Source: Botryllus schlosseri (Eukaryota). From it: a DNA stretch of 64,000 nucleotides. Positions 1 through 64,000 of the stretch are shown in pieces (position 1 is the stretch's first letter; the number at the start of each line of letters is the position of its first letter). Under the pieces are notes generated by a model. It ran no database searches, was not told where the DNA came from, and saw only the letters and a list, made by a program, of their open reading frames with translations. The DNA is taken from the NCBI GenBank assembly GCA_051294905.1, contig CM119371.1, forward strand, positions 8,682,001 to 8,746,000. The letters are read 5' to 3'. The position numbers were made by a program, and so were the translations under genes.

Positions 1-181
1 CTTTATTGTGATGGAGAACTGGCATCACATTCTTTATTATCACACAAAAGGTACATATTTAATATATCCGCATCATTCATATTTTGCGACGTCATGACGG
101 GTGATACTCAATAACTCGACTCGACTCTTAATTCTCAATTCAAAATCTAATATCTCAGCTACTAGACTTTGCCCAGCTCTA
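1..181 (+). mobile_element. 3' part of a TAGGGCTGGGC-family hAT MITE
   Basis: Matches the right half of 16096-16735 (aaaaggtacatattt...gtgatactc..actcgactcgactc...tttgcccagctcta). Confidence 0.65.
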
Positions 182-697
182 AGGAACAAAACTCATCGAA
201 AAATATCAACTCAGGCTATCCGTCCATTCGTATCATTAACTTACTCTCGGCATCGGCGAATATGTTTGGCGTGATATCACTTCTGATATATTGTGGGCGA
301 GTGATGAAGAATCACTAAAGTCACCATCTGTTGACTTAATTTGCGCTAACTTCTTACCCGGTGCAAGTATTCCTCCGATCGGTATCCGCTGGCTAGAATG
401 TGCACTGTACACTGTGTACAGTTATGTCATCGGGAAACTACAGTGTTATACAATCCATGTACAAACAGCTTCAAGTGGTAAGTATCGTGCTAAATTTCAC
501 TAGATCGTTGCAATATAGCGGACCCGGGGCCTACGATACTTACGGCCTAATATAGCACATATTACACTTTCAGGATATAAGAGGCCGACAGTCACGAAAC
601 AGACATCATGATTGTTTTTACTTCGCTTGTCGACAATACCAGATGCCTCCAATTCTGAAGCGAAATGCAATCATTTTACTCTGCGAGATCCAGCTAG

Positions 698-1017
698 CAG
701 TGGTTCTCTACCTTTTTTTAAACACGCCCCCCTTTACGATAGTGAAAAATTTCGCGCCCCCTTATCGTAATATCACAAAATCCAACCGGGATGCTAGTAA
801 CCCAGGCAGAATTTTTGATGGCATGGGAGGTTATGACTGTTGATGAGAGAATTCAAAAATATGAAATTCGATCAATATATAAACAAACACGCGTGAATTG
901 GAGGTATATAAGTCGCGGAGAGCGCGAAATTTTTTTTCAGTTGACTGCTTCTTCGCACCCCCCGTCATATGCTTTCACGGTCCCCGTGGGGGGCGCACCC
1001 CCGGGTTGAGAACTACT
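698..1017. mobile_element. Charlie/Buster-type hAT MITE
   Basis: CAGTGGTTCTC...GGTTGAGAACTACT ends, flanked by a near-duplicated agctag. Confidence 0.7.
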
Positions 1018-1092
1018 TAGCTAGACGGTTGCATATGGTTATATGCAGCTGTCTTGACCTTCTTGTAATACAAGGTATAGGCTACTGTTACT

Positions 1093-1671
1093 CAGGGTTG
1101 TAACCAAGTCACATGGCTCCGAGTCACAAGTCAGTCTCGCTTTTATAGTTTTGACTCGAGTCAAGTCGAGTCATTTTCGATCCACCACCGAGTCAAGTCC
1201 GAGTCCAAGTCAGCGAGTCTAGTCCGAGTCATGGCATTATGACTCGAGTCCGAGTCCAAGTCATTGTCTTTGACGGCTCAGTTTCCAGTTAAATTATTGT
1301 TAACCCAATTTTTACAACTCTGTTTGGTGATATCGAATGGTTGGCATTCATAATATACTACGTTTCCTCACTTTTAGCAATTTCTGGTCGCATTTTCAGG
1401 TACCAGTACTAATAGACGAAATCCCAATAGTGTGGTAACTTTACCATTCTTCGAAGTTACAATGAAATGTCGGTCTTGGCCGTCTGAGTCTCGAGTCATA
1501 TGACTTGGTTCGAGTGATGCGCAATGACTCGAGTCCAAGTCGAGTCAATGCACAGATTGACTCGAGTCGAGTCGATTCATTTCCGAATTTTCCGAAAATG
1601 ACTCGAGTCAAGTCGAGTCATTAGAGAATCGTGACTCGAGTCGAGTCATGACTCGAGTCATTACAACCCTG
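1093..1671 (+). mobile_element. hAT MITE, GACTCGAGTC-repeat family (full length)
   Basis: TIR CAGGGTTGTAA/TTACAACCCTG, perfect 8-bp TSD ctgttact, subterminal GACTCGAGTC palindromes. Confidence 0.9.
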
Positions 1672-4112
1672 CTGTTACTGTGGCGTTGCGATTATGCTAT
1701 TCACATTTTGAGGCAAGGTTTTCGAGCTAGTCGCTAAGTTAAACTTTTTATTGAATGATGTCGTGATCAGCTAATACCATAGTAACAACTCTGTTCGTCT
1801 GCAGCGAAGATATGTTTAGCCTACGTTTTCACCATCCGATAGCATCGAGGTAGGGTAATTATGTAGTTGAAAATAATTCTTTATGTTGCAGTACTAAACA
1901 CACTAATATCGAGTTCATGGTGGTAATTCATGCGGATTTCTGACAGTGAATTTGGACATACTGCATGTATGCTCGAGGATTCAGGCTCGGCTTGATGTTT
2001 AATTGAAAGATATTGGTCAACAAATATTGTGTTATGGTTGTAAATCTGGATATTAGACTACTGAAAAAAGTTTCGTCGTTTCACTTTCCATTTGACGATG
2101 CGAAGTTACAAAAATTTATGATCATTTGTGAATAGGCGTGATTGGAAGCCAACTCTCAATTCAGGAATATGTGAATTGCACTTTCAATCAAAGTACATGA
2201 ACGACTATGGCTTGCGAAAGCGACTATGTTTAGACGAAAAACCAGTCCCTACCATTCGATCCAGGCAGGAGCTGCAACGGCATTCACTCGTCCCGAATGT
2301 GACTCCATGCAGAAAGCCACAAAGAAAGGGGTATTTCCGAAAGATGAGTTGGAACCTTTTCAAGTGCCTGATAGAATATACAGCTTATCAGATTCGATGG
2401 AGTCGCGCACTCTACAAGGCTTTAGCACGTAGGCTACAAAAGAGATAAGGATTATGTGATAAACTACCATATGGAATTAAATGAAATCCCGAAGGTTTCA
2501 AAGAGCATAAAGATTGGCGATAAGTTGCATGTGAAGTTGCAGTGTGATGGAAAGAATGTTCCTCTGCCTCCTCGGTTCACACAAGGCACTAATGCTACTC
2601 TGACCAAGTTCAGTGCTTTACCCAACTTCCCACAATATCCCTAAAATATCCGAGAAAAATCCGAGCACAATTTACTGGAAGAGCTTCAAAATCGAATATA
2701 TTACAATACATTTATTACAATACGTACAATACAAGGTAACACATATATTACATGCTCATATTCCATATTCATCTGAAAGGATTCGTTTTGCTCTATTAAT
2801 CCCGTACATATCTGCCCATGCTTATAGAATGCTTACGAGAAGCTTTCCATTTCCCTCAAGGTCAACCTTGAGTCGGTACAGCAAATGAAGTGTTGATGCG
2901 GTTGAAGTCCTTGGAATTTTGAAAAAAAGGGGCGAGATATCCCGAGATATAATGTTGATGGTGGATGAGATGTATTTACAGAAAAGTTTTCAATATCATG
3001 CTGGTAAATATTATCGAGCAGATGAAAGCGGTAACTTATATAAAGGTTGTAATAATGGTTGTAATGAACGGCCTACGAAAATCAACATCAAGCATGATGA
3101 AGGCACTGCCAGAAACCGAAATTACAGAAACTTGGTTAGCAGAGGAATTGGTGGATCTCAATCGCCATTGATTTGCTGTTCGGGGACTTGTGTCGGATAA
3201 CCATCCTCCCAATGCGAAAGCCCCAGGAAATGATGAGTCCTCTTTTCATCACCCAGCTAGCACACCCACTTGGTATCCAGGTGGAATTTAAGTGGTATGG
3301 ATAAACGGAATGGGTTAGTAATATGTGACCCACTTCGAAACCAAGCGAGATTTCCATCCATAAGATGCGTGGTTATACCATACCAATCCCAGGTAGATTG
3401 CAATAAGTCTCTTCTCATTGTACCTATCAATTTGAACTCGGGGGAGTTTTACTTGTTGAGTTTTTGTAATCAAATCATCTTGAAACATCTAGAAATCCAC
3501 TTATGGAAGAGCTTAGATTTCCAATATATCACCCACACAAAAACCAACCTTATTTTCCATCAATGTTATTTGGTTTATTTCATCGAATAATAAAGATGGT
3601 TCCGTATGTAGTAAAGTTTTCTACCTATTATGCGATCCCTGATGGTTGCTTGAACATCGAACATTAAAACCCTACCATGATTTACTTCGTCAATGTGATG
3701 TGAACTATTTAAAATTGGCCGTTTGTCACACTGAAGTGAATTTAAATTTCGGTTGCTAGAGTACTCAATTCCTCACAGCGTGCGTTATAATTTTCTAGCG
3801 TATATCCCATTACCTTTATCCCTTATCTGTATCTACTATATTTAACTCAGGATTAATTTTACTCGTGAAATTTCTGTGATCAAATAATTGGAACTTGTGA
3901 TTTTCGTCAATGAAGACTGGTCGATTTTCCATACGGCTCTCACATGTGACCGAGTAGTTTTCCGAAATAAATGCTTCTTTTATATTTTCTTACAGCAAGG
4001 TTTGTCCATCTATATAGTAAAGTCACATTATAATCGGTTTCCGATTTATTCATTTGCGATGATGGTCGCTGGGACATTTGCAAATTGAATTCCATCTCCA
4101 TATGAATTGAAA

Positions 4113-4175
4113 TCCGGTACTGGTGACGATAAGCGACTGAGAATCGGGCGGCCTCGGTTCGACTCCCGTCGGAGG
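4113..4175 (+). mobile_element. tRNA-like head (SINE or tRNA pseudogene)
   Basis: B-box GGTTCGACTCC at ~4156-4166 preceded by an anticodon-arm-like GCGA-CTGAGAA-TCG; A-box degenerate. Confidence 0.4.
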
Positions 4176-4339
4176 TTTGTCCGGGCTCCTCTTCTTCCGC
4201 CATGAGACCCGAGAATGACTCGACGAAAGAAAGCACTCGCAAGTTATGGAAATAGCTAGCAAGGGCCGTGGCCTCGAAAAATATTAACATCGAGAGTAAC
4301 TGTGACGGCGGGCGCTCTAAGCCGAGGTAGATGTCAGTC

Positions 4340-5647
4340 TTAAAATAAAAATTTAAAAATGCCAAAAATAAGCAATTTTTGGCATATGCCAAAAATAACA
4401 CGGCCAGCCAAATAGTGTATTTCGTTCATGGTGTTACGTTAACAGGACCGCGTTACAAGCGAGAAGAGCGTTTGTGAAAGGCAGGTTTCTTGATCTGGGT
4501 CCAGCCCACCCATTAGGGGTGAAAGCATGGTGTCCTAAATGGTGTGGGCACAGTGAGATTGAACGGCTGACTGCATTTGGTTTACGTCATACTTTCCATT
4601 TGCCCAAAGGCAATTTTACGACCATTTTTGACGGCTTGTCGAGCACTAAATTTGATAAAACGAGTATCAATGAGAAGCTGCCGCAGTACTGATTATTAAA
4701 ATATAAATTATATTCTGCTCATGGAACTGGAACCCCCAAAATCAACCACGATTTTTGCATTGTGATCGAGTTGAACATTGTGACGTAAGAAACTATCTGG
4801 CTATTTCTGAGCTGCATAGTGTCGTTTTGCCAGACAGTCTTGTAGCGTCAATGTTCTTAAACAAGCTAACCTTCCCAGGACTCTTCCATGCGAGTTGGTA
4901 ATATTAAAGCCACCTGAAGTGACAAAAGTCCTCCGAAAATATATCGGTAGACTGAAGGAGAAATGATAGTCGGGCTACTAAATAGAATGTCTTAAGAGAC
5001 AACACAGGAAACTCCTGGAAAAGGATCGGGAAGAAAATTCTTTCCGCGATGAGATCGATGGCACTGGCGAAGTGATCTCTTTTCATGATGCATGGAAGCC
5101 AGTTCGGCCCTCCAACGATTTTGAAGCTCTGAAAACCTTTTGTGGATGGCTGGCAACATTCTTTCCCTCAACGGCTACTGTTGAAGCCGATATTTCCCAG
5201 ATTCGCTGGGCGAGAAATGAATTTAGGAGAAACTTAGCTGACCTGAGTTTGGAAGCACTGTTACAGTGCAAACGATTTAAGTCTATTCAACAGCTGTAAC
5301 AATCAGCTGTTGAGAGTGTTTTTTAGGCTTTTCTTTCTCTTTTTTTGCTTACTGGCACCGATTCCGATGGATACTGCACATTTTGTGGTTTCGTTTGATA
5401 TTATTAACCTATGAAATCGTTCGGTTTTTTCTTCTTATTGTTTGTTGGCACTGATTATACGTGGATGCTGCACATTTTGTGGTTTCTTTTGACAAACTAG
5501 CCCAAATAAAGCGTTTTTGTGACTAATTCGATGCTGAAACTATCTATTTAGAGGACGATGCCAAAACTGCCAAAAATAAAAATCGAAAAATGCCAAAAAT
5601 AAGTTATTTTTGGCAGTTTTGGCATATGCCAAAAATAACACTGCCTG
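4340..5647 (+). mobile_element. hAT-like transposon remnant with transposase C-terminal fragment (5072-5299)
   Basis: Peptide FEALKTFCGWLATFFPSTATVEADISQIRWARNEFRRNLADLSLEALLQCK resembles the hAT C-terminal dimerisation segment. Both ends carry TTTTTGGCATATGCCAAAAATAACAC palindromic repeats. Boundaries approximate. Confidence 0.6.
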
Positions 5648-6736
5648 GTCTTATCGCAATGTACATTGTGTGTGTCTTGTTCAGTTGAAAATATAACTCA
5701 ACGAGTACACAGTGATGACGGCCTCACTCACCCATCGTAAAGGTTATTATATACTCGGATTGCCGTATATATTGGTTTGAGTGAGTAGTGGTAGCAGGTA
5801 TGTACTGTACAGTATACAATGTTAAAGTTAAATGACGTGTAGGGTAGGGTTTACCTAACATCGCCTTAGCACATGTCTACGGCGAATTCTCGGCCCGCTT
5901 ACACTGCCACTGCTACTGCCTCTGCTACAAGGACCGGGGCCGTAATATTATCTTCGCTACCAGCTTAGTGGGTTACCCACATGGTTCCCCATAAAATACC
6001 TCTGTAATATGGGGCCAAAAAGGTACGGGTCCCGATTGGTTTCCCCACCTGGTTACCACAATTCATCTCACCTTGATACCTTGTGGTACCAAAGTAGGCG
6101 TGCTACCAGGGCACCCATCCTGCGCCAAGAAAACGTATCTATTTTTCGATACTGTACAGTGTACAACTGTACATCTTGTAACGAACACACGAAACAATTT
6201 ACTCCGGGCCAAGAAGTTTGTTTTTCCTCCATACTTTAAGTATATCAACTTTAAGTATATCATCGCCTGGTGGATTCGGTGCATCCAGCGATCTTCACAA
6301 GATCAGGAAATGTGATGATAAGCCGGATTCGAATTTGCATGGAGCGCCAAAATTGACATTGTCCTCATTGCATCCAAGCAATAACAAACAGAATGTCAAC
6401 TCAGCTCTTGCTCCATTCCACAAGTCAACTATTGGGGTTTGCAAAATTTACTAGCCTCACAGGGGAGATATGGCTTCAAATTTGAGCCTTATTAATGCTT
6501 GGTAGACAATCGTCAATTCTTGTCAGAGATTTTCAGCAAACCCCTTGGCCAAAGCAAGTGGTCCCGCAAAATGTAAAAATTTATTTTTTTACACAGACAT
6601 TGCTAATTGGCTTATAAAATGGAATGAATATAACCCCAAGAACTATTGGCTGTCAAGGCAAACCTTCAAAGCTCCGATTAAAGCCCTGCAGTCGCAGTTA
6701 CTGCATATGCAAGATCTGTTAGCAGAGGGGTATGAA

Positions 6737-8023
6737 CAGAGGTGGTCAAAGTAGTCAAGAAAGCTACTCAAGTAGAAGTAAAAGTAGCGATGAAAAATCT
6801 ACTCAAGTACGAGTAGAAGTACTTCTTCTATAAGCAACCTAAAACTATTTGAAGTTGAAGTAGAATTGACTGACTTGAAAAGTACTCAAGTAAGTAAGTA
6901 GTTGTGAAAACGATCCTAATTCGTTCACATGGATTGTAAAAAGGTGCATATTCAGCTATGCGAAAGGTGACGAGTTTATTTATTCATATTGATGCATACC
7001 AGCAGGTATCCAATTTTCGATAGCTTAAGCATTCGTCCACATCATGGGATGAAAATGATAGTATTGATATGGAAATGCGATACTTATCCTCTGTTTTCTC
7101 GAACAGCACGTTTTAAAAAATAGCATGGTATGGCGCCATCCCCCATATTACAAGGTCCGTAGTTTAGTCAAAAAGCAATACGGAGAAGTTGTATAGGATA
7201 CGGTGTAAACACGTTATGTGATTAGTTAACGTTAATAAAAAATACGGGGGACCCTAAAAATGCCATAGTGTGTAGCTTTATTTCCGTAAATTAAAGGTAC
7301 TACTGCACTTGCTTTTATACTTCAACATGTATTTTATCCAGACAAAAGAACTGATATTAATTATACCTGAAAGTATAAGATACTTGGAATTGAAAATGAA
7401 ACATAAATACTACTTTTAAAAGCGGAACATGTTTTCATGCCTTTAGTACAGAAAGTTTCAAAGGTGGCATGCTAAAACAGCTCGAAAACTAACAAAAAAA
7501 AGTAAGAGTCCGCTTTTCCAGGTTCGGGCTCGCCATGAACATGCTAGATTACGAAACATCAGTTTCAAACGTTATGATGAGCCATATATACTGTGATGAA
7601 TTATTTCATATGGGCGAAGGGCGACAATGTGAAGTGAACGCAGGGATATATATGTGGACGGAACCAAGCCTACCAGCTACTTAAATTATATTTATCGATA
7701 CTTTCGTGAAATTATGCCGGTAACTTCGCATCCACTGCGCGCGACGAAAATTTTGGGCTTTAGTCAACTTTTATGAAAATAAAATGTTGATAGTCCGTGA
7801 AAACAGCCCCGAAATTCCTCAGACCATCTTCCTGATTGGAAGATTAAACTACTTCTACTTGACAAACTGAAAATACCGAAAAGTAAGTAAGTAGATCACA
7901 AAATATTACGAAGTAGAAGTAGAAGTCGCGAAAATCATATCTGATTGAGTAAATGCCAGAAGTAGAGGAAAACTACGTGAGTACTTCGAAAAAGTAAAAG
8001 TACTGCGTTACTGACCAACTATG
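6737..8023. mobile_element. Non-autonomous hAT (Tol2/Ac-like ends) inserted in the P-element ORF
   Basis: Ends CAGAGGTGGTCA / TGACCAACTATG, AAGTA subterminal repeats, TSD ggtatgaa/ggtgtgaa. Excision restores LAEGYE-YVIPKKFQSD. Confidence 0.85.
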
Positions 8024-9096
8024 GGTGTGAATATGTGATTCCCAAAAAATTCCAAAGTGATTCGATTAAAAGAAGGTTCTCGCGGTATAGGCAAATGAGT
8101 GAGGGGAGATTTTTGGTTGGTTTAACGGAAGTTACCAATTCTGAAAAGATAATTCTGCTCCGTTTCATCCTAAAAATTGATGTAAACTACTGGGAGAAAG
8201 ATATTGGTGTTTCAAGTTCAACTCATTTTGATCATTTCAAACAAGTCATTGAAGATGTGGCGATTGAAATTACCGAATCAGTTCTATCTCCTGACAGGGG
8301 CGAAGAGGTGTCGTATGTTATTGCTGGGTACATTGGTAAGAAGGTCCTCGAAAAATTGTCTTGTCAGATATGTTATGAGTCGTTTTTTGATTAGTCCTGT
8401 GGCGCGAGCTCACGTTATCTCGAATTACTCGATCGTTGGTGACGGCTTGCTCCCTCAGAACCAGTCGCCAAGTTTGTTGCATACAGTTTTTCAATTCCAG
8501 ATGGTTCTGATAAAATATTATGCTCTCACCCCCGAGTCGCAGTGAGGGAAGCTTGTCAATATGTTTTGCATCGTTTTGGGGGACCGCAACTTTTGCATAT
8601 TGTGATCATAGAGATCGAGCTTTAAAATTGGCGAGCAAAATCATTGAGAACATAGATTACTATAACAAGCAAAAGCTGGGAAATGGCTCTGTGATAAAAG
8701 ATGCTGTGAGGGACTTTGAAAATCGGCAGTAGAGCACGACGTAGTTTGCTTACTACATTAATTCATTTCGCTTGCAAAACATCTATGGCTCAGCTTCGTG
8801 TACGTTTTTCAGAGTAGTTCCAAATAAATGAAATTTGATTTTCACGTGCTTCAATTCCTTTTACCATGCAATAAAATACTTTGAGATGCCCAAGTTGGGG
8901 ATTCTCGTATCATTGTCTTCTTCTGCGTTGGTGGATAAATACATTGCGACGCTGTTACTTGGCTCTTAAATGGCTTGTTTCATCTGAAAAGTACTTTCGC
9001 CTATTATACGACTTCATTAGACTCGTATGGCGAGGCGTCTGGTATTGAGAAGTGAGATCACAAACAATCATCGGGTCAGTCGTGATGTCCGTTTTG

Positions 9097-9634
9097 TGAC
9101 TCGAGTCACGATTTTATGATGACTCGACTTGACTCGAGTCATTTTCTCAAAATAAGGAAATTACTTGACTCGACTCGAGTTTATCCGTGTATTGACTCGA
9201 CTTGGACTCGAGTCCTTACGCATGACTCGAACAGAATCATCTGCGTCGAGACTCAGACGGCCAAGACCGACATTTCAAAAAATAGTGAAGTATCCACACT
9301 GTTGGAATTTCGTCTATTGTTACTGGTACTTGAAAATCCGACCAGAAACTGCAAAAATTGAGGAAAATTACTATATTATAAATGCAAACCATATTCGGTA
9401 TCACCAAACAGAGCTCTAAAAAGTGGATTTAACAAGACTTCAACTGGAAACTGGTCAGTCAACACAATGACTTTGACTCGACTCGAGTCATAATACTACG
9501 AGTCGGACTCGACCCTCTGCTCGCTGACTTGGACTCTAACTTGACTCGGTGGTGAATTGAAAATGACTCCAGTCAAAACTATCAAAGTGAGATTGAACCG
9601 GGACTTGGAGCCTCGTGACTTGGTTACAACCCTG
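9097..9634 (-). mobile_element. GACTCGAGTC-family MITE copy (inverted)
   Basis: Reverse-complement homology to 1093-1671; ends TTACAACCCTG. Confidence 0.8.
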
Positions 9635-9821
9635 CGTGTCAGTCAAGACATTATGTAACGAAAATCCAACTCAGAGCTCACATTTCTAAGACTCCTTGGA
9701 AAAACATTACAGGGGCGTACGTCCGACTGAAAAGAATAACATTCGTCTTTCCACACCCCGTCGTCTTTAACTTAAAAAGACGCAGAAAATCCATAAATGA
9801 CCGTTACACATCAATTGCTCC

Positions 9822-9827
9822 TTTATT
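9822..9827 (-). terminator. Probable polyadenylation signal (AATAAA) of paralog 1
   Basis: tttatt on +, ~490 nt past the stop, a spacing similar to the other paralogs. Confidence 0.45.
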
Positions 9828-10314
9828 TCATCAACTTGAACATTTGAAATAAGTCTTACAGGATAGTGCTAAAATTTGCAATACAACTCAAATTGAGTTG
9901 GCGGTTAGCGTTCGATTGAAAGAGTCATCGGGCTGATACAAAAAAGCCCGCAAAACATCATGAAAAGATTTCTTCGTCGATTACATTCACCCCATCTTCC
10001 AGGAGGATCAAATATGAAGTCCGCAAAACAAATTGATTGAATTACATGAAAGCACATTTGCACAATGCCACTATTCGGGCTGATAAAAAGACCGCAAAAC
10101 ATCATGAAAAGATTTCTTGTCGATTCAATTGACCCGTTCTTCCAGGAGGATCAAATATGAAGTCGGCAAAACAAATTGATTGAATTACATAAAAGCACAT
10201 TAGCACAATCACAGGTCACGCCTGAATCAAGAATCAGGTAGGACAACACGAATTAAGTTCAATGTCAAATGTTCGAGCGGAGAGCGGCACTCGTGAACAC
10301 GAGATAAGGTGTTA

Positions 10315-12899
10315 TCATCCACATTCTTCGGACTGGTACTGGGTCGATCCAACCACCTGAGTGAGGTTGGACACGCTCGTTGCACCGTTGTCGGAATCTT
10401 CCAGATAGCCCAACAGAACCATGAAGCCCCATATAATCAACGGAATGCATGCGCATGTCAACGCCACCTTCAGAACGAGCCAAGTACGCGAATTCAACTC
10501 GCCTTTAATGCTGCGATTGATCTTGTCATGGCGAGTTTTTTCGCTGATTGCGTCATCTGAAATAAAATGTCGCGACTGAAATATAAGCACGAAACGTTGG
10601 ACATTCGAAGTTTACCCCTTCCGACATTACCAGTCGCACAACACACTACATCCCAAGCGTCAGACAGCTCATATCAAACCGATACCAGGCGCTACAGTTA
10701 GAGTGCAGCGTGTACAATATGAGCTATGATCCAATTGAAGTGTGATATTTTATGTGGATACTGCGGCCGGTAACAGAATAAAAAATTGACCATGGATATT
10801 TTTCATTCAGGGAGACGTCTACTAACATTGCGGGAACAGCTGCGTACAGTGCAAATGTACATATAATCATGGACACCCGAACGATGAAAGTCGTGTTAAC
10901 ACTACTAACCCAGGCGGCTACTTGTCACTGAAGCAATTGCGCCATAATCCGGGCTGCTTAGACCTTCTTTGATTGTATTCTTCAATTGAGCCTTGGAGCT
11001 GCTCGAGCCATCCAGGACTCCCAAATCATTAGCCTCCTGGTTGGCCTGCTTCGAACTTCTCCCTTTGCCTTTGATTGTCTTCTTTTCTTCCAGTACACCT
11101 TGTGACATTCGAAGAATCGATTTACACAATGCCACAGCGACAATACGAAAATATTGAATATAGTTGGCATGGTGTGTTCGTAACCAAAGTTCTAAAATGT
11201 CCAAAAAATCGAGCAGACGGCACTCGCCGTACATTTTTCGGCTCGTTTGTACCGTGGGCCAAGGGCAAGAATTTAGCACGATCCATTTCAAGTGACGCCA
11301 TGATTAGTCTTAGCGATGAATGACCTAGGCATCTCCATATTGAAAATGTTATTGGATATTAATGAGCGCATTATATCCTAATGGCTACGCAGTGCGCTTC
11401 TGCGATGAAAGTTATCAGTGACCTTCCTAATTAACCACCATGGAAGAAACGATAGACCACATTGACGCTCTTCAACTATAGAAAGGAGTCAGCAGGGTTG
11501 TAATCAAGTCACAAGGCTCCGAGTCACAAGTCACTCTCACTTTTATAGTTTTGACTCGAGTCAATTCGAGTCAATTTCATTTCGTCCCCGAGTCAACTTC
11601 GAGTTCAAATCATTATGCAGAGGTTTGAGTCCGAGTCATGGGATAATGACTCTAGTCCGAGTCAAAGTCATTGTGTTGACTGCTCAGTTTCCAGTTACAG
11701 TCTTGTTAAACCCACTGCTATAACCCTATTTGGTGATATCGAATGGTTCTCATTTATAATACACTAATTCCCCTCACTCCTAATAGTTTCTGGTCGCCTT
11801 TTCAAGTACCAGTACCAATAGACAAAGCCCCAATTGGGTGGTTACTTTTCCATTCTTCAAAATTACAATGAAATGTCGGTCGTGGCCGTCTGAGTCTCGA
11901 GTAATATGACTTGGATCGAGTCATGCGCAATGACTCGAGTCCAAGTCGAGTCAATACACATATTGACTCGAATCGAGTCAATATCCGTATGTTTAGAAAA
12001 TGACCCGAGTCAGGATTGTTAAGTGACTGGCGACACAATCGAGAACTCCAAAGAACGTTTTGTACAAGATTGGGCGACATGGAACTATGTAGGAAGAATA
12101 TATCAAGTGTATAATGAATGGATCGGAACGCTCACTTACACCGGTAGCGTGCATTACAATTTTTGCCATGAAACAAAATGAATCGGCGTTACCGTCATTC
12201 GGATTCTTCTCAAGCAGGTCTCCGTAAACGACGCTCATATCTGGGGACGCGTAGTTGCAACCCTTTCCAAGTCTTACAGGCAGTCGTACACCTTTATCGC
12301 CGAATAGATCACACGCCAGATCATCCGGAACCTCCACTAAACAAAGTTTTGAATAGTGATTAAACATACAGGTTTGAACCGAGACGAGACAATATTTGAT
12401 CAATCGCAGCGTTAGGGCTTACTTGGCGAGGGTAACTGCGCTATGGAAACGCACCCAGTCTCGAATAAACTTGCATAGAGTTCAATAGCTAGTCGAGGCC
12501 TGGACAAAAGTCCGAACAGAACGATAAAACCATAATTTACACGGTCACAGCCCTGTAAAATAAGACATCTCTAGCCCTAGTAAAATTGCACTGCTGACGG
12601 TGACGGCCCTATATGTCAAATAACACTGCTGTTCCAAGGAATGTATCAGCAATAATGAGACCAACGAGCTTGCTTGAAAATCAGATTGACACTGTTGGGG
12701 TCAACAGATATAATGTCATATGAAATGTGGCAATTGGTTATATTATACATCTTCGTCGCTTTACAGACATCTGTAACCTATCGATATTGATCGTCTTACC
12801 ATCACGACCTGGAACAACGTCGTATCCGTCACCGCGGTCCTGTGCTGGATTGCCATGGCAAAGCTTGCCGGCAGATTGCTTCTTGGAGCTGATTGGCAT
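10315..12899 (-). CDS. Paralog 1 (most divergent) of a type-II single-pass membrane protein family with cytoplasmic ITIM-like motif; 4 coding exons, ~224 aa
   Basis: Exon A 12899-12800 (ATG; MPISSKKQSAGKLCHGNPAQDRGDGYDVVPGRD, donor G|gtaaga). Exon B 12336-12193 (tttag|, 144 nt, ...DMSVVYGDLLEKNPND, G|gtaacg). Exon C ~11098-10910 (acceptor uncertain; ...EANDLGVLDGSSSSKAQLKNTIKEGLSSPDYGAIASVTSSRL, G|gttagt). Exon D 10556-10315 (tttcag|; DDAISEKT...TM LVLKVALTCACIPLIIWGFMVLLGY...NLTQVVGSTQYQSEECG*). All junctions are phase 1 and homologous to the other three copies; AATAAA lies ~490 nt downstream. Confidence 0.7.
11493..12010 (+). mobile_element. GACTCGAGTC-family MITE copy (3'-truncated) in intron B-C of paralog 1
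   Basis: Begins CAGGGTTGTAATCAAGTC; colinear with 1093-1610. Confidence 0.8.
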
Positions 12900-13362
12900 T
12901 CCTTTTGCTCCGAATCGATTATCCCCTACGATCGATACTTACCCTTTATCAAAATGATGCGAACGGGAGCTTCACCCTGACTTATTACAACGGTAAGCCT
13001 GCGGTAATCCTGTAAATAGACGTCACGATTACCGAAGTTCTGGTGCGCGATGCCCGCACCATCACAAACCTGTTAAATGAAAGCCATTGATGGACGCCAG
13101 CAAATAAATAGTCAACCAGACGATAATGGGTTGATGATCATGAAACGGAAAATTAACCACTGATTACTGTGTGAGACAGTCGATGTTTCACGTAAATATA
13201 CGATTGACCTTTCGTATCCTATCACTCTGTATTGACCCCACATTGATGACCAACTGATGTGTTGGGCTCGGCATAACGACGCATGTACTCGAATGCGATT
13301 GTATTCTAAAGAACATGGACATAGATGAACATGAACAGCCCCTTTGATCAAACGACGTTATG

Positions 13363-15906
13363 CGGGGTTGTTCTGAGTTGACCAACTCTAAAAAAATCGT
13401 GATGTTCAGTCCGTTTCCCATACCTTTTACCTTGAAAACCTTGTACCTAAATAGTAAATACCTTATACCTTGCATCTGTGTGCAATCCGTGCATGTAGAG
13501 CTGGAAGAATATTGGATGGAGATGATGGATTCACCTATAATTCTAGTTACCTAGCCTGCTAAAATGCAATAAATAACACGGTTTATGCAGCTGTTGTGGT
13601 TTGGGGTGATGCAAAACCTCGTTATCGATTTTATTTTGAGTTCAGGACACCATTTTCATATTGCTTACTGTCGTAGAAATTCACAAATCTATATAAAACT
13701 CAGCATCATTTTGCACGATTCATCATGTTAAAGAATATAACTGTAAACATATCATCTACTCGCACAGCGACATTAAAAAAATCCATATATTTATTGAAAT
13801 TAACGACATAACAGAAAAAATGGATAGCAAAACGAAACAACATAACAAATAAATGGATTAGTTTGACAAAAACGCAATGCCTATTCTGTGGATGAATCGA
13901 TTTATTTTTAAAAATTTCTGAATCTTTTCCAGTGATCTTCCTGAAACCTTGTAACAGACTGGCTTGCTTTTTCTGTCGTCTGGTATGTACATAGCTGTGT
14001 TTAATTTTGTCATTCGCGCTGCTGCATCGTCAACCAGGATACTTGACGACTATTAACGAATTCCCGAGCACTCACGAAACGCGTAATTCTACAACATTCT
14101 GCTTTTGGAAGACTCGACCCAATTTCGTCTTGAAGCTATAGCATCAATATGAATCATCATTACGTCCCAATCAAATGTACAAACAGGACATAGGTAGGCT
14201 ATCTGTCTGGGAATAGTATTACAGGAGCTTTTAGAGTAATAAATTTACATGAATTAGTTGAAAATTGAAAAAAGTGGAAATATAAGTTGAAAATTCGATA
14301 TCACTGCTGTGGAGAGTGGTAGCTGCTTTTGAATAAAATATGGATGGTGGAGATCTAGCTGTAAGTTCACCTTCGTTGCTTCGTAATGGTGCAGGCTGTC
14401 TTGTAGTTATGTTCAGTCTTATTATTCTCTGATTTTAACTTTCATCAATCAATATTTGACGTCAATCGTTCCTAATGTGGTATTCTCTAATCATGGTAGG
14501 TGGTTATGTCATCTTTTGCAACAATCCTCGAAATCGAGTCAGCGGCTCATTTTTCGATATCCTTGCATAGTATAGCTACAAATTCATTTTGTGATGTCGC
14601 CAAATATCATTGGCTGCAGTTTTTCATAGCCACGAAAGATTTTGACTAACTGTTTGAATCCTATCCATGGCGTTGACTTTCGTGTTAATCTTTATGCCAC
14701 CCATATAACCAGAATCCCCACTTCATTAACTGCGTTTTGGATGCGTAAATTTACAAGTAAATTTCCTACAGATGACTCTCTCAGATGCAGCACATATTCT
14801 ATGAGTTGGAACTGCTATTGCCACATAGGCTCTCCTGATGTGACTGCGACAGTTGAAGCGAAAAGACGATGAAGAAATGTGAAGGCAAAGCATTTACCAT
14901 GATCAGGGGGCTGCAGATTAGGAACGAGTGGTGGCTAAGATAAAGAGTGGTTAGTTAAACTCGGGCAACAAGAAAAAGACTGAATATAACTGCTGAAAAT
15001 CGTGCACCGCCGCATCAAGTAGCAAAAATAAAATACAGAGACCTCATCCCTATCTTCACAAGCAGCTGACGCTCCCTACAGCAATGAATCCATCCATCCA
15101 TCCATCCATCTGAATTATCCACTCTGAAAGTTACTGTAAACCGAATCAGTGACAGAGATCTCTGTGTCAGGTTTTTGATCGCTGATTCATTGAAGACGGA
15201 ATCTTGGTTCATATTGGTGGTATAGTGGTCGAACACCGTGGGTCCTGTCTACCAGTTTCAGAATTGCATAGTTCTCCGCATTTCATGATTGCGCGGGAAT
15301 TTGCGAAAAATATTCATGTAGTTAACGATTCAGCAAAACGTATGATAAAACTTAATACCACTGCCAACATTCATCTACCATTCTACCTGATTAGTTTTGG
15401 ATTTTTGTCAAATCAATCCGTTTCTTTGTTTTGTTGTTTCGTTTTGTTATCCATATTCCTGTTATGCTGTTACGATTCACTAAATAATTTGATGTTGCAA
15501 ATGTCAATGTCGTTGTGGGAGTGGAGGGTACATTCACAGCTATAGTTTTTAACATTGTGAATCGTGTAAAATGATGCTGAGATGTAGGTTGGTTTGAACA
15601 TTTCTAAGGCAGTGATCAATATGTAAAGAGTGTCCTGAACTCATAATAATATCGACAGTGAGGTTTGAATTACCCTAGGACTAAACCATAGCAGCAGCAT
15701 AAAACCTGTTATTTATCTTACATTTTAGTAGGCTAGGACAAATCGCGGCACTCATATTATAGCGGAACCTCCATTTCCATCCGATATTCTTCCAGCTTAA
15801 CATGCACACAGAGAGAAAAGTAGCTAGAAGAGGGTTTTAAGGTGTAAAGGATGGGGAAAGGACTGACCAAAACATTTTGAACGTCGGTCAATTCTGAACA
15901 ACCCTG
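13363..15906. mobile_element. Old DNA transposon with ~390-bp diverged TIRs and a transposase remnant (superfamily uncertain)
   Basis: 13363-13750 is the reverse complement of ~15530-15906 (GGGTTGTTC.GA.TTGACC...AGCTGGAAGAATAT.GGATGGA...CTCAGCATCATTTT.CACGATTCA). Remnant peptide FMIAREFAKNIHVVNDSAKRMIKL at ~15280-15355. Confidence 0.7.
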
Positions 15907-16095
15907 ATGAATGATTGCGCGGGCCGCTTCGGTTCTTGGTGAGATTCTATAAAAAAAAAGGCGTCATTAGCTAGCTACTTTTAGCTAATTTGATGGGTTC
16001 AAGGGAACTAATAACTGTGCTCATATGTTTTTATGCATATGCTTGCTACGCACCATAATCGGTAATATATATGTTATGAAACATGTGCTTGTATC

Positions 16096-16735
16096 TAGGG
16101 CTGGTCACAATGATTCGATTTCTCGAATCTAAATCGAGTCTTAATTTTATTAATTCGAGTCGAGTAGTGAAATACGATTTGTTCGAGTATTGAAATTATA
16201 CGCTCCTCGTCACCGAAAGTTACTTTATCAATCAGAATTATAGTTTCGATACTAATTTTCTCTGTTCAACCCTTGAAACTTTGACTGGTCGTATCGTAGC
16301 ATGCGAGACATATAGTGCAAGCTACGATCAATCAATAAATCAGGTTTATCAATATATTCATCGTTTCAAAACATCACAAGACTGCGATACAATGAAAAGA
16401 TAGGAAGGTGTCGAAACAACTGGGAGTAGCCTATAAGATCAGACACCCACCGCGCTACTGGAAATAGCACATTTTCGAAGTCATGATTATCCCACAACAT
16501 TGTCACCAAGTGCAATGAAATCGGTATTGTCGAAAAACTACTAAAGTATCTTTAATGTGATGGATAACAGGCATTATATTCTTTGTGGTCGTATAAAAGG
16601 TACATATTTGAACCTTGACATATTACATTTTGTTATATGTCATAATGAGTGATACTCGATTACTCGACTCGACTCGGAAGCATATTCCGTGATTCAGAAT
16701 CGAATCACTCAGGAACTCGATTTTGCCCAGCCCCA
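16096..16735 (+). mobile_element. hAT MITE, TAGGGCTGGGC family
   Basis: TIRs TAGGGCTGG/CCAGCCCCA, perfect TSD cttgtatc. Confidence 0.9.
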
Positions 16736-17249
16736 CTTGTATCTATTCACTAGTCGCGCGGAACGGGAGCCCACTTCGCGAGTCGCGGTGTCTCGGTGTG
16801 TCCTTGAACAGAGATTGCTGACGCTGAAATGACACAGTCTGATAGCACAGAACCAGCAGGCTGCACAGTGCACCCTCTCAGATTGAAGCATTCCAGCGGC
16901 CTCAAGCGAAACTAGGAATATGCCGTTCTCTCACAATTTCGAATGAATGATACACATATGTAAATTATGGACGATACTTTATACATGAAGGAATGATCAT
17001 TGCAGTACGTAAATCACATGTGGCCTCTTGAACAATAAGGTTTACCACTTCGGTCATCTCCGTTCAATTTGTCATTTGCGTTTATCGTTGAGCTAATGTT
17101 TGGTGAATGCGAAGAAATGTATTGTGATGAAACGCTTATAACGTGTAGGCTAATTTTAAAGTTTTGTACTGCAAATCATATATGCAACAACAAATAAAAT
17201 ATTTGAAGAGCTTCTTAGAGGTACAGAACTTCAATATACAATTAAATAC

Positions 17250-17746
17250 TATTCATATTGAAATGAACCCGAATATTTTCGGATGACGCTCGGCAGGGGT
17301 AATCGTCAGCAACTAGTGAAGAATTGGAAGGAACATTGCATATCAACAATCGTATCACAAAATATGACATAACCAGCACGAGATTGCGAATAAGAGAGCG
17401 TTCAATTTACTATTTTTAGATGGTACATGAACTCCTGTTGTTGACACAGCCTTGGCAGGTGTATTTTGATAAAAGTCGACTCCAAGGCACACAAATGAAA
17501 GTGCGAACGGCCCCTTCCAACGACGCGAAATATGTCGTCCAGATAATTTATCGCACAAGCGGGATTATCCAACAGTGTTAGTGTACCATCTAAACATAGT
17601 ACATTCAACACTCTCTTATTCGTAGTTTCATGATGGTGACTTCATCTTTTGAGATACGATTGTTGATGTACTATTTCTCCTATTTGCTGACGAAGACCCC
17701 AGATGAGTGTCAGCGGAAAATATTTGGGCCCATTTCAATATGAATA
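17250..17746. mobile_element. Foldback MITE with ~150-bp inverted arms
   Basis: TATTCATATTGAAATG...CGTCAGCAA...CAACAATCGTATC...GAATAAGAGAG is mirrored at 17605-17746. Confidence 0.7.
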
Positions 17747-18729
17747 TTATATATACTATTCAAAATACAATATTGCTTGGTAAATATCATCAGAAATAAG
17801 ATCATTTTTGTCTACCTTGTGAAAACGCAGCGGTTTGACCGCTACTTAAAAGAAATGTCGTATTTGTGAACACGCGTATACGGCTATAGCCCCTTCCAAA
17901 ATGTCTTAGATCAGTGGTTCCCGGCACGCGCACCAAAAAGACGCACACGATTCTCAATTGGGGTTTATTCACTGACAAATATTACCTATGGACAATGGAC
18001 ATCGTGGTTTTCGGTCAACAGAATGACAATCGTTTTCGGCCAAGGTTTTCTCGCTGTCGCGCTTTTTTCCCTTTACTTAATTAATTTGATCAGCTGTTGC
18101 AATTGCAGTCCCTTCTCGGAAACCTTTTTGAGCTTCATTCGCACTTTTTTTTGTAAAATAAATTTCATTCGCACAAACTAACCGAAAATTGCTATACAAA
18201 AAGAAGTTGGAGATACTTAACAACATTTTGTTCAGGTGTGCAACAAATTGGCTACTATGTAGATTAAGCTATCAAGTGTCTCATTAGAAAGGCAACTTTT
18301 TTCGCCCGTTTTGATATCAACTATTTTACTGAAACCGTTTTCGGCCAAATAAGTTGTTAAGTTTTCTACAAGATCGTCTACTAGTGCTTGGATGGCCAGG
18401 TCTTAAAATCTGTTCTGCAGTCTTACCCAAAATACAGCGTATTATTAGCGAGTGAAAAATGCTGGTTGGCAGAAATCGTTTTTGAGAGCTGACACAAAGG
18501 TCCAGGAGGCTCCAGTTTGTCGAAAGGATGGAAAAAACACATGTTTGTGTTGATCCTTTTGCCTCATGTCTAGGAAAATAAGGTTCAAAACGATGAAAGG
18601 CACATTAGAGCTCGCTACCTTATAATACGTTGCTCCAACTTGTGTTCTGTTTTTTTCCCCATTTTCTGTCTCGCGAGTATATGTGAAGAGCAAATAAACT
18701 CACTATACTGTGTGTTCGTCTATTTAGCT

Positions 18730-20791
18730 CAGTGGTTCTTAACCTTTTTTCCTCCAGCGCCCCTTTTTAAAGATTATCGTGCTCCAGCGCCCCCCAACCT
18801 CATATTGTAAGGAATGTAAAATAGACAATGAGTAAGAGGGAGGACCGTAACAGCACTTGGTCAACCCTCCTAAAAACTATTGCCTTGCGCACCCATAGCG
18901 TGATGAACCAAACTTCTGAGGGCTTCGCCCCCAAGAACCCCGTAGCGTGATTTCGATGGTCAGCAAAATTTGTGTGGCCGGTCGCCCTAGCTTTCAAAAT
19001 ATTCTATAATGCATGAATGAATAGGTGGTAATTACATATATATGTCGCTATAAACTCTTTATCCTCTCATCCTACGTAATCAGATTTTTTTACCAGTAGC
19101 GCTGTTGTATTGAAAAATAAAGGGCACGTAACTAATAATTAAACATATTCGGGCGTGCCCGTAGGTACAATTAATTCGTTACCAGGGCCGTAAAAGCACT
19201 TCGTCAGCCCCCCCCCCAAAAAAAACGGTGGTCTTGGGCCCCCATAGGGTGATAAACCAAACTTCCGTGGGGCTTCGCCCCCAGACCCCTCTTCGGCTAT
19301 CCGCTATATGCTGATACTGGTCATCTGCATTGGGTGTCCATTTACTGATCCAGCTATTCTCGCCTAGACGCGCCAAGCGCGGAAAATTTCAATGATTATT
19401 GATTGAATTGGTCAATATGATTTGGAATTGCATATATATTGATATCAATTTTTATCCTCTGTCTGCTCACGTAAACGGATTTACCGATAGAGCTGAGTGA
19501 TGTGTGATTGCAAGGTAGGACCCCTCAATAATAATTATACATCTTCGGGCGTATACCCGTTGGCAGGAACGAAACGACACTTCGTCAGGCTCCCCGAAAA
19601 AACTTGGGTCTTGGGCTGTCATACGGTGATAAACCGACCGCTCCCCATCACGCTTCTGCCACAAAATCTGCTGTACTGTTTGGCGAGCTAGTGCGAAGCA
19701 CAAAAATTTTCGATAATTCATGATAAAATCGGTCTATAAGATTGGGAATTGCATATACATTGCTATCAATTTCTTGTCCTCGCTGCTCAAGTTACCAGAT
19801 TTACCGGTAGAGCTGAGTGAGGTGCAATGTTCCCTCTAATCTGCGCCCGTGCGCACTGCTGACACGGTCTCTGCGCACAGAAAATCTACGTTGCGCACAA
19901 CAAATTCGAAGTTATGACCTTCTTTTATTGTCGCTACGCACTGTTGTCCAAGGGTCTGCGCAGTGAGTTTGTGAGTGTGCGCAGACTCGTAAAACGGAGT
20001 GGGAACATTGTGAGGTGTCTTGGAAACTGTAGGGCCCGTAACTAATAATTAAACATATTCGGGCGGGCGGACCCGTTGGTATGACTTCGTTGCATGAGGT
20101 TATTTCGTGACCTCCTGTCTGCTACATCAAAAAATATAGAATCGCCCAACAGGGATATCGCCAATGTACCCTTTAATTTTTGACGGGTCTAAACACACTC
20201 ACCAACTCACTGCGCAGACCCTTGGAAAACAATGCGTAACGACTAAAAAAAGGTCACCACTTCAGATTTTTTGTGCGCAGCTTAGATTTTCTGTGCGCAG
20301 AGACCGTGAAAGTACTGCGCATTTGCGCACGTGCGCAGCTTAGAGGGAACATTGGACATCGCTCAACAGAGATATCTAGTTTTATATATCCCTGTCGCCC
20401 AATCGTACTAAACTAAAAGACGCACACGATTTCAAATTGGTATTTCTTCACTGGCATATTATTTTTCCCTGCCAGATGGAAGTCGTCTTCTGAGGTTCAG
20501 ATTGCCAAGACAGGAACATTAGGTGCCAGCCATTTAGGTGCCTATGGACAATTAAACCTATATGTCTACTGTAGGCTATATACAACGAGGTTTTCGGTGT
20601 TAGTTCGCTATGAGTACTCATTAAAGATATGTCCTACTACCACATCATCTACTGCGAAGCCATTTTTCTCCAGCGCCCCCTATATCGCCCCCTGAGCCCA
20701 GCGCCCCCATATCGCCCCCTGAGCGTTTCCGCCCCCTTCAAAATAGCCAGCGCCCCTTGGGGGGCGCTGGAGGCAATGTTAAGAACCACTG
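18730..20791 (+). mobile_element. Composite Charlie/Buster-type hAT non-autonomous element with internal tandem modules and two nested small MITEs
   Basis: TIR CAGTGGTTCTTAAC, perfect TSD atttagct, CAGCGCCCC subterminal repeats. Nested CAATGTTCCCTCTAA MITEs at ~19825-20010 and ~20162-20353. Confidence 0.9.
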
Positions 20792-22179
20792 ATTTAGCTT
20801 AATCTAACTTGAGAATGCATATCAGTTTATTAACATTGAAGCAGCTATTTCGACTACCTCGAAAATCTGAGTTTTTGTCGCATCTCGCGATCCGAGCCTC
20901 AATCATGAAAAGTAATTCATTTTTAATATTACAGTAGTATGCTACGATTTTGCGGACATGTAGGCGATGACATACAGAACGCGCACACCACAATTCTACC
21001 CAACACAGCTCTCAAAACATGTCTGACGCACGCGATTTCAAATTAGGGTGATTAAATTCCTCTGCGTGTCGCATTTGTACTTGTCTACTCAGACTGCAAG
21101 AACGGGACAATTCCGTGCCGACAACGGAGCAGATCCATATCGAAATGTTTGGCCATCCAGCATCGGCCATTTTTGGCCAAGGTGTTTTCGCCGCTTATGC
21201 TTTTGGCACCGCATTTTATCAGCGGTATGATGGCCCAAACATTAACGTCTTCATGCGCCCCGACGCAGAAGGGGTTGGCCTCGAAATGAATGAGTCTCAT
21301 AGGCCTGAACTTGCCCATTGCACACCCCTACATTAGTACATCTCAACGGTGTTCGTCCATGTTTTTCAAAAAAGCCATTCGGATAAATCGTATCATGAAT
21401 TCAGATCAAAGGTCGGCGGATTCTCATGATCAAGTCATATTTCTGCGTGTCTCGCTTATTGGCTACAGTACCCAACACCGTGACCTTGGATATGTAAAAA
21501 CTATCGCAGGATTTTTTGCAATAAACCAACCAAATATTACATATACATATTACCAGATAGCTCTGGCACCTTGTCGACCCAAACTTATATCCTTTGCGGG
21601 CCATACTTTATTAACCCTTAAATGAGTAAAAATATGCGTTACAGTAACTTGCAAATGTGATTCTGTAATGATCGTAATTACTACTATCCTCGTGCCTCGC
21701 GCTAATTGAACAGTTATTATAAAAATATGATGATTGTTTAGCGACAGAACGCAGAAAGTCAATTTGACGTCATATTTTTCAGCCTGTCACAGGCTTAAAC
21801 GGGCTGATATACTGTATGTCTGCTATTACACCATGGCGTGTGTATCTGCAGCTTCCAAACCAGACTTTTGGTTACGTAATATTTATAGGGGTAAAATATT
21901 AATTCACTACGGCTTGTAAGAGCTACGATTAGTGGCGCGTCGTAACTTAAACAAGTTACAATCGCGTCGCAACTAGAAAAGTTACACTGCCCCTGAATTT
22001 CCTATTATAGGGTAATTTGAATTATTCTTCGTCAGAAAAATTACCTATCATTTACGATTTTCATTCGCACTCAATCCGGATTTTCATTCGCCCCATTCGC
22101 ACCACTTTCGTCATTCGCACTGCAATTTTTTTCATTCGCACAAGTGCGAACCGTCACACAAGTTGAAAAGCACTGCTAT

Positions 22180-24510
22180 AAACCATTGGTCTCTAAATAG
22201 CGCCCAGCGAGAACAAAATATGAAAGGAGCTGCATCAATTTTCAAAAAAATACTCTATAATTTATGTTCATTCACGAAATAATTTTAGGCGCCCTTCGAG
22301 CTCGCCCGCCATTGGGGCTTTAGGGTGCGGCAGCTGCGGATACTATGAAGCTTACTGTCATGGTAGCTGGTTTCCGTGAAGTGTGCAGCTTGTCGAAATG
22401 GCCTTGTTGTTGAGTCAAGCTTGGAGTTATTCCAAAATTCGCCGTCCCTTGATCGAGCGTATGTCTTTGTGCTTTTTTTATAGAACCGACTTGAATTATC
22501 CCCCTCAAACACGGCGACGAGCTCGGCAATAACCACTAAAAAGACGGGTAGTAAACCAATATTTAGTTTTCTGAACCATCGTTGAATTTCGACTTTCATC
22601 TTCCTTTTTTGCTACCCTTTATGGGTGGTGATAAACTCATTGAAATCACGTGCACTGATTGACTTGTTTTGCGAATTAGGAATATGGAAACACGGCATCG
22701 CGTGAAAATTTGAAACACAGACCGTGTAACGCGGAATGGGACAATATAGAAAGAAGGTTTGGTGAGTTTAATTGTAATGACATAATTTGCTGCATTGACT
22801 TTACTTTGAATCTTGATTAGGTATGTGAGGTACATATAGGCTGCGTAATCGCGGCATCTTGATGAATAGGGTTGATAGTAAACGAATTTCCTGTTCAGTC
22901 TATACCAGTGGTTCTTAACCTTGCCCCCAGCGCCCCCCAGGGGGCGCTGGTGATTTTTAAGGGGGCGGAAACGCTCAGGGGGCGATATGGGGGGCGCTGG
23001 GCTCAGAGGGGCGGTATGTGGGGCGCTGGAGAAAAATGGCTTCGCAGTAGATGGTGAGGTGATAGGACATATCCTTAATGAGTATATATAACAAATTAAC
23101 ACCGAAAACTTCGTTACATATAGCCTTCAAAATACATATAGGTTTAATTGTCCATGGGCGCCTAAATGACTGACACCGAATGTTCCTGTCTTGGCAATCT
23201 GAACCCCAGAAGACGAATTCCATCTGGCAGGGAAAAATTATAAGTCAGTGAAGAAATACCAATCTGAAATCGTGTGCGTCTTTTAGTTTAGTACGATTGG
23301 GCGACAGGGATATTCCTGTTGGGCGATTCTATATTTTTTGCTATTGCAGACAGGGGGTCACGAAATAACATCATGCAACGAAGTCATACCAACGGGTTCG
23401 CCCACCCGAATATGTTTAATTATTAGTAACGGGCCTACAGTTTCCAAGAAACCTCACAATGTTCGCTTTAAGTTTTGATGAGTCTGCGCACACTCAACAA
23501 CTCACTGCGCTGACCCTTGGACAACAGTGCGTATCGACTAAAAAAAGGTAATAACTTCGGATTTGTTGTGCGCAACGTAGATTTTCTGTGCGCAGAGACC
23601 GTGTCAGCACTGCGCAAGTGCGCAGCTTAGAGGGAACATTGCACCTCACTCAGCTCTACCGGTAAATGTGTTTACCTGAGCAGAGAGAGGATAAAAATTA
23701 ATCTCAATTTACATGCAATTCCCGATGATATTGACCAATTCAATCATTAATTAGTGAAATTTTTCGCGCTTCGCGCGACTAGGCGAAAATAGCTGCCTCA
23801 GTAAATGGACACCCAATGTAGATACCTAACAGGCTTTCAGCAAATAGAGGACAGCCTAATGGGGGTCTGGGAGTGAAGTCCCCCGGAAGCTTGGTTTATC
23901 ACCCGATGGGGGCCCAGGACTAACGTTTTTTGTTTGGGGGGGGCTGACGAAGTGCTGTTACGGCCCTGGTAACGAATAATTGTACCTGCGGGCACGCCCG
24001 AGTATGTTCAATTAATAATTACGTGCCCTTTATCTTCCTATACAACAGCTCACTCAGTTTATCGCGACTTATATATGTAATTACCACCTATTCATTCATG
24101 CATTATAGAAAATTTTGGTACCTATGGCGACCAGGCCACACAAACTTTGCTGGCCATCGAAATCACGATAGGGGGTTCGTGGGGACGAAGCCCTCAGAAG
24201 TTCGGTTTATCACGCTTTGGGTGCGCAAGGCAATCGTTTTTAGGGGGTTGACGAAGTGCTGTTACGGCCCTCCCTCTTACTCATTGTCTTTATTACATTC
24301 CTTACATTATGAAGTTGGGGGGGGCGCTGGAGCACGATAATTTTTGAAAGGGGGCGCTGGAGGAAAAAAGGTTAAAAACCACTGGTCTATACATTCTATG
24401 GTCTTGTCCAATGCAGCAACATTAAAAAGTTGGTTTTATATTTTCAATTTCAAGCAACCTTTCGCGGGCTGCACAGAATAGCTCCGCGGGCCGCACTTTG
24501 CCAGGCCTGC
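22180..24510 (-). mobile_element. Partial copy of the CAGGCCTGG/GCGGCCCGCG hAT element (host of 22906-24384)
   Basis: Flanks 22180-22905 and 24385-24510 are the reverse complement of ~38528-39400, where the site is empty. Confidence 0.7.
22906..24384 (-). mobile_element. Second copy of the same hAT element, inverted, nested in an older element
   Basis: TIR CAGTGGTTCTTAACC/GGTTAAAAACCACTG, perfect TSD gtctatac; reverse complement of much of 18730-20791. Confidence 0.9.
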
Positions 24511-24813
24511 GTTAGTAGAGTGTATGGCCACAAAAACGCCACAGAATAAATTTTTCTCAATTCTAAGACAGTGTTAGATGTCCGTAGGGGGTCCGTGAGT
24601 CAGTCGCAGGGGCTCACTTGTGGTCAAAACACAAACTCCACTCATACATCTGACTAGTGATGACACGTCAATATTGTATGCAGTCAATAAGGCGATAACA
24701 GCAGTCGAATTTTCAATGCCGTAATGACATGTCGTGTCCAGTGCCGCTAAAGCTTTGGGTTCAAAATCGAAATGCTCTACATTTTAACTGTCGATTTTAT
24801 CTATATATGTTAT

Positions 24814-25142
24814 CAGGGTCGTAATGATTCGAGTCACAATTTTTAAATGACACGACGTGACTCGAGTCATTTTTTTAAATGCGTAAAATTACCTGACAGG
24901 TACGCGAGTCAGTGTGTATGACTCGAACCAAGTCATATGACTCAAAACTACGACGGCCAAGATTTAATTTTACCTTCGAAGAATAGTAAAGTCCCGCATT
25001 ATTGGTATTTCGTCCAACGGTCCTGATGCATTGAAATAGGGTTAGAAACTGCGAACCATTCTATATCACTAGAGTTGAGTTGAAAAAAGTGGTTGCACCA
25101 GATTAAATTCAAAACTAAACAGTAAACTTGGTTACAACCCTG
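24814..25142 (-). mobile_element. GACTCGAGTC-family MITE (internally deleted), positionally shared with 53111-53448
   Basis: Ends TTACAACCCTG followed by atatttattcactaaactttcc in both paralog units. Confidence 0.7.
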
Positions 25143-25607
25143 ATATTTATTCACTAAACTTTCCAAGTTCTGTGACAATGATGGTGTATTGTATGGTTTT
25201 GTTCTGTCAGAAGTATTGTTGATACGAAGTTCAATTTGCCCGCGAGTGTTCTTTCGTAATGCATTAGACATGCAATTTCATAGATTCGGTTATGTGACTC
25301 ATCAAAAAATGTGGGATTTCGCGAAGGCTTACAGATTAGCGTAGGTTAAAGAACCACTGCTGTAACAATAACTGAAAAACGCCGCTGTACGTGAATTGCG
25401 TTTCCATTAACGTAATCGGTCAAAATTTCGATCATGAGAAATTAGATGCAGATGTTCTGTGCGACTACGAAAATACGTTTTATAGGACTGCATTTGATAT
25501 CCAATATCCTACACAGCTGTGTATCGCACAGTGAAAACACCCGTCATTTCAAGAAACTGGGAACGTCACATTCCAGCTAAAAAACGCCATGAATACACAA
25601 CTGCACC

Positions 25608-25613
25608 TTTATT
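25608..25613 (-). terminator. Polyadenylation signal (AATAAA) of paralog 2
   Basis: AATAAA followed by GGTGCAGTTGTGTATTC (GU-rich); the context is conserved in paralogs 3 and 4. Confidence 0.6.
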
Positions 25614-26111
25614 TGGGATTACACGCAACAAAAACTGAAATGCGACATTCACAAATATTCAGATTCGCAAAGTGGTTGACAACGTTTGATTAGCTAAAAG
25701 TACATCCACGAAAGCTGAACGTTTGCATTACAACTTGAAATTAGTATGAGAAATATTGGTTGGTGTATTGAGAAATATTCCAATATTGATCGACGACACT
25801 CTTTGTCTGATTAAAAGATTATGTCTCATTAAAAGAATATGTCTGATTAAAAGATTACTCTTTTACAGCAATAACGTTCAGAAAATATCTTTACATCCCT
25901 TACAACAATAACGTTCAAAAACAATGGATCAGCACTATTACAATCGTCAAGATCACATACAAATGTTTAATAACAATGGATCAGCACTATTACAATGGTC
26001 GAGATCACATACAAATATCGAATCACGTCAACAACAGTTCAGGTGCGTACAACACAGATAGCGCAATATGTCAGGCGCTCATTCACGATACTTTCGACGT
26101 CAGCCCACTTC

Positions 26112-29100
26112 CTACGGGCTACCATTGACCCGAAGCTCAGGGACCGTGTCGCGAGTAACATGCGTTAGAAGCCAAATGACCAATGCGATCATGAGAGGGG
26201 ATAAGCCAATCAACCCCAAGACAATACGCTTCTTCATCCTAGGCGATATCATTTCGTAGAGAGTGAAGCAGCATATCAGTCCCCAGAGTGTGAAGCAGCA
26301 TTCACCAACACACGTCCAACCAGGTCCATCATCGTTGATCATGTTGGGGTTAGCTCCCTCGTTATCACGGTTATCTTCTGGTAAATGGTCATCTGAAACA
26401 GTGACCCGGATGTTGGAAAACAGCAAGGTGGGGTCATTTCTACAGCGAGTCACCAGGCAAAATTCATAATTTGAATCTACTATCAGGATTATGAATTTAG
26501 CCAACACCACACATGCCATGAAGCCTATCAGAGAACTCGCGCGACACGAATGATCGACCCGAATATTAGTACCTACATATGTAGATTCAAAGTATTGGAT
26601 TCAATAATCGCATACCACACGCACGGAACCGCGCGTTCCAGCCGCCGTTATCAAAATGCACAAGATATTTTCACGTCCGATCAGTGTGTATGCAAGTCAA
26701 CGAATAAAAACGCTCCACAGTACAGGTAGTATCAACTTTTCTCGGTTCCCCGAAAGTCAGCATGTTTGCATTTCCTAATAACTGTCCCCAAGCACGTACA
26801 GTAGGCTATTTATCTCCCTGCGATTCTGGTAGCCGGCTGAAACTGGGCAGTCAGTTACCAGTATGAGATACCCTGGTTCCGAGTTCCATAGTCGATTCGA
26901 AGTATCAATTTAGCATTAAAACACCCCGAACAAATATTTCGAGCAACTTGGGAGTAAACGTTTGGCGTTCAGCCAAATCGCACAACTTACCTGATATCAG
27001 CCGAAACGGTCGGATATTCCAATGCACGCGATATCAACATCAATATTAGTCGAACTAGCGACCATCTACTTTAAAATCTGCCACACCGGTTGGACAGTCA
27101 TCGAAGAACACCACGGCGATGAAATTATTTTATGAATACCATTTACCATTGTGGCGACTAGTCGACGCCATTGCGCAGTCATCCTGTGAGCTTCCTGCTT
27201 CGTCTTTGATTGCCTTCTTGGCTTCGTCTTTGATCGTCTTCTTGGATAAAGTCTTGGATTTGACACCGTCCTCCAGAAAACCTGAATCATTGGGTTCCTC
27301 GTAGGGTCCAGACATTCCGTCTGTAACGATAGTAAAAGAAATACTATATTTACCGCCGTATGTTCAACGTTACCAATGTCGTATTCCTGGCATCCAGGCA
27401 AGGATATTCTGACGCTTTTGTGCGTGCACCAAGGGAAAATATCTGGCACACTTCGGGAAAATAGTGTATTCTCATCAGAAAATAGCTATCCGATATAGGA
27501 ACCTACCTCACGATTATACGGAAGTATAATGCGAACTATTTTACCACAACTGATGCTCGACAAATTAGAAGACGTCGAATAGAGCATGAAGGAAGGCGCG
27601 CACGTATGTAACGTAGGCAGGTCGGATTTACAACAAATGCTTTACGCGACCGCCATTTCCACAAATTAGTCAAAAGATTATAAGTAGGGCCATTCAAAGT
27701 CATTGTCATTCTTTTCCATGTCATTTTTTCTATGTATCAGTAAGTCGAACAATTTTAACGCAAAAACACGTCGTGAAACCAATTTTAAAGCAAAAACCAG
27801 ATCCCCACGAGGTATATTACGAAAGTTTTAGTCTTATAAAGTCATATTTTACTAGTTAGATCGTATACCAGCCTTTCAAGTAATAAGATCGTCTCTGGAG
27901 CACTCATCACCCATACTTGTTTTGATCGTCTCTGTGGAGCGCTCATTCTCCTTACTGAAGTCATTAATACGTCCAAATCGTACTACAAACACTATTTACA
28001 TTTCTAAAGTCGTTATACGTCCAAATCGTAACTTCAAACACTGTTTACATTCCACACTGCTACAACAGTGGTTTGAAATGAAAATGGATGTGTATTGCTG
28101 TTATGTTGCGTGTGTTTTAATATTTTAGTTCCATGAGTGGCGTTGTTCGCATGTAAAAATACATGATCTTCACATGCAAAAATACATCATTTTAACATGT
28201 AAAAATGCATGGAGTTTCACAGAAGTCATATAAAGTCATATTTTCCAAAAATTTAGTCATATTATCGATTTTTGAAGGTCTTACAAAATTTGCCCGAATT
28301 AATAGTATGAAAGATTGGACATGTAAAAGACAGACGAAAATGTCAATTGATAACGCTGATGACTAACTTTCAGTTATGGTATAAGTAAACATTATTTTTG
28401 TCACAAAGAAATGCTGTTCAGCCGCTGACAAGTCCAGCGAGATATTATATAGTCACACTGAGATCGCGGATTTCGAATTCTGTAGAAGTTCTATTTTCGT
28501 GAATCGCCTTTTTGGGTGTCGATGATCTTTTCTGTAAAATGTAGGCGGGTAATGGAATCCATTGGCATAAAACCACAGGATAATGGGTAAGTATTTCAGT
28601 AGATGGCCCTCTGCTTTCAGAAAGATTTTTAAATACGCAAGCAAACGAGCATACATACACTGGCGTGTCATTTCTTGGTCTTCATACCTCACGAGCTCAG
28701 GGATGAGAAATGACGAGGTAGCAACTTGGACTCAAGTCGCAAGTAATGACGTCGAAATGTCAGTGTCGACAATTTAACGGTATATTAGCAGACTTCACCC
28801 ATTGGATATGTGCCTCTGTATTAAGGAGGGAGCTAGTATACGCGCCTCTGCAGTAAGCACAGGTCAACATAAAATAGACTACCACGGCATGGACATCTGC
28901 CTATCAATGGCAAGCGTCAGAATGCAAACGAGGAGCGGCCAACAACTTCCTGAAAACGTTTGCGAAGATCTATAGCGTCACGGAGTTATTGACGACAATG
29001 ATCGACGTTGAAATCGTATATCGATATGATGTTGAACGTAACGACCACTCCCACCAGCAACATGCACCTACAATATCGCCGAAGATAAAAGATAAATTAC

Positions 29101-31700
29101 CGATAGTATCTAAATTACCGATAGTATCTTTCCTATTCTTCTCGGGCAGGTCTCCGTAAAAGACGTTCATATCATGCGGTCCTGAGTTGTTGTCCTTCGC
29201 AGATCCCACAGGCAGGCGTACGACTTTCTCATCGGTTTGGTTACGGGGTGATTCATCCAAAACCATCTCTATAAGAAGGCGTTTGAGCAATTTTAGCAAT
29301 TGTAACTTTCCTTGGGTGCTTGGCATATCCACGACTCAAAATGAGCTTGCATGAAATTTGACTACGCGCTATACAAATGAAATTGCTGGTCGAAACGGAA
29401 CGGGATTATCTATACCTACATACGATTTTTCGTGTTGTTGCGAAAATGGCATCTTTCAACATCGAACAACGTTAAACTATCGATGAATGATTCCCTGACG
29501 AATCAAACCTGTTACCAGTTATTCTACCGAACAACATATGCAACTAAAACTTTGCACCAATGCTGGAAATATATACTGAATGTCGTACCAAGATAGATGT
29601 CTGGATTTATGAAGGATCCGTCACCGGAGACTGGTCCCAGACTACCACAGTAAATCTTGATGGCAGATTGCTTCATGGAGCTCCCTGCTTCGTCGTTGAT
29701 TGCCTTCTTCAAACGGCTTTCGGATTTAACCTCGTCGTCCAGAAATCCTGAATCATTGGGTTCCTCGTAGGGACCAGAAATTCCGTCTGTAGCGATAGCA
29801 AAAGCGAGACCATTTACCAATGCATCTTGCAACGTTGGTAATGTGGTATTCCTTGCACCCAGACGAGGAGGAAGCTGTGTGTACTCGTACTTGGTGGACA
29901 ATCAACGTAAGACTATCGGCTCAATCCGAGCATTTGTGGATACACGCCTAGTGAAAATGGCGCATTCACGTCAGAAAATGGGTTCGGAAGCTACCTCACA
30001 TTTATACGGTGAGAAGTAGAAAGTAACACACATTTTAACCCAACTGATGCTTTGACAAATTAGAATGACCTAAGATTGAGTATGAAGGAACGTGGGCACG
30101 TATGAAGGTATGTATATTCACGTAGGACGGTTGGATTTACACGACACGCTTTACACTGCAGCAATATCCGCAAATTAGTCAAGAGAATACAAGTACCGAG
30201 GGATTGAATAAGTTCATGAACTCAAACCGTGCAGTTTAAGTAAGTATAACAATATTTTGAACATATAACGAAATGCCGTTCAGCCTCTGACAAGTCCAGC
30301 GAGATATTCTATTCGCTGAAATGTGATCGTGTCGCTTAAATATGAGCGTGTCATAGAATGGATTGGTATTAAACCAGAGGGTACTGTGAAAAGTATTTCA
30401 GTATATGGCCTGGTGCTTTCAGAAAATAGTTTCAAATACGCTGGCAAACGAGCATACATACAGCCCCGTGCCGTGTATTTCCCGTTTCAAATATGCTGGC
30501 AAACGAGCATACATACAGCCGCGTGTCGTGTATTTCCCGGTCTTCATATACCATACGATCTCAGGCATCACCTTTACCACGCGACATATTTATTATCGAT
30601 GGTGACGAAGTCGAAATAAACGATGTCGAAAACCAGTATCGACATTTTAAGGCTTACTGGGACACTTCACCCACCGGATATGTGTCTCTGCATGAAGGAA
30701 TATTAGACACCCGCCGCTGCAGGAAACTCCGGTCACCAAAATATAGACTACCACGGCATGGCAATATGCCTATCAATGCGTATCTGGAGCAAAGAGTCGT
30801 AATGCAAACGAAGAGCGGCCAACAACTTCCTAGAACCGTTTGCCAAGATCTAGCGCCACGGACATTGTAATTCTAGATGGAGATGGTATGGAACGTGACG
30901 ACAACTCCCACCACTAACATGCACTCTCAATTTCGCCTTAGAAAGAAAACTAAATTGGCGATACCATCTTTCTGATTCTTGTCAAGCAGATCTCCGTAAA
31001 ACACGTTCATACCCTGCGGTCCAGAGTTGTTGTCCTTCATAGATCCCGCAGGCAGGTGTACGATTTCCTCATCGGTTTGGTTACGGGGCGATTCATCCAA
31101 AAGCATCTCTGTGAAGCAAAGGTTTGTACGATTTCAGCAATCGCAACTTCGCGGATGGCTTGGCATATCCACGCCCCGAATAAATGTATGCATTAAATCT
31201 GAATACGCGCTTTGAAGGAAATTGCTAGTCCAAGAGATCGGGGTCATATATACATGATCTTTCGCGTAATTGCGAAAATGGAATCTTGCAACTATACGAC
31301 GACACCGGCAGTTGCTTGTTTGTGGTATTCATGGTGTTTGTCGACTACTATGGTCATTTACACCAGCAATTTTATTCCGTAACACCGGCATATCAGCCTA
31401 CATGATCGAATGGATATAGTGAAAGAACTGTTCAAGGGAGTTCAACTCTATTGGAATCCAGAAATAGCACGCGAAGTGGATAAGTCACAGTTCATGACAT
31501 CAGATATTCGACAGTGCAGACACCACGTTATTGTACCGAACAAGATCAACAAGTATAACGTTACACCCAGACTGGAAGTCTATTCCAAATGTCTCACCAT
31601 CATCGTTATCCGGATTATTGAAGGATCCGTCACCGGGGCCTTGTCCAAGATTACCAGGGTAAAGCTTGCCGGCAGTTTGCTTCTTGGAGCTGATTGACAT
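26112..31700 (-). CDS. Paralog 2: fused/internally duplicated member with exon order A-B-C/A-B'-C-D, two ITIM exons, ~349 aa
   Basis: A 31700-31598 (MSISSKKQTAGKLYPGNLGQGPGDGSFNNPDNDD, G|gtgaga). B 31108-30965 (EMLLDESPRNQTDEEIVHLPAGSMKDNNSGPQGMNVFYGDLLDKNQKD). Chimeric C/A 29786-29589 (DGISGPYEEPNDSGFLDD...DEAGSS|MKQSAIKIYCGSLGPVSGDGSFINPDIYL). B' 29268-29119 (...NVFYGDLPEKNRKDTI, shifted donor G|gtaatt). C 27320-27147. D 26392-26112 (Cys cluster, RMKKR, TM IVLGLIGLSPLMIALVIWLL). All internal exons are multiples of 3, phase 1, with no stops. Confidence 0.75.
27684..28295 (+). mobile_element. DNA transposon relic with hAT-like C-terminal fragment in intron of paralog 2
   Basis: Peptide SVERSFSLLKSLIRPNR (27930-27985), AAGTCAT subterminal repeats; absent from the equivalent intron of other copies. 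Confidence 0.5.
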
Positions 31701-32272
31701 TCCTTTTGCTCCTAACGGATTATCCACTACAATCGATACTTACTGTTAAAAATATGATCAGAACTTCAACTACGACCGGGGTTTTGACTCCCACGGTCAT
31801 AGCCTGCAAATATACACGTCACGATAACACATTTTCCAGCTCTTGATAACCGGAGCACCGCAAACCTGCTAAAAGAAGAATGTTAGTGGAATGCCAACAT
31901 CGATGGCAGTAGGCATATAGGAAACCAGACGGACATGGTTGATGATTAGAAGACGACCAATTAAACACTGATTACTGCAAGAGACAATCGCTGTTTTGCG
32001 ACGGTGATATTTCAATTAAACTCTCCATTGTCCTCTCCTAACCAAGGTATCGCTGTCTAGCGCCCACTCCTTGGTGGTCAACTGATATTTACGGTACAAC
32101 GATGAGATAACTGAATTCCGGGTACAATATCAATTGTAGTCAGACTCAAACAGCTAGAGTCTATGTTTCGGACAATTGAAATTATTACTGGGCTTTCATT
32201 TATTAAAATTATATTCAAGATAAACTTCAGAAGCCTAATATACAGATGCAATTTCTCATTAGGCCTATACAA

Positions 32273-32580
32273 TCATCATCATTGGTTTATTAGCAATTTT
32301 ATCAGTTCAATACACCACAAAAAATGCGATACAATGAATAGACAGGAAGATGTCGAAGCGACTTGGATTTGTCGATGGAATCAGACACCCACCTTGGCCT
32401 AGGCGATGTAAAGAGGAGGCATGCACACTGAATGAAAGTAAAGAAGACAGCATAGAAAAAGAAAGCGACAAGAATAGGGCGGCATGTCATGGGAAGCGAT
32501 ATCGATAGGTCAGTCGTGGTCCGGTAATATTGAGGATGGACTGTATTTATTTATTAGTAATTGCTTGTATTTCGACAAAT
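32273..32580 (-). mobile_element. 5'-truncated CR1/L2-clade LINE 3' end
   Basis: Near-identical to 62010-62315, with a (CAT)n tail. Confidence 0.75.
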
Positions 32581-34176
32581 GATCATACATGGGGCGATTG
32601 CTGTAACAATGTCATATATTGCGATTACGACTACGATTACAGTAAAATCTCACAGTGTTCGATTACTATTACTAACATGAATACATGGAAGAGTAATAAC
32701 GAACATTCACAATTAAACTTTTACGCCCCTTCGAACTCGCGACGGGCACATGTATTCAAAGATCTATTATTACCTGGTCCTTGGAGCACGTGAAAACAAT
32801 AAACTGTTACAAGTCCAGCTCCGGCTCCCTGACGACAAACACTCAGCAACTCAACTATCGTTTCAAATACATTCACAAACAAAACATTATATTCAATGAA
32901 CACGAAAAATTTATTTCTACACAGAGAAGTATTGAAATAACAATCGTAAGAAGATAAAGAAGTTACGATATTTCCTCTATCAAGTCTTCTTTCATAGTAG
33001 TAGACTAATAGAATCCGATGAAATAAATCAAACACGGAGATATTTTTAAAACAACTGGAGCAAGCTCCTGCTCCAAATGCATTGCAATTTGACGTATACC
33101 TCCGACTCCAGCTACATATCCAGTACAGATCTAAGTATGGTACTTTTTCAGCAATCAACTATAAACAATATATTACTTTGTAATCTATTTGAATCCCATG
33201 AATCCCACAACCCGTGAAAATAAGCACCTGAAAATTATTCGAATTACGATAAATGTACTATTGTAAAGTATGCTGTAATGAAAGCAATTTTCGAGACACG
33301 TCTCAGTTGACAATAATTTAAATATGCACAATATATTACACACACAGCGAATGCTATCAAGTATTTCGGTTGCATGAGTTCGCCACACCGTCTTTAGGGT
33401 GGGGTTCCCATATTTTCGTGACCCATATTCCAGACACTTTTTGGCGCCTACTGGCGGATTTTAAAATGAGGTATGAACACATGCGACGTCACAATAACAA
33501 TACTTTGCCTATCGACTGTATGTATACAGGAGGGGAATTTTAACATGGGTCGGTGATTCACCAACCTATTGCGCCATCGCTACAATATGTGTGTTTTGCA
33601 GCCCTGCTATAGTAGTTAGATGTAGATAGGTGGTTATGTGTTGCAGCCAGGACCGAAACAACACTTTTAAGCTAATTTCCGCCCCAAAAAACACTGGTCC
33701 GGAGCCCATCATAGGGTGATCGATGGATCTTCTAGTTGCTTACTATATGTATCTGGTTTCTATCTGCATCTCGTTATTAAATTTTGTGTATGAATTCTGT
33801 TAATAATACTCATTCTTCCATATATCGCACTATAAATATTTTATCCTCTCTCAGCTCACGTGATCAAAGTTAGCGGTAGGGCTGGTTCAGGTTTCGTATA
33901 ATATGTTTCCTTCCAATTTTCGTATTGACAAAATAACGATGGGATTATTTGAAATTAAAACCACGCATGAATGAATGAATGTGAAAACCAATGGTTGTTA
34001 AACGTAGTTTCGACCCATGACCCGGCTTCATAACGTAAAAGCTTTTCAATTTTGCATCCGCACCATTTCTGTTCTGTTCTTAGACACCATGAATCAGTGG
34101 TTCTTAACAATTTTTCCTGCAGTGCCCCTGCAGCACCCAATATTTAAAGGCGGCAGTAAAAACAAGGGGTAAGAGA

Positions 34177-35443
34177 CAGGGCCGTAACAGCACTTCGTCA
34201 CCCCCCCAAAAAAAACGTTGTTCTTGGGCGCCTCATATGGTGATAAACCGAAATTCTGGAGACCTCCGCCCCCCAGACCCCTCAGGCTGTACGCTATTCA
34301 ACGTTAGTTAACTGCTACATTGGGTGTCCATTTGTGCGTCAGCTTTTCTCGCCCAAATGCGCGAGGCGCGATCAATTTCTATAATTCATGACTGAATCGA
34401 TAAATATGATCGGTAATTGCAAATATATTGCAATCAAGCTTTATCCTCTCTCTGCTCACGTAATCTCATTTACCGGGAGAGCTGAGTGAGGTGTGTTTGA
34501 AAAGGTAGGACCCCTCAATAATAATTATACATCTCCGGGGGTATATCCGTCGGCAGGAACGGAACAGCACTTCGTCAGCCCCCCACCCCCACCCCATCAC
34601 GTTGTTTGCTTTTGCCACGAAATTATATATGTAATGATTAGCGAGCCAGCGCGAAGCGTGAAAATTTCGATAATTCATGATATAATCGGTCAATAAGATC
34701 GGGAATTACGTATATATTGCAATCAATTTATCGCCTTCTCTGCTCACGTAATCAGATTTACCGGTAGAGCTGAGTGAGGTGTCTTTGAAACTGTAGAGCC
34801 CGTAAATAATAATTGAACATCTTCGGGCGGGCGGACACGTTGGAATGACTTCGTTACATAATGTTATTTCGTGACCTCCTGTCTGCTATATCATAAAATA
34901 TAGAATCGCCAAACGTACTAAACTGAAAGATCACATGAGTTCAGATTGGTATGTCTTCAATGGCATATGATTTTTTCCTGTGGGATATGGTATTTGTCTT
35001 GTGAGGTTCAGATTGCCAAGGCGGGACCATTCGACGCCAGTCATTTAGACGCCTATATGATAATTAAACCTATTGTATATATTGGCTAACGAAGTTTTAG
35101 GTCAGCATAAGGGCAGCCTTTACGGCCAAGGTTTTCTCGCTGCCGATGGTCCGGGCAGACTTCTTGGAGTCGCATGTTACGTGACCTAAAACTTTATATG
35201 TCTTGGTGCGTTGTGGCGCGGTAATGGTCAACGACGATATGCCCATTTCTATAAATCTTGCGTTTTATTTCTTGGGGGAAGAGTGCCCAATAATCAAGAT
35301 ATTTGGCGACTTGAAATAGCGCCTGGCGCGAAAAATGTTTGAAAAAGTTGCATAATTTTCATAAAATACGAAATTATATTGGGCCTCCTTCGAGCTTGGG
35401 CCTCCCCAATTGAGGGGCTTGGGGTGCGGCAGTTACGGATCTG
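34177..35443 (+). mobile_element. hAT MITE, CAGGGCCGTAAC family
   Basis: TIR CAGGGCCGTAAC/GTTACGGATCTG, perfect TSD gtaagaga. Its internal modules recur inside 18730-20791, 22906-24384 and 60560-61388. Confidence 0.85.
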
Positions 35444-36584
35444 GTAAGAGATCAAAGTCCTGTCGGTCGCATCGGGTCGGGAGTTCGCGATTGGAAATAC
35501 CTTGAATCGCGCCCGAGGACCAGTTGACTAAGTAACACTTTGACAATTGTATGTGTCATATTCGTGATCAAATCAAGGTTGTTAAAACAACAATTGGAGA
35601 CGGGCTCATACCATCTGGCCGTTTAAATGTATTCCAAACGAAGCAAGCCATCTTATTCAACTTTCATGTCAGGTTGCGGGTCACAACACAAAACAGTATC
35701 ATACTTTATGATCCGATGAAGAAATATTTTGAAGATCAAATTTTGTAGCTCTCAAAAACAAGTTTATTAGGTTAATCATTTTGACCAAAAGCCTCGAAAC
35801 ATATTTAATGTACAAAGGGCGCATTTTGTTCGCCGCGGGCCTAAATGTACCTAGTTCGAAACCATATTTGTCAAATAATCCGACGTAGTGTGATGGTAGT
35901 ATTTTAACGCGGAATTGGTGATCTTAAAGTACGCGCAATTAATTTTACATCAATTATAATAAACCACTGAATACATGGAAACATGTTTCAAACATTGTCG
36001 GCATACATTTCGCTCGTAGCGCGATGAAAAATTTCGTGATTTGACAGATTTTGTCGATTGTTAAATTGCAATAAGAACTCGGGGATATATAGAACTTTTG
36101 TTCTACTATATACACATATACCCATACTTCACCCTCTACTGCGACATCGTTTTACTTCAGCGCCCCCATACCACCCCCTGAGCTCAGCGCCCCCCATATC
36201 GCCCCATGAACGTTACACTGCTTTATATCCGATATTGTCGCATGTCATGCCATGTCAAAGTAATCGAAATTCATGGGTTAGTGAGTACAAAAAAAAAACA
36301 TTTTAAAAATTGTTTAGCTTTGCGATCGGGGTTTCACTTTTGATGTACTTAATTTTGTGGCATTCAGAATACCAAACGAATTCCTAAATTTATTTGTAAA
36401 ACCGAGACCTAGAGGATGACTATGTGTTGATTTGACTTGTAATTACGCGTAACAAACCATTCACATCTTTGCGACAGCAAATGTCATGAGCCAATAAGAC
36501 TATAGAGTGCGTCTTCCTCTCTGCAGTTATTTTGCCATCATCTGCCAACTAATTTTATTGGTTTAATTGTGATGTTACGGATTT

Positions 36585-36682
36585 CTGTCACAATCATGTT
36601 GCATGGTTTTGTTCTGTCGTCACAATCATGTTGCATGGTTTTGTTCTGTCGTCACAATCATGTTGCATGGTTTTGTTCTGTC
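36585..36682. repeat. 31-bp tandem repeat x~3 (GTCACAATCATGTTGCATGGTTTTGTTCTGTC-like)
   Basis: Directly visible; a single related copy occurs at ~25170-25210 in the paralog 2 unit. Confidence 0.85.
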
Positions 36683-37074
36683 AAAGCATTGTTGATGCAT
36701 AGTTCAATTTGCGCGCGAGTGTTTTTTCGTAATCCATTAGATAAACAATGTAGTTGATACGGTTATGCGACTCATCCGGATATTTGGGGTTCCGCGAAGC
36801 AAGCCATATAGATTAGCGTCGGTGCTATACAGGTCAGTTAGTAATAACAGAGAAACGTCGCTCTTCGTGAAATGCGTTTTCAATAATGTATCAGTCAAAA
36901 TTTCGCTCATGAAAAACTTGATTCAAATATTTTGTACCACCAGGCGCAGTCGTGTTATAGGACTGCATTTCAAATCCAATCTTCTGCACAGCTGTTTCTG
37001 CACAGCTGTGTGTCAACCCGAATACGTCACATCACGACATTTCATAACAAACGCCATGAATACACAACTGCACC

Positions 37075-37080
37075 TTTATT
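37075..37080 (-). terminator. Polyadenylation signal (AATAAA) of paralog 3
   Basis: Same conserved context as 25608 and 53745. Confidence 0.6.
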
Positions 37081-37649
37081 GGAAATACACGCCACAAAAA
37101 CTGACATCGACAGTGAAAAATATTCAGATTCACAAAGTGGTCGGCAATGTTTGATTAGCTAAAAGTACATCCGCGAGAGCAAGATCGTTTGCATTACAAC
37201 TTGGGAGATTGCTGTTTGAGAAATATTCCGATATTGATCGACGACACTCTGTCAGACTGATCAAAAATGTCGTTAAAATACAATCTTTACAATTGAGCAT
37301 TACAACTTGGGAATTTGGTGTTTGAAAAATATTCCGATAATAATCGACGACACTCTGTCAAGTGATCAAAAATGTCGTTCATATACAATCATTACAATTA
37401 TGATGGTTGAGATCACGCACAAATATTAAATTACGTGTAAAATAATCCACAGAAGGAAATTGACGCCAATATTTCAGACTGATCAAAAATCACGTTCAAA
37501 AACAATGTATCCGGACAATCATCAGAAATACTCAATTATTACAATGGTCGAGATCACATACAAATATTGAATTACGTCAAAAACAGTTCAGGTGCGTACA
37601 ACACAGATAGCGCATTATGTCCAGGCGCTCATTCACGATACCTTCGACG

Positions 37650-40600
37650 TCAGCCTCTTCCTTCGGGCTTGTACTGACCTGATCCAACTCCCAGAGTTTG
37701 ATTGGGCAAGCTCGTTGAATCCGGGTCGGATTGATGAGGACCGCGCAATAGAAGCCACACGATCAATCCGATCACGAAAACGAATGATCCTACAAACGCC
37801 GCCACAATGCACCTCACCTTCCTAGGCGATGCGCAGAGTGCGAAGCAGCATTCATCAACACACGTGCCATCGGGTTCATCATTGTTGAGCAAGTCGGGAT
37901 CAGTTTCCTCGCTATGACGGTCATCTTCTGGAAAGTAGTCATCTGAAATAATAACCAGAATGTTGGAAATCAGTTGAACTACAGCGGGTCCCAAGGCTGA
38001 AATTATAATTTCAATCTAGTAACACCACGCATGCCTATCCCGTCTTCCCTACATCTCTATAGATTCTACGCATATATCTGTTTTGAGACTAGGATTATAT
38101 AATCTCATATCACACGACGCCGCGCATCTCAGCTGCCGTTAACAAGGTGCATAACATACTATCACGACCCATTCAATACGTCTGCAAATCCCCGAATAAA
38201 AACGTTCCAATGTACATGTAGGAATAACTCCCTGCGATCCCCGAAACTCGGCATGTTCAGTCCTCGAAAAACAACTGTCCACAGTATATGTAATATTAAC
38301 TCTGCGATCCCTGAAACCGGGCAGGGAATTACCAGTTTTGGATACCTTGGTTCGGAGTGCCATAGTCAATATTATTGCGGTTTCGAAAGCGTGTCAGTCT
38401 TCTTTACACGCGATATCGATTTAGTGATACAACACCTCGAACATAGTTTGATCAACTTAGAGTCAACGTTTGACACCAGACTGATGATGCGACCCGCAAC
38501 ATAGACGAGATGGGCATAGGCGTACGACAGGCCTGGTTGAGTGCGGCCCGCGGGCCGAATCCGATCCGCGGAGCTATTCTGTGCGGCCTGCGAAAGGTTG
38601 CTTGAAATTGAAAATATAGAACCTACTTTTTAATGTTGCTGCGTGGACTGAAACCATAGGATGTATAAACTGAGCCGAAAGTTCGTTTACTATCAAGTCT
38701 GTTCATTAACATACCGCGATTACGCAGGCTTACGTACCTCACGTGCCTAATCCTGATTCAAAGTGAAGTCAATGTAGCAAATTATGCCGTTACAATTAAA
38801 GTCACAAGTCCCCGAACCTTTTTTGTTGCCATTGCCACATTACGAATTACACGGCCTGCGTTTCAAATTGTTACGTGATGTTGTTCCAAATCCCTAACAA
38901 GTCAATCACTGCCCGTGATTTCTATGAGTATATCACCACCCATAAACGATGTAAAAAAAAAGAAAGCCGAAATTGGAAATTCAAACATTGTTCGGAGCAC
39001 TAAATATTTGATTACTACCAGTCTTTTTAGTAGTTAGTGCCAAGCACGTCGCCGTGTTCAAGGAAGTATTATTTAAGTCGCTTCTACGACTAAAACACGA
39101 AGACATAGGGCCTACACTCGATCAATGGACAGCAAATTTTGGAATACCTGCAAGCTTGGCTTAACAACAAGTACATTGCAGCAAGCTGCACACTTCTCAT
39201 AATTCAGCCACCAAGACAAAAGGCTTTACAGGATCCCCAGGACCGTAACTGTGGCACCCAAACCCCCAATTGGGGAGGGGAATCTCGAAGGGCGCCCAAA
39301 ATTGTTTCGTGAACGACCAAAAATTAGAGAGTAGTTTTTGAATATTTATGCAACTTCTTACAAATTTTTCTCGGGCTAGGCGCGATTTCGAGATCAATGA
39401 TTATAGAATTGGGTATTTCGGCGTAAGCCATTACCGCGCCATGACATACCAAGATATATCAAGTGCAGGCCAACACGGTATTCCGAGAAGGCACGGCAAT
39501 TGCAACTGCTGATCAAATTAAACAAGTAAAAGCTCGACAGCGAAAAAGCCTTGGCCCAAAAGGACTGTCCTCATGTAGACCGAAAACCACGATCTCCAAT
39601 GGTCCGTAGGCATTATTTTCAGGTGACGAAATATCAATTGGGAATCGTGCATGTGCGATTTCTAGTTTAGTATACGCTTTGACAATTCCAATATATTTCT
39701 CATTTCAGACGTGAGGTTACGAAATAACAACATCTAACGAAGTAATTATACCTACAGGTCCTCTCGAATATTTCCATGACAGCACCTCACTCTGCTCTAG
39801 CGGTAAAACTGAGTACGAGGGCATAAAGAGGTTTAAAAAATATAGCTATATATATATGACATTCCCAATATTATTGACCTATTGAATCCTGAAACATGGA
39901 AAAATTCCGCGTTTCGCGCGGTTCGGGCATAAAACGTTGCCAAATAGTGTATATAAGAAATCTCGCTCAGGAGTAATGTTAAAACATGCATCATGATGGG
40001 TCTGGTCTGACGGCGAAGCTTTCAGTTCAGAAATAAAACCAATACGCTGGAGAAGACAGCTAAAATTTATCGCCCCGCCAACATATTTTCTGCTTCTCAT
40101 TTGACCCGCGGAGAAAAATAATACCTCTGGCGTACAGAAAAGAAGTTAGGTCGCTACCTCATAATCAGCCGAACCAGCAGGATATTCAATAAACATGATA
40201 TGTACTTCCATAACTAGCCGGGCATCCAGTGATAAACATGGTGATGAACTTAATTTTATAAATACCATTTACCATTTACTATAGTCGATGCCATTTCGCA
40301 GTCATCTTGGGATCTCCCTGCTTCGTCGTTGATTGTCTTCTTCAATATGGATTTGTATTTAACCGCGTCGTCCAGAAATCCTGAATCATTTGGTTTCTCG
40401 TAGGGTCCAGACATTCCGTCTGTAATGGTAGCAGAAGCAAGGCCATTAACCTTTGCATCTTTCAACAACGATAATGTGGTATTCCTGGTACCCAGACGAG
40501 GAGGAAGTAAGACTATAGAGGTTTAATCCGAGGATTTATGGATACACCAAGGGATAAATTTCCGACACACTTACTGAAAATGGTGCATTCACGTCAGAAA

Positions 40601-43600
40601 ATGGGTATACGATATCGGAAGCTACCTCACAATTATACGGGAAATAGAAAGCAAACACATTTTAACCGAACTGATGCTTTGACAAAGTGAATGGCCAAAA
40701 ATTGAGTATGAAGGAACGTGGGGAACGTATGAAGAAATATTCACGTAGGCCGGTTGGATTTACACCGAATGCTCTACATTGCATTCATATCCAAAAATTA
40801 GTCAAAATAATACAAGTACGAGGGATTGATCAAGTTCAAGGTAAAAATGTCAATTGATGATGTTGATGAACTCAAACCATGCAGCCGCTGACAAGCCCAG
40901 GGAGATACTCTTTCCGCTGGAATGGGAGAGTGTCATAGAATCGGTTGGTATAAAACCAGAGGGTAATGTGAAAAGCATTTCAGTATATGTCCTGGTGCTT
41001 TCAAAAAGATTTTCAAATACGCTAACAGTCGAGCATACATACACCCGCGTGTCGTGTATTTCCCCGTCTTCATAACATACGATCCCAGGGATGAGAATGA
41101 GTCAGGTATCAACTTTACTACGCGACGTATTTATTATCGATTGTGATGAAGTCAAAATGGAACGACGCCGAAAGCCAGTATCGAGAATTTAACGGCTTAC
41201 TAGGACACCTCACCCACCGGATATGTATATCTGCATTAGCGAACATTAGATACCCGCCGCTGCAGGAAACTCATCTCATCAAATACAGACTACCGCGGAA
41301 TGGCGATCTGCCTATAAATGCTTATCTGTAGCAAAGAGTCATAATGCAAACGAAGAGCGGCCAACAACTTCCTAAAACCGTTTGCCAATATCTAGCATCA
41401 CGGATATTGTAATTGTAGATGGAGATTGAGATTGATATGGAACGTAACTACCACTCCTACAACTAACATACACTTAAAATTTCGCCGCAGAGAAAAAAAT
41501 ATAAATTGAGGATACCATCTTTCTGATTCTTGTCCATCAGATCTCCGTAAAACACGTTCATTTCCTTCGGTCCAGAGTTGTTGTCCTTCATAGATCCCAC
41601 AGGCAGGTGTACGACTTTCTCATCGGTTTGTTTACGGGGCGATCCACCCAAAAGCATCTCTGCAAAGTAAATGTTTGTACGATTTCAGCAATCGCAACTT
41701 TGCGGATGGCTTGGCATATCCACGCCTCGAATAAATGTATGCATGAAATCTGAATACGCGCTTTGAAGGAAATTGCTAGTCCAAAGAGAGCGGGGTTATA
41801 TATACATGATCTTTCGCGTAATTGCAAAAATGGAATCTTGCAACTATACGACGACACCGGCAGTTGTTTGTTTGTGATATTCGTGTTGTTTGTCGACTGC
41901 TATGTTTATCAACACCATGCCGATATCCTTCATTTTTATTCTGTACACTCTTAAAAACTGGGCCCACCTTTAAAGGTGTTTCAAAAAAAACCTTCAAAAG
42001 AGGAGGGAAATTTTCTACCTTATCTCACCTGGTGGTTATTTTCCCACCTCATCATAAGATGGGCAACTTTCCACCTTGTCCTATCCGGATTCGGCTTCAT
42101 CCTACCCGGATATCCTCGAGGTACAGCATATAAGCACACTTTAAGCTTTCACAAAACACTAAATCACCTTCATTCCAATGCCTTTATTTGCAAATTAGTC
42201 ACGAATGTGATCCAGTTTGGCATAAGCTGCAGTACTGATGTCTTTTACACCTGGCAAACGCGCCAGAAAAACTGACATGACAGTCAGAAACTGCATTTCG
42301 AAGATCCAACGAATTTCTAGCATCACTGAAAATGCCTCATGGAAGCTCTCGATATTCTTCACCTTTTCAACATCAAACCAGACGGTCCACTCTTTCTTCA
42401 TTGTATCGTAGCAAATTGTAGGACACGCGGATGTGGGTGTCTTAACGAAATATATTATTATGTGAAAGAAGCATCAGGTCAAACATACGCTTAACACACA
42501 CACACAGACACACACTGATGTTATTTCAGTAATCAGCTTATGAAATATACCGGCAGCAGGGCACTGCGGATCCTATTTTCAGTCAACATATGATATCAAA
42601 TAGCAAATAGGCATATGTATATGCGGACTTGGCCAGGTGGAAGTGATGACCATTTTGAGTCATCAGCTAATGTGAACAGTAACCTTTGTGGCTCTCAATT
42701 TTTTGTCGGTGCGGACCCTTTTCTTAACCATCAAGGCAAGGCATCCGTACAGACACCCCTTAAGTTTTAGTTCAAATCATGCTCAATAATAGTGCAACCG
42801 TCATCCACCTCTTGTCAATAGTCCTTTTTTTGCAAGTTGCAAAGGTACATCTTGGCGAGTTTGAAGTAGCAACCTTGGATAACTGCTGATATCTACTTTT
42901 TGAAACTACTTGAGTACTTTGCAGCCCTTCATTTCCTACTTGGTTGAAGTAGCTTTGACATGGATTTGAAATCACTACTTCTACACTATATACTAACCTA
43001 GAAATATCCGAAGTGATGCTTTACCCGAGCTAAGAAAATCACAAATTATATTATCATTCAGGTTAAAAATTTAGAGGTCTGCAAACACCATAAAGATGTG
43101 CTTCACGGACCCAGAGTTAGCACTGCGGGTTGTGGGACCGAGCTGAAAAGGGAGCATGGGCTTGTAACACCGGTTTTAGGTTTGCTCCTCACTAAAAAAG
43201 GTTGAATACACCACATTGAGAGAAATGTATTGATACTATAATTCAATAATTGATATTATAAAACGTAATTTTCAGTATTTAAAATTGTCTCCGAATCTCC
43301 ACGACTCGACTACAGTTGAAGCTCGATTTTGTGCCAGTAGTGGAATAGTTTTATCCATCCCAAATTTCAAGCTAACAGGTATATTTATAAAAATCCGTAC
43401 CTGTTGAACCTGGAAGAAATTGCCACATCCTTCATGAAAAATTGTAGGTATAGAAACAATCCGGTCTAGATTTTGAGATGCTGTAAAACAAAATATATTA
43501 TAAGTCCAAGTTGATCACTGAATACATACAGGTCAACATCAACTCATTACAATACAGCAGAGTGGAGTGCGTCAACGCGTCGCGTCGTAATGACGGATTA

Positions 43601-46600
43601 GTACAGATTAAAAACAGTGCGAAAATTGATGCCGTGCAATTGCAACATGACTGAAGAACGCTTTATAGGCTTATATCATGAGAGGCAATTAATAGATGGA
43701 AATTACCTACTCAATCAATACAAATATTTGAAGAGATCAATGCTTATGTCAAAATCAACAGCTTTATTACAACAAAGGTAATAGATATAATAGCAGAAAG
43801 AGAAAAACATACCAATCACAATCCATCATTTTGTCTTCGGGACATCGATGTCAGCTTCTGCGCTTCATCCTATCAATCATATTTTCAACCAATTCCGCGT
43901 TGAGGGGAAATCATGCTCATCTCGTCTTCAGGGACAGAAGACGAAACCGTTTTCTGCAAAGCAGTCGAAATTTGAAATATGCAGTGAAACAGAATAAAAA
44001 ATTCATTGGGACAATAAATTTGTGAAACCGAACCTCAAATTATTTTTTCAACAGGTGAAGCAGCAAAAATGAGCAGATTTGAATTTATAGGCTTTAGTTT
44101 GCCTTGGTGAGCCAGTCGAACTTTTCATGCTACTAGTAGGGCTGGGCAAAATCGAGTACCTGAGTGATTCAATTCTGAATCACGTAATATGCTTCGAGTC
44201 GGGTCAAGTAATCAAGTATCACTCATTATGACGTCATAACAGAATGTAAGATGTCAAAGTTAAAATATGTACCGTTTATGCCACCACCAAGAATTTAATG
44301 CCTTTTATCAATCACATATAAAATGCCCTGGTATTTTACGACTTCGCCAATTTCATTCGACTTGGTGACAATGCTGTTGGATGATCATGACTTCGGAAAT
44401 ATGCTACGTCCAGTAACCTTGGTAGCTTTTGTACTATAGGTTTCGTAAGCTACGATACCGCCAATCAAGGTTTAAGGCTTTAACTGTGAAAATTAGTATC
44501 GAAACTATAATTCTCGGGTATAAATTAACTTTCAGTGGAGAGAAGCGTAATATCAGTACCGGTACTAGAAAACATCGTATTTTACTACTCGACTCGAATC
44601 ATAAAAATTAATACTAGATTCAGGTTTGGGTACTCGAATCATTGTGCCCAGCCCCAGCTACAAGTGATAGTCAGCCTGCCAGTCGCCTAATTGTGCTGCG
44701 TACACCAATTCCCTACTGGATATACTATATAGCATGGTTTCATATTAGAAAATGACCATAAATTGCAGTTACTTCTAAAATTTTCAAACAATTATTTCAA
44801 CTGAACTGAAACAAAGCTCACTCTGACTTAAGCATGTAAATTTGAAAAGGCAAGTTTGAAGCATGAAAATTCATTAGTCCATTATCGTCTCACCTTCATT
44901 TCTTCACGTGGCGTAATGTAACCTCCATTCTCCAATATGGCGGCCGATCGTCAGACAGCCGACAACGACAGGAACAGTTGAGCAACTATATACGGGTTTA
45001 TGCTAGCGAGAACAGAATGCGTTCATACCGCATTCCTTAACAGCAAGAAGCGGTTCATATTTAAAAACGTACAGCTATTGCCTGTGTAGTAAGAATAAGC
45101 ACAACTCATAAGAATTCGCTTCATAATGAACTTCAAGAGGAGATGACACGCGCCGCCAACGCGGTCTCTCCGATCTGTCTGCTTCGAGGTTCAAACGCTG
45201 CTAAATTAAAGCGTAACCGACATGGCTGATCAGTCAGCATGAGATATTAGAATCTTCGCTTTTTGTGTTCGAATTGCTACTTAGTACACTAAATAAATAT
45301 TATAACTATCATTATTGAGTACAGACTAGAAATTGACTGAATAGGATAGTAAGATGTAAGTCGAACCATAAGCAAATTGGTGTTTATGAAACTCGATGGT
45401 TGAACGGGGGTTCCCTTGAGAATGTGGTTCCCGCGGAAACTCAGCTGACTTCACGGAATCGCCGCGCAGGTAACTGATGCGTTGCATTAATTTAGTATAT
45501 ATTAATCGATATTATTTTCGTAGGTAAATGCATTCATTGCTATGGATCAAGCCCAGGCTGGTTCCGGGAATATATGAATACGTTTAAACCGCTGATACCA
45601 GTCACGTCTTTGAAATGCGTAAGCAACATAATGAAGTTTCTGTGCAGTGATGTGATGATGAATGCTGAACGAGCAGTGGTACCACTCCTAGTGTTTTAAC
45701 ACTAGATCTAGTGTTTTTTCGGTCTTCCTAGTGTTCTAGTGTTTTTTTTTGCATAATTTTGCTAATCTAGTGTTTTTTCTTCAATTGTGCAAACAATATT
45801 CTAACATTAGACTACTAAATTATACGCTAAATTTATCGCTAATAAGGTGATTTGGTGTCTCTGGCTGTGTTTGTTTTCAACAATTCTATGTTGTGGTGCA
45901 GTAACAAGCAATTATCACATAACAGGGTGGGCTGTGAATCAGTACTTATGAGCGAAAGTCTTGGGAAAAAGAGCGGTTTCGCTCTGATGGTCTATCGTTT
46001 CTTGTTGAATTCACTCTGCAGATTCGGGCAAGAATTCTATTTGCCGAGGACAGCATACTTTTGTAGTTGAGTGTATTGAATCCGTTAACAGTCTTATATC
46101 AACACAAAGAAAAGTAAAATCAATCATTCCTCTAACTGCGCAATTTCTCTTTGTGATATTATTTGATGAACTTGATGATTTGTCGGAAAAATGTGCTGAT
46201 TTGGCAAATTCGCACAATGAGCTGCAGGTTATCAGTCAACATAATTTCGGCAAAAATTGAAATCTGTGCAAAATGGATTCGGTGAATCAAAATTCCCATT
46301 ACTGGGGAAGCTCATCACGAATCTCTTGGCATTGCCACATTCCACTGCATGTGTGGAAATGAAGTATACTGCACATGGACACCTCCCCATTGTTTGGTTG
46401 AAGATGTACGGTAGTGAGCAAGATTGCACACAAAACATACTTATGTGTGATGTGTACAATCGAAAAATAATTTTATGGTACCGCACAATTCGAAAGCGAC
46501 AATATTTGATTTTTTCTTACTCTATTGAATTTTTTATTAATTTTTGTTGTCTAACCATGCAGTATATCATACATATGTATCCAATTCATGTGCGTTGCAC

Positions 46601-49532
46601 TTCTTATCTATGGATTTGTACCTTCGTCATCATGATTACTTGGCAACGGCAAATTTTTTACCAATCTAGTGTTTTTTTCGCCAATCTAGTGTTTTTTCAC
46701 GACATAATCTTGTGTTTTTCCAAGAACCTAGAGTGGCAACACTGTGAACGAGGACGACGGCAGGTTCCTGCAAGCGAGCTGCAGAAGTGTTTGTTTTCGA
46801 ATTCAGTTGTTCGTCAGAGATTGATTCTTTATACTGCCTGTTCATCAGCCATTAGGTTACTTGATACCAGTTGTCAGGATGACAGAAGAGCGAGGTGTCG
46901 GTGTTGTTGCAGAGGTACCGTAACTGGTGGTTCTGATTTCTGCTGTCATTTGGAATGATTGTGTGGTGAGGTAATGTATGAATATATGCTGGCATGGTCA
47001 ATTAGTCATGTTTATGATTTCGGAAACACACTGGAACTAAAGTACTACCGGTACTCTCTGATTGATTGCGCACATCATCATGCTGATTATATAATAATAT
47101 TTATATTTCCTATTCATTGCTGTGCTGCTTTATCAAGTGATAATTTTGATTGATTCAATAATTTTGTTTGATACATGGCTGTTCTGTGACTCCTTACTTC
47201 TTGTCAAAATTTAGTATCATTCTTCAGGAGTATTATGGTAGGAGGCCTAGTGGTCTCGGCCAAGTCACAGTAACACAATATTTAATTTTGTTGTTGGCAT
47301 CAGCAATGCATCATGGCATGCCTGGGTTACTTATGTTTACCCTCTCCGTAAAGCAACTAATATTGCTTTCTCTATTCTCGCAGTCTTTTTATCTTATTTT
47401 CCCTGCCTAGTTCCTACCACTTGCATTTATATTCAAAATATATACCGTACCTAAGATTGATTTGAAATTTAATATATATAAACCCTTTTAAGGCATTTGT
47501 TGATACTAATTTTTTGATTATAATGTTCATATCTGTTTTGCAGGCTATATTTATGTGAAATAGCACTAAAGCAATAGCAGGATTTTTTTCGGATCCTAAT
47601 TTTGTTACTCAGCTGTCGGACTCCGAAATCCTATTTGACTGTTGGATCAGGACGGATACAGATTCCCCAAATCTGGAATCCACCCATCTCTGAATTCAAC
47701 TCATCGTGCTTTCACTTCCTCTTTTGCTTTTGGCCTCATTGGCGGACGGACTTCTAGTAGCCTAAAGTCTCTGCAGCTTTGTTTAATCGTGTGTGATCAA
47801 GTATAGACGGAGGTTTTTACAATGGCGAGCACGCTAAAACCGTTACTTCATTAATTTGGCTGCAATTCTCAAGATTCCTGGACAGTAACGGTATGCTGAA
47901 AGATTGGCAGAAATTCGATTACGGCATTGGCTATCTGAACCGATTGAAGAAGCAGTTTTGCATCAATATGAGCAGTTTGAAGACTTGACTGGCTGCTTCA
48001 CTTCATAATAACTGTTTCACTGGCTGAACTGATGTAACTTGACTGGCTGCTTCACTGCATAATAACTGTTTCACTGGCGGAACTGATGTAAGCGCGCGTG
48101 GAAGGGATGGAGCTTGTGTCTCTCCCGGTCCGGTAATTCTCCCCGTGATGTGGCGCGGCGTTGTTAGGGTTTTAGTTTAGGGAATTTGTTCATTGATGTT
48201 AGTTTGGGGCTAGTGTTCTGCTAATGTGGTGCGGTCATGCCCGTGTTTGCGGTTTTGTTGATGATTTTAACTTTTTTATGGTATTTTGTGAGACTGCTGC
48301 TATAGGCACTTTTCAAGTTCGATCGGAATAGTGTAGCAGCTGTGTTCTATACTGTTCCTTACGTCAGTTGTAGTATCATCGCATCGTGCTTTCACTTCCG
48401 CTTTTGCTACTGACCGCTTCGGCGGACGGACGTGTAATAAAGTCTCTTCAGCATTTTTGAATCGTGTGTGATCATGATCAACTACAGATGGAGGTCTTTT
48501 ACAATTATGCATTCGCATTCAGATTCATTATCAGGTGATAAAAAATGTGGTTGAAGGCGAGATCGATAAGTCAGGCTGTAGTCCTGTAATCATGATCTGA
48601 CTATGGTATTGATTCAGTATAAATTGTGTGTATTTTGATTTGAATGTGGACCTGTTCCATAACTGTCGGAGCTGTGCAGATTTTCATAAATTATAAAAAA
48701 TAACTGATTTCGAAAAACCTGGAAATCGAATTTAATTACACTGAAATTCCGGACATTTACGGGCGTATGTAGCAACCCAAACATTAATAAATTTCCGTTG
48801 CATGACCAATCAGCTAAGCAGAACTCGTCAACTTACGCGTACTTCATCTGACGCCATGTGTTCGGACTGCCGTCCCAAGTCATAGGGGGCTCGTTCCGCA
48901 GCATTTGTAATATTTCACGGGTTTACCAAAAATAACGTTACGACAGCTTTTGTATATTTGTTGACGACGACGCAGTATATGATCTCGCGCGAAAATACAT
49001 CTTCCACCTCCCAAAACCCTCCTTATAAAGTGATGTATCGTATATCACTTTATAGGAGAGTTTTGGGAGGTGGAAGATCTATTGTCGGAGGTGGGAAGAC
49101 GTACTTCACCGAGGTGTATAGCATGTTCCTACCTCTCGTGAAAGGAGGAATTATCGTTTCCACCTCAATTTTAGCAAAAAACCCACCTTTATTTTTTACA
49201 GTGTAACACCGGCAGTTAACATTCTACATATCAGCGTACACGATCGAATGGATCGAGTGAAAGAACTGTTCGAGGGGAGACCAACTCTGAATAGCACGCG
49301 ATGTGGGTAATCCACAGTTCGTGACATCACACTTTCGACAGTGCAGACAACAAGTTATTCTACCGAATAAGATCAACGAGTAGCCTATAACTTTACACCC
49401 AGACTGGAAATCTATACTGAATGTCTCACCATCATCGTTATCTGGATTATTGAAGGATCCGTCACCGGTGCCTTGTCCAAGATTACCACGGTAAAGCTTG
49501 CCGGCAGAATGCTCCGTGGAGCTGGTTGACAT
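37650..49532 (-). CDS. Paralog 3 of the ITIM-like type-II membrane protein family, 4 coding exons, 228 aa; intron 1 expanded by a 7.3-kb transposon
   Basis: A 49532-49430 (MSTSSTEHSAGKLYRGNLGQGTGDGSFNNPDNDD). B 41659-41516 (...EMNVFYGDLMDKNQKD). C 40419-40273 (DGMSGPYEKPNDSGFLDDAVKYKSILKKTINDEAGRSQDDCEMASTIVN). D 37942-37650 (DDYFPEDD...TCVDECCFALCASPRKVRCIVAAFVGSFVFVIGLIVWLLLRG...NQTLGVGSGQYKPEGRG*). Canonical cag/gt sites, all phase 1. Confidence 0.8.
38528..40129 (+). mobile_element. hAT non-autonomous element in intron C-D of paralog 3
   Basis: Left end CAGGCCTGG..GCGGCCCGCGGGCC, degenerate right end, TSD gcgtacga/gcgtacag; absent from the same intron of paralogs 2 and 4. Confidence 0.7.
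44137..44656 (-). mobile_element. TAGGGCTGGGC-family MITE nested in the CACTA-like element
   Basis: TIRs and TSD gctactag/gctacaag. Confidence 0.85.
45674..46744 (+). mobile_element. Internally deleted hAT element with dimerisation-domain remnant, nested in the CACTA-like element
   Basis: TIR CAGTGGTACCACTC/GAGTGGCAACACTG, perfect TSD tgaacgag, CTAGTGTTTT subterminal repeats, peptide KFPLLGKLITNLLALPHSTACVE. Confidence 0.9.
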
Positions 49533-49894
49533 TCCTTTTGCTCCGAACGGATTATCCACTTCAATCAATACTTACCCGTATAAATATGATCAGAACTTAA
49601 ACTACGTCCTGGCCACTCACAGCCTGCAAATACACATAACGATAACACATTCTCCAACCCACGATAGCCGGAAAATTATAAACCTGCTAAAACAAGATTA
49701 TCGGTGGAATGGTCACATGGATGGGACCAGCAATATAGGCAACCAGACGGGCATGATTGATAATTATGTGACGACCAACTAAACGCTGATTACTGCCAGA
49801 GACAGTCGCTGTTTTGCGACGGTGATGTTTCAATTAGGATCAACACTGTCCTTTCCTATCCCAGGTATCGCTTTACAGTCGCATTTTCATGTAT

Positions 49895-50135
49895 CAGTAC
49901 GAATGGGCAAATTCCCAATAGGGTGGTCACTTTAGTAGGCCTATTAATAGAGGTTACAATGAAATGTCGTCTGAGTCTCGAGTCATGCGCAATGACTCAA
50001 GTTCCAGTCGAGTCACTTACACCGATTGACTAGAGTCGAGTCATTTCCGTAGTTTGTGAAAATGACTCGAGTCAAGTCGAGTCATCTGAAAATCGTGACT
50101 CGAGTAGATTCATGACTTGATTCATTACAACCCTG
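49895..50135 (+). mobile_element. 3' part of GACTCGAGTC-family MITE truncating the upstream region of paralog 3
   Basis: Homology to 1400-1671; ends TTACAACCCTG. Confidence 0.75.
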
Positions 50136-50964
50136 TCTTCAGGTGTTTCCCTCACTCTTGCAGAGCACTGCCGTTGAGAGCATCTAAAAAACTAAATAGA
50201 TACGATGGATAAGCATATTTGAAATACGATAGAGCTAAACGATTTTCTAATGACTATAATTAGTCGTCAGCGTTTCCTACGTATGCTAGCGGGACGCGAA
50301 ACCTTGTATGCGCCACTAACATAAGCTCATTCAATTACGTACCCACGTGAGCTTGTAAATACGAGTGTTTATACTATATGCATGATATTAATTCCCTAAT
50401 TGTAACGAGAATTTCAAATAATTGACATGAAGACGACATCACAATACTAGCGATAATAATTATAACAGGTCAGAGGCAACAAGAAGGCTTGTCTAAACAC
50501 TGTTGAAGTAAAAGTGGGACAAGTAAAAAAAAACACTTGAGTTACTATACTGCGAGTACGCAAACCTACTTCGGTATTCTGAAAAGGGCTCAGATTTCGT
50601 TACTTAGCGCGTATACATATTTATATACTGATAGACTTATATCTAAAAGTATATATACAGTTGTAATTTTGCGCTACCCACCCACAAAGTGAATCTCTGA
50701 ACAGACAATTGGAAGAGCCAGACACCTTCTCGATCGTGGCATACTCAATCCTGCAACTGCATGCTTATTGGCGTCATATTCGGTGTCAAACATGACACAT
50801 AAACATGACACATTTTCGACTTCATTTAAAAATTTTCACTCTAGGTGTATGAATCAAATGCGACCCAAATTTCCTCGGAGTTAGCGCGCGGTTTTCTGCC
50901 TGAGAATCATACCACGAATTTCCTCACTGACAAAAACGGAAAACCCTTTAAAAACGGCCGGCTA

Positions 50965-51421
50965 AAGTCAAAAAATATAGAATCGCTCAACGGGGATATC
51001 GCCCAACAGGAATATCCCTGTCGCACAATCGTACTTCCCTAAAAGACGCATACGATTTCAGATTGGCATTTCTTCACTGACATATAAATTTTCCCTGCCA
51101 GATGGAATTCGTCTTCTGGGGTTCAGATTGCCAAGACAGGAACATTCGGTGTCAGTCATTTGGGCGCCCATGGACAATTATTATACCTCCTATATATTTT
51201 GAAGGCTATATGTAACGAAGTTTTCGGTGTTAATTTGCTCTGAATACTCATTAAGGATATGTCCTATCACCACATCATCTACTGCGAAGCCATTTTTCTC
51301 CAGCGCCCCCCATACCGCCCCCCTGAGCCCAGCGCCCCCCATATTGCCCCCTGAGCGTTTCCGCCCCCCTTCAAGATCGCCAGCGCCCCCTGGGCGCTGG
51401 GGGCAAGGTTAAGAACCACTG
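50965..51421 (+). mobile_element. Right-end fragment of the composite CAGTGGTTCTTAAC hAT element
   Basis: Colinear with ~20130-20791; ends GGTTAAGAACCACTG. Confidence 0.8.
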
Positions 51422-52507
51422 ATCTATAGCATGAGACATGGATACGCATCATTTTTGACAATTTCCAAGTTCTGGACAACCGTAGCAAACATCTACATAT
51501 CCGTGAGAATATAAACGCATAAACTATATTCGTTCGATTTAAATCATACAAGAGGGATTTTAAAGGCGATCGCTGTGCAATGTAAGCACAGAATCGTATA
51601 ATAAAAAGAGATACGTTGCTGTTAGATTAATCTACTACGAAGACGGCAACGTAGATGTGAGCATTTCGTTTGCCGTCAAATTATTTATAACAAGGAGGGT
51701 CAGTGAAACGTACAATCAGTGAATGAGTGATTGCTCTCACAAGTGACACTGGCGTATCGCGAACAATCCGTTCATATTGAAGATACAGTGATTTAATCGA
51801 GAGTATTTACTTGATGATTTGAAATTGATCCATAAATTTTCCTTCAAGTCTTGAGTCAATTCACATTTCTGCAGCGCCGAGTTAAGTCAAGCCGAGTGAT
51901 TTTTGTAAAGTGACTCGAGTCAAGTTAAGTCATACGAAAAATGTGACTTGAGTCTGACTGGGGTCAAGTCATGACTCTAGTCATCCCAACACTGCAGTCT
52001 ACCCACATCGATACCTGCATTTGCGAAATATCTGTTATGCGGTAGGCTGGATGCCATATCAGGGCACACCGTTACACACTCGACTCTGATAACGAAATTA
52101 CCATCACGCTAATCATTGAGACGCTATCAAGAAATTCGATGCAGTGCTAGGAGTCATACAAAAACACCGTAAAATTCAACAAAGAGAAATATCGACTTTT
52201 CTGTTAATTACTTCTGAAGAAGGATCGAAAATACCAACCACTCCAAGTAATTCGCACGTAAAGTCTCAGTATCCACACCAGCATTGAATAGACACCGGTA
52301 CGATACTGTGATTTCTGGAATACTTTGGTTCTTAACCGGCGTTCAATGGTACACCAGGGGATTGGTGAAACATTCCCAGGGGCTCCCTTCAAGTCAAAAA
52401 AACAAGCTCCCCTCCTACATCTGATTGGCAATGACACGTCATCATTGGATGCAGTCATAGGCGCTATCAGCAGTCGTCTTTTCAATGCCGTGATGGCATG
52501 TCGAGAC

Positions 52508-53022
52508 TAGGGCTGGGCACAATGATTCGAGTACTCGAATCTGAATCGAGTATTAATTTTAATGATTCGAGTCGAGTCGTAAATGACGATTTTTTCGAGT
52601 ACTGAAATTGTACGCTCCTCACAACTGAAAGTTAATGAACTAACGAGAATTATAGTTTTGATAATCTTTGCCACTGAGGAAGCATTGAAACCTTGATTGG
52701 CCGTGTCGTAGCATGATAGACATAGCACAAAGCTACGAACGTTACTGGAAATAACACATTTCCGAAGTCATGATCGTTCCACAATATTGCCAAGAAATGC
52801 AATGAAGTCAGAATGGTCGAGAACATACCTAAGTATCATGTATGTGACGGGTAACAGGCATTATGTTCTTCGTGGTGGCATAAAAGGTACATATTTAAAC
52901 TTTGACATAGTACATTCTGTTGTGACGTCATAATGAGTGATACTCGAATACTCGACTCGACTCGAAGCATTTTACGTGATTCAGAATCGAATCACTTAGG
53001 TACTCGATTTTGCCCAGCCCTA
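52508..53022 (+). mobile_element. TAGGGCTGGGC-family MITE
   Basis: Perfect TIR and TSD gtcgagac; the paralogous site at ~24730 is empty. Confidence 0.9.
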
Positions 53023-53110
53023 GTCGAGACCAGTGCTGCAAACCGGGAGTCTTGGTTCAAAATCGAAATGCTCTATACATTTTAACTGTCGATTCTATCT
53101 ATACACTTAT

Positions 53111-53448
53111 CATGGTTGTATTGTTTCGAGTCGCGATTTCTAAACGACTCGACTTGACTCGTGTCATTTTTTCAACTGCGTAAAATGACTCGAACCATGT
53201 CATGACTCGAGACTAGGACGGCCACGATAGTAGAATAATGAAGTCCCTCCTTATTGGTACCGAGGAAAATTACAATATCAGAAATGCGAACCATTCTATA
53301 TCACTGAGTAGAGTTGAGAAGTGGTTGAACCAGATTGAACTCAAACCTGAACAATGAACACAATGACTCGGTAGGAAATTGGAAATGAATCGACTCCAGC
53401 CAAAAGTATAAAGTAAGATTGAGTTGCGACGACTCGGTTACAACCCTG
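53111..53448 (-). mobile_element. GACTCGAGTC-family MITE positionally shared with 24814-25142
   Basis: Same flanks in both paralog units. Confidence 0.7.
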
Positions 53449-53744
53449 ATATTTATTCACTAAACTTTCCTCCAATTTCTATGGCAATCATATTGTATAA
53501 TTTTGATCTATCAAAGCATTGTTGATGCGAATTTCAATTTGCGCACGAGCGTTCTTCCGCAATGAATTAGATACGCGATGTAGTATATTCGAGTCGCATC
53601 CAGAAATTTGGGGTTCTGCAAAGGCATATAGATTAGCGTAGGGTGCATCACAAAATGAAGACAACCGTCAATGTAAGAAACCCAAACACGTCACCGTCCG
53701 ACCCTTGAGATAACAAAACTAGACGAATACACAACTGCACCTTC

Positions 53745-53750
53745 TTTATT
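53745..53750 (-). terminator. Polyadenylation signal (AATAAA) of paralog 4
   Basis: Same conserved context as 25608 and 37075. Confidence 0.6.
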
Positions 53751-54329
53751 GGGAATACAAGCAACAAAAACTGATTCGACAGACAACAAAATTCAGATTC
53801 AGATAGTGGTCGGCAATGTTTGATTAGCTAAAAGTACATCCGCGAGAGCAGAGCGTTTGCATTACAACTTGAAGATTGGTGTTCTAAGAAATATTCCGAT
53901 ATTGATCGACAACACTCTTGTGTCAAAATTCTCGCTCAAATAATAATCATTTACGATAATAGTTGAGATCCCATACAAATATTGAATCATGTTTGAAATA
54001 ATCCACAGAAAGAAATCGGGGTTGATCGACGCCAATATTTCAGGCTCATCAAAAATGACGCTCTAAAACAATGTATCAGCACAATACAATCATTTACAAT
54101 GATAATTATTGATATCACGTACAAATATTACACTGAAAGAAATAGGGGTTTATCGAAGCCTTTATTTCAGGCTGATAAAAAATGACATTCAAAAACATTG
54201 GCGAACAATAATCACAAATATTCATTAACAATGGTCAAGTTCACATACCACGCTTTGAAGAGTTCAGGTGCAGCGTACAACACAGATAGCGCAGTATGTC
54301 CAGGCGCTCCATTTACGTCAGCCACTTCC

Positions 54330-57300
54330 TTAGGGCTGGTGTTGATCTGATCCTACCCCCGATCTTAGTTGGGCAGGCTCGTCGATTCCAAAACTGACCA
54401 ATGCAAGCCAAATGATCAATCCGAGCACGAAAACGGCTGCGACTCCCAACACCACCGCAATGCACCCAATCCTCATAGGCGATTCGCAGAGTATGGTGCA
54501 GCATTCATCAATACAATTCTCGTCAGATCCATCATCGCTCCTCAAGTCGGGGTCAGTTTCTTTCCTATTACGGTTCTCTTCTGGCAAATAGACATCTGAA
54601 ATAATAACCTGAATGTTGGAAAACAGCGAGTCACCAGTCACACCAAACGGACACGCATGTTCGACCCGATTATTCGTACCTACATCTGTGGAGCCGAAGT
54701 ATACACCTGTTTTATGACTACAATCGTATAGCACACGACACTGCGCGTCCTAGTGCCGGTAACAAAGGTTCATGAACATTATTCTCACGCCCTATCACCC
54801 TGTACACAAGTCCCCGAATAAAAACGTAACACAGTACATGTGAGTATTGACTCTGATCCCCGAAACTCGGCAGGCAGCTACCAGTTTGATACACCCTGGA
54901 TCAGAGTGTCATATTACCCAATATTGCGGTTTCGAAAGCGTGTCAGTCTTCTTCACACAAACGATATCAATTCAGCATTAAAACATCCCAAACATATTTT
55001 GACCAACTTGAAGTGACCGTTTGACACCAGACTGATACTGTGATCAGCGACATGGACAAGATAGGAACAGTAGTATCACAACTTTCCTCATGTCAGCCGA
55101 AAATTCATTGAAGCTGAAGTAACAAACTGGCCTCGTATAATCAGCCGAAAATTAATTGAACGCGATATGTACTTCCATTATCACCGCTCCAGTCGGACAT
55201 TCAGTAAAGCACACTACGGCGACGAAATTAATTTTATAAATACCCTTTACCATTGCGGCGACTAGTCGATGCCACAGCGCACACATCCTGTGAGCTTCCC
55301 GCTTCGTCTTTGATTGTCTTCAATCTAGTCTTGGATTTCACCGCGTCCTCTAGAATTCCCGAATCATCGGTCTCCTCGTTGGGTCCAGACTCTCCGGCTT
55401 TAATGATAGAAAAACCAATGGATTAACCACTGCTTCTTGAACGTTGAAAACGTCGTATCCCTGCAACCAGACAAGCGGGAAGCTATGTACTCTTACCTTG
55501 GGGAATTCAACCCAAGACTCGGGAGGTTTAATCAGACGGAAATCAAGCGAAAAAATATCCGGCACACTTAGTGTAAATAGTGTATTCACATAGGAAAAAG
55601 AATACACAATTTTGGAATCTACCTCACAATTATTACTTTATTATACGCGGCGTATTTATTATCGATTGTGATGAAGTCAAAATCAACGACGTCGCGATGA
55701 AATTGTCGACAATTTAACGGCTTTCTGACACACTTCACCCTCTCGATACGTGCATGTGCATAATCGCACATTGGATAGGCCTATCTTAAAATCGACTACC
55801 ACGATATGACAATCCACCTATCTACAGCAAAAATTCGTAATGAAAACGAAGAGCGGCCAACAACTTCCTTGAACCGTTTGCCAGATGTAGCGCAGTGATT
55901 CTCAAGCTTTGACCTCGCGGCACCCGTTGGAAAAGAAAAATAGTTTGCGGCACACCATCACATTGGTTCTTGGTTCTGAACTTTTTTGGTTTACGGCAGA
56001 CTGCGGAGTACATGTTTATTACTCGCCAGTATACAACACACTGATTGCAGGCTGAAGCCTTTAGAAAACAAACGGAAATAATATTACAACACTCTTCACT
56101 GCGATCAATCAACGTATTGTTCAAAACTGAACTCAGCCTTCTAGGCACGCGATATTACCGGTATAGAGTGAATTCAAGGGGTTGTTTGGGGCTGGGCACA
56201 ATGATTCGAGTACTCGAATATGAATAGAGTGGTAATTTTATTGATTCGAGTCGGATAGTAAAAGGCGATTTTTTTCGAGCACTGAAATGACACGCTCCTC
56301 GCAACTGTAAGTTAATTTACTATCGAGAAGTATGGGTTTGACAGTATTTTCTACTAACGAAGCCTTGAAACCATGATTGTCCGTGTCGCAGCATACGAGA
56401 CATAGTACAAAGCTACCAACGTTACTGGAAATATCACATTACCGAAGTCGTGATCTTCCGACAACATTCCAGTGTTGGGATGACTCGAGCAATGACTTGA
56501 CTCGAGTTACCTTTTTCGCTTTTTCGTGCGACTTGACTCGCTCGTATTAGAAATGTGGATTGACTCGGTGACTCTGAGCAAAATTCACGAGGTAATTTCA
56601 AGTCATCAGTGTCGTTAAAATTCACTTTAACTTGCATATGTTCGGATTGTTCGCGAAACACTGATGGAACACCCGAGAGCGACCAATAATTCATTGATCG
56701 TACGTTTTACTGATCCTCCATTGTTCTCTTACGCTATCGCTAACTAGTATAGTAAAGTAATTTATTACAAAATGTCTATTTCTGTTCTATGTTATTACCT
56801 TAAACAAAACCTCGTTCTAGTGAAATTGAATTCGAATATAATCGATCCTCAACCATTGGCGCAGGCTCAAATTGTATCATATCAATTTGCAAATGGGAAA
56901 TTTACGCGTATTGTATCTTATCAATTCCTTTCTCTATTCTCTATTTGGCCGTTAGCTATAAACTGAGACTATGCAATTACTTACGTAGTCCTATACGTAT
57001 ATGTGTGCGATACAGCGCCATCTTCCGTGTATATTCAACTCAAAATCAATGGTCACTCAAAATCTGTATTTCAGACAGCTAGCAAAATGCAATGACATAA
57101 TCATACCACATACTTCGAAAAGGCGACTTGACTTGAATTGTGACTTGACTTTGACTCGAGTCACCCCAAAAAATCAAGCGACTTGACTTGACTCGAGTCA
57201 ACGTCGACAATCGATTGACTTGGCTTGACTCGAGTCAAAATGTGCAATGACTCGACACTGAAAGGTAGTGAGTTGAATCCAATACTGCAACATTGTCGAG

Positions 57301-58561
57301 AACTTCAATAAAATCGGTATGGCCGAAAAAATACCAAAGCATCTTCAATGTGATGCATAGCGCATCCAGTGTATTTTTTGTTGTGGCATAAAAGGTCCGC
57401 ATTTGAACTTTGACATAATACTCGACTCGGAAACACGCGATTCAGAATCGAATCACGCAGGTACTCGATTTTATCCAGCCCTAGCTTTTGATTGCGGCCA
57501 TAGCATCAATTTTGATTTATCAAATGTACATACTTCACGTAAGTGGTACTCGATATTATCCAGCCCTAGCTTTTGATTGCGGCCATAGAATCAATTTTGA
57601 TTTATCAAATGTACATACTTCACATAAAGCTCGATTTAGATTGACAGTTTGCTATAGATTAGAATTGTTTTGCGCCTAATTTCAAAATTCAGAAAAGTTC
57701 CCTCGCGGTATACTTGCGAGACGTAAATGGCACACTAATGTGCCGCGGCACAGCGGTTGAGAACAACTGATCTAGCGTCACGGGGTGACGGTTACAATGA
57801 TTGACGTTGCAATTGTAGATCGAGATGATGTGGAACGTAACGACCACTCCCACCACTAGCATGCACTCGCAATTTCGCCGAAGAAGGAAAACACATTGGA
57901 AATACCATCTTTCTGATTCTTCTCAAGCAGATCTCCATAAAAGACGTTCAAATCCTGTGGTCCAGAGTTGTTGTCCTTCGCAGATCCCACAGGCAGGCGT
58001 ACGGCTTTCTCATCGGTTTGGTTACGGGTCGATTCATCCAAAAGCATCTCTATAAGAAAGGATTTTGAGCCATTCCAATTGCAACTTAGCGGATGGCATG
58101 GCATATCGACGCCTCGGATTAAATGTATGCATGAAATTTGAAAAGCGCTTCAAATGAAATTGCTAGTCGAAAGAGAGAGGCATTACATATACATATCTTT
58201 TTAATAATTGCGAAAATGACATCTTGCAACTATACCAGAACACCGGCAGGTAACATTATACATATCACCGTGCACGGTCGAATGGATAGAGTGAAAGAAC
58301 TGCTCAAGGTAGTCAAACTCTATTGGAGTCCAGCGGGTTATCCACAGTTCAGGACATCATACTTTCGACTTTGCATGCAGACAACAAGTTATTCTACCGA
58401 ACAAGATCAACAAGTATAACTTTAAACCCAGACTGGAAATCTATACTGAATGTCTCACCATCATCGATATCTTGATCATTGAAGGATCCGTCACCGGGGC
58501 CTTGGCCAAGATTACCACGGTAAAGCTTGCCGGCAGATTGCTTCATGGAGCTGATTGACAT
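54330..58561 (-). CDS. Paralog 4 of the ITIM-like type-II membrane protein family, 4 coding exons, 219 aa
   Basis: A 58561-58459 (MSISSMKQSAGKLYRGNLGQGPGDGSFNDQDIDD). B 58049-57906 (...DLNVFYGDLLEKNQKD). C 55397-55251 (aag acceptor; AGESGPNEETDDSGILEDAVKSKTRLKTIKDEAGSSQDVCAVASTSRRN). D 54595-54330 (DVYLPEEN...NCIDECCTILCESPMRIGCIAVVLGVAAVFVLGLIIWLALVSFG...HQP*). All phase 1, open throughout. Confidence 0.8.
55893..57769. mobile_element. Charlie-type hAT MITE in intron B-C of paralog 4, containing two further nested MITEs
   Basis: CAGTGATTCTCAA/TTGAGAACAACTG, TSD atgtagcg/atctagcg. Nested TAGGGCTGGGC MITE ~56187-57483, itself containing a CAGTGTTGG element 56470-57287 (TSD caacattc/caacattg). 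Confidence 0.85.
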
Positions 58562-59977
58562 TCTTCTTGCTCCGAACGGTCGTCCGCTTCGATCCCTTCA
58601 CCTACAAATACACACAACGATAACACAGATTCCGAACGGCGATAGCCGGGTCAGCACAAACCTGCTAAGGAAAGTTGTTAGTAAAATGCAAAGATCGACG
58701 GAAGCTAATATATAGTCAGCCAGACGAAATTGGTTGAGGATTACGTGACGATCAATTAGACGCTGATTACTGCATGAGACAGTCTGTGTTTTGCGACGGC
58801 AATGATTCAATTAGACTCAACATTGTCCTTTCTTAACCAAAGTATCGCTTACCAATGCCCATACATTGGTGGCCAACTGATATTTACGATACAACGACGT
58901 GATAACTGAATTCCGAATGGAATATCAATTGTAATTTTTTCGTTTCAATTCGGCAGTTAGGTGAAATAACATTTTTTCAAAGCGTTACGCTGTATCGAAT
59001 AATTATTATGGTTAGAGGAGATATGACTTTTAATTGTAAAGTTACTGTAGATTTCACACATGGACCCAACAAATTCGAGTTTAAATCCACTTAAGTCACC
59101 GTTCTATGTACGGGTGCGGAGAGGCGCAACGATGCATCGACACCATCCCGTGCCAATTGATCCACGGCCGTTCTGGGGGGTACCACACATTTGTCGCAAA
59201 TTCCCATACCGTGTCAACACAGAGTTTTACCTCTTTTCGTACAATTTTATTGATCAGCAAAAGCCGTTAACTACTTCGGAAATGGCATGAAAAAATATCC
59301 TTACCCGGGGTTGATGGCTGGCGCAGAAGGAGTCAGTTTATGATTAAGTTCGTCTTACCAAGAACCGATCCAAGTCCCAATAAATGTAGTGTACGTCAGG
59401 GATGGTGCGAACCCCTAATAGGTTCTTGTTCGTCTGAGCACAAACTTTTATAGAAGCTCCGCTGTATACACGTACATCAACACGAACACCTAACCATTTT
59501 GCCTTCACAGTAATATTTCACAGACAAATCTCGTAATCGCAAAATCACAAATCACAAATAGATAATTAATCACAACACATGGGGTATGAAACTGGGGCCC
59601 GTGAAAGGGCCATGTCGAAATACAACACCAAGAAATAACAAAATCAGGTTATCCACTTTGGTTAACTTTTTATAGTTATTACCAAGCTTATTATAGGTAG
59701 GCCTATAGTATATCCTAAATTGAGTGGAACATGATGTGATGACCCTTTTTTACGAATCGGGTAGCTTTCTAAACATTACATAGCCGATTCACCTCAAATT
59801 AAAACACGTCTCTGAATTTTGAACGCTGAGTAATTAATATAGGTCAGCACTTTTGCCCGCACCTACCCATGACGTATTTGGAATGTCGAATACTAAAGAA
59901 AAACACCCCAACGACCCAACAAAAATGGCAAATAACCCCCGAATTGAAAATCACTGATCCAGGTCACGGTAAATGAT

Positions 59978-60020
59978 TCTCGTTTCGGGTGAGAGGTACC
60001 GGTTTCTGATCATGGAATAT
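59978..60020 (+). pseudogene. Degenerate tRNA-Pro(CGG) fragment
   Basis: ATGATTCTCGTTTCGGGTGAGAGGTACCGGTTTC resembles metazoan tRNA-Pro ATGATTCTCGCTTCGGGTGCGAGAGGTCCCGGGTTC. Coordinates approximate. Confidence 0.5.
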
Positions 60021-60159
60021 CGCTAACCTTGAATAACGTGGCAATTTCCGCAACCGTCTTTCAAACATCATTGGTATCTTAATTCGTTTAATCATATTTG
60101 TTACTGACTAGAATTTATGTCACTGTCAGCGAGTACCGTGTCGCCTCGTTGGTCTAGGG

Positions 60160-61454
60160 CAGTGGTTCTTAAACGGTGGGGAATTCAATGGTTTCTGGTG
60201 GGGAATAGACGCATTTGTTCAAACTTATATAGAGGACAGTCTACAAATTCACGGAGACACATGCGTAATTACCGTTACCAGTTAACTGCTCTGGAATGAA
60301 TGTATCACAAATTATATGGCGTGTTGTTCACAAAACCTCATCGGGTGGTCAATCATGGCGTCACAAACGCATCCAGCACGACTAGTTTGACGTGAAATAA
60401 CGCTTTCGCGAATTTTGAGCGTTACTGGTATCGGCTCACAATAGGTTTTATGTTGCAGTTATAGGCGATTGTCTTGCGTACTGGTGCTTCTGTGTGTCTT
60501 GTGTAGTCAAACCAGCAAATAGCTGCTCTGTGATGACAAAAGTGCTGGGTAGGGGGGAACAGGACCGTAACTGCCGCACCCAAACCCCCGTAGTATATCT
60601 GAATATTGGATACCCTTCCCCCACGAAAATACGTAGAACTTATAGAAATGGTGACTTCGGCGTCGGCCATTACTGCGCCACGACGCACCAAGGCATATGA
60701 AGTTATATGCCATGTAACATGCAACTCCGAGAAGTGTGCCAGAACGATCAGCAGCGAGAAGACTTTGGCCGAGAAGGAATGCCCTTGTGGTGACCCAAAA
60801 CTTCGATGTATATACAATATACATATGTGTTTATTTGGCTAAATGGCTGGCGCCGAATGTTCCTGTCCTGGCGATCTGAACCCCACAGGACAAATGCCAT
60901 CCCGCAGGGCAAAATTATTTGCCAGTAAAGCAATACCAATTTGAAATCGTGTGTGCCTTTTAGTTTTGGCGATTTCCATATCTTTTGACATATCAGATAG
61001 GACGTCACGAAATATAAGCATAATGTAACGAAGTCAATATACCTACGGGTCCGCCCGAAGATGTTCAATTCTTATTTAGGGGTCCTACCTTTTCCTACAC
61101 ACCTCTCAGCTGTACCGGCAAATCTGATTACGTGAGCAGAGAGGGACTAAAAAATTGAAAGAAAAATACATGCAATCCCCGATCATATTGGCCGATTCAA
61201 ACACGAATTATATAAATTTTTCGCGCTTCGCGCGTTTAGTCGAAATAAAGCGACGCACTAAACAGTAGACCCAATGTAACTGATAAGTTGCAGGGAACAA
61301 GCGTACAGGCTCAGCAGGGCTGAGGAGCTTCTGGGGGCCCAAGACCAACGTTTTTGGGCGAGGCTGACAAAGTGCTGTTACGGTCCTGGTGGGAAATGAA
61401 GGCTCGGAATAAATCTGATGTGGGGAATGAAGACAAAAAGGTTAGGAACCACTG
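60160..61454. mobile_element. Charlie/Buster hAT element inserted in the tRNA-Pro A box; contains a CAGGACCGTAAC MITE (60560-61388)
   Basis: CAGTGGTTCTTAA/TTAGGAACCACTG, perfect TSD gtctaggg. Confidence 0.9.
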
Positions 61455-61679
61455 GTCTAGGGCCTAGTGTAGCAAACTACGGCCCGCGAAAGCCTCAAAG
61501 AAAAAAAGCATACTGATAAAAGGCGCACTAAAAATCAAATTATGCGGGTACTTCATTAAACTTTTTTAAAAATATCTTTCTACATGATAATGGTTGATGG
61601 TTGATTATATTCTTATCATAGTATTCTTTTAATTCATTGATGACGCGACAGCCCGTCGCCGAGGCCCATGTATTTTTAA

Positions 61680-63049
61680 CCCTTGTGAAGGGGGGGAGGG
61701 GGCATGTTTTGCAGAATTGACCATCACTTTTCAAATTCATACCGTGACCTCACCGTGACTTGAATATGGTCTGTTGCAGTTTAAAAGTAGGCGGAGTATA
61801 GCCCTTAACCGTTTTCGCCATCGATCGACACCCAATGACATGTCTAAGTTTTTTTTATAAGACTGAATAAACATAATTTTTCTCTAAAAAATCCGTCTCC
61901 CTCTTTCTCATTTTCCAAGGCTCCCAATGATGGCGTCAGAGAGTCAAAAATGATGCTTCAGTGCGTAGCCACCGTTGCCAGGTTTCGAACAAGCCGTCAA
62001 CCATCATCATCATCATCATTGGTTTATTAGCAATTTTATCAGTTCAATACACCACAAAAAATGCGATACAATGAAAAGACAGGAAGATGTCGAAGCGACA
62101 AGGAGTAGTCTATGGAATCGGACACCCACCTTGGCCTAGGCGATGTAAAGAGGAGGCATGCACACTGAATGAAAGTAAAGAAGATAGTATAGAAAAAGAA
62201 AGCGACAAGAAATAGGGCGGCATGTCATGGGAAGCGAGATCGATAGGTCAGTCGTGGTCCGGTAATCTTGAGGATGGACTGTATTTATTTAGTAGCAATT
62301 GCTTGTATTTCGACTTGAATGTGGACATGCTCGTCGACTGTTGGATGGCCGGCGGGATACTGTTCCACACATCACGTCCGGCATATTTGATAGAGCGATG
62401 ATCTTTTCGGTCGATCATATGATATTTGGACGACGTGGACGCGCATGGCCGTAAACCTCGCGGCTCTCCCGATATCGAAAAATCAAAAATACATGAAAAA
62501 ATCACATATTGGCGTGGTCAGTGAGTGGTCATAATGGTCAGTTTCAGATAAATACCGAATCGGACCACTACCGTCCAGTTTATTACATGAAACAACGAGT
62601 AATACTTTCTCTTGTCATATCCAACCATTTTCAGGCATTGTAAACCAGTTTATGACTCATATTTCGGCATAAACTTGTACTTGAACTTGACCATGTTCTT
62701 GAAAATCATCGAAGCGTGACCAAAATTAACAAACCCCCTCAGAAACCTCCCCAAAACATGGTTTGATGTTTGAAACGATGAAAACTTGCACGGAGTACCG
62801 TACAAGTTGAGTGATGATGTTCTTTCAGAATTTTCGACAAAATTTCCCACTCGGAATATATCTGGAAATTTCAGGTGATAACCAGTTTTTTCGGGTTTTC
62901 GTATTTTTTTTCTTTGCGAACTAAAATTTTTGAGTAAGGTATCAAATGAATCGGAAAAATCAATTACTCGATGCCTGCGGCGTGTCAACACGGAGAAATC
63001 GGTCACAGAGACATGTCATATCAGATATGATACACCCCCTTCAAAAGGG
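61680..63049. mobile_element. piggyBac-type non-autonomous element
   Basis: TTAA|CCCTTGTGAAGGGGG...CCCCCTTCAAAAGGG|TTAA. Confidence 0.85.
62002..62450 (-). mobile_element. CR1/L2-clade LINE 3' fragment nested in the piggyBac element
   Basis: ORF2 C-terminal-type peptide RSIKYAGRDVWNSIPPAIQQSTSMSTFKSKYKQLL, 3' UTR and (CAT)n microsatellite tail. Confidence 0.8.
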
Positions 63050-64000
63050 TTAAAGCTTTCAATAGCTAAACATCACATAAAGTGAAACGTAATTGACCTA
63101 ATTCGGATTTTGGATTGGCAATACGAGCAAGTTTATTGCTGCAGTTGGAAAAACAGATTCGCGAGTGTGTTAGATAGATTCGTTCTTTGTATGTGTAGAA
63201 GTATCTATATTTATAATATTTACATATTTAAAGATAAAATGGTTATAATGCTGTCAGCAGTGTGTGTCCTGGAGTTAAACCAAAAGTACAATCAGCAAAT
63301 CTAGGAAAAGATTGCAGCTCACATAGTCAAATTTACATCCAGTTCTAAGAATATGGACAACCGACTTTCGCCCCTAATTTTGACAATGAGAACGATCAGC
63401 TTATAAACTCTGGTCAATGTTTTTGACGCGTGTACGTCATCATTGAATCAATATTTGGTTTGTCTCAAATTTACAAATACCTACACATTATTTCCCCGTT
63501 GTCGGATACTATATAATCAAATACCAATATTGAATTTTGGCTTAGTATCCCAATTTTATATACTATGGCCCGCGCATGAAATCAAATGTTGCATGCGGCC
63601 CGCGAGCCTAAAAGTTTGCCCACCCCTGGTCTAAGGGTATGGTTCCCGCTTCGGGTGCGAGAGGTCTCTTTTGAAAAAGACACTGGTCAAACTGACTGCA
63701 TGGTTTAGATATGTGGTTCCCAACTTTTTTCGATTAATTTCTCCCTTATCAATCTCGACATAAATTTTCTCCCCTCCCCATATTTGCGATTACGGAAAAG
63801 GAGGCATATAATCGGGAAAATTATTTACCTAGGAGGCGAATTTACTGACAAAGGCAATTTTTCCGAGATGGTAGGTGCTCGGAAAACCGGTTGCCGCGTC
63901 TACTTTCCAATGAGTTGACCTTTTTTCGCGTCGTATTCAGAATAAGCCGTCTTCACTTGCATGTTTTGACCGTCTTAATCAAATATATCTCAACGGACGT

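Follow-up and report, generated by a model that had tools for sequence, protein, structure and literature searches.

The minus strand of a 64,000-nucleotide stretch of the Botryllus schlosseri genome (the window, meaning the whole stretch analysed) carries, between positions 10315 and 58561, four paralogous genes in which an A-B-C-D exon unit occurs five times in all, a real and apparently orphan gene family with a well-supported gene annotation. The explanation favoured here, with moderate confidence, is that of a lineage-restricted tandem family encoding tail-anchored, single-pass proteins of 219-349 aa that act as a membrane-tethered docking strip. Specifically, an invariant V-x-Y-G-D-L would be read by a cytosolic partner, with assistance from the nearby D-D-E-M-L-L, Y-E-E-P and D-S-G-F-L-D-D; either an SH2 domain (once the tyrosine is phosphorylated) or a clathrin-adaptor subunit might fill that role.

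The gene models were rebuilt independently of an earlier annotation made from the letters of the DNA (hereafter the sequence-only reading), and their ends are the same as those it had given (gene 1 stops at 10315 and gene 4 starts, with its ATG, at 58561). Within the 64,000-nt window, tblastn located four paralogs of exon D; exons A, B and C are present in five copies each, and there are no further copies of the family (the remaining tblastn matches all had E > 0.1). The sequence-only reading had described four A-B-C-D paralogs; the tandem paralogy on the minus strand holds, but gene 2 has six exons and is a fusion of two units. The array is unevenly duplicated. In the four models, every one of the 15 introns is in phase 1 and has a GT donor and an AG acceptor at aligned positions, the spliced ORFs (224, 349, 228 and 219 aa for genes 1-4) contain no internal stop, TE-like repeats lie both inside and between the genes, and an AATAAA (identified as a motif only) occurs 488-580 nt past the stop in each of the four genes, all of which agrees with what had been read from the sequence. 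Rfam and tRNA scans gave no matches. The features are as follows.

12800..12899, minus strand: gene 1 exon A, 100 nt, ATG at 12899, ending in phase 1, donor GTAAGA
12193..12336, minus strand: gene 1 exon B, 144 nt, with V-V-Y-G-D-L
10910..11098, minus strand: gene 1 exon C, 189 nt, divergent
10315..10556, minus strand: gene 1 exon D, predicted transmembrane (TM) helix with no preceding Cys cluster, TGA ending at 10315
9822-9827, minus strand: AATAAA of gene 1, motif only
31598..31700, minus strand: gene 2 exon A, ATG at 31700
30965..31108, minus strand: gene 2 exon B, first V-F-Y-G-D-L
29589..29786, minus strand: gene 2 fusion exon (unit 2a/unit 2b), 5′ part of a C exon and 3′ part of an A exon, in frame
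29119..29268, minus strand: gene 2 exon B′, second V-F-Y-G-D-L, donor GTAATT
27147..27320, minus strand: gene 2 exon C′, 174 nt, in-frame insertion of 24-27 nt
26112..26392, minus strand: gene 2 exon D, enlarged Cys cluster, predicted TM helix, TAG ending at 26112
25608-25613, minus strand: AATAAA of gene 2, motif only
49430..49532, minus strand: gene 3 exon A, ATG at 49532
41516..41659, minus strand: gene 3 exon B, V-F-Y-G-D-L, 3′ end confirmed by RNA
40273..40419, minus strand: gene 3 exon C, Y-E-K-P and D-S-G-F-L-D-D, 5′ end confirmed by RNA
37650..37942, minus strand: gene 3 exon D, acidic stretch, Cys cluster, predicted TM helix, 30-aa tail with an N-Q-T sequon, TGA ending at 37650
37075..37080, minus strand: AATAAA of gene 3, 570 nt past the stop, motif only
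58459..58561, minus strand: gene 4 exon A, ATG at 58561
57906..58049, minus strand: gene 4 exon B, V-F-Y-G-D-L
55251..55397, minus strand: gene 4 exon C, Asn in place of the Tyr of Y-E-E-P
54330..54595, minus strand: gene 4 exon D, Cys cluster, predicted TM helix, TAA ending at 54330
53745-53750, minus strand: AATAAA of gene 4, motif only

Exon C of gene 1 also has a second phase-compatible acceptor ~94 nt upstream. Gene 2 is an in-frame fusion with the exon order A-B-[C fused to A′]-B′-C′-D, and its fusion junction falls at an AGCTC stretch that is common to both partners. Since the exons are symmetric (phase 1 at both ends), two units can be joined in frame, thus doubling the motif set. In exon B′ the ancestral donor has been lost and a new donor, GTAATT, lies inside an 18-bp tandem duplication, whose second copy offers an alternative donor 18 nt further on, also in phase 1. 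The locus therefore displays the evolution of such genes in miniature, with a fusion of units and the replacement of a lost donor within a small duplication.

The junction between exons B and C of gene 3 was reproduced exactly by RNA: the joint 40419|41516, which skips 1096 positions and has the ends CT..AC, was carried by five reads with three starts in one of the four RNA runs (X9). This is one of seven predicted junctions within the RNA-mapped stretch, and the other six are absent among the joints listed, so that the splicing deduced earlier is borne out at a single place and in one of four runs, which counts against the docking-strip explanation. Transcript level is low, with a depth of ~1-2x on the exon bins of genes 2 and 3 in run X9 only, and exon C′ of gene 2 has zero reads. 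The bin 36840-37506 reaches a depth of ~5 in X9, which fits a 3′ UTR of gene 3 that extends to its AATAAA. At position 40310 (gene 3 exon C), all ten X9 reads carry a synonymous G>A change.

The encoded proteins begin with a part of ~160-280 aa that is probably disordered. Its acidity, which the sequence-only reading ascribed to the whole family, holds in genes 2-4 (pI 4.3-4.4) but not in gene 1 (pI 6.7), and the same is true of the Cys cluster ahead of the helix, which is found in genes 2, 3 and 4 as C-x-x-E-C-C-x-x-L-[CW] (5-10 residues from the helix, ~20 in gene 2), where it is probably S-acylated, and not in gene 1; the lack of both in gene 1 speaks against a common docking strip. Each protein has one hydrophobic segment, near the C-terminus, with a Kyte-Doolittle value of 2.5-3.0, followed by a tail that is indeed short, although at 14-30 aa its range is wider than the ~20-30 aa given before. 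For exon D of gene 3, AlphaFold2 placed helices at exon residues 27-36 and 39-66, the latter with a pLDDT of 70-86 and the remainder below 50 (mean pLDDT 57).

The first 30 residues include no hydrophobic stretch (maximum Kyte-Doolittle 9-residue value below 0), and in-frame stops 12-13 codons upstream of every ATG leave nothing spliceable ahead of it and hence no room for a hidden signal peptide. With no signal peptide and a lone helix near the C-terminus, the proteins would be tail-anchored and single-pass. In the exon-D alignment Lys and Arg are commoner before the helix than after it and acidic residues follow it, in line with the basic residues reported earlier in front of the single helix; this charge bias and the absence of a signal peptide favour the orientation already proposed, with the N-terminus inside and the tail facing outwards or into the lumen. 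Tails of three of the four proteins contain N-x-S/T sequons, and several more occur in the N-terminal part, which would matter under the opposite orientation and count against the explanation preferred here. The description of the proteins as ectodomain-less is also upheld: the stops are aligned after the short tails, no joint among those listed leads out of exon D, no ectodomain exon was seen, and Pfam detected no partner, lectin or other domain in the 146 window ORFs of at least 75 aa (only sub-threshold P-element remains at 2122-2885).

The best conserved element is the tyrosine motif of exon B, V-[FV]-Y-G-D-L, present in all five units (V-V-Y-G-D-L in gene 1, V-F-Y-G-D-L elsewhere, with two copies in gene 2). 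No invariant run in the five units is longer than YGDL, all five share the Val at −2 as well, and the residues conserved after the motif are L/E-K-N. Other short motifs are less constant: D-D-E-M-L-L stands at the exon A/B join of genes 2, 3 and 4, D-S-G-[FI]-L-[DE]-D is retained in four of five units, and Y-E-E-P reads Y-E-K-P in exon C of gene 3 and has lost its Tyr to Asn in gene 4. The string V-F-Y-G-D-L was not found in the literature searched. Three further interpretations were dropped, namely (i) YGDL as an LC3-interacting region, which has acidic or hydroxyl residues before the aromatic one (the residues before Tyr are N-V-F), (ii) an N-x-x-Y PTB site (gene 1 has Ser in place of the Asn) and (iii) a KASH-type tail (the C-terminal residues are unconserved).

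Motifs of these kinds are familiar from membrane traffic, where YxxPhi is the signal bound by the mu subunit of clathrin adaptors. It is conceivable, if somewhat unlikely, that the proteins are trafficked tail-anchored proteins whose motifs serve sorting and turnover with no phosphotyrosine signalling, YGDL being YxxPhi, D-D-E-M-L-L an acidic dileucine and D-S-G-F-L-D-D a degron-like site, and that they cycle between surface and endosomes or are rapidly degraded. YGDL fits YxxPhi in 5/5 units, D-D-E-M-L-L fits [DE]xxxL[LI], four units keep the degron-like site and acidic clusters flank the motifs. However, all of these patterns are short and degenerate, the dileucine pattern is missing from gene 1, and YxxPhi explains neither the invariant Val at −2 nor the trailing L/E-K-N.

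The sequence-only reading took the tyrosine motif for an ITIM and the proteins for inhibitory adaptors, whose phosphorylated V-x-Y-G-D-L would recruit SHP-type or SHIP-type phosphatases and which would pair with a ligand-binding chain in immune or allorecognition cells. As to the motif, the pattern [ILVS]-x-Y-x-x-[ILV] does fit all five units, within the segment that would be cytosolic, and it includes the Val at −2, a residue not required by a simple YxxL sorting signal; but the pattern by itself also arises in 16-35% of sequences obtained by composition-matched shuffling of the proteins, YxxL is equally of the sorting type, and pY+1 is Gly in every unit, where ITIMs typically have a hydroxyl residue or a non-polar one of small or medium size (Ala, Val, Ser or Thr). 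According to PMC8631942, human PD-1 has apparently the sole ITIM with Gly at pY+1; its V-D-Y-G-E-L is bound when phosphorylated by the SHP2 nSH2 domain, and its Gly weakens SHP1 recruitment. The motif here closely resembles V-D-Y-G-E-L. Two motif copies in gene 2, the high dN/dS and the unequal duplication (both fitting fast-evolving families) would suit such adaptors, as would the juxtamembrane Cys cluster, which resembles the acylation sites of transmembrane adaptors. Against them stand the single conserved tyrosine motif per unit and a window without any partner-like gene; indeed, nothing in the window or the searches speaks for an immune or allorecognition role, blood-cell expression or a partner receptor, and the proposal as a whole is judged unlikely. 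A bolder version, distinctly unlikely, would make this the first reverse-topology, ectodomain-less inhibitory adaptor, in which a PD-1-like V-x-Y-G-D-L on an acylated strip recruits an SH2 phosphatase on behalf of a separate receptor, and which was diversified by unequal crossing-over in the manner of immune and self-recognition loci, the doubled motif of gene 2 being an instance.

The coding frame is under selection, as seen from (i) the identity of exons, 81.3% vs 71.9% in the 200-nt flanks, (ii) gap runs, which number 4.8 per kb in exons vs 21.0 in flanks (~4-fold fewer) and are divisible by 3 in 9/13 cases in exons vs 37/124 in flanks, and (iii) neutral simulations, in which the frame was still open in 6% of trials with 10% of CDS sites mutated and in 0.06-0.6% with 20% mutated. 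Pairwise dN/dS is 0.48-0.85 (1.53 for gene 3 vs unit 2a of gene 2), and by exon it is 1.42, 0.72, 0.32 and 1.18 for A, B, C and D; because these values are high, protein-level constraint is weak except in exon C and the motif islands, which again counts against a docking strip. The dN/dS of exons A and D, close to 1 or higher, the very low RNA depth in a single run and the lack of a homologue in the searches made would also suit an array that is transcribed at a low level with no working protein family, its members being young duplicates drifting to pseudogenes or non-coding transcripts with frames kept open by recent common descent. Furthermore, pS is 0.11-0.14 in exons A and B vs 0.30-0.37 in C and D, and low synonymous divergence of the former may reflect gene conversion and not selection. 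However, none of the four frames is broken despite 20-40% divergence, a rare outcome in the neutral simulation, the few gaps in exons are mostly multiples of 3, unlike those in flanks, and the start codon, all 30 splice sites, stop position and hydrophobic helix are preserved in every gene, making a non-functional array very unlikely. A TE-encoded protein is rejected, as there is no transposase-like domain and there are no terminal repeats around the units.

Homology searches, run exon by exon and not with full-length spliced proteins, detected no relatives, in agreement with the statement that this is not a named family. Pfam gave no family at E <= 1 for seven single exons (including the four exon-D translations), word-index protein searches gave no scoring match for exon D of gene 3 (56 candidates) or the exon-B alignment (725 candidates, and one in a closer search), metagenome scans had no matches, and PDB sequence searches gave a single match, at E 0.47, which was disregarded. 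An exon-D profile searched with HMMER against 1.84 billion representatives matched one protein (P0001, 628 aa, E 2e-5), which was rejected as a relative: only profile positions 61-85, the helix, were matched, in a protein with seven such stretches. The best ESM Atlas score for exon D, 0.80, is a lead only, being below the 0.9 from which this tool counts a resemblance as more than that. The window's own ORFs are absent from the protein libraries, so that it is doubtful how well these cover the lineage, and a lack of relatives is weak evidence.

Comparison with known systems starts from the motif and from PD-1, whose V-D-Y-G-E-L (PMC8631942) agrees with V-F-Y-G-D-L at positions −2 (Val), +1 (Gly) and +3 (Leu) and likewise has an acidic residue at +2. 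PD-1 differs in being a type I Ig receptor in which the ITIM is paired with an ITSM, which is absent here. As in NKG2A and Ly49, which are type II ITIM receptors with C-type lectin ectodomains, the N-terminus would be inside and an ITIM-like motif would lie in the N-terminal cytosolic part, but here there is no ectodomain and the stop comes 14-30 aa past the helix. For exon D, language-model scores of 0.79 for SLC3A2_N (PF16028) and 0.76 for CLLAC (PF15675), both of them single-pass regions with the N-terminus inside, are below 0.9 and leads only, neither being a Pfam match at E <= 1. SNAREs, cytochrome b5 and BNIP3 represent the tail-anchored class, which has no signal peptide, a single helix within ~30 residues of the C-terminus and post-translational insertion. 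The proteins here share with it the missing signal peptide and the lone helix close to the C-terminus, with tails (up to 30 aa) at the long end, although this class is defined by topology and not homology and says nothing on function.

A design of a tail-anchored ITIM protein or type II transmembrane adaptor was not described in the literature searched. The closest in design are LAT, PAG/Cbp, SIT, LIME, NTAL and LST1/A, near-ectodomain-less single-pass adaptors of leukocytes with juxtamembrane Cys and a long disordered cytosolic part that acts through its tyrosine motifs. Small size, a single predicted pass, next to no ectodomain and a long, probably disordered and cytosolic part with a tyrosine motif are common to both, and the Cys cluster of genes 2-4 may be a further parallel, but the predicted orientation is the opposite (the long part precedes the helix, which ends 14-30 aa before the C-terminus), there is one conserved tyrosine motif per unit and the searches found no sequence similarity; to our knowledge, a docking strip N-terminal of a C-terminal anchor is not among the known transmembrane adaptors. 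If translated and placed in the membrane as predicted, these genes would represent a protein family of adaptor-like design without detectable relatives, and if the tyrosine motif is a phosphatase-docking site, they would provide a handle on inhibitory signalling in Botryllus schlosseri.

The four ORFs implied by exon D in a sequence-only reading of this stretch, which had proposed four tandem minus-strand genes (genes 1-4) each made of exons A-B-C-D, are paralogs: when translated and searched back, exon D of gene 3 matches that of gene 4 with an E-value of 4e-26, that of gene 2 with 1e-17 and that of gene 1 with approximately 1e-3. For the upstream exons, an all-against-all comparison of ORF pieces together with a self-blastn revealed five copies, not four. 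Gene models were built from alignments of each exon class, including the flanks, and inspection of the boundaries:

12899-12800, 12336-12193, 11098-10910, 10556-10315, minus strand: gene 1, 224 aa
31700-31598, 31108-30965, 29786-29589, 29268-29119, 27320-27147, 26392-26112, minus strand: gene 2, 349 aa
49532-49430, 41659-41516, 40419-40273, 37942-37650, minus strand: gene 3, 228 aa
58561-58459, 58049-57906, 55397-55251, 54595-54330, minus strand: gene 4, 219 aa

Intron lengths lie between 320 and 7770 nt, with large differences between paralogs, and no additional family exons are detectable in the window. The rebuilt outer coordinates are identical to those first proposed. The tandem paralogs are borne out and sharpened, as are the GT/AG phase-1 splice sites (15 of 15 introns on both counts); the number of genes also stands, but they comprise five exon units (1, 2a, 2b, 3 and 4), gene 2 being a fusion of units 2a and 2b. 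Its third exon starts as an exon C and continues as exon A sequence with the frame kept, and the switch lies at AGCTC, a short stretch common to both exon types. Unit 2a, the upstream half, is nearest to gene 3 (exons 87-92% identical, one flank 95%). Because of the fusion, the whole N-terminal motif set is present twice in the gene 2 protein. In exon B' (the exon B of unit 2b) the ancestral donor has been lost, and a GTAATT within an 18-bp tandem duplication serves instead, again in phase 1.

The mapping of RNA to the predicted junctions had been proposed as a check, and raw reads from four bulk RNA runs labelled as the same species (X9, X11, X13 and X14) were placed on 25501-45500, which contains seven of these junctions (five in gene 2, two in gene 3). 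In X9, the joint 40419|41516 (five reads with three starts, 1096 nt skipped, ends CT..AC, which read GT..AG on the minus strand) coincides to the nucleotide with the exon B/exon C junction predicted for gene 3, while the remaining six were absent among the joints listed for the four runs. Mean X9 depth is ~1-2x in the bins of gene 3 exons B, C and D and ~5x in that of the expected 3' UTR. At position 40310, 10 of 10 X9 reads carry A instead of G, a synonymous difference. On gene 2, X9 has a few reads at exons A, C/A', B' and D and none at exon C'. In the bins of gene 3 exons D, C and B, depth is zero or at trace level (no higher than 0.06) in X11 and X13, and X14 has slight depth in two of these bins (0.28 and 0.56, both strands combined) without a joint. 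By this joint and depth in X9, gene 3 at least follows the predicted splicing, with low expression in one sample. Within intron 1 of gene 3, the region 42176-44900 (minus strand) also has spliced minus-strand reads, with joints 42440|43401 and 43480|43813 in all four runs and 43953|44034 in X13 and X14 only, all three with CT..AC ends. Most reads there are only 90-95% identical and continue into dissimilar sequence, and the repeat at 44137-44657 recurs at 1-181, 16088-16741, 52507-53022 and 56189-56468; these reads probably derive from other members of a repeat family that is transcribed.

Several results favour selection on the reading frame. Comparison of units 2a, 2b, 3 and 4 shows exons to be 81.3% identical (2699 aligned nt) versus 71.9% in the 200-nt flanks (5916 nt), with 4.8 versus 21.0 gap runs per kb. 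Gap runs are divisible by three in 9 of 13 cases in exons and in 37 of 124 in flanks, a count that leaves out all of gene 1 and two pieces cut by the fusion, namely the part of unit 2a downstream of C and exon A of unit 2b; the four odd exon gaps all fall in the tail of exon D, which aligns poorly, and they cancel in pairs. When 20% of sites were substituted at random, the frame of gene 3 or gene 4 stayed open in 0.6% of 5000 trials; simulated frames stayed open in 0.06% of trials for gene 2, in 6% at 10% divergence, and in 0.04% for gene 1 at 40% divergence. By the Nei-Gojobori method, most pairs have a dN/dS of 0.48-0.85, gene 3 versus unit 2a stands at 1.53, and pooled per exon the ratio is 1.42 in A, 0.72 in B, 0.32 in C and 1.18 in D; such high values count against strong constraint on the proteins. 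Synonymous divergence of exons A and B in genes 2-4 (e.g. 41516-41659, 57906-58049 and 30965-31108) is 0.11-0.14, versus 0.30-0.37 in C and D, and lies below that of the flanking introns, which could reflect nucleotide-level constraint or conversion between the 5' halves of the genes.

The longest run invariant over all five units is Y-G-D-L, with the Val at -2 from the Tyr invariant too, and even in exon B of gene 1, which is only 34% identical overall, 11 of the 13 surrounding residues are kept. Conservation extends to the blocks V-[RH]-L-P (exon B) and G-D-G (exon A); D-D-E-M-L-L lies at the A/B join of genes 2-4, Y-E-[EK]-P occurs in units 2a, 2b and 3, and D-S-G-[FI]-L-[DE]-D in four of the five units. 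Our reading is that selection acts on the frame, the hydrophobic helix and a few motif islands, with most other residues free to vary.

An in-frame stop lies no more than 12-13 codons upstream of every ATG, and the AGs in between all have purine-rich surroundings, so that a further coding exon cannot be spliced in ahead of the ATG. A conserved T-rich, acceptor-like stretch ending in CAG/TAG is found ~40-100 nt upstream of the ATGs at 31700, 49532 and 58561 (minus strand), less clearly upstream of that of gene 1 (12899, minus strand), and a donor-like GGTAAGT lies upstream of the ATGs in genes 1-3. A 5' UTR intron or an alternative first exon may account for these signals, which leave the coding start unaffected because of the in-frame stops before the ATG.

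Residues 1-30 are hydrophilic in all four proteins, each of which has one strongly hydrophobic segment near the C-terminal end (Kyte-Doolittle 19-residue maximum 2.5-3.0). For exon D of gene 3, AlphaFold2 with a four-row alignment gave a short helix (27-36) over the Cys cluster and a long one (39-66, pLDDT 70-86), with pLDDT below 50 everywhere else. In the alignment, 1-4 Lys/Arg precede the helix and 0-2, with mainly Asp/Glu, follow it. The established positive-inside rule, together with the lack of a signal peptide and an N-terminal part of 160-280 aa, places the N-terminus in the cytosol by prediction. A tail of just 14-30 residues after the helix puts the proteins in the tail-anchored class; the N-x-S/T sequon in three of the four tails fits a lumenal tail without proving it. 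The structural proposal of an N-in, ectodomain-less, single-pass and unnamed family is supported by prediction. The acidic N-terminal part claimed for the whole family is confined to genes 2-4 (pI 4.3-4.4, versus 6.7 in gene 1), as is the Cys cluster, C-x-x-E-C-C-x-x-L-[CW], which is enlarged in gene 2 and absent from gene 1.

The window (G+C 40-42%, zero N) reads as intron-bearing, TE-rich eukaryotic DNA, with abundant repeated segments on both strands and no tRNA or Rfam RNA in the scans. A Pfam scan of 146 ORFs (stop to stop, 75 aa or longer) gave family-like matches only at 2122-2885 (THAP and P-element transposase HTH, below the Pfam cut-offs), plus three at chance level. Decayed DNA-transposon remains lie at 2122-3590, 4982-5296 and 46245-46955 (all plus strand); two of their ORFs carry a motif that we take to resemble the hAT transposase C-terminal dimerisation region, and Pfam returned zero matches for these two. 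A large inverted repeat (18730-20797 / 22900-24384; arms of ~1.5-2 kb with 83-90% identity around a 2-kb middle), with pieces of the same family at 34177-35302, 50998-51426 and 60595-61314, probably represents a transposon whose terminal inverted repeats are long. A ~305-nt repeat with two 95% identical copies (32272-32576 and 62009-62314) reaches an RNA depth of ~44x in X11 and ~100-240x in the other three runs; its reads enter poly(T) before 32272, i.e. a minus-strand poly(A) tail preceded by AATAAA. It resembles the 3' terminus of an abundant transcript, either retroposed or multi-copy; the Rfam and tRNA scans gave no match to it.

Homology searches for the family were made exon by exon. 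No Pfam family matched its exons, metagenome contigs and PDB sequences held no relatives of them, and word-index protein searches with single exons gave zero matches, in libraries that return not even the window's own ORFs. The sole match among 1.84 billion representatives was rejected as helix-only, and language-model neighbours were sub-threshold only and themselves N-in single-pass regions. These searches hint at genes without detectable relatives, library coverage of this lineage being uncertain. Genes 1-4 are a real gene family, probably lineage-restricted, and are rated of moderate interest.

Regarding function, YxxPhi and acidic dileucine motifs are sorting signals, and a coherent reading takes the Y-G-D-L core as a YxxPhi signal that fits together with the acidic dileucine pattern in a role in trafficking. 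The alternative, that these would be inhibitory ITIM adaptors recruiting phosphatases and pairing with a ligand-binding chain in immunity or allorecognition, is an idea drawn from the motif. The tyrosine motif satisfies the ITIM pattern, yet the same holds for 16-35% of shuffled versions of these proteins with matched composition, so that the weight rests on conservation rather than on the pattern match. The conserved V-x-Y-x-x-L would favour ITIM function, whereas the Gly at +1 speaks against it. The motif is similar to the PD-1 ITIM, V-D-Y-G-E-L, and human PD-1 is, according to an eLife study (PMC8631942), apparently the sole ITIM with Gly at pY+1. There, this Gly 'de-emphasises' the motif for SHP1, and Ala, Val, Leu or Ile at the same position restore SHP1 binding (PMC8631942). 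The Gly at +1 in five of five units is therefore atypical of a strong SHP1 site, though it would be compatible with an SHP2-type site.

Follow-up and report, generated by a model that had tools for sequence, protein, structure and literature searches.

A short tyrosine motif, V-x-Y-G-D-L, was present five times in four tandem genes (P1 to P4) of Botryllus schlosseri, and within it V, Y, and D varied only silently, which modestly supports purifying selection on these six residues. We tentatively read it as a selectively maintained short linear motif, possibly an SH2-docking phosphotyrosine site on membrane-anchored inhibitory adaptors.

The motif was located in the whole stretch of DNA analyzed (64 kb, referred to as the window) using the degenerate string GTN-NTN-TAY-GGN-GAY-CTG (GTNNTNTAYGGNGAYCTG). 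Exactly five matches were obtained, all on the minus strand, and 0 of 100 dinucleotide-preserving shuffles of the window contained any match. The five copies lay where the initial annotation had placed them, and their codon strings were exactly as it had listed. Translation in the exon frame showed that V35, Y37, G38, D39, and L40 were invariant in all five copies, while residue 36 was F in four copies and V in the copy at 12215. One synonymous variant each was found at V (GTC/GTG), Y (TAC/TAT), and D (GAC/GAT); as had been claimed, only the x position changed the amino acid. The conserved stretch was longer than the ITIM core and read D-M-[NS]-V-[FV]-Y-G-D-L-x-[ED]-K-N, and the same exon held another short conserved block at residues 16-19, V-[RH]-L-P. 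The exon B tyrosine was the only tyrosine of the predicted cytoplasmic region that was retained in all copies. The others were lost in at least one gene, by Y to C in exon A of P1, Y to N in exon C of P4, and, in exon D, Y to H in P2 and Y to A in P1. The motif was also the only [ILVS]xYxx[LVI] match common to all four proteins.

The remainder of exon B had been described as strongly divergent in P1, and this was borne out, since 16 to 21 of 47 residues were common to P1 and each of the other four. At the nucleotide level, P1 was 57-63% like the other copies outside the motif and identical to them at 15 to 17 of 18 positions inside it. Among the four young copies, 16 to 18 of the 18 motif nucleotides were identical versus 85-91% in the remaining exon, and all the motif differences were silent. 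At this nucleotide level, the motif of the young copies was no more conserved than the rest of their exon B.

All the motif copies sit in a 144-nt phase 1-1 exon (exon B). The gene models (Table 1) used canonical G/GT donors and tttcag/AT acceptors, every one in phase 1. Gene P2 contained an internal duplication of the A-B-C module and so carried two motif copies; the shared phase 1 of the exons allows in-frame duplication of the motif-bearing module, as happened here. Exon B' has lost the original donor (GATA/ct), and an 18-nt tandem duplication probably provides a new donor (G/gtaatt) 6 nt further on, with the frame preserved.

Table 1. Motif copies and predicted exons of genes P1 to P4 (positions in the window; slashes in splice sites mark the exon-intron boundary).
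Feature	Position	Strand	Remarks
P1 exon A, coding part	12800..12899	-	Tyr of KLYxGN replaced by Cys
P1 exon B	12193..12336	-	144 nt
P1 motif V-V-Y-G-D-L (exon B)	12215..12232	-	divergent gene
P1 exon C	10910..11098	-
P1 last exon D, coding part with stop	10315..10556	-	without Cys cluster
P2 exon A, coding part	31598..31700	-	ATG at 31700; donor GATGATG/gtgaga, phase 1
P2 exon B	30965..31108	-	144 nt, phase 1-1; acceptor cacag/AG, donor G/gtatcg
P2 motif V-F-Y-G-D-L (exon B)	30987..31004	-	finding under study
P2 fused exon C/A'	29589..29786	-	198 nt; joint of the internal A-B-C duplication; RNA contig
P2 exon B'	29119..29268	-	predicted splice junction
P2 motif V-F-Y-G-D-L (exon B')	29147..29164	-	duplicated exon
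P2 exon C'	27147..27320	-	174 nt; RNA contig
P2 last exon D, coding part	26112..26392	-	acidic stretch, Cys cluster, hydrophobic segment, stop; RNA (X6 record 10, X7 record 16)
P3 exon A copy	49430..49532	-	7.8 kb upstream of P3 exon B; probable assignment to P3
P3 exon B	41516..41659	-	144 nt; RNA contig X6 record 12
P3 motif V-F-Y-G-D-L (exon B)	41538..41555	-	exon present in RNA-derived contig
P3 exon C	40273..40419	-	147 nt, predicted
P3 last exon D, coding part with stop	37650..37942	-	RNA X6 record 12, X7 records 18-19
P4 exon A, coding part	58459..58561	-
P4 exon B	57906..58049	-	144 nt
P4 motif V-F-Y-G-D-L (exon B)	57928..57945	-	TAT codon
P4 exon C	55251..55397	-	Tyr of GPYEEP replaced by Asn
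P4 last exon D, coding part with stop	54330..54595	-

RNA-derived contigs covered exons of P2 and P3, which showed that genes of the cluster are expressed, and splicing was evident at three predicted exon boundaries. Contig X6 record 10 directly joined 27147-27320 to 26036-26392 of P2. A piece of X6 record 11 corresponded exactly to 29589-29786 and was flanked by 140 and 76 letters that did not match the adjacent DNA. A single contig, X6 record 12, contained 41516-41659 followed by the last exon of P3 (37585-37943), with 149 unplaced letters between the exon B and exon D pieces. About 6% of the raw RNA run X12 was analyzed, and its depth of at most 2 per bin over the family exons gave little information on the expression level; 1613 of its 1636 placed reads lay only partly within the window, mostly in repeats.

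The predicted proteins were 219-349 aa long, with 174-312 residues before a hydrophobic segment. Each contained one hydrophobic 19-residue window (mean KD 2.5-3.0), and the 12 residues flanking the segment held 1-4 K/R before it versus 0-1 after it. No signal peptide was found in the predicted P1 to P4 proteins, whose N-terminal region was hydrophilic and acidic, and there was no ectodomain, as only 18-33 residues lay between the membrane segment and the stop codon. An N-in, tail-anchored-like topology is predicted from these sequences, with the motif in the cytosolic N-terminal region, about 100 residues from the membrane segment. On that predicted cytosolic side, a Cys cluster adjoined the segment in three of the four genes. 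AlphaFold (alignment of 5 rows) modelled exon B with a mean pLDDT of 59.6 and a 3-residue helix only, and this low-confidence model fits a disordered motif-bearing region. The inhibitory receptor tail implied by the initial annotation did not agree with proteins of this architecture; if the motif signals, its carrier would be a small, adaptor-like, tail-anchored protein.

We analyzed selection on the motif by maximum likelihood. The family evolved near neutrality, with an omega of 0.78 for exon B. The omega was 0.115 for the motif versus 0.90 for the remaining exon B (2dlnL 7.9, P = 0.005 if the motif is regarded as pre-specified); after correction for the best of 42 windows, P was 0.11 in the invariance scan and 0.09 in the LRT scan. 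The proposal that the motif is under purifying selection thus received modest support, short of proof. The LRT was a purpose-made one-parameter test whose null lnL (-477.863) equaled that of IQ-TREE; it replaced a partition test in IQ-TREE, which required six additional parameters and was uninformative (2dlnL 7.7). In the window scan, the LRT was 7.7 at the six-residue motif and at most 5.6 for shifted windows. Pooled pN/pS was 0.08 in the motif versus 0.78 in the remainder. The minimum numbers of synonymous and non-synonymous changes were 3:1 in the motif versus 6:44 outside it (P = 0.012); for the four young copies alone, they were 3:0 versus 3:20 (P = 0.008). The motif had the lowest pN of the 114 gap-free six-codon windows across exons A to D, and the longer block of residues 32-44 had an omega of 0.385 versus 0.97 for the remainder (P = 0.013). 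These tests, and either reading of the motif as a signalling or a sorting site, rest on five sequences from one locus, and the five copies are not independent because gene conversion may have exchanged sequence among them.

The ITIM consensus is [I/V/L/S]-x-Y-x-x-[L/V/I], in which the -2 residue is required. The ITIM label of the initial annotation reflects a match to this degenerate consensus in five of five copies, with -2 and +3 invariant, in the predicted cytosolic region of a membrane protein; such agreement says nothing about function by itself. The conserved block differed from an ITIM in that it also included G+1, D+2, K+6, and N+7, which lie outside the consensus. ITIM receptors have a ligand-binding ectodomain (Ig-like or C-type lectin) for co-ligation with an activating receptor, whereas P1 to P4 have none, so the co-ligation logic of classical ITIM receptors is inapplicable here. 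ITAMs have the form YxxL-x(6-12)-YxxL, and hemITAMs have an acidic triplet directly before a single YxxL. Both were rejected, since each module carried a single YxxL, the two P2 motifs were 114 residues apart, and the Tyr was preceded by D-M-N-V-F, with no acidic triplet.

In a study of metazoan and pre-metazoan Src, the substrate peptide AEEEIYGEFEAKKKG contained I-Y-G-E-F, an optimal substrate of Src-family kinases (PMC7298416). Judged from the sequence alone, F-Y-G-D-L resembles I-Y-G-E-F in the hydrophobic -1, Gly +1, acidic +2, and hydrophobic +3 residues, but there was no acidic run directly before the Tyr as in the peptide. A report on SIT describes a protein of 196 aa with an 18-aa extracellular part, one membrane segment, and an ITIM that recruits SHP2; it has a leader peptide, a short extracellular N-terminus, and a long cytoplasmic part with five tyrosine motifs (PMC2193021). 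P1 to P4 are like an adaptor of the type described there in being small, with a single membrane segment and with a long cytoplasmic and a very short extracellular part, both predicted. However, their topology is inverted relative to that description, with a predicted cytosolic N-terminus and the membrane segment near the C-terminus, and one Tyr is conserved, in comparison with the five motifs of SIT. Pfam and the exon D profile search detected no sequence similarity of the family to SIT/LAT/PAG-type adaptors. LAT and PAG contain a palmitoylated CxxC, which the membrane-adjacent Cys cluster resembles.

In the mechanism that we propose, small single-pass membrane proteins would carry the motif in an N-terminal region that is acidic, disordered, and cytosolic, and the Tyr of the motif would be phosphorylated by a Src-type kinase. 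The phosphorylated motif, through the invariant Val -2 and Leu +3, would dock an SH2-domain protein, a SHP- or SHIP-type phosphatase, as ITIMs do. The proteins would then act as membrane-anchored inhibitory adaptors rather than receptors, and the in-frame duplication of the P2 module would give two sites in one protein. A more far-reaching version, which we consider improbable, is that the family consists of lineage-restricted, inverted-topology, tail-anchored adaptors that evolved independently as analogues of the vertebrate SIT/PAG type. Their sole constrained element would be a Src-optimal ITIM-type site, the number of sites would be tuned by in-frame duplication of the phase 1-1 module, and the remainder would be neutral or diversifying, as expected of an immune or self/non-self signalling component.

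The conservation of the motif might instead reflect no motif-specific constraint, arising from recent duplication, gene conversion, and the fact that the best window of a short exon was picked post hoc. The scan-corrected P values favor this explanation, and the young copies were 85-92% identical across the whole of exon B and 66-95% identical in the flanking introns. Divergence among the young copies was also mosaic, with a dS of 0.04-0.25 for exons A and B versus 0.34-0.46 for exon D, which is expected if the 5' parts were exchanged among them. In P1, the first 85 nt of the intron adjoining exon B downstream remained about 65% like the others, and third codon positions differed at 1-5 of 13 sites in block 32-44 versus 16-17 of 34 elsewhere, so that some of the similarity of P1 could stem from a tract that has diverged less. 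A global-alignment shuffle control for the P1 identities was bimodal and poorly calibrated, and raw identities alone were used. However, synonymous differences were no rarer in the motif than elsewhere (pS 0.36 versus 0.27), while non-synonymous differences were about sevenfold rarer (pN 0.030 versus 0.215). The other exon parts of P1 were about 50% identical to the young copies, which is below the value for the intron, whereas block 32-44 was 77-87% identical. Moreover, the most conserved of the 114 hexamers was the one that fits the tyrosine consensus, which a random hexamer would match in about 0.2% of cases (a rough estimate from typical residue frequencies). We regard an absence of constraint as unlikely.

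Two other functions would also place constraint on the motif. A YxxPhi sorting signal is defined as Y-x-x-[LIVMF] in a cytosolic segment, and Y-G-D-L fits it in all five copies; a YxxL endocytic signal was also raised as an alternative in the initial annotation. Read unphosphorylated by the mu subunit of an adaptor complex, such a signal would direct endocytosis or lysosomal/TGN trafficking. The predicted cytosolic location is the one that sorting needs, and the same selection statistics hold for this reading, which we nevertheless judge somewhat doubtful. Val -2 remained invariant through a synonymous GTC/GTG change, although YxxPhi has no -2 requirement, and G+1 and D+2, which sorting signals do not demand, were invariant too; this conservation is left unexplained by sorting but is not decisive. 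The motif also differs from such signals in its distance of about 100 residues from the membrane segment. Alternatively, and quite improbably in our view, the 13-residue element D-M-x-V-x-Y-G-D-L-x-x-K-N may bind a partner independently of phosphorylation, as a LIR-type [WFY]xx[LIV] core or a short recognition helix, in which case the ITIM and YxxL matches would be incidental. Conservation did reach K43 and N44, as well as D32 and M33 in most copies, the low omega of block 32-44 favors a longer element, and the V-[RH]-L-P block suggests a composite interface. The constraint, however, was strongest in the six-residue window and fell when the window was shifted, and the predicted structure of exon B had no confident fold; both points argue against this reading.

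If the motif is a working ITIM-type site, inhibitory phosphotyrosine signalling would operate via minimal, receptor-less, tail-anchored adaptors in a non-vertebrate, and the family would clearly exemplify a protein pared down to a single selected linear motif, with a scaffold that evolves freely around it. It would then offer a tractable entry to SH2-based inhibitory wiring outside vertebrates, since one Tyr and a peptide of 13 residues can readily be assayed. A sorting function would instead make this a family of ordinary taxon-restricted membrane proteins.

Relatives of the family were sought in databases. Pfam was searched with 144 minus-strand stop-to-stop ORFs of at least 60 aa, and no match was at or above the curated cut-off; weak matches to ANG-1, DUF4679, and OpgC_C were below the cut-offs and off the family exons. 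A further 59 ORFs, chosen from 165 plus-strand ORFs and 7 large minus-strand ORFs, gave no Pfam match at E ≤ 0.001. No match at E ≤ 0.01 was obtained among 71 candidates when exon D of P3 was compared with longer proteins, and the exon B alignment gave none at E ≤ 1 among 725 candidates from longer proteins or for the 1 candidate from near-length proteins. A search of 1.84 billion representatives with the exon D profile yielded no relative; the one match (E 2e-5, 628 aa) was a tandem-repeat translation that covered only profile positions 62-86, the hydrophobic part, and was dismissed as spurious. Rfam (gathering threshold) and a tRNA scan each gave 0 matches in the window. The protein libraries did not return the window's own ORFs, so their coverage of this organism is apparently poor, and the lack of matches speaks only weakly for a restricted family. 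A literature search on the YGDL motif and tail-anchored ITIM proteins returned no description of such a family; among the YGDL matches listed with a recognizable subject, the term was an E. coli gene name or an unrelated abbreviation, and the matches for tail-anchored ITIM proteins dealt with other subjects. The best ESM Atlas score with exon D was 0.80, under the lead threshold of 0.9, and the matches (SLC3A2_N and CLLAC) were other short single-pass segments.

The degenerate codon pattern GTN NTN TAY GGN GAY CTG was matched five times in the 64-kb window, always on the minus strand, and had no match in 100 dinucleotide-preserving shuffles. The five 18-nt codon strings reported in the initial annotation were identical to those found here, and in-frame translation gave V-[F/V]-Y-G-D-L, which bore out the statement that only the x position changes residue (F/V), while a synonymous codon variant occurs at each of V, Y and D. 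When the five loci were aligned, they shared a 144-nt block with AG and GT at its edges; the five blocks (exon B) share one open frame and are in phase 1 at both start and end. Upstream of the Tyr motif, at exon B residues 16-19, 5 of 5 copies share a further short stretch of conservation, V-[R/H]-L-P (V16, L18 and P19 invariant; about 31050-31061 in P2 exon B).

Four tandem genes, P1 to P4, were reconstructed around these blocks. Each has four exon types: A, in which the ATG lies in a conserved ggagcaaaaggaATG context, B with the motif, C, and the last exon, D, which ends in a stop codon. Donors were G/GT in 14 of the 14 listed, exon D acceptors were tttcag/AT in 4 of 4, and all junctions of the models were in phase 1. 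The P1 and P4 models are predictions from sequence alone. An exon A copy with its flanks (49227-49872), 75-81% identical to the P2 and P4 exon A regions and with ATG and donor intact, was found 7.8 kb upstream of P3 exon B. It probably serves P3 as first exon, the intron in between being filled with repeats; otherwise it would be an orphan. In P2 the entire A-B-C module is duplicated internally and in frame. Because the recombination joint falls within an exon, the gene continues with a fused C/A' exon and then the extra copies of exon B (B') and exon C (C'), and the predicted P2 protein carries two V-F-Y-G-D-L motifs 114 residues apart. In exon B' the original donor is destroyed, and a new G/GTAATT donor 6 nt further on keeps the frame.

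Coordinates of the motif copies, reconstructed genes, P2 duplication features and inverted-repeat arms
Feature	Position	Strand	Remark
Motif copies	12215, 29147, 30987, 41538, 57928	minus	degenerate codon pattern match
P1	about 10.3-12.9 kb	minus	reconstructed gene
P2	26.1-31.7 kb (26112-31700)	minus	reconstructed gene
P3	37.6-41.7 kb + probable first exon 49.4 kb	minus	reconstructed gene
P4	54.3-58.6 kb	minus	reconstructed gene
Fused C/A' exon	29589-29786	minus	198 nt; P2
18-nt tandem duplication	29101-29136	minus	GATACTATCGGTAATTTA twice; 3' end of exon B'; source of the in-phase donor
Inverted-repeat arms	18730-19504 vs 24384-23642		83%
Inverted-repeat arms	19693-20159 vs 23774-23309		88%
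Inverted-repeat arms	20386-20797 vs 23313-22900		90%

Contigs of public sequencing runs with the same species label were aligned to positions 24000-43000, which cover P2 and, of P3, the part at 37.6-41.7 kb. An X6 contig joined 26036-26392 directly to 27147-27320, at the predicted boundaries of the P2 exon D acceptor and exon C'. The P2 fused exon was matched exactly by an X6 contig, with 140 and 76 flanking letters off the adjacent DNA. For P3, an X6 contig comprised 41516-41659 (exon B with the motif) and 37585-37943 (exon D), with 149 unplaced letters between the two pieces, where the predicted exon C has 147 nt; substitutions and 5 gaps set this contig apart from the window, and it was therefore taken as an allele. 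The X7 contigs ended at the same exon boundaries as those of X6. The X5 pieces were contiguous across introns, with about 1.4-3% substitutions against the window, plus several indels (29193-33245, 39547-41856), and were therefore read as DNA of another individual; these differences indicate high allelic divergence in Botryllus schlosseri at the P2/P3 locus. In the raw RNA reads of X12, depth on the family exons was at most 2 reads per bin, and the majority of aligned reads fell on repeats.

The predicted products were 219-228 aa long (P2, about 349 aa), and each had one strongly hydrophobic 19-residue window (mean Kyte-Doolittle 2.5-3.0) followed by 18-33 residues. The N-terminus was hydrophilic, and no signal-peptide-like segment was found at the N-terminus of the four predicted proteins. 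The region before the hydrophobic window was acidic in three of the four (D+E 37-58 vs K+R 19-34; in P1, 25 vs 27), and 1-4 K/R residues stood just before the window vs 0-1 after it. These features point to an N-in topology, either type II or tail-anchored-like, which would place the motif in the cytosol, about 100 residues from the membrane. A Cys cluster, C-x-x-E-C-C-x-x-x-C, directly precedes the membrane segment in three of the four genes, P1 being without it. AlphaFold, run on the shallow five-row exon B alignment, gave a mean pLDDT of 59.6 with a 3-residue helix as the only secondary structure, which fits a disordered exon B region.

No Pfam family reached the cut-off on any family exon, and a literature search found no description of such a family. 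Word-indexed searches found no relatives, and when 1.84 billion representatives were searched exhaustively with a profile, the single match was rejected as spurious; the best feature atlas score was 0.80. Since the window's own ORFs were also absent from the results of these libraries, the family may be unsampled rather than truly restricted.

The gene family overall evolves close to neutrality. Pairwise Nei-Gojobori dN/dS among three or four young copies (module copies other than P1) was 0.8-2.3 for exon A, 0.28-2.65 for exon B and 0.96-1.55 for exon D, and the ML omega of exon B was 0.78; exon C looks more constrained than the other exons (0.25-0.97, non-P1 pairs). Within exon B, invariant residues made up 5 of 6 in the motif vs 8 of 41 in the rest (Fisher p 0.004). 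The minimum numbers of synonymous to non-synonymous changes were 3:1 in the motif vs 6:44 outside (p 0.012), and 3:0 vs 3:20 in the four young copies (p 0.008). Pooled pN/pS over ten pairs was 0.08 in the motif vs 0.78 outside, and pS was no lower in the motif (0.36 vs 0.27), so its conservation is not a mere lack of mutations. The motif had the lowest pN among 114 gap-free six-codon windows of exons A-D, the second-lowest being the same window shifted by one codon. A GY94-type model in which tree, kappa and synonymous rate were shared, and whose null likelihood equalled the IQ-TREE value, gave a separate motif omega of 0.115 vs 0.90 (2dlnL 7.9, p 0.005), and an omega of 0.385 vs 0.97 (p 0.013) for the 13-codon block D-M-x-V-x-Y-G-D-L-x-x-K-N (codons 32-44).

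That the motif is without any special constraint is nevertheless a live alternative. When the window was treated as a post hoc choice, column permutation gave p=0.11 in the invariance scan and, for the highest LRT among 42 windows, p=0.09. Nucleotide identity among the young copies was 16-18 of 18 in the motif, the same as in the entire exon B (85-92%), and 66-95% in introns. Between P1 and the other copies, identity was still about 65% over 85 nt at the start of the downstream intron. Third codon positions differed at only 1-5 of 13 sites in block 32-44 vs 16-17 of 34 elsewhere, and gene conversion, leaving a locally younger tract, may contribute to the P1 similarity. In favour of constraint, the remaining exon parts of P1 had only about 50% identity to the young copies, less than the intron, and block 32-44 had 77-87%. 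The purifying selection proposed in the initial annotation has suggestive support; from five non-independent sequences, we consider real constraint on the motif quite likely.

Exon D of P2, P3 and P4 (26112-26392, 37650-37942, 54330-54595), in which the membrane segment and a short C-terminal tail are encoded, had a dS of 0.34-0.46 among young copies vs 0.04-0.25 for exons A/B. This divergence suggests that the copies have a mosaic history, in which sequence was exchanged in the 5' half and the 3' half possibly underwent diversifying change.

The N-terminal region contains 3-8 Tyr per predicted protein. In P1, Cys replaces the exon A Tyr. The exon C Tyr, within G-P-Y-E-E-P, is missing from P1 and replaced by Asn in P4, and at the exon D Tyr position P2 has His and P1 has Ala. 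The exon B Tyr alone occurs in all five module copies, and no [ILVS]xYxx[LVI] match other than its site is shared by the four proteins; one additional match, V-K-Y-K-S-I, is private to P3.

We favour the proposal that the motif would act as an ITIM-type phosphotyrosine docking site, for which the argument is resemblance throughout. The Val at -2, invariant in all copies, fits a position that the ITIM consensus specifies and YxxPhi does not; a YxxPhi sorting signal is a live alternative, and so is a block that binds independently of phosphorylation. The phosphotyrosine reading is also favoured because the motif's F-Y-G-D-L resembles I-Y-G-E-F, the core of the standard peptide substrate for Src, which according to PMC7298416 also serves for pre-metazoan Src kinases; this likeness would account for the invariance of Gly and Asp. 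The motif-bearing region looks disordered and acidic, and a precedent exists in SIT, a small adaptor with a minimal extracellular part, whose ITIM binds SHP2 according to PMC2193021. The P1-P4 proteins are not classical ITIM receptors, since they are without an ectodomain, nor are they members of the vertebrate transmembrane adaptors, from which they differ in their inverted predicted topology, lack of homology and single conserved Tyr. The ITIM label of the initial annotation is a reasonable hypothesis, but would be better worded as an ITIM-like or YxxL Tyr motif on a small tail-anchored adaptor-like protein.

Two repeat structures were observed around the genes. A repeat of about 305 nt in two direct copies (32272-32576 and 62009-62314, 95% identical) was covered by contigs at very high depth in all runs, and by X12 raw RNA reads at about 60-fold on both strands; it gave no Rfam or tRNA match and is probably an abundant transcribed interspersed element. 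Between P1 and P2, a large inverted-repeat structure at 18730-24384 resembles a foldback-type element or a pair of nested inverted copies.

Follow-up and report, generated by a model that had tools for sequence, protein, structure and literature searches.

The minus-strand exon at 29589..29786 of the 64-kb stretch of Botryllus schlosseri DNA analysed here (the window, meaning the whole stretch) begins as one exon of a tandemly arranged gene family and ends as another. This raises the questions of whether two neighbouring genes have been fused in frame, and whether the fusion has doubled the tyrosine motif VFYGDL, a putative ITIM, as a first-pass annotation of the locus had proposed. The fused gene is real, expressed and common to several individuals, and it belongs to an orphan family. 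The best explanation of its features, and a reasonably probable one, is that two paralogues were fused by a deletion-type event, that the first copy of the motif is spliced out and that the product works as a one-motif adaptor like its paralogues.

The gene family and the chimeric exon

Self-comparison of the window revealed a four-gene family, with all members on the minus strand and an A-B-C-D order of exons. Gene 1 (54330..58561, 219 aa) and gene 2 (37650..49532, 228 aa) are unfused, gene 4 (10315..12899) is a divergent paralogue that retains the motif as VVYGDL, and gene 3 is the fused one. The coding part of its exon A (31598..31700) starts with an ATG at 31700 and is followed by a first exon B (30965..31108 in the full form, 144 nt, with the first VFYGDL), the chimeric exon C/A, a second exon B, designated B' (29119..29268, with the second VFYGDL and its 3' end placed at a candidate donor), the exon C of the downstream parent (C27, 27147..27320, 174 nt, with a 24-nt internal repeat and a second YEEP) and exon D (D26, 26112..26392), which encodes an acidic linker, Cys pairs, a single hydrophobic segment, a short C-terminal tail and the stop. 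This A-B-C/A-B'-C-D model, as the annotation had drawn it, gives an uninterrupted frame of 349 aa, provided that B' takes a new donor.

The chimeric exon (minus strand, 29786-29589) is 198 nt long, is flanked by ...ctacag on its 5' side and gtacga on its 3' side (AG..GT), stands in phase 1 at its start and end and reads without a stop as GISGPYEEP...DEAGSSMKQSAIKIYCGSLG...NPDIYL; its description as an in-phase exon using an exon-C acceptor and an exon-A donor is thus borne out in the sequence. The position of the switch from C to A, proposed to lie at GAGCT (29678-29682), agrees with the limits of the self-blastn matches: the match to the exon B/C region of gene 2 (40310-41917; 79% over 1716 nt) stops at 29677, and the matches to three A exons (76-80%) start at 29682. 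The exon-C-derived part (29683..29786, 104 nt) carries a YEEP and is 87.5% identical to C40, the exon C of gene 2, and 75-79% to the other C exons. The exon-A-derived part (29589..29682, 94 nt) starts from the fourth codon of the downstream parent and creates the sequence Y-L-E-M across the join with B'. The junction microhomology itself (29678..29682), AGCTC on the minus strand, is in frame in both parents.

The 5-mer had been reported from both parental exons, and this stands only for the downstream side. It was found in 3/3 close A exons and in two of the three intact C exons (C27 and C55), but C40, which among the C exons is the closest relative of the upstream parent, reads AGATC, so that in the upstream parent its former presence can only be presumed. 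When C40 and the A58 region are joined at random, 0.7% of the junctions show a microhomology of at least 5 nt, which suggests that the join was guided by microhomology. The ATG of the downstream parent sits just three codons before the junction in exon A, and this parent was therefore kept almost whole.

Four runs out of 24 were compared: X1 and X5 with genomic-type contigs, X6 with spliced contigs and X13 with raw RNA reads. X6 was treated as RNA, since its contigs are spliced at CT..AC ends, the record itself being silent on this point. X1 possibly represents the source sample and thus is not independent; X5, X6 and X13 come from other samples. Both genomic-type runs bridge the junction, X1 with a 1288-nt contig showing 0 differences and X5, of a different sample and study, with a 904-nt contig showing 13 differences and an 8-nt intronic gap. 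In X6, a 414-nt contig consists of 44 nt of A, 96 nt of B (31108-31013), the chimeric exon at its full 198 nt, which differs at one position, and 76 nt of B'. Its CT..AC joints include 31108-31598, which was also seen in X13, and 29268-29589, which confirms the acceptor of B'. A second X6 contig joins C27 (one difference) and D26 (two differences) to 89 further letters, which fit either of two B' donors (29125 or 29119). From A to D, the two X6 contigs meet over a stretch common to a paralogue, and none spans the whole gene; bins 29833-30867 have no depth in X6 or X13. Four X13 reads with allele-type changes lie at 29670, in the A part, and, judging from the tables, they appear to cross the junction. 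The X5 change at 29737 recurs in 4/6 minus-mate X13 reads, and that at 29608 in 2/2. Traces of the chimeric exon are present in all four runs compared.

A mis-assembly, for which the possible identity of X1 with the source sample might speak, can practically be dismissed, as X5 and X6, which stem from different samples and studies, have the junction together with variants of their own. Nor is the chimeric exon left out of all transcripts, since the X6 contig joins the whole of it to B and B'. Another X6 contig joins A directly to B'; its 97 nt of A carry 9 differences, where genes 1 and 2 each show 8, and more likely represents the transcript of a paralogue rather than an isoform that skips the chimeric exon. 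For the regions 26107-26934 and 28798-29004 it was noted that X5, which has the junction and B', shows no depth at 90% over D26. This hole proves nothing, and in X5 the fused allele may have another 3' end.

Several other features of the window were recorded. Intron 1 measures about 7.8 kb in gene 2 (41660-49429), where it contains repeated, transposon-like pieces, and 0.3-0.5 kb in gene 1 and gene 3. Intron 1 of the fused gene carries at 31312-31366 a remnant, about 55 nt long, of a very high-copy, transcribed repeat, with a contig depth of more than 160,000 vs 16 nearby and RNA reads with poly-T loose ends; the repeat is presumably SINE-like. A 305-nt element is present in two copies of 95% identity (32272-32576 and 62009-62314), the first of them just upstream of the fused gene. 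By eye, a hydrophobic 26-codon frame (minus, 31720-31800) starts from an ATG upstream of the main one, at 31800; this frame ends before the main ATG and contains a GTAAGT donor-like site. About 80 nt directly 3' of the stop are conserved in genes 1-3 (26033-26120, 37560-37660 and 54258-54337) and are a candidate 3' UTR element or alternative end; in the post-stop region of gene 2 another frame continues for about 30 codons into a Cys-rich tail. At 2122-3197 (plus), fragments with weak THAP and TNP-like RNase H matches, below curated cut-offs, mark a decayed P-element-like transposon.

Ancestry of the two halves

The relationships of the two halves were analysed as a quartet: both halves were compared with gene 1 and gene 2 over seven homologous segments, and gene 4, being too diverged, was excluded. 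Thirty-three informative sites pair the upstream half with gene 2, three pair the two halves and three support the third arrangement. A sister relationship of the halves is rejected by the AU test (p=6.5e-5), and the bootstrap is 100. By segment, the upstream half shares 82-95% identity with gene 2, its sister, and the halves are 70-87% identical to each other over the seven segments. The downstream half shows 70-90% identity to all others, and appears by this comparison to be an older paralogue. The parts of the fused gene thus derive from two different parental genes, which supports the in-frame fusion of distinct tandem paralogues by deletion, one of the two origins that the annotation had offered. 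The other, an unequal crossover of the ordinary homologous kind, does not agree with a C-to-A join that is out of register. In-register non-allelic homologous recombination was rejected as well, since exon C is joined to exon A and the homology extends over just 5-6 nt.

An identical architecture, with the same microhomology, would also be produced by a tandem duplication inside one gene, from AGCTC in A to AGCTC in C, or by one duplication event spanning genes 1 and 2. The identity values and the AU test given above speak against the intragenic form, in which the halves should be closest to each other. The form across genes 1 and 2 predicts equal ages of the halves, whereas the 3' end of intron 1 gives 95% vs 73%, and it predicts the order gene 1, chimera, gene 2, whereas the actual order is gene 1, gene 2, chimera. 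A later gene conversion of the entire upstream half, which formally could have taken place, would reconcile a duplication with these data. Taken together, a duplication of either form is very improbable.

The simplest history would be a deletion-type join of a gene-2-like copy and an older paralogue, repaired at a microhomology of 5-6 nt. The gene-2-like copy, which would be fairly recent, might have supplied the promoter, A, B and the 5' part of C, and the older paralogue everything from the fourth codon of A onward. The product would then be the downstream paralogue with an N-terminal extension of about 100 residues, probably expressed under the promoter of the upstream gene. Gene 2 may have been duplicated earlier, or restored later by unequal exchange, either order being possible.

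Splicing of the first exon B and changes since the fusion

In the DNA, VFYGDL is encoded by both B and B'. In the X6 contig with the chimeric exon, however, B has the short form (31013..31108) of 96 nt, not 144: contig positions 45-140 directly abut 141-338 (29786-29589). The short form ends exactly at an internal donor, AGG/GTATGA, in phase 1, whose GT lies at 31012-31011. This GT is present in one of the five B exons of the window and absent from the four others, and a point change from GAT to GGT in the first B exon is proposed to have created it. The internal donor lies upstream of the native one (ATG/GTATCG), has the consensus G at +5 and matches the donor consensus at five positions, the native site at four. 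Its use cuts out 48 nt (16 codons) in frame, the first VFYGDL among them, and leaves a transcript with one YGDL, two YEEP and the new YLEM. The sole contig that can be assigned to a C/A transcript thus lacks the first motif, and the doubling of the ITIM asserted by the annotation finds no support in it. Since the new donor is used, the observed transcript has one VxYxxL, like those of the unfused genes, and it is YEEP that is doubled instead.

The short-B joint was read from the aligned-piece table of one assembled contig, and contigs drop rare variants. This contig shows 9 differences in 96 nt against the B exon of the window, but 1 in 198 for C/A. In X5, two contigs cover the B region, one of which keeps the internal GT (depth 69.9, like its gene-3 neighbours). 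A joint from full B to 29786 was found in one gene-2-like X6 contig and in two X13 reads; the latter equal in number the two gene-2-type reads, and gene 2 or gene 3 is equally possible as their source. At 31012, 14/14 X13 reads are without the donor base; ten of them are also without the neighbouring change of gene 2, including one with just two other differences. These reads fit exclusive splicing at the internal donor as well as a gene-3 allele in which that donor is missing, and a two-motif isoform is possible, the raw X13 reads being ambiguous. The region around this exon (30975-31304) is unusually variable, with 19/318 differences plus gaps in X5 and the above 9/96 in X6, compared to about 0.6-3% in the flanks; the excess might represent either a gene-conversion tract or relaxed constraint.

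One explanation might be a regulated or allelic switch, in which the internal donor, or the presence of GT-bearing and GT-less alleles, produces one- and two-motif forms. The in-frame cut removes precisely the most conserved segment, the GT is common to the window and the X5 contig, and the X13 reads allow a GT-less allele or a full-B form; in Botryllus, FcoR3/4 are described as exchanging motifs through alleles and splicing (PMC12582321). On the other hand, at read depths of 2-14 no transcript was assigned that joins full B to C/A, and a usable donor arising from one substitution may be an accident in a redundant copy. A switch of this kind is rather unlikely. The same low probability is given to the wider proposal that the gain of a splice site after the fusion serves as an in-frame motif switch, with alleles or isoforms toggling between one and two motifs, and so provides motif dosage compensation in a young chimeric gene.

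The downstream half has changed too. In the window haplotype, B' has lost its original donor at 29125 (ATA/CT), and two phase-1 G/GTAATT sites, 6 and 24 nt beyond it, are candidate donors (29119 and 29101); an 18-bp duplication occupies this donor region (29093-29129). Private changes amount to 14/94 in the A part of the chimeric exon, 13/55 and 29/182 in the adjoining intron and 9/144 in B'. Compared with the other three, pN and pS are 0.20 and 0.12 in the A part, and 0.076 and 0.19 in B', all from small counts. B' also has an L to P change after the motif. Positive selection on the A part was considered and rejected, the counts being small and the adjoining intron equally diverged. By its rate of change the A part would be a spacer under little constraint, and the overall pattern fits a spacer-like extension on a still-constrained downstream copy, or slow decay.

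Slow decay would be expected if the fusion were a tolerated accident, a gene in drift or decay that is transcribed without contributing anything. Besides the near-intronic rate of change in the A part, the lost donor of B' and the L to P change, pN is near pS in most pairs, which is consistent with this explanation. Against it, the six exons are without stop or frameshift, the X5 junction contig has no exonic gap, pN in B' is below pS (in small counts) and the exon left traces in every run. A tolerated accident is thus a possibility of some weight, though not the favoured one. The preferred reading is still that the change from GAT to GGT in the first B provided a new donor, used in the observed transcript, and that the protein most likely acts like its paralogues, as an adaptor tethered to the membrane that provides phosphotyrosine docking (or a sorting signal) via one invariant motif.

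The predicted protein, its motif and known systems

The models of gene 1, gene 2 and the fused gene (333-355 aa for the last) are without internal stops. Each has one hydrophobic segment, located 18-33 residues from the C-terminus and preceded by basic residues, and an N-terminus without a hydrophobic stretch. According to the positive-inside rule, a basic flank faces the cytosol, and the long arm is therefore predicted to be cytosolic. The fused product would thus cross the membrane once, with its N-terminus inside, and its long cytosolic arm would be of low complexity.

Homologue searches returned 0 matches for the chimeric exon, 0 for the exon-D alignment and 0 for the exon-B alignment with longer proteins. 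Pfam matched 0/11 family segments, and 2/16 other frames, both with weak transposase-type hits. A profile search gave six matches, two of which are unnamed exon-B-like fragments (P0002 and P0005) with the pattern V-x-Y-[GE]-D-L; the other four, driven by repeats in long unrelated proteins, were rejected. The best score in the Atlas comparison was 0.80, which is lead level and gives no confident match. No named homologue of the family emerged across these homologue, Pfam, profile and Atlas searches, and no description of the family or the fusion was found in the literature by title and abstract start, supplements and subscription papers being outside this scope. The exon-B tyrosine is the sole tyrosine kept in all copies. 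Other tyrosines vary: gene 1 has NEET for YEEP (55389-55380 region) and gene 4 has LCHG for LYRG (12800-12899).

YxxPhi sequences are a class of sorting and endocytosis signals, and YGDL fits this pattern. If the motif were such a signal and not a phosphatase-docking ITIM, the number of motifs would affect trafficking rather than inhibition. The predicted protein has no ectodomain for a ligand, and the residue at pY+1, Gly or Glu, is unusual for SHP1 sites as these are described in PMC8631942, but Val at Y-2 is invariant in 5/5 window exons and in both outside homologues, as an ITIM requires. A sorting function is possible, though it is not the likelier one. The ITIM consensus, given as I/L/V-x-Y-x-x-I/L/V (bioRxiv 10.1101/2024.10.16.618699), fits all five B exons of the window (VFYGDL or VVYGDL), and the designation of the motif as a putative ITIM is a consensus match only. 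About 11% of shuffled cytosolic arms contain this consensus, so that the case for a function lies in conservation and not in the match. YLEM was considered as a PI3K site and dropped, YxxM occurring in 23% of shuffles.

The annotation had further suggested that both VFYGDL motifs are present in the protein and engage the dual SH2 domains of SHP-type phosphatases better than the motif of either parent. Both motifs are intact in the DNA, the first has not decayed, the full-B model is an open frame, and the two X13 reads running from full B to the exon-C acceptor may belong to gene 3. However, in the full-length form the two tyrosines are 114 residues apart (48 if C/A were skipped, which was not observed), compared to the 25 residues between the motif tyrosines of PD-1 and BTLA, a spacing of the order expected in a bivalent SHP1/SHP2 receptor (PMC8631942). 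Both motifs have Gly at pY+1, where the SHP1-docking type has a medium non-polar residue, and Gly at this position is reported to impair SHP1 recruitment in PD-1 (PMC8631942). With the first motif also absent from the X6 contig, and with a consensus that is weak alone in view of the shuffles, stronger dual-SH2 engagement is disfavoured, and the two-motif model is improbable.

Transmembrane adaptors such as LAT, PAG and TRIM have an N-terminal anchor. The predicted proteins resemble them in a single membrane segment, an almost absent ectodomain, membrane-near cysteines and several cytosolic tyrosines, but differ in an anchor at the C-terminus, 18-33 residues from the end; tests for homology to adaptors of this type gave no positive result. 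The motif VFYGDL is similar to the ITIM of PD-1, VDYGEL, both being V-x-Y-G-acidic-L. In PD-1, a type I receptor, this ITIM is described as weak and as working with an ITSM 25 residues away (PMC8631942); the proteins described here have no ITSM and no sequence homology to PD-1. The Botryllus FcoR proteins, described as type I proteins of 520-610 aa with a signal peptide and an ectodomain (bioRxiv 10.1101/2024.10.16.618699), likewise form a multigene family of an invertebrate chordate; they have tyrosine motifs, recombine between genes and swap motifs by splicing (PMC12582321). Membership in FcoR was nevertheless rejected, as the proteins encoded here are of 219-349 aa, with a membrane segment near the C-terminus and without a signal peptide or ectodomain.

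Gene fusion within tandem clusters is a familiar phenomenon, and the event itself is ordinary. The fusion described here is a clean and datable case, with an allelic difference of about 1.4% over the junction (in one comparison) and with 5-18% separating the upstream half from gene 2, and its junction, parents and transcripts are all visible. The point that deserves note is the in-frame splicing-out of the duplicated motif, which might, at low probability, act as a switch or as compensation. If such in-frame loss of a duplicated motif proved general, the number of motifs in the family would be constrained or tuned, and the fused gene offers a natural comparison of one with two motifs for learning the role of this orphan family.

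Chimeric genes of Drosophila reportedly arise from tandem rearrangements via duplication, in which a gene body is placed behind the promoter and 5' part of a neighbouring gene. The arrangement of promoter and body is alike in the gene described here, but its parents are paralogues, and the gene order and the ages of the halves point to a deletion-type join. Another parallel is provided by the KIR2DL3/2DP1 and KIR2DL1/2DS1 hybrids, which are described as having a typical exon structure and breaks in repeats (PMC2816608). In both systems a deletion between adjoining paralogues would yield an open-frame hybrid in a variable cluster; unlike in the KIR hybrids, the join in the Botryllus gene is out of register, lies inside two non-homologous exons and makes the protein longer.

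Follow-up and report, generated by a model that had tools for sequence, protein, structure and literature searches.

A hexapeptide of the form V-x-Y-G-D-L is encoded repeatedly within a 64-kb stretch of the Botryllus schlosseri genome (64,000 nucleotides, referred to below as the window), and the question raised by this locus is whether the hexapeptide is an ITIM, as an initial annotation of the sequence had proposed, and in what kind of protein it resides. We searched the window with the pattern GTN NTT TAY GGA GAY CTG, permitting at most one mismatch, and found minus-strand matches at 12215-12232, 29147-29164, 30987-31004, 41538-41555, and 57928-57945, each with no mismatches. These are the five copies that the annotation had reported, and its codon listing for them was exact on re-reading. 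The number of matches expected by chance was 0.01, and at least five matches occurred in none of 100 dinucleotide shuffles. Valine was encoded by GTC or GTG, tyrosine by TAC or TAT, and aspartate by GAC or GAT; the glycine codon GGA and the leucine codon CTG were identical in all five copies. The x position was phenylalanine in four copies and valine in the remaining one, which lies in the gene designated P1 below.

The rest of the genome was searched in the same way. In the assembly of 495 Mb in 219 contigs, a degenerate pattern of 30 places, covering the motif and the x-[DE]-K-N that follows it, matched at the same five places, and the reversed-pattern control gave no match. The assembly was also queried, as DNA and as protein, with the B exons of P2 and P1 and with one last exon, and these queries, like the pattern, matched only copies in the window. 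Since only these copies were found in the assembly, the gene family is confined to a single locus.

Comparison of the window with itself resolved the locus into four tandem minus-strand units, P1 to P4, each containing four exons, A, B, C, and T. The gene models were derived from alignments of the repeated blocks and from a search for splice sites, which gave every unit the same exon plan. Exon A begins with ATG, contains about 34 codons, and ends at G/GTRAGA (the slash marking the splice point); exon B, in phase 1, measures 144 nt in each of the five copies and comprises 47 whole codons, with codons 35-40 encoding the motif; the length of exon C is about 49-58 codons; and exon T is the last exon, terminating in a stop codon. 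Every exon junction is in phase 1, length differences between paralogous exons are multiples of three, and the spliced frames are open with no internal stop, giving predicted proteins of 224 (P1), 349 (P2), 228 (P3), and 219 (P4) amino acids. Translation probably starts at the exon A ATG; in P2 an in-frame TAA is located 13 codons upstream of it, and in P4 there is a 1-nt gap just upstream of it.

The motif at 30987-31004, which reads V-F-Y-G-D-L, is in exon B of P2. Exon A of this gene (31598-31700; all exons are on the minus strand) consists of the start codon plus 34 codons and has the donor G/GTGAGA, and exon B (30965-31108; 144 nt, phase 1-1) is flanked by the acceptor cacAG/ and the donor G/GTATCG. 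The exon that follows, at 29786-29589, is 198 nt long, in frame, and also in phase 1-1; it is exon C-like first and then exon A-like from codon 4 of exon A, with the junction falling in a shared AGCTCC. Because this exon, designated C'A', is C-like and then A-like in frame, we read P2 as an in-frame fusion of two neighbouring units with the exon order A-B-C'A'-B'-C-T, and this fusion accounts for the fifth B exon among the four genes. Exon B' (29119-29268) contains the second motif at 29147-29164, and its donor is shifted 6 nt downstream with phase 1 kept; exon C (27147-27320) includes the sequence G-P-Y-E-E-P; and exon T (26112-26392) encodes an acidic stretch, a cysteine cluster, the membrane helix, a short tail, and the stop. 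The predicted P2 protein would thus bear two motifs. In P3 the exons are A (49430-49532), B (41516-41659, with the motif at 41538-41555), C (40273-40419), and T (37650-37942); this exon A was placed in P3 solely by its order, with another spliced gene intervening between it and exon B. The P4 exons are A (58459-58561), B (57906-58049, motif at 57928-57945), C (55251-55397), and T (54330-54595). P1 comprises exon A (12800-12899), which has a 3-nt deletion relative to the other copies, exon B (12193-12336), in which the motif at 12215-12232 reads V-V-Y-G-D-L, a C-like exon (10910-11098) with a tentative acceptor and the donor G/GTTAGT, and exon T (10315-10556), which encodes no cysteine cluster and has a lysine within the hydrophobic stretch.

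Four bulk runs of raw RNA reads carrying the same species label were mapped to positions 25901-45900, a stretch that, of the four genes, contains P2 and exons B, C, and T of P3. In run X4, five reads with three different starts joined 41516 to 40419, which are the last base of exon B and the first base of exon C of P3, exactly the predicted junction; the skipped segment has the ends CT..AC, which read GT..AG on the minus strand. This joint was absent in the other three runs, and across the four runs no joint was listed within the mapped stretch for any P2 junction or for the C-to-T junction of P3. The junctions of the gene models other than P3 B-to-C are therefore predictions. Expression was very low in all four runs, with a depth below 2 over all of the family exons in the mapped stretch. 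X4 was the sole run that covered family exons B and C, and exon B of P2 and of P3 was covered in X4 only, at a depth below 1; X8 and X10 also gave low-depth cover of the last-exon and 3' regions. Two X4 reads joining 30965 to 40417 were not credited to P2, as their exon-B part was too short and did not distinguish P2-B from P3. At position 41535 all nine X4 reads showed a C>A difference, which changes Met to Ile in the codon directly after the motif, and no difference within the motif was present among those listed, with 109 more lying beyond the list. Together, the open frames, the constant phase, the pattern of divergence, and the RNA joint argue that the four units are real coding genes.

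The predicted proteins have a hydrophilic N-terminus, the mean Kyte-Doolittle value of the first 20 residues being −0.54 to −0.90, and hence, as judged by hydropathy only, there is no signal peptide. Each has one hydrophobic peak (19-residue mean 2.46-2.96), after which 18-33 residues follow. Comparison of the two 15-residue flanks of the helix shows more positive charge on the N-terminal side in P1, P2, and P3, with P4 ambiguous; three of the four C-terminal tails contain an N-x-[ST] sequon. Taken together, the hydrophilic N-terminus, the single helix, the flanking charges, and the sequons point to an N-terminus inside the cell, so that the long acidic N-terminal tail bearing the motif is probably cytosolic. 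The tail preceding the helix is about 175 residues long in P1, P3, and P4, it is acidic in P2, P3, and P4, and the motif is located about 100 residues ahead of the helix. Shortly before the helix in three of the four genes (P2 to P4) is a cysteine cluster, C-[VI]-[DG]-E-C-C, predicted to lie on the cytosolic side; in P2 the cysteine-rich stretch is duplicated. By hydropathy only, the proteins have the properties of tail-anchored proteins, namely no signal peptide and a single helix near the C-terminus, and the longest C-terminal segment, with its 33 residues, reaches the upper limit of how tail-anchored proteins are usually defined.

Searches for relatives were carried out at several levels. 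No Pfam family reached the cut-off among 16 open frames scanned, 11 of them from family exons. Against longer proteins, exon B gave three candidates sharing words and the fused exon C'A' gave 19, none of them with E up to 1. A profile built from the four last exons was run against 1.84 billion representatives and matched one protein at E up to 0.001. We took this match (E 2e-5; 628 aa; 7 stretches) to be spurious, as the profile positions matched, 61-85, are those of the membrane helix. When the last exon of P3 was compared with the ESM Atlas, the best score, 0.80, was no higher than noise; SLC3A2_N (0.79) and CLLAC (0.76) were the leads named there. Within the library that we searched, no description of such a motif or protein was found among the papers listed. 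On the sequence evidence, V-x-Y-G-D-L is a conserved tyrosine motif whose carriers appear to form a new family of small membrane proteins restricted to one lineage.

The ITIM label of the initial annotation is a match of pattern. The consensus [IVLS]-x-Y-x-x-[LVI] is present in all five exon B copies, in a tail whose cytosolic location we infer from the build described above. A ligand-binding ectodomain (Ig, C-type lectin, or similar) is absent, there being only 18-33 residues past the helix, and neither a Pfam family nor a homologue was found. With no such ectodomain, the proteins as predicted are not classical ITIM receptors, and for the same reason we read them as adaptor-like. The pattern by itself is permissive, as Y-G-D-L would suit an ITIM and, equally, a sorting signal of the YxxL type or an LC3-interaction core.

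The reading that we prefer, to which we give a probability of about 0.35, is that the motif is a putative phosphotyrosine docking site of the adaptor type. It would be a conserved, tyrosine-based short linear motif in a long, acidic, probably disordered N-terminal tail, and its carriers would be lineage-restricted small single-pass proteins with a cytosolic N-terminus (tail-anchored-like or type II) and hardly any extracellular part. We propose that a Src-type tyrosine kinase would phosphorylate the motif tyrosine, and that V-x-pY-G-D-L might then dock an SH2 protein, for example an SH2-SH2-phosphatase encoded elsewhere in the genome; the proteins would act as membrane adaptors that recruit such an enzyme to the membrane, rather than as ligand-binding inhibitory receptors. 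Each element of this proposal, from the membrane topology and the phosphorylation to the docking of SH2 proteins and the role as an adaptor, is thus inferred. Several features are consistent with them. Valine at −2 is a requirement of an ITIM-type SH2 site, and in the five copies it is invariant across a silent codon change, with glycine at +1 and aspartate at +2 invariant as well. Peptide-library literature indicates that Src-type kinases favour a shape like I-Y-G-E-F. One study (PMC7298416) used a Src substrate peptide containing I-Y-G-E-F, and F-Y-G-D-L has the same shape. The genome contains 61 SH2 matches and 153 tyrosine-phosphatase matches, and one gene on C14, at 7.275-7.282 Mb, has the domain order SH2, SH2, phosphatase. 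Palmitoylated adaptors have a juxtamembrane cysteine motif at a position similar to that of the cysteine cluster found here. Against an adaptor role, only one tyrosine of the tail is invariant, whereas known adaptors have several tyrosines in the tail. Conservation of G+1, D+2, K+6, and N+7 exceeds the ITIM consensus, and the partner may for that reason be something other than an ITIM reader. Two neighbouring motif classes were considered and rejected. An N-x-x-Y (PTB-type) reading fails because the asparagine is serine in P1, and a hemITAM, which by definition has an acidic triplet preceding the tyrosine, fails because that triplet is absent.

A more specific version of the docking-site proposal would have the proteins be reversed-topology orphan adaptors, tail-anchored and palmitoylated, in which a single Src-type site is an ITIM for an SHP-type phosphatase, and would make P2 a recent fusion that doubled the motif. 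Tandem ITIMs serve the two SH2 domains of SHP, and the doubling of the motif in P2 can be likened to them. We regard this specific version as quite improbable.

Nearly as likely as phosphotyrosine docking is the possibility that the motif is a YxxL sorting signal, in which unphosphorylated Y-G-D-L would bind the mu subunit of an AP complex and direct the protein to endocytosis or to endosomal or lysosomal targeting. Y-G-D-L fits Y-x-x-[LIMFV], the tail is predicted to be cytosolic, and for a protein with 18-33 residues beyond the membrane a signal for location is more obviously needed than an inhibitory signal. The build also resembles that of IFITM-type proteins, which are small, fast-evolving, and encoded in tandem, with a one-tyrosine N-terminal tail, cysteines near the membrane, and a very short C-terminal tail; in IFITM3 the N-terminal Y-E-M-L is a sorting signal of the YxxL kind. 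Nevertheless, a sorting signal leaves unexplained both the invariance of valine at −2 across a silent change and the invariance of glycine at +1, and there is no sequence relation to CD225/IFITM, as the last exons matched no Pfam family at E up to 1.

How far the motif is conserved beyond what its surroundings would give bears on a third possibility, that it has no motif-specific function, its invariance coming from a small sample, constraint over the whole exon, and local gene conversion between paralogues, and its ITIM-like pattern from chance. The initial annotation had described exon B of P1 as strongly different outside the motif, and this was confirmed: P1 and P2-B share 34% identity over the 47 codons, and the other three copies share 77-81% with P2-B. 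Of the 47 columns of exon B 13 are invariant, five of them being V35, Y37, G38, D39, and L40, and codons 35-40 make up the six-codon window of the exon with the fewest replacement changes. The codons of the key residues underwent three changes, all silent and each placed on a single branch in the tree of the paralogues. When the four close copies are compared, three silent and no replacement changes are counted in the motif versus five silent and 22 replacement changes in exon B outside it (Fisher p=0.014, post hoc); with all five copies the counts are three and one versus 18 and 52 (p=0.066). These tests rest on n=5 copies and on a motif picked after looking; the searches of the genome for further paralogues and of the protein collections for homologues supplied no larger sample. 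When the choice of window was allowed for, at least five invariant columns per six were obtained in 2257 of 20000 shuffles, and equally few replacement changes in 1419 of 20000. The purifying selection that the annotation had proposed for the motif is thus partly supported, by the silent excess, with its post hoc p of 0.014, but not by the scan-corrected shuffles, in which p is about 0.07-0.11. On five copies the scan-corrected tests are not significant, and this counts against the adaptor reading as it counts for chance.

The background against which the motif was compared is uneven. Outside the motif, exon B of the close copies has dN equal to or greater than dS in five of six pairs (for example, dN 0.109 vs dS 0.042 between P2-B and P3), and exons A and T of P2 to P4 have dN/dS values of 0.8-2.3; exon C alone is clearly constrained, with dN/dS about 0.3 in most pairs. 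With silent-only changes at the key residues and a remainder rich in replacements, the motif, as far as these codons indicate, stands out from a fast-changing protein. Exon B as a whole is less diverged than the introns flanking it (0.097 vs 0.303 and 0.391 between P2-B and P4), and silent divergence among the close copies is 0.04-0.15 in exons A and B versus 0.15-0.69 in exon C, with introns also far higher; such low silent divergence suggests that the 5' exons have been homogenised. Conservation in the exon B copies runs past the motif to K+6 and N+7, and in P1 the retained block is wider, extending over codons 32-47, where silent and replacement divergence from P2-B' are both about three times lower (dS 0.355, dN 0.155) than in codons 1-31 (dS 1.145, dN 0.527). 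A short gene-conversion tract in P1 would yield the same pattern. Furthermore, by a rough estimate from ordinary residue frequencies, an invariant tyrosine would have suitable residues at −2 and +3 in about six of 100 cases. Set against these points, the three silent differences within the motif fit the paralogue tree and so indicate no recent homogenisation of the motif among the four close copies, all three changes in the key codons are silent versus 22 replacements among 27 changes in the remainder of the exon, and no other window of the exon has so few replacements. We consider an absence of any motif-specific function unlikely, and constraint on the motif, given five copies, likely.

We think it very unlikely that V-x-Y-G-D-L is instead another kind of linear motif, either an LC3/Atg8-interaction core ([WFY]-x-x-[LIV], which occurs on tail-anchored organelle proteins among the selective-autophagy receptors) or the site of a partner that reads V-x-Y-G-D-L-x-[DE]-K-N; Y-G-D-L does match the core, the predicted protein resembles tail-anchored ones and has a tail that is acidic and probably disordered, and K+6 and N+7 are conserved beyond the needs of any tyrosine-motif consensus, but LC3 motifs usually have acidic residues just before the aromatic residue and here there are none, the preceding residues being M/L-N/S-V-F/V.

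What the locus would mean depends on which of these readings is correct. If the motif is a true docking site, it would be an inhibitory-type motif in a protein with no ectodomain, reversed relative to the known adaptors, and with no known relatives, and it would widen the picture of inhibitory-type phosphotyrosine wiring outside vertebrates, the genome here being of invertebrate type with many SH2 and phosphatase genes. If the more specific proposal of a reversed adaptor with an ITIM were true, inhibitory phosphotyrosine signalling would be placed on a scaffold unrelated to known receptors or adaptors. Should the motif instead serve in sorting or be due to chance, the locus would be an ordinary fast-evolving, lineage-specific tandem family, and it would be a caution against naming ITIMs from a six-residue pattern alone.

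The family can be compared with three known systems. The first is the group of type II ITIM receptors found on the NK and B cells of vertebrates, such as Ly49, NKG2A, CD72, and DCIR, which have an N-terminal ITIM tail and a lectin ectodomain. They share with the predicted proteins an N-terminal cytosolic tail containing [IV]-x-Y-x-x-[LV], a single helix, and the N-in orientation; however, theirs is a large C-type lectin ectodomain, whereas here there are 18-33 residues, no domain, and no sequence similarity. The second is the palmitoylated adaptors LAT, PAG/Cbp, SIT, LIME, and NTAL, of which SIT bears an ITIM that binds SHP-2. In these too the outer part is tiny, cysteines sit beside the membrane on the cytosolic face (as predicted here for three of the four genes), and a long, disordered, acidic tail carries tyrosine motifs, which in the known adaptors dock SH2 proteins. 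In contrast to the present family, their N-terminus is outside and their tail follows the helix, whereas in each of the four gene models here the helix comes after the tail; they have several conserved tyrosines where there is a single invariant one here, and no sequence similarity was found. The third is IFITM/CD225, in which the Y-E-M-L sorting signal is also phosphorylated and the cysteines are palmitoylated. Here too the genes are small, tandem, and fast-evolving, and the predicted build includes a one-tyrosine cytosolic N-terminal tail, cysteines, a helix near the C-terminus, and an outer tail of very short length, but the present proteins have no CD225 match and, apart from the duplicated cysteine-rich stretch of P2, no second hydrophobic segment, and their tail is about 175 residues long. 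As the ectodomain, the orientation, and the CD225 domain, respectively, set it apart from each, the family, judged from its predicted proteins, belongs to none of the three. By analogy, the proteins would be most like type II ITIM receptors without the lectin, or palmitoylated adaptors turned around, within a general build that resembles IFITM.

P2, one of the four tandem minus-strand orphan genes (P1 to P4), consists of two adjacent family genes fused in frame, with the fused exon at 29589-29786 (-). The fusion arose through a deletion running from the middle of one exon C to codon 4 of exon A of the next gene, and alignment placed the junction at the sequence AGCTCC, which is common to both partners. 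As a result of this fusion, the tyrosine motif V-x-Y-G-D-L, encoded in exon B, is doubled in P2.

Among P2, P3 and P4, silent divergence was 0.04-0.15 in exons A and B, much smaller than the 0.15-0.69 found in exon C of the same genes. The flanking introns also diverged well above the silent level of exons A and B, by ~0.15-0.4 for most pairs. In exons A and B of these three genes dN/dS was ~1-2; this ratio, together with the low silent divergence, could reflect either gene conversion acting locally or selection on the DNA sequence itself. The last exon of P1, at 10315-10556 (-), lacked the Cys cluster present in P2 to P4 and contained a lysine within its hydrophobic stretch.

Exon A of P3 (49430-49532, -) was assigned to that gene by order only. 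Between it and exon B of P3 (41516-41659, -), RNA reads revealed a spliced minus-strand transcript at 41950-45300 (-), with introns at 42441-43400, 43481-43812 and 43949/43956-44896 (-). In the RNA runs its expression was far above that of the P1 to P4 family genes, with a depth of up to ~40 in run X10, and a Pfam scan of its last-exon frame (42198-42473) gave no match. This intervening transcript calls the membership of the 49.4-kb exon A in P3 into question. A polymorphism in P3 was also seen in the RNA of run X4, where all nine of nine reads carried 41535 C>A, changing Met to Ile in the codon immediately 3' of the tyrosine motif.

Elsewhere in the window, a repeat was present in two copies (32272-32576 and 62009-62314) with 95% identity between them; its RNA depth of ~60 and numerous loose read ends indicated that the RNA probably stems from copies elsewhere. 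Open frames at 2122-3200 (+) gave weak matches to THAP (E 0.0075) and to a TNP-like RNase H (E 0.027), both below the Pfam cut-off, and may represent a transposase remnant.

In the whole genome assembly, tyrosine-phosphatase domains were greatly expanded as tandem arrays on contigs C4, C6, C8 and C12, with 153 matches in total genome-wide, and SH2 matches clustered at 12.98-13.22 Mb of C5 and 27.53-27.62 Mb of C10.
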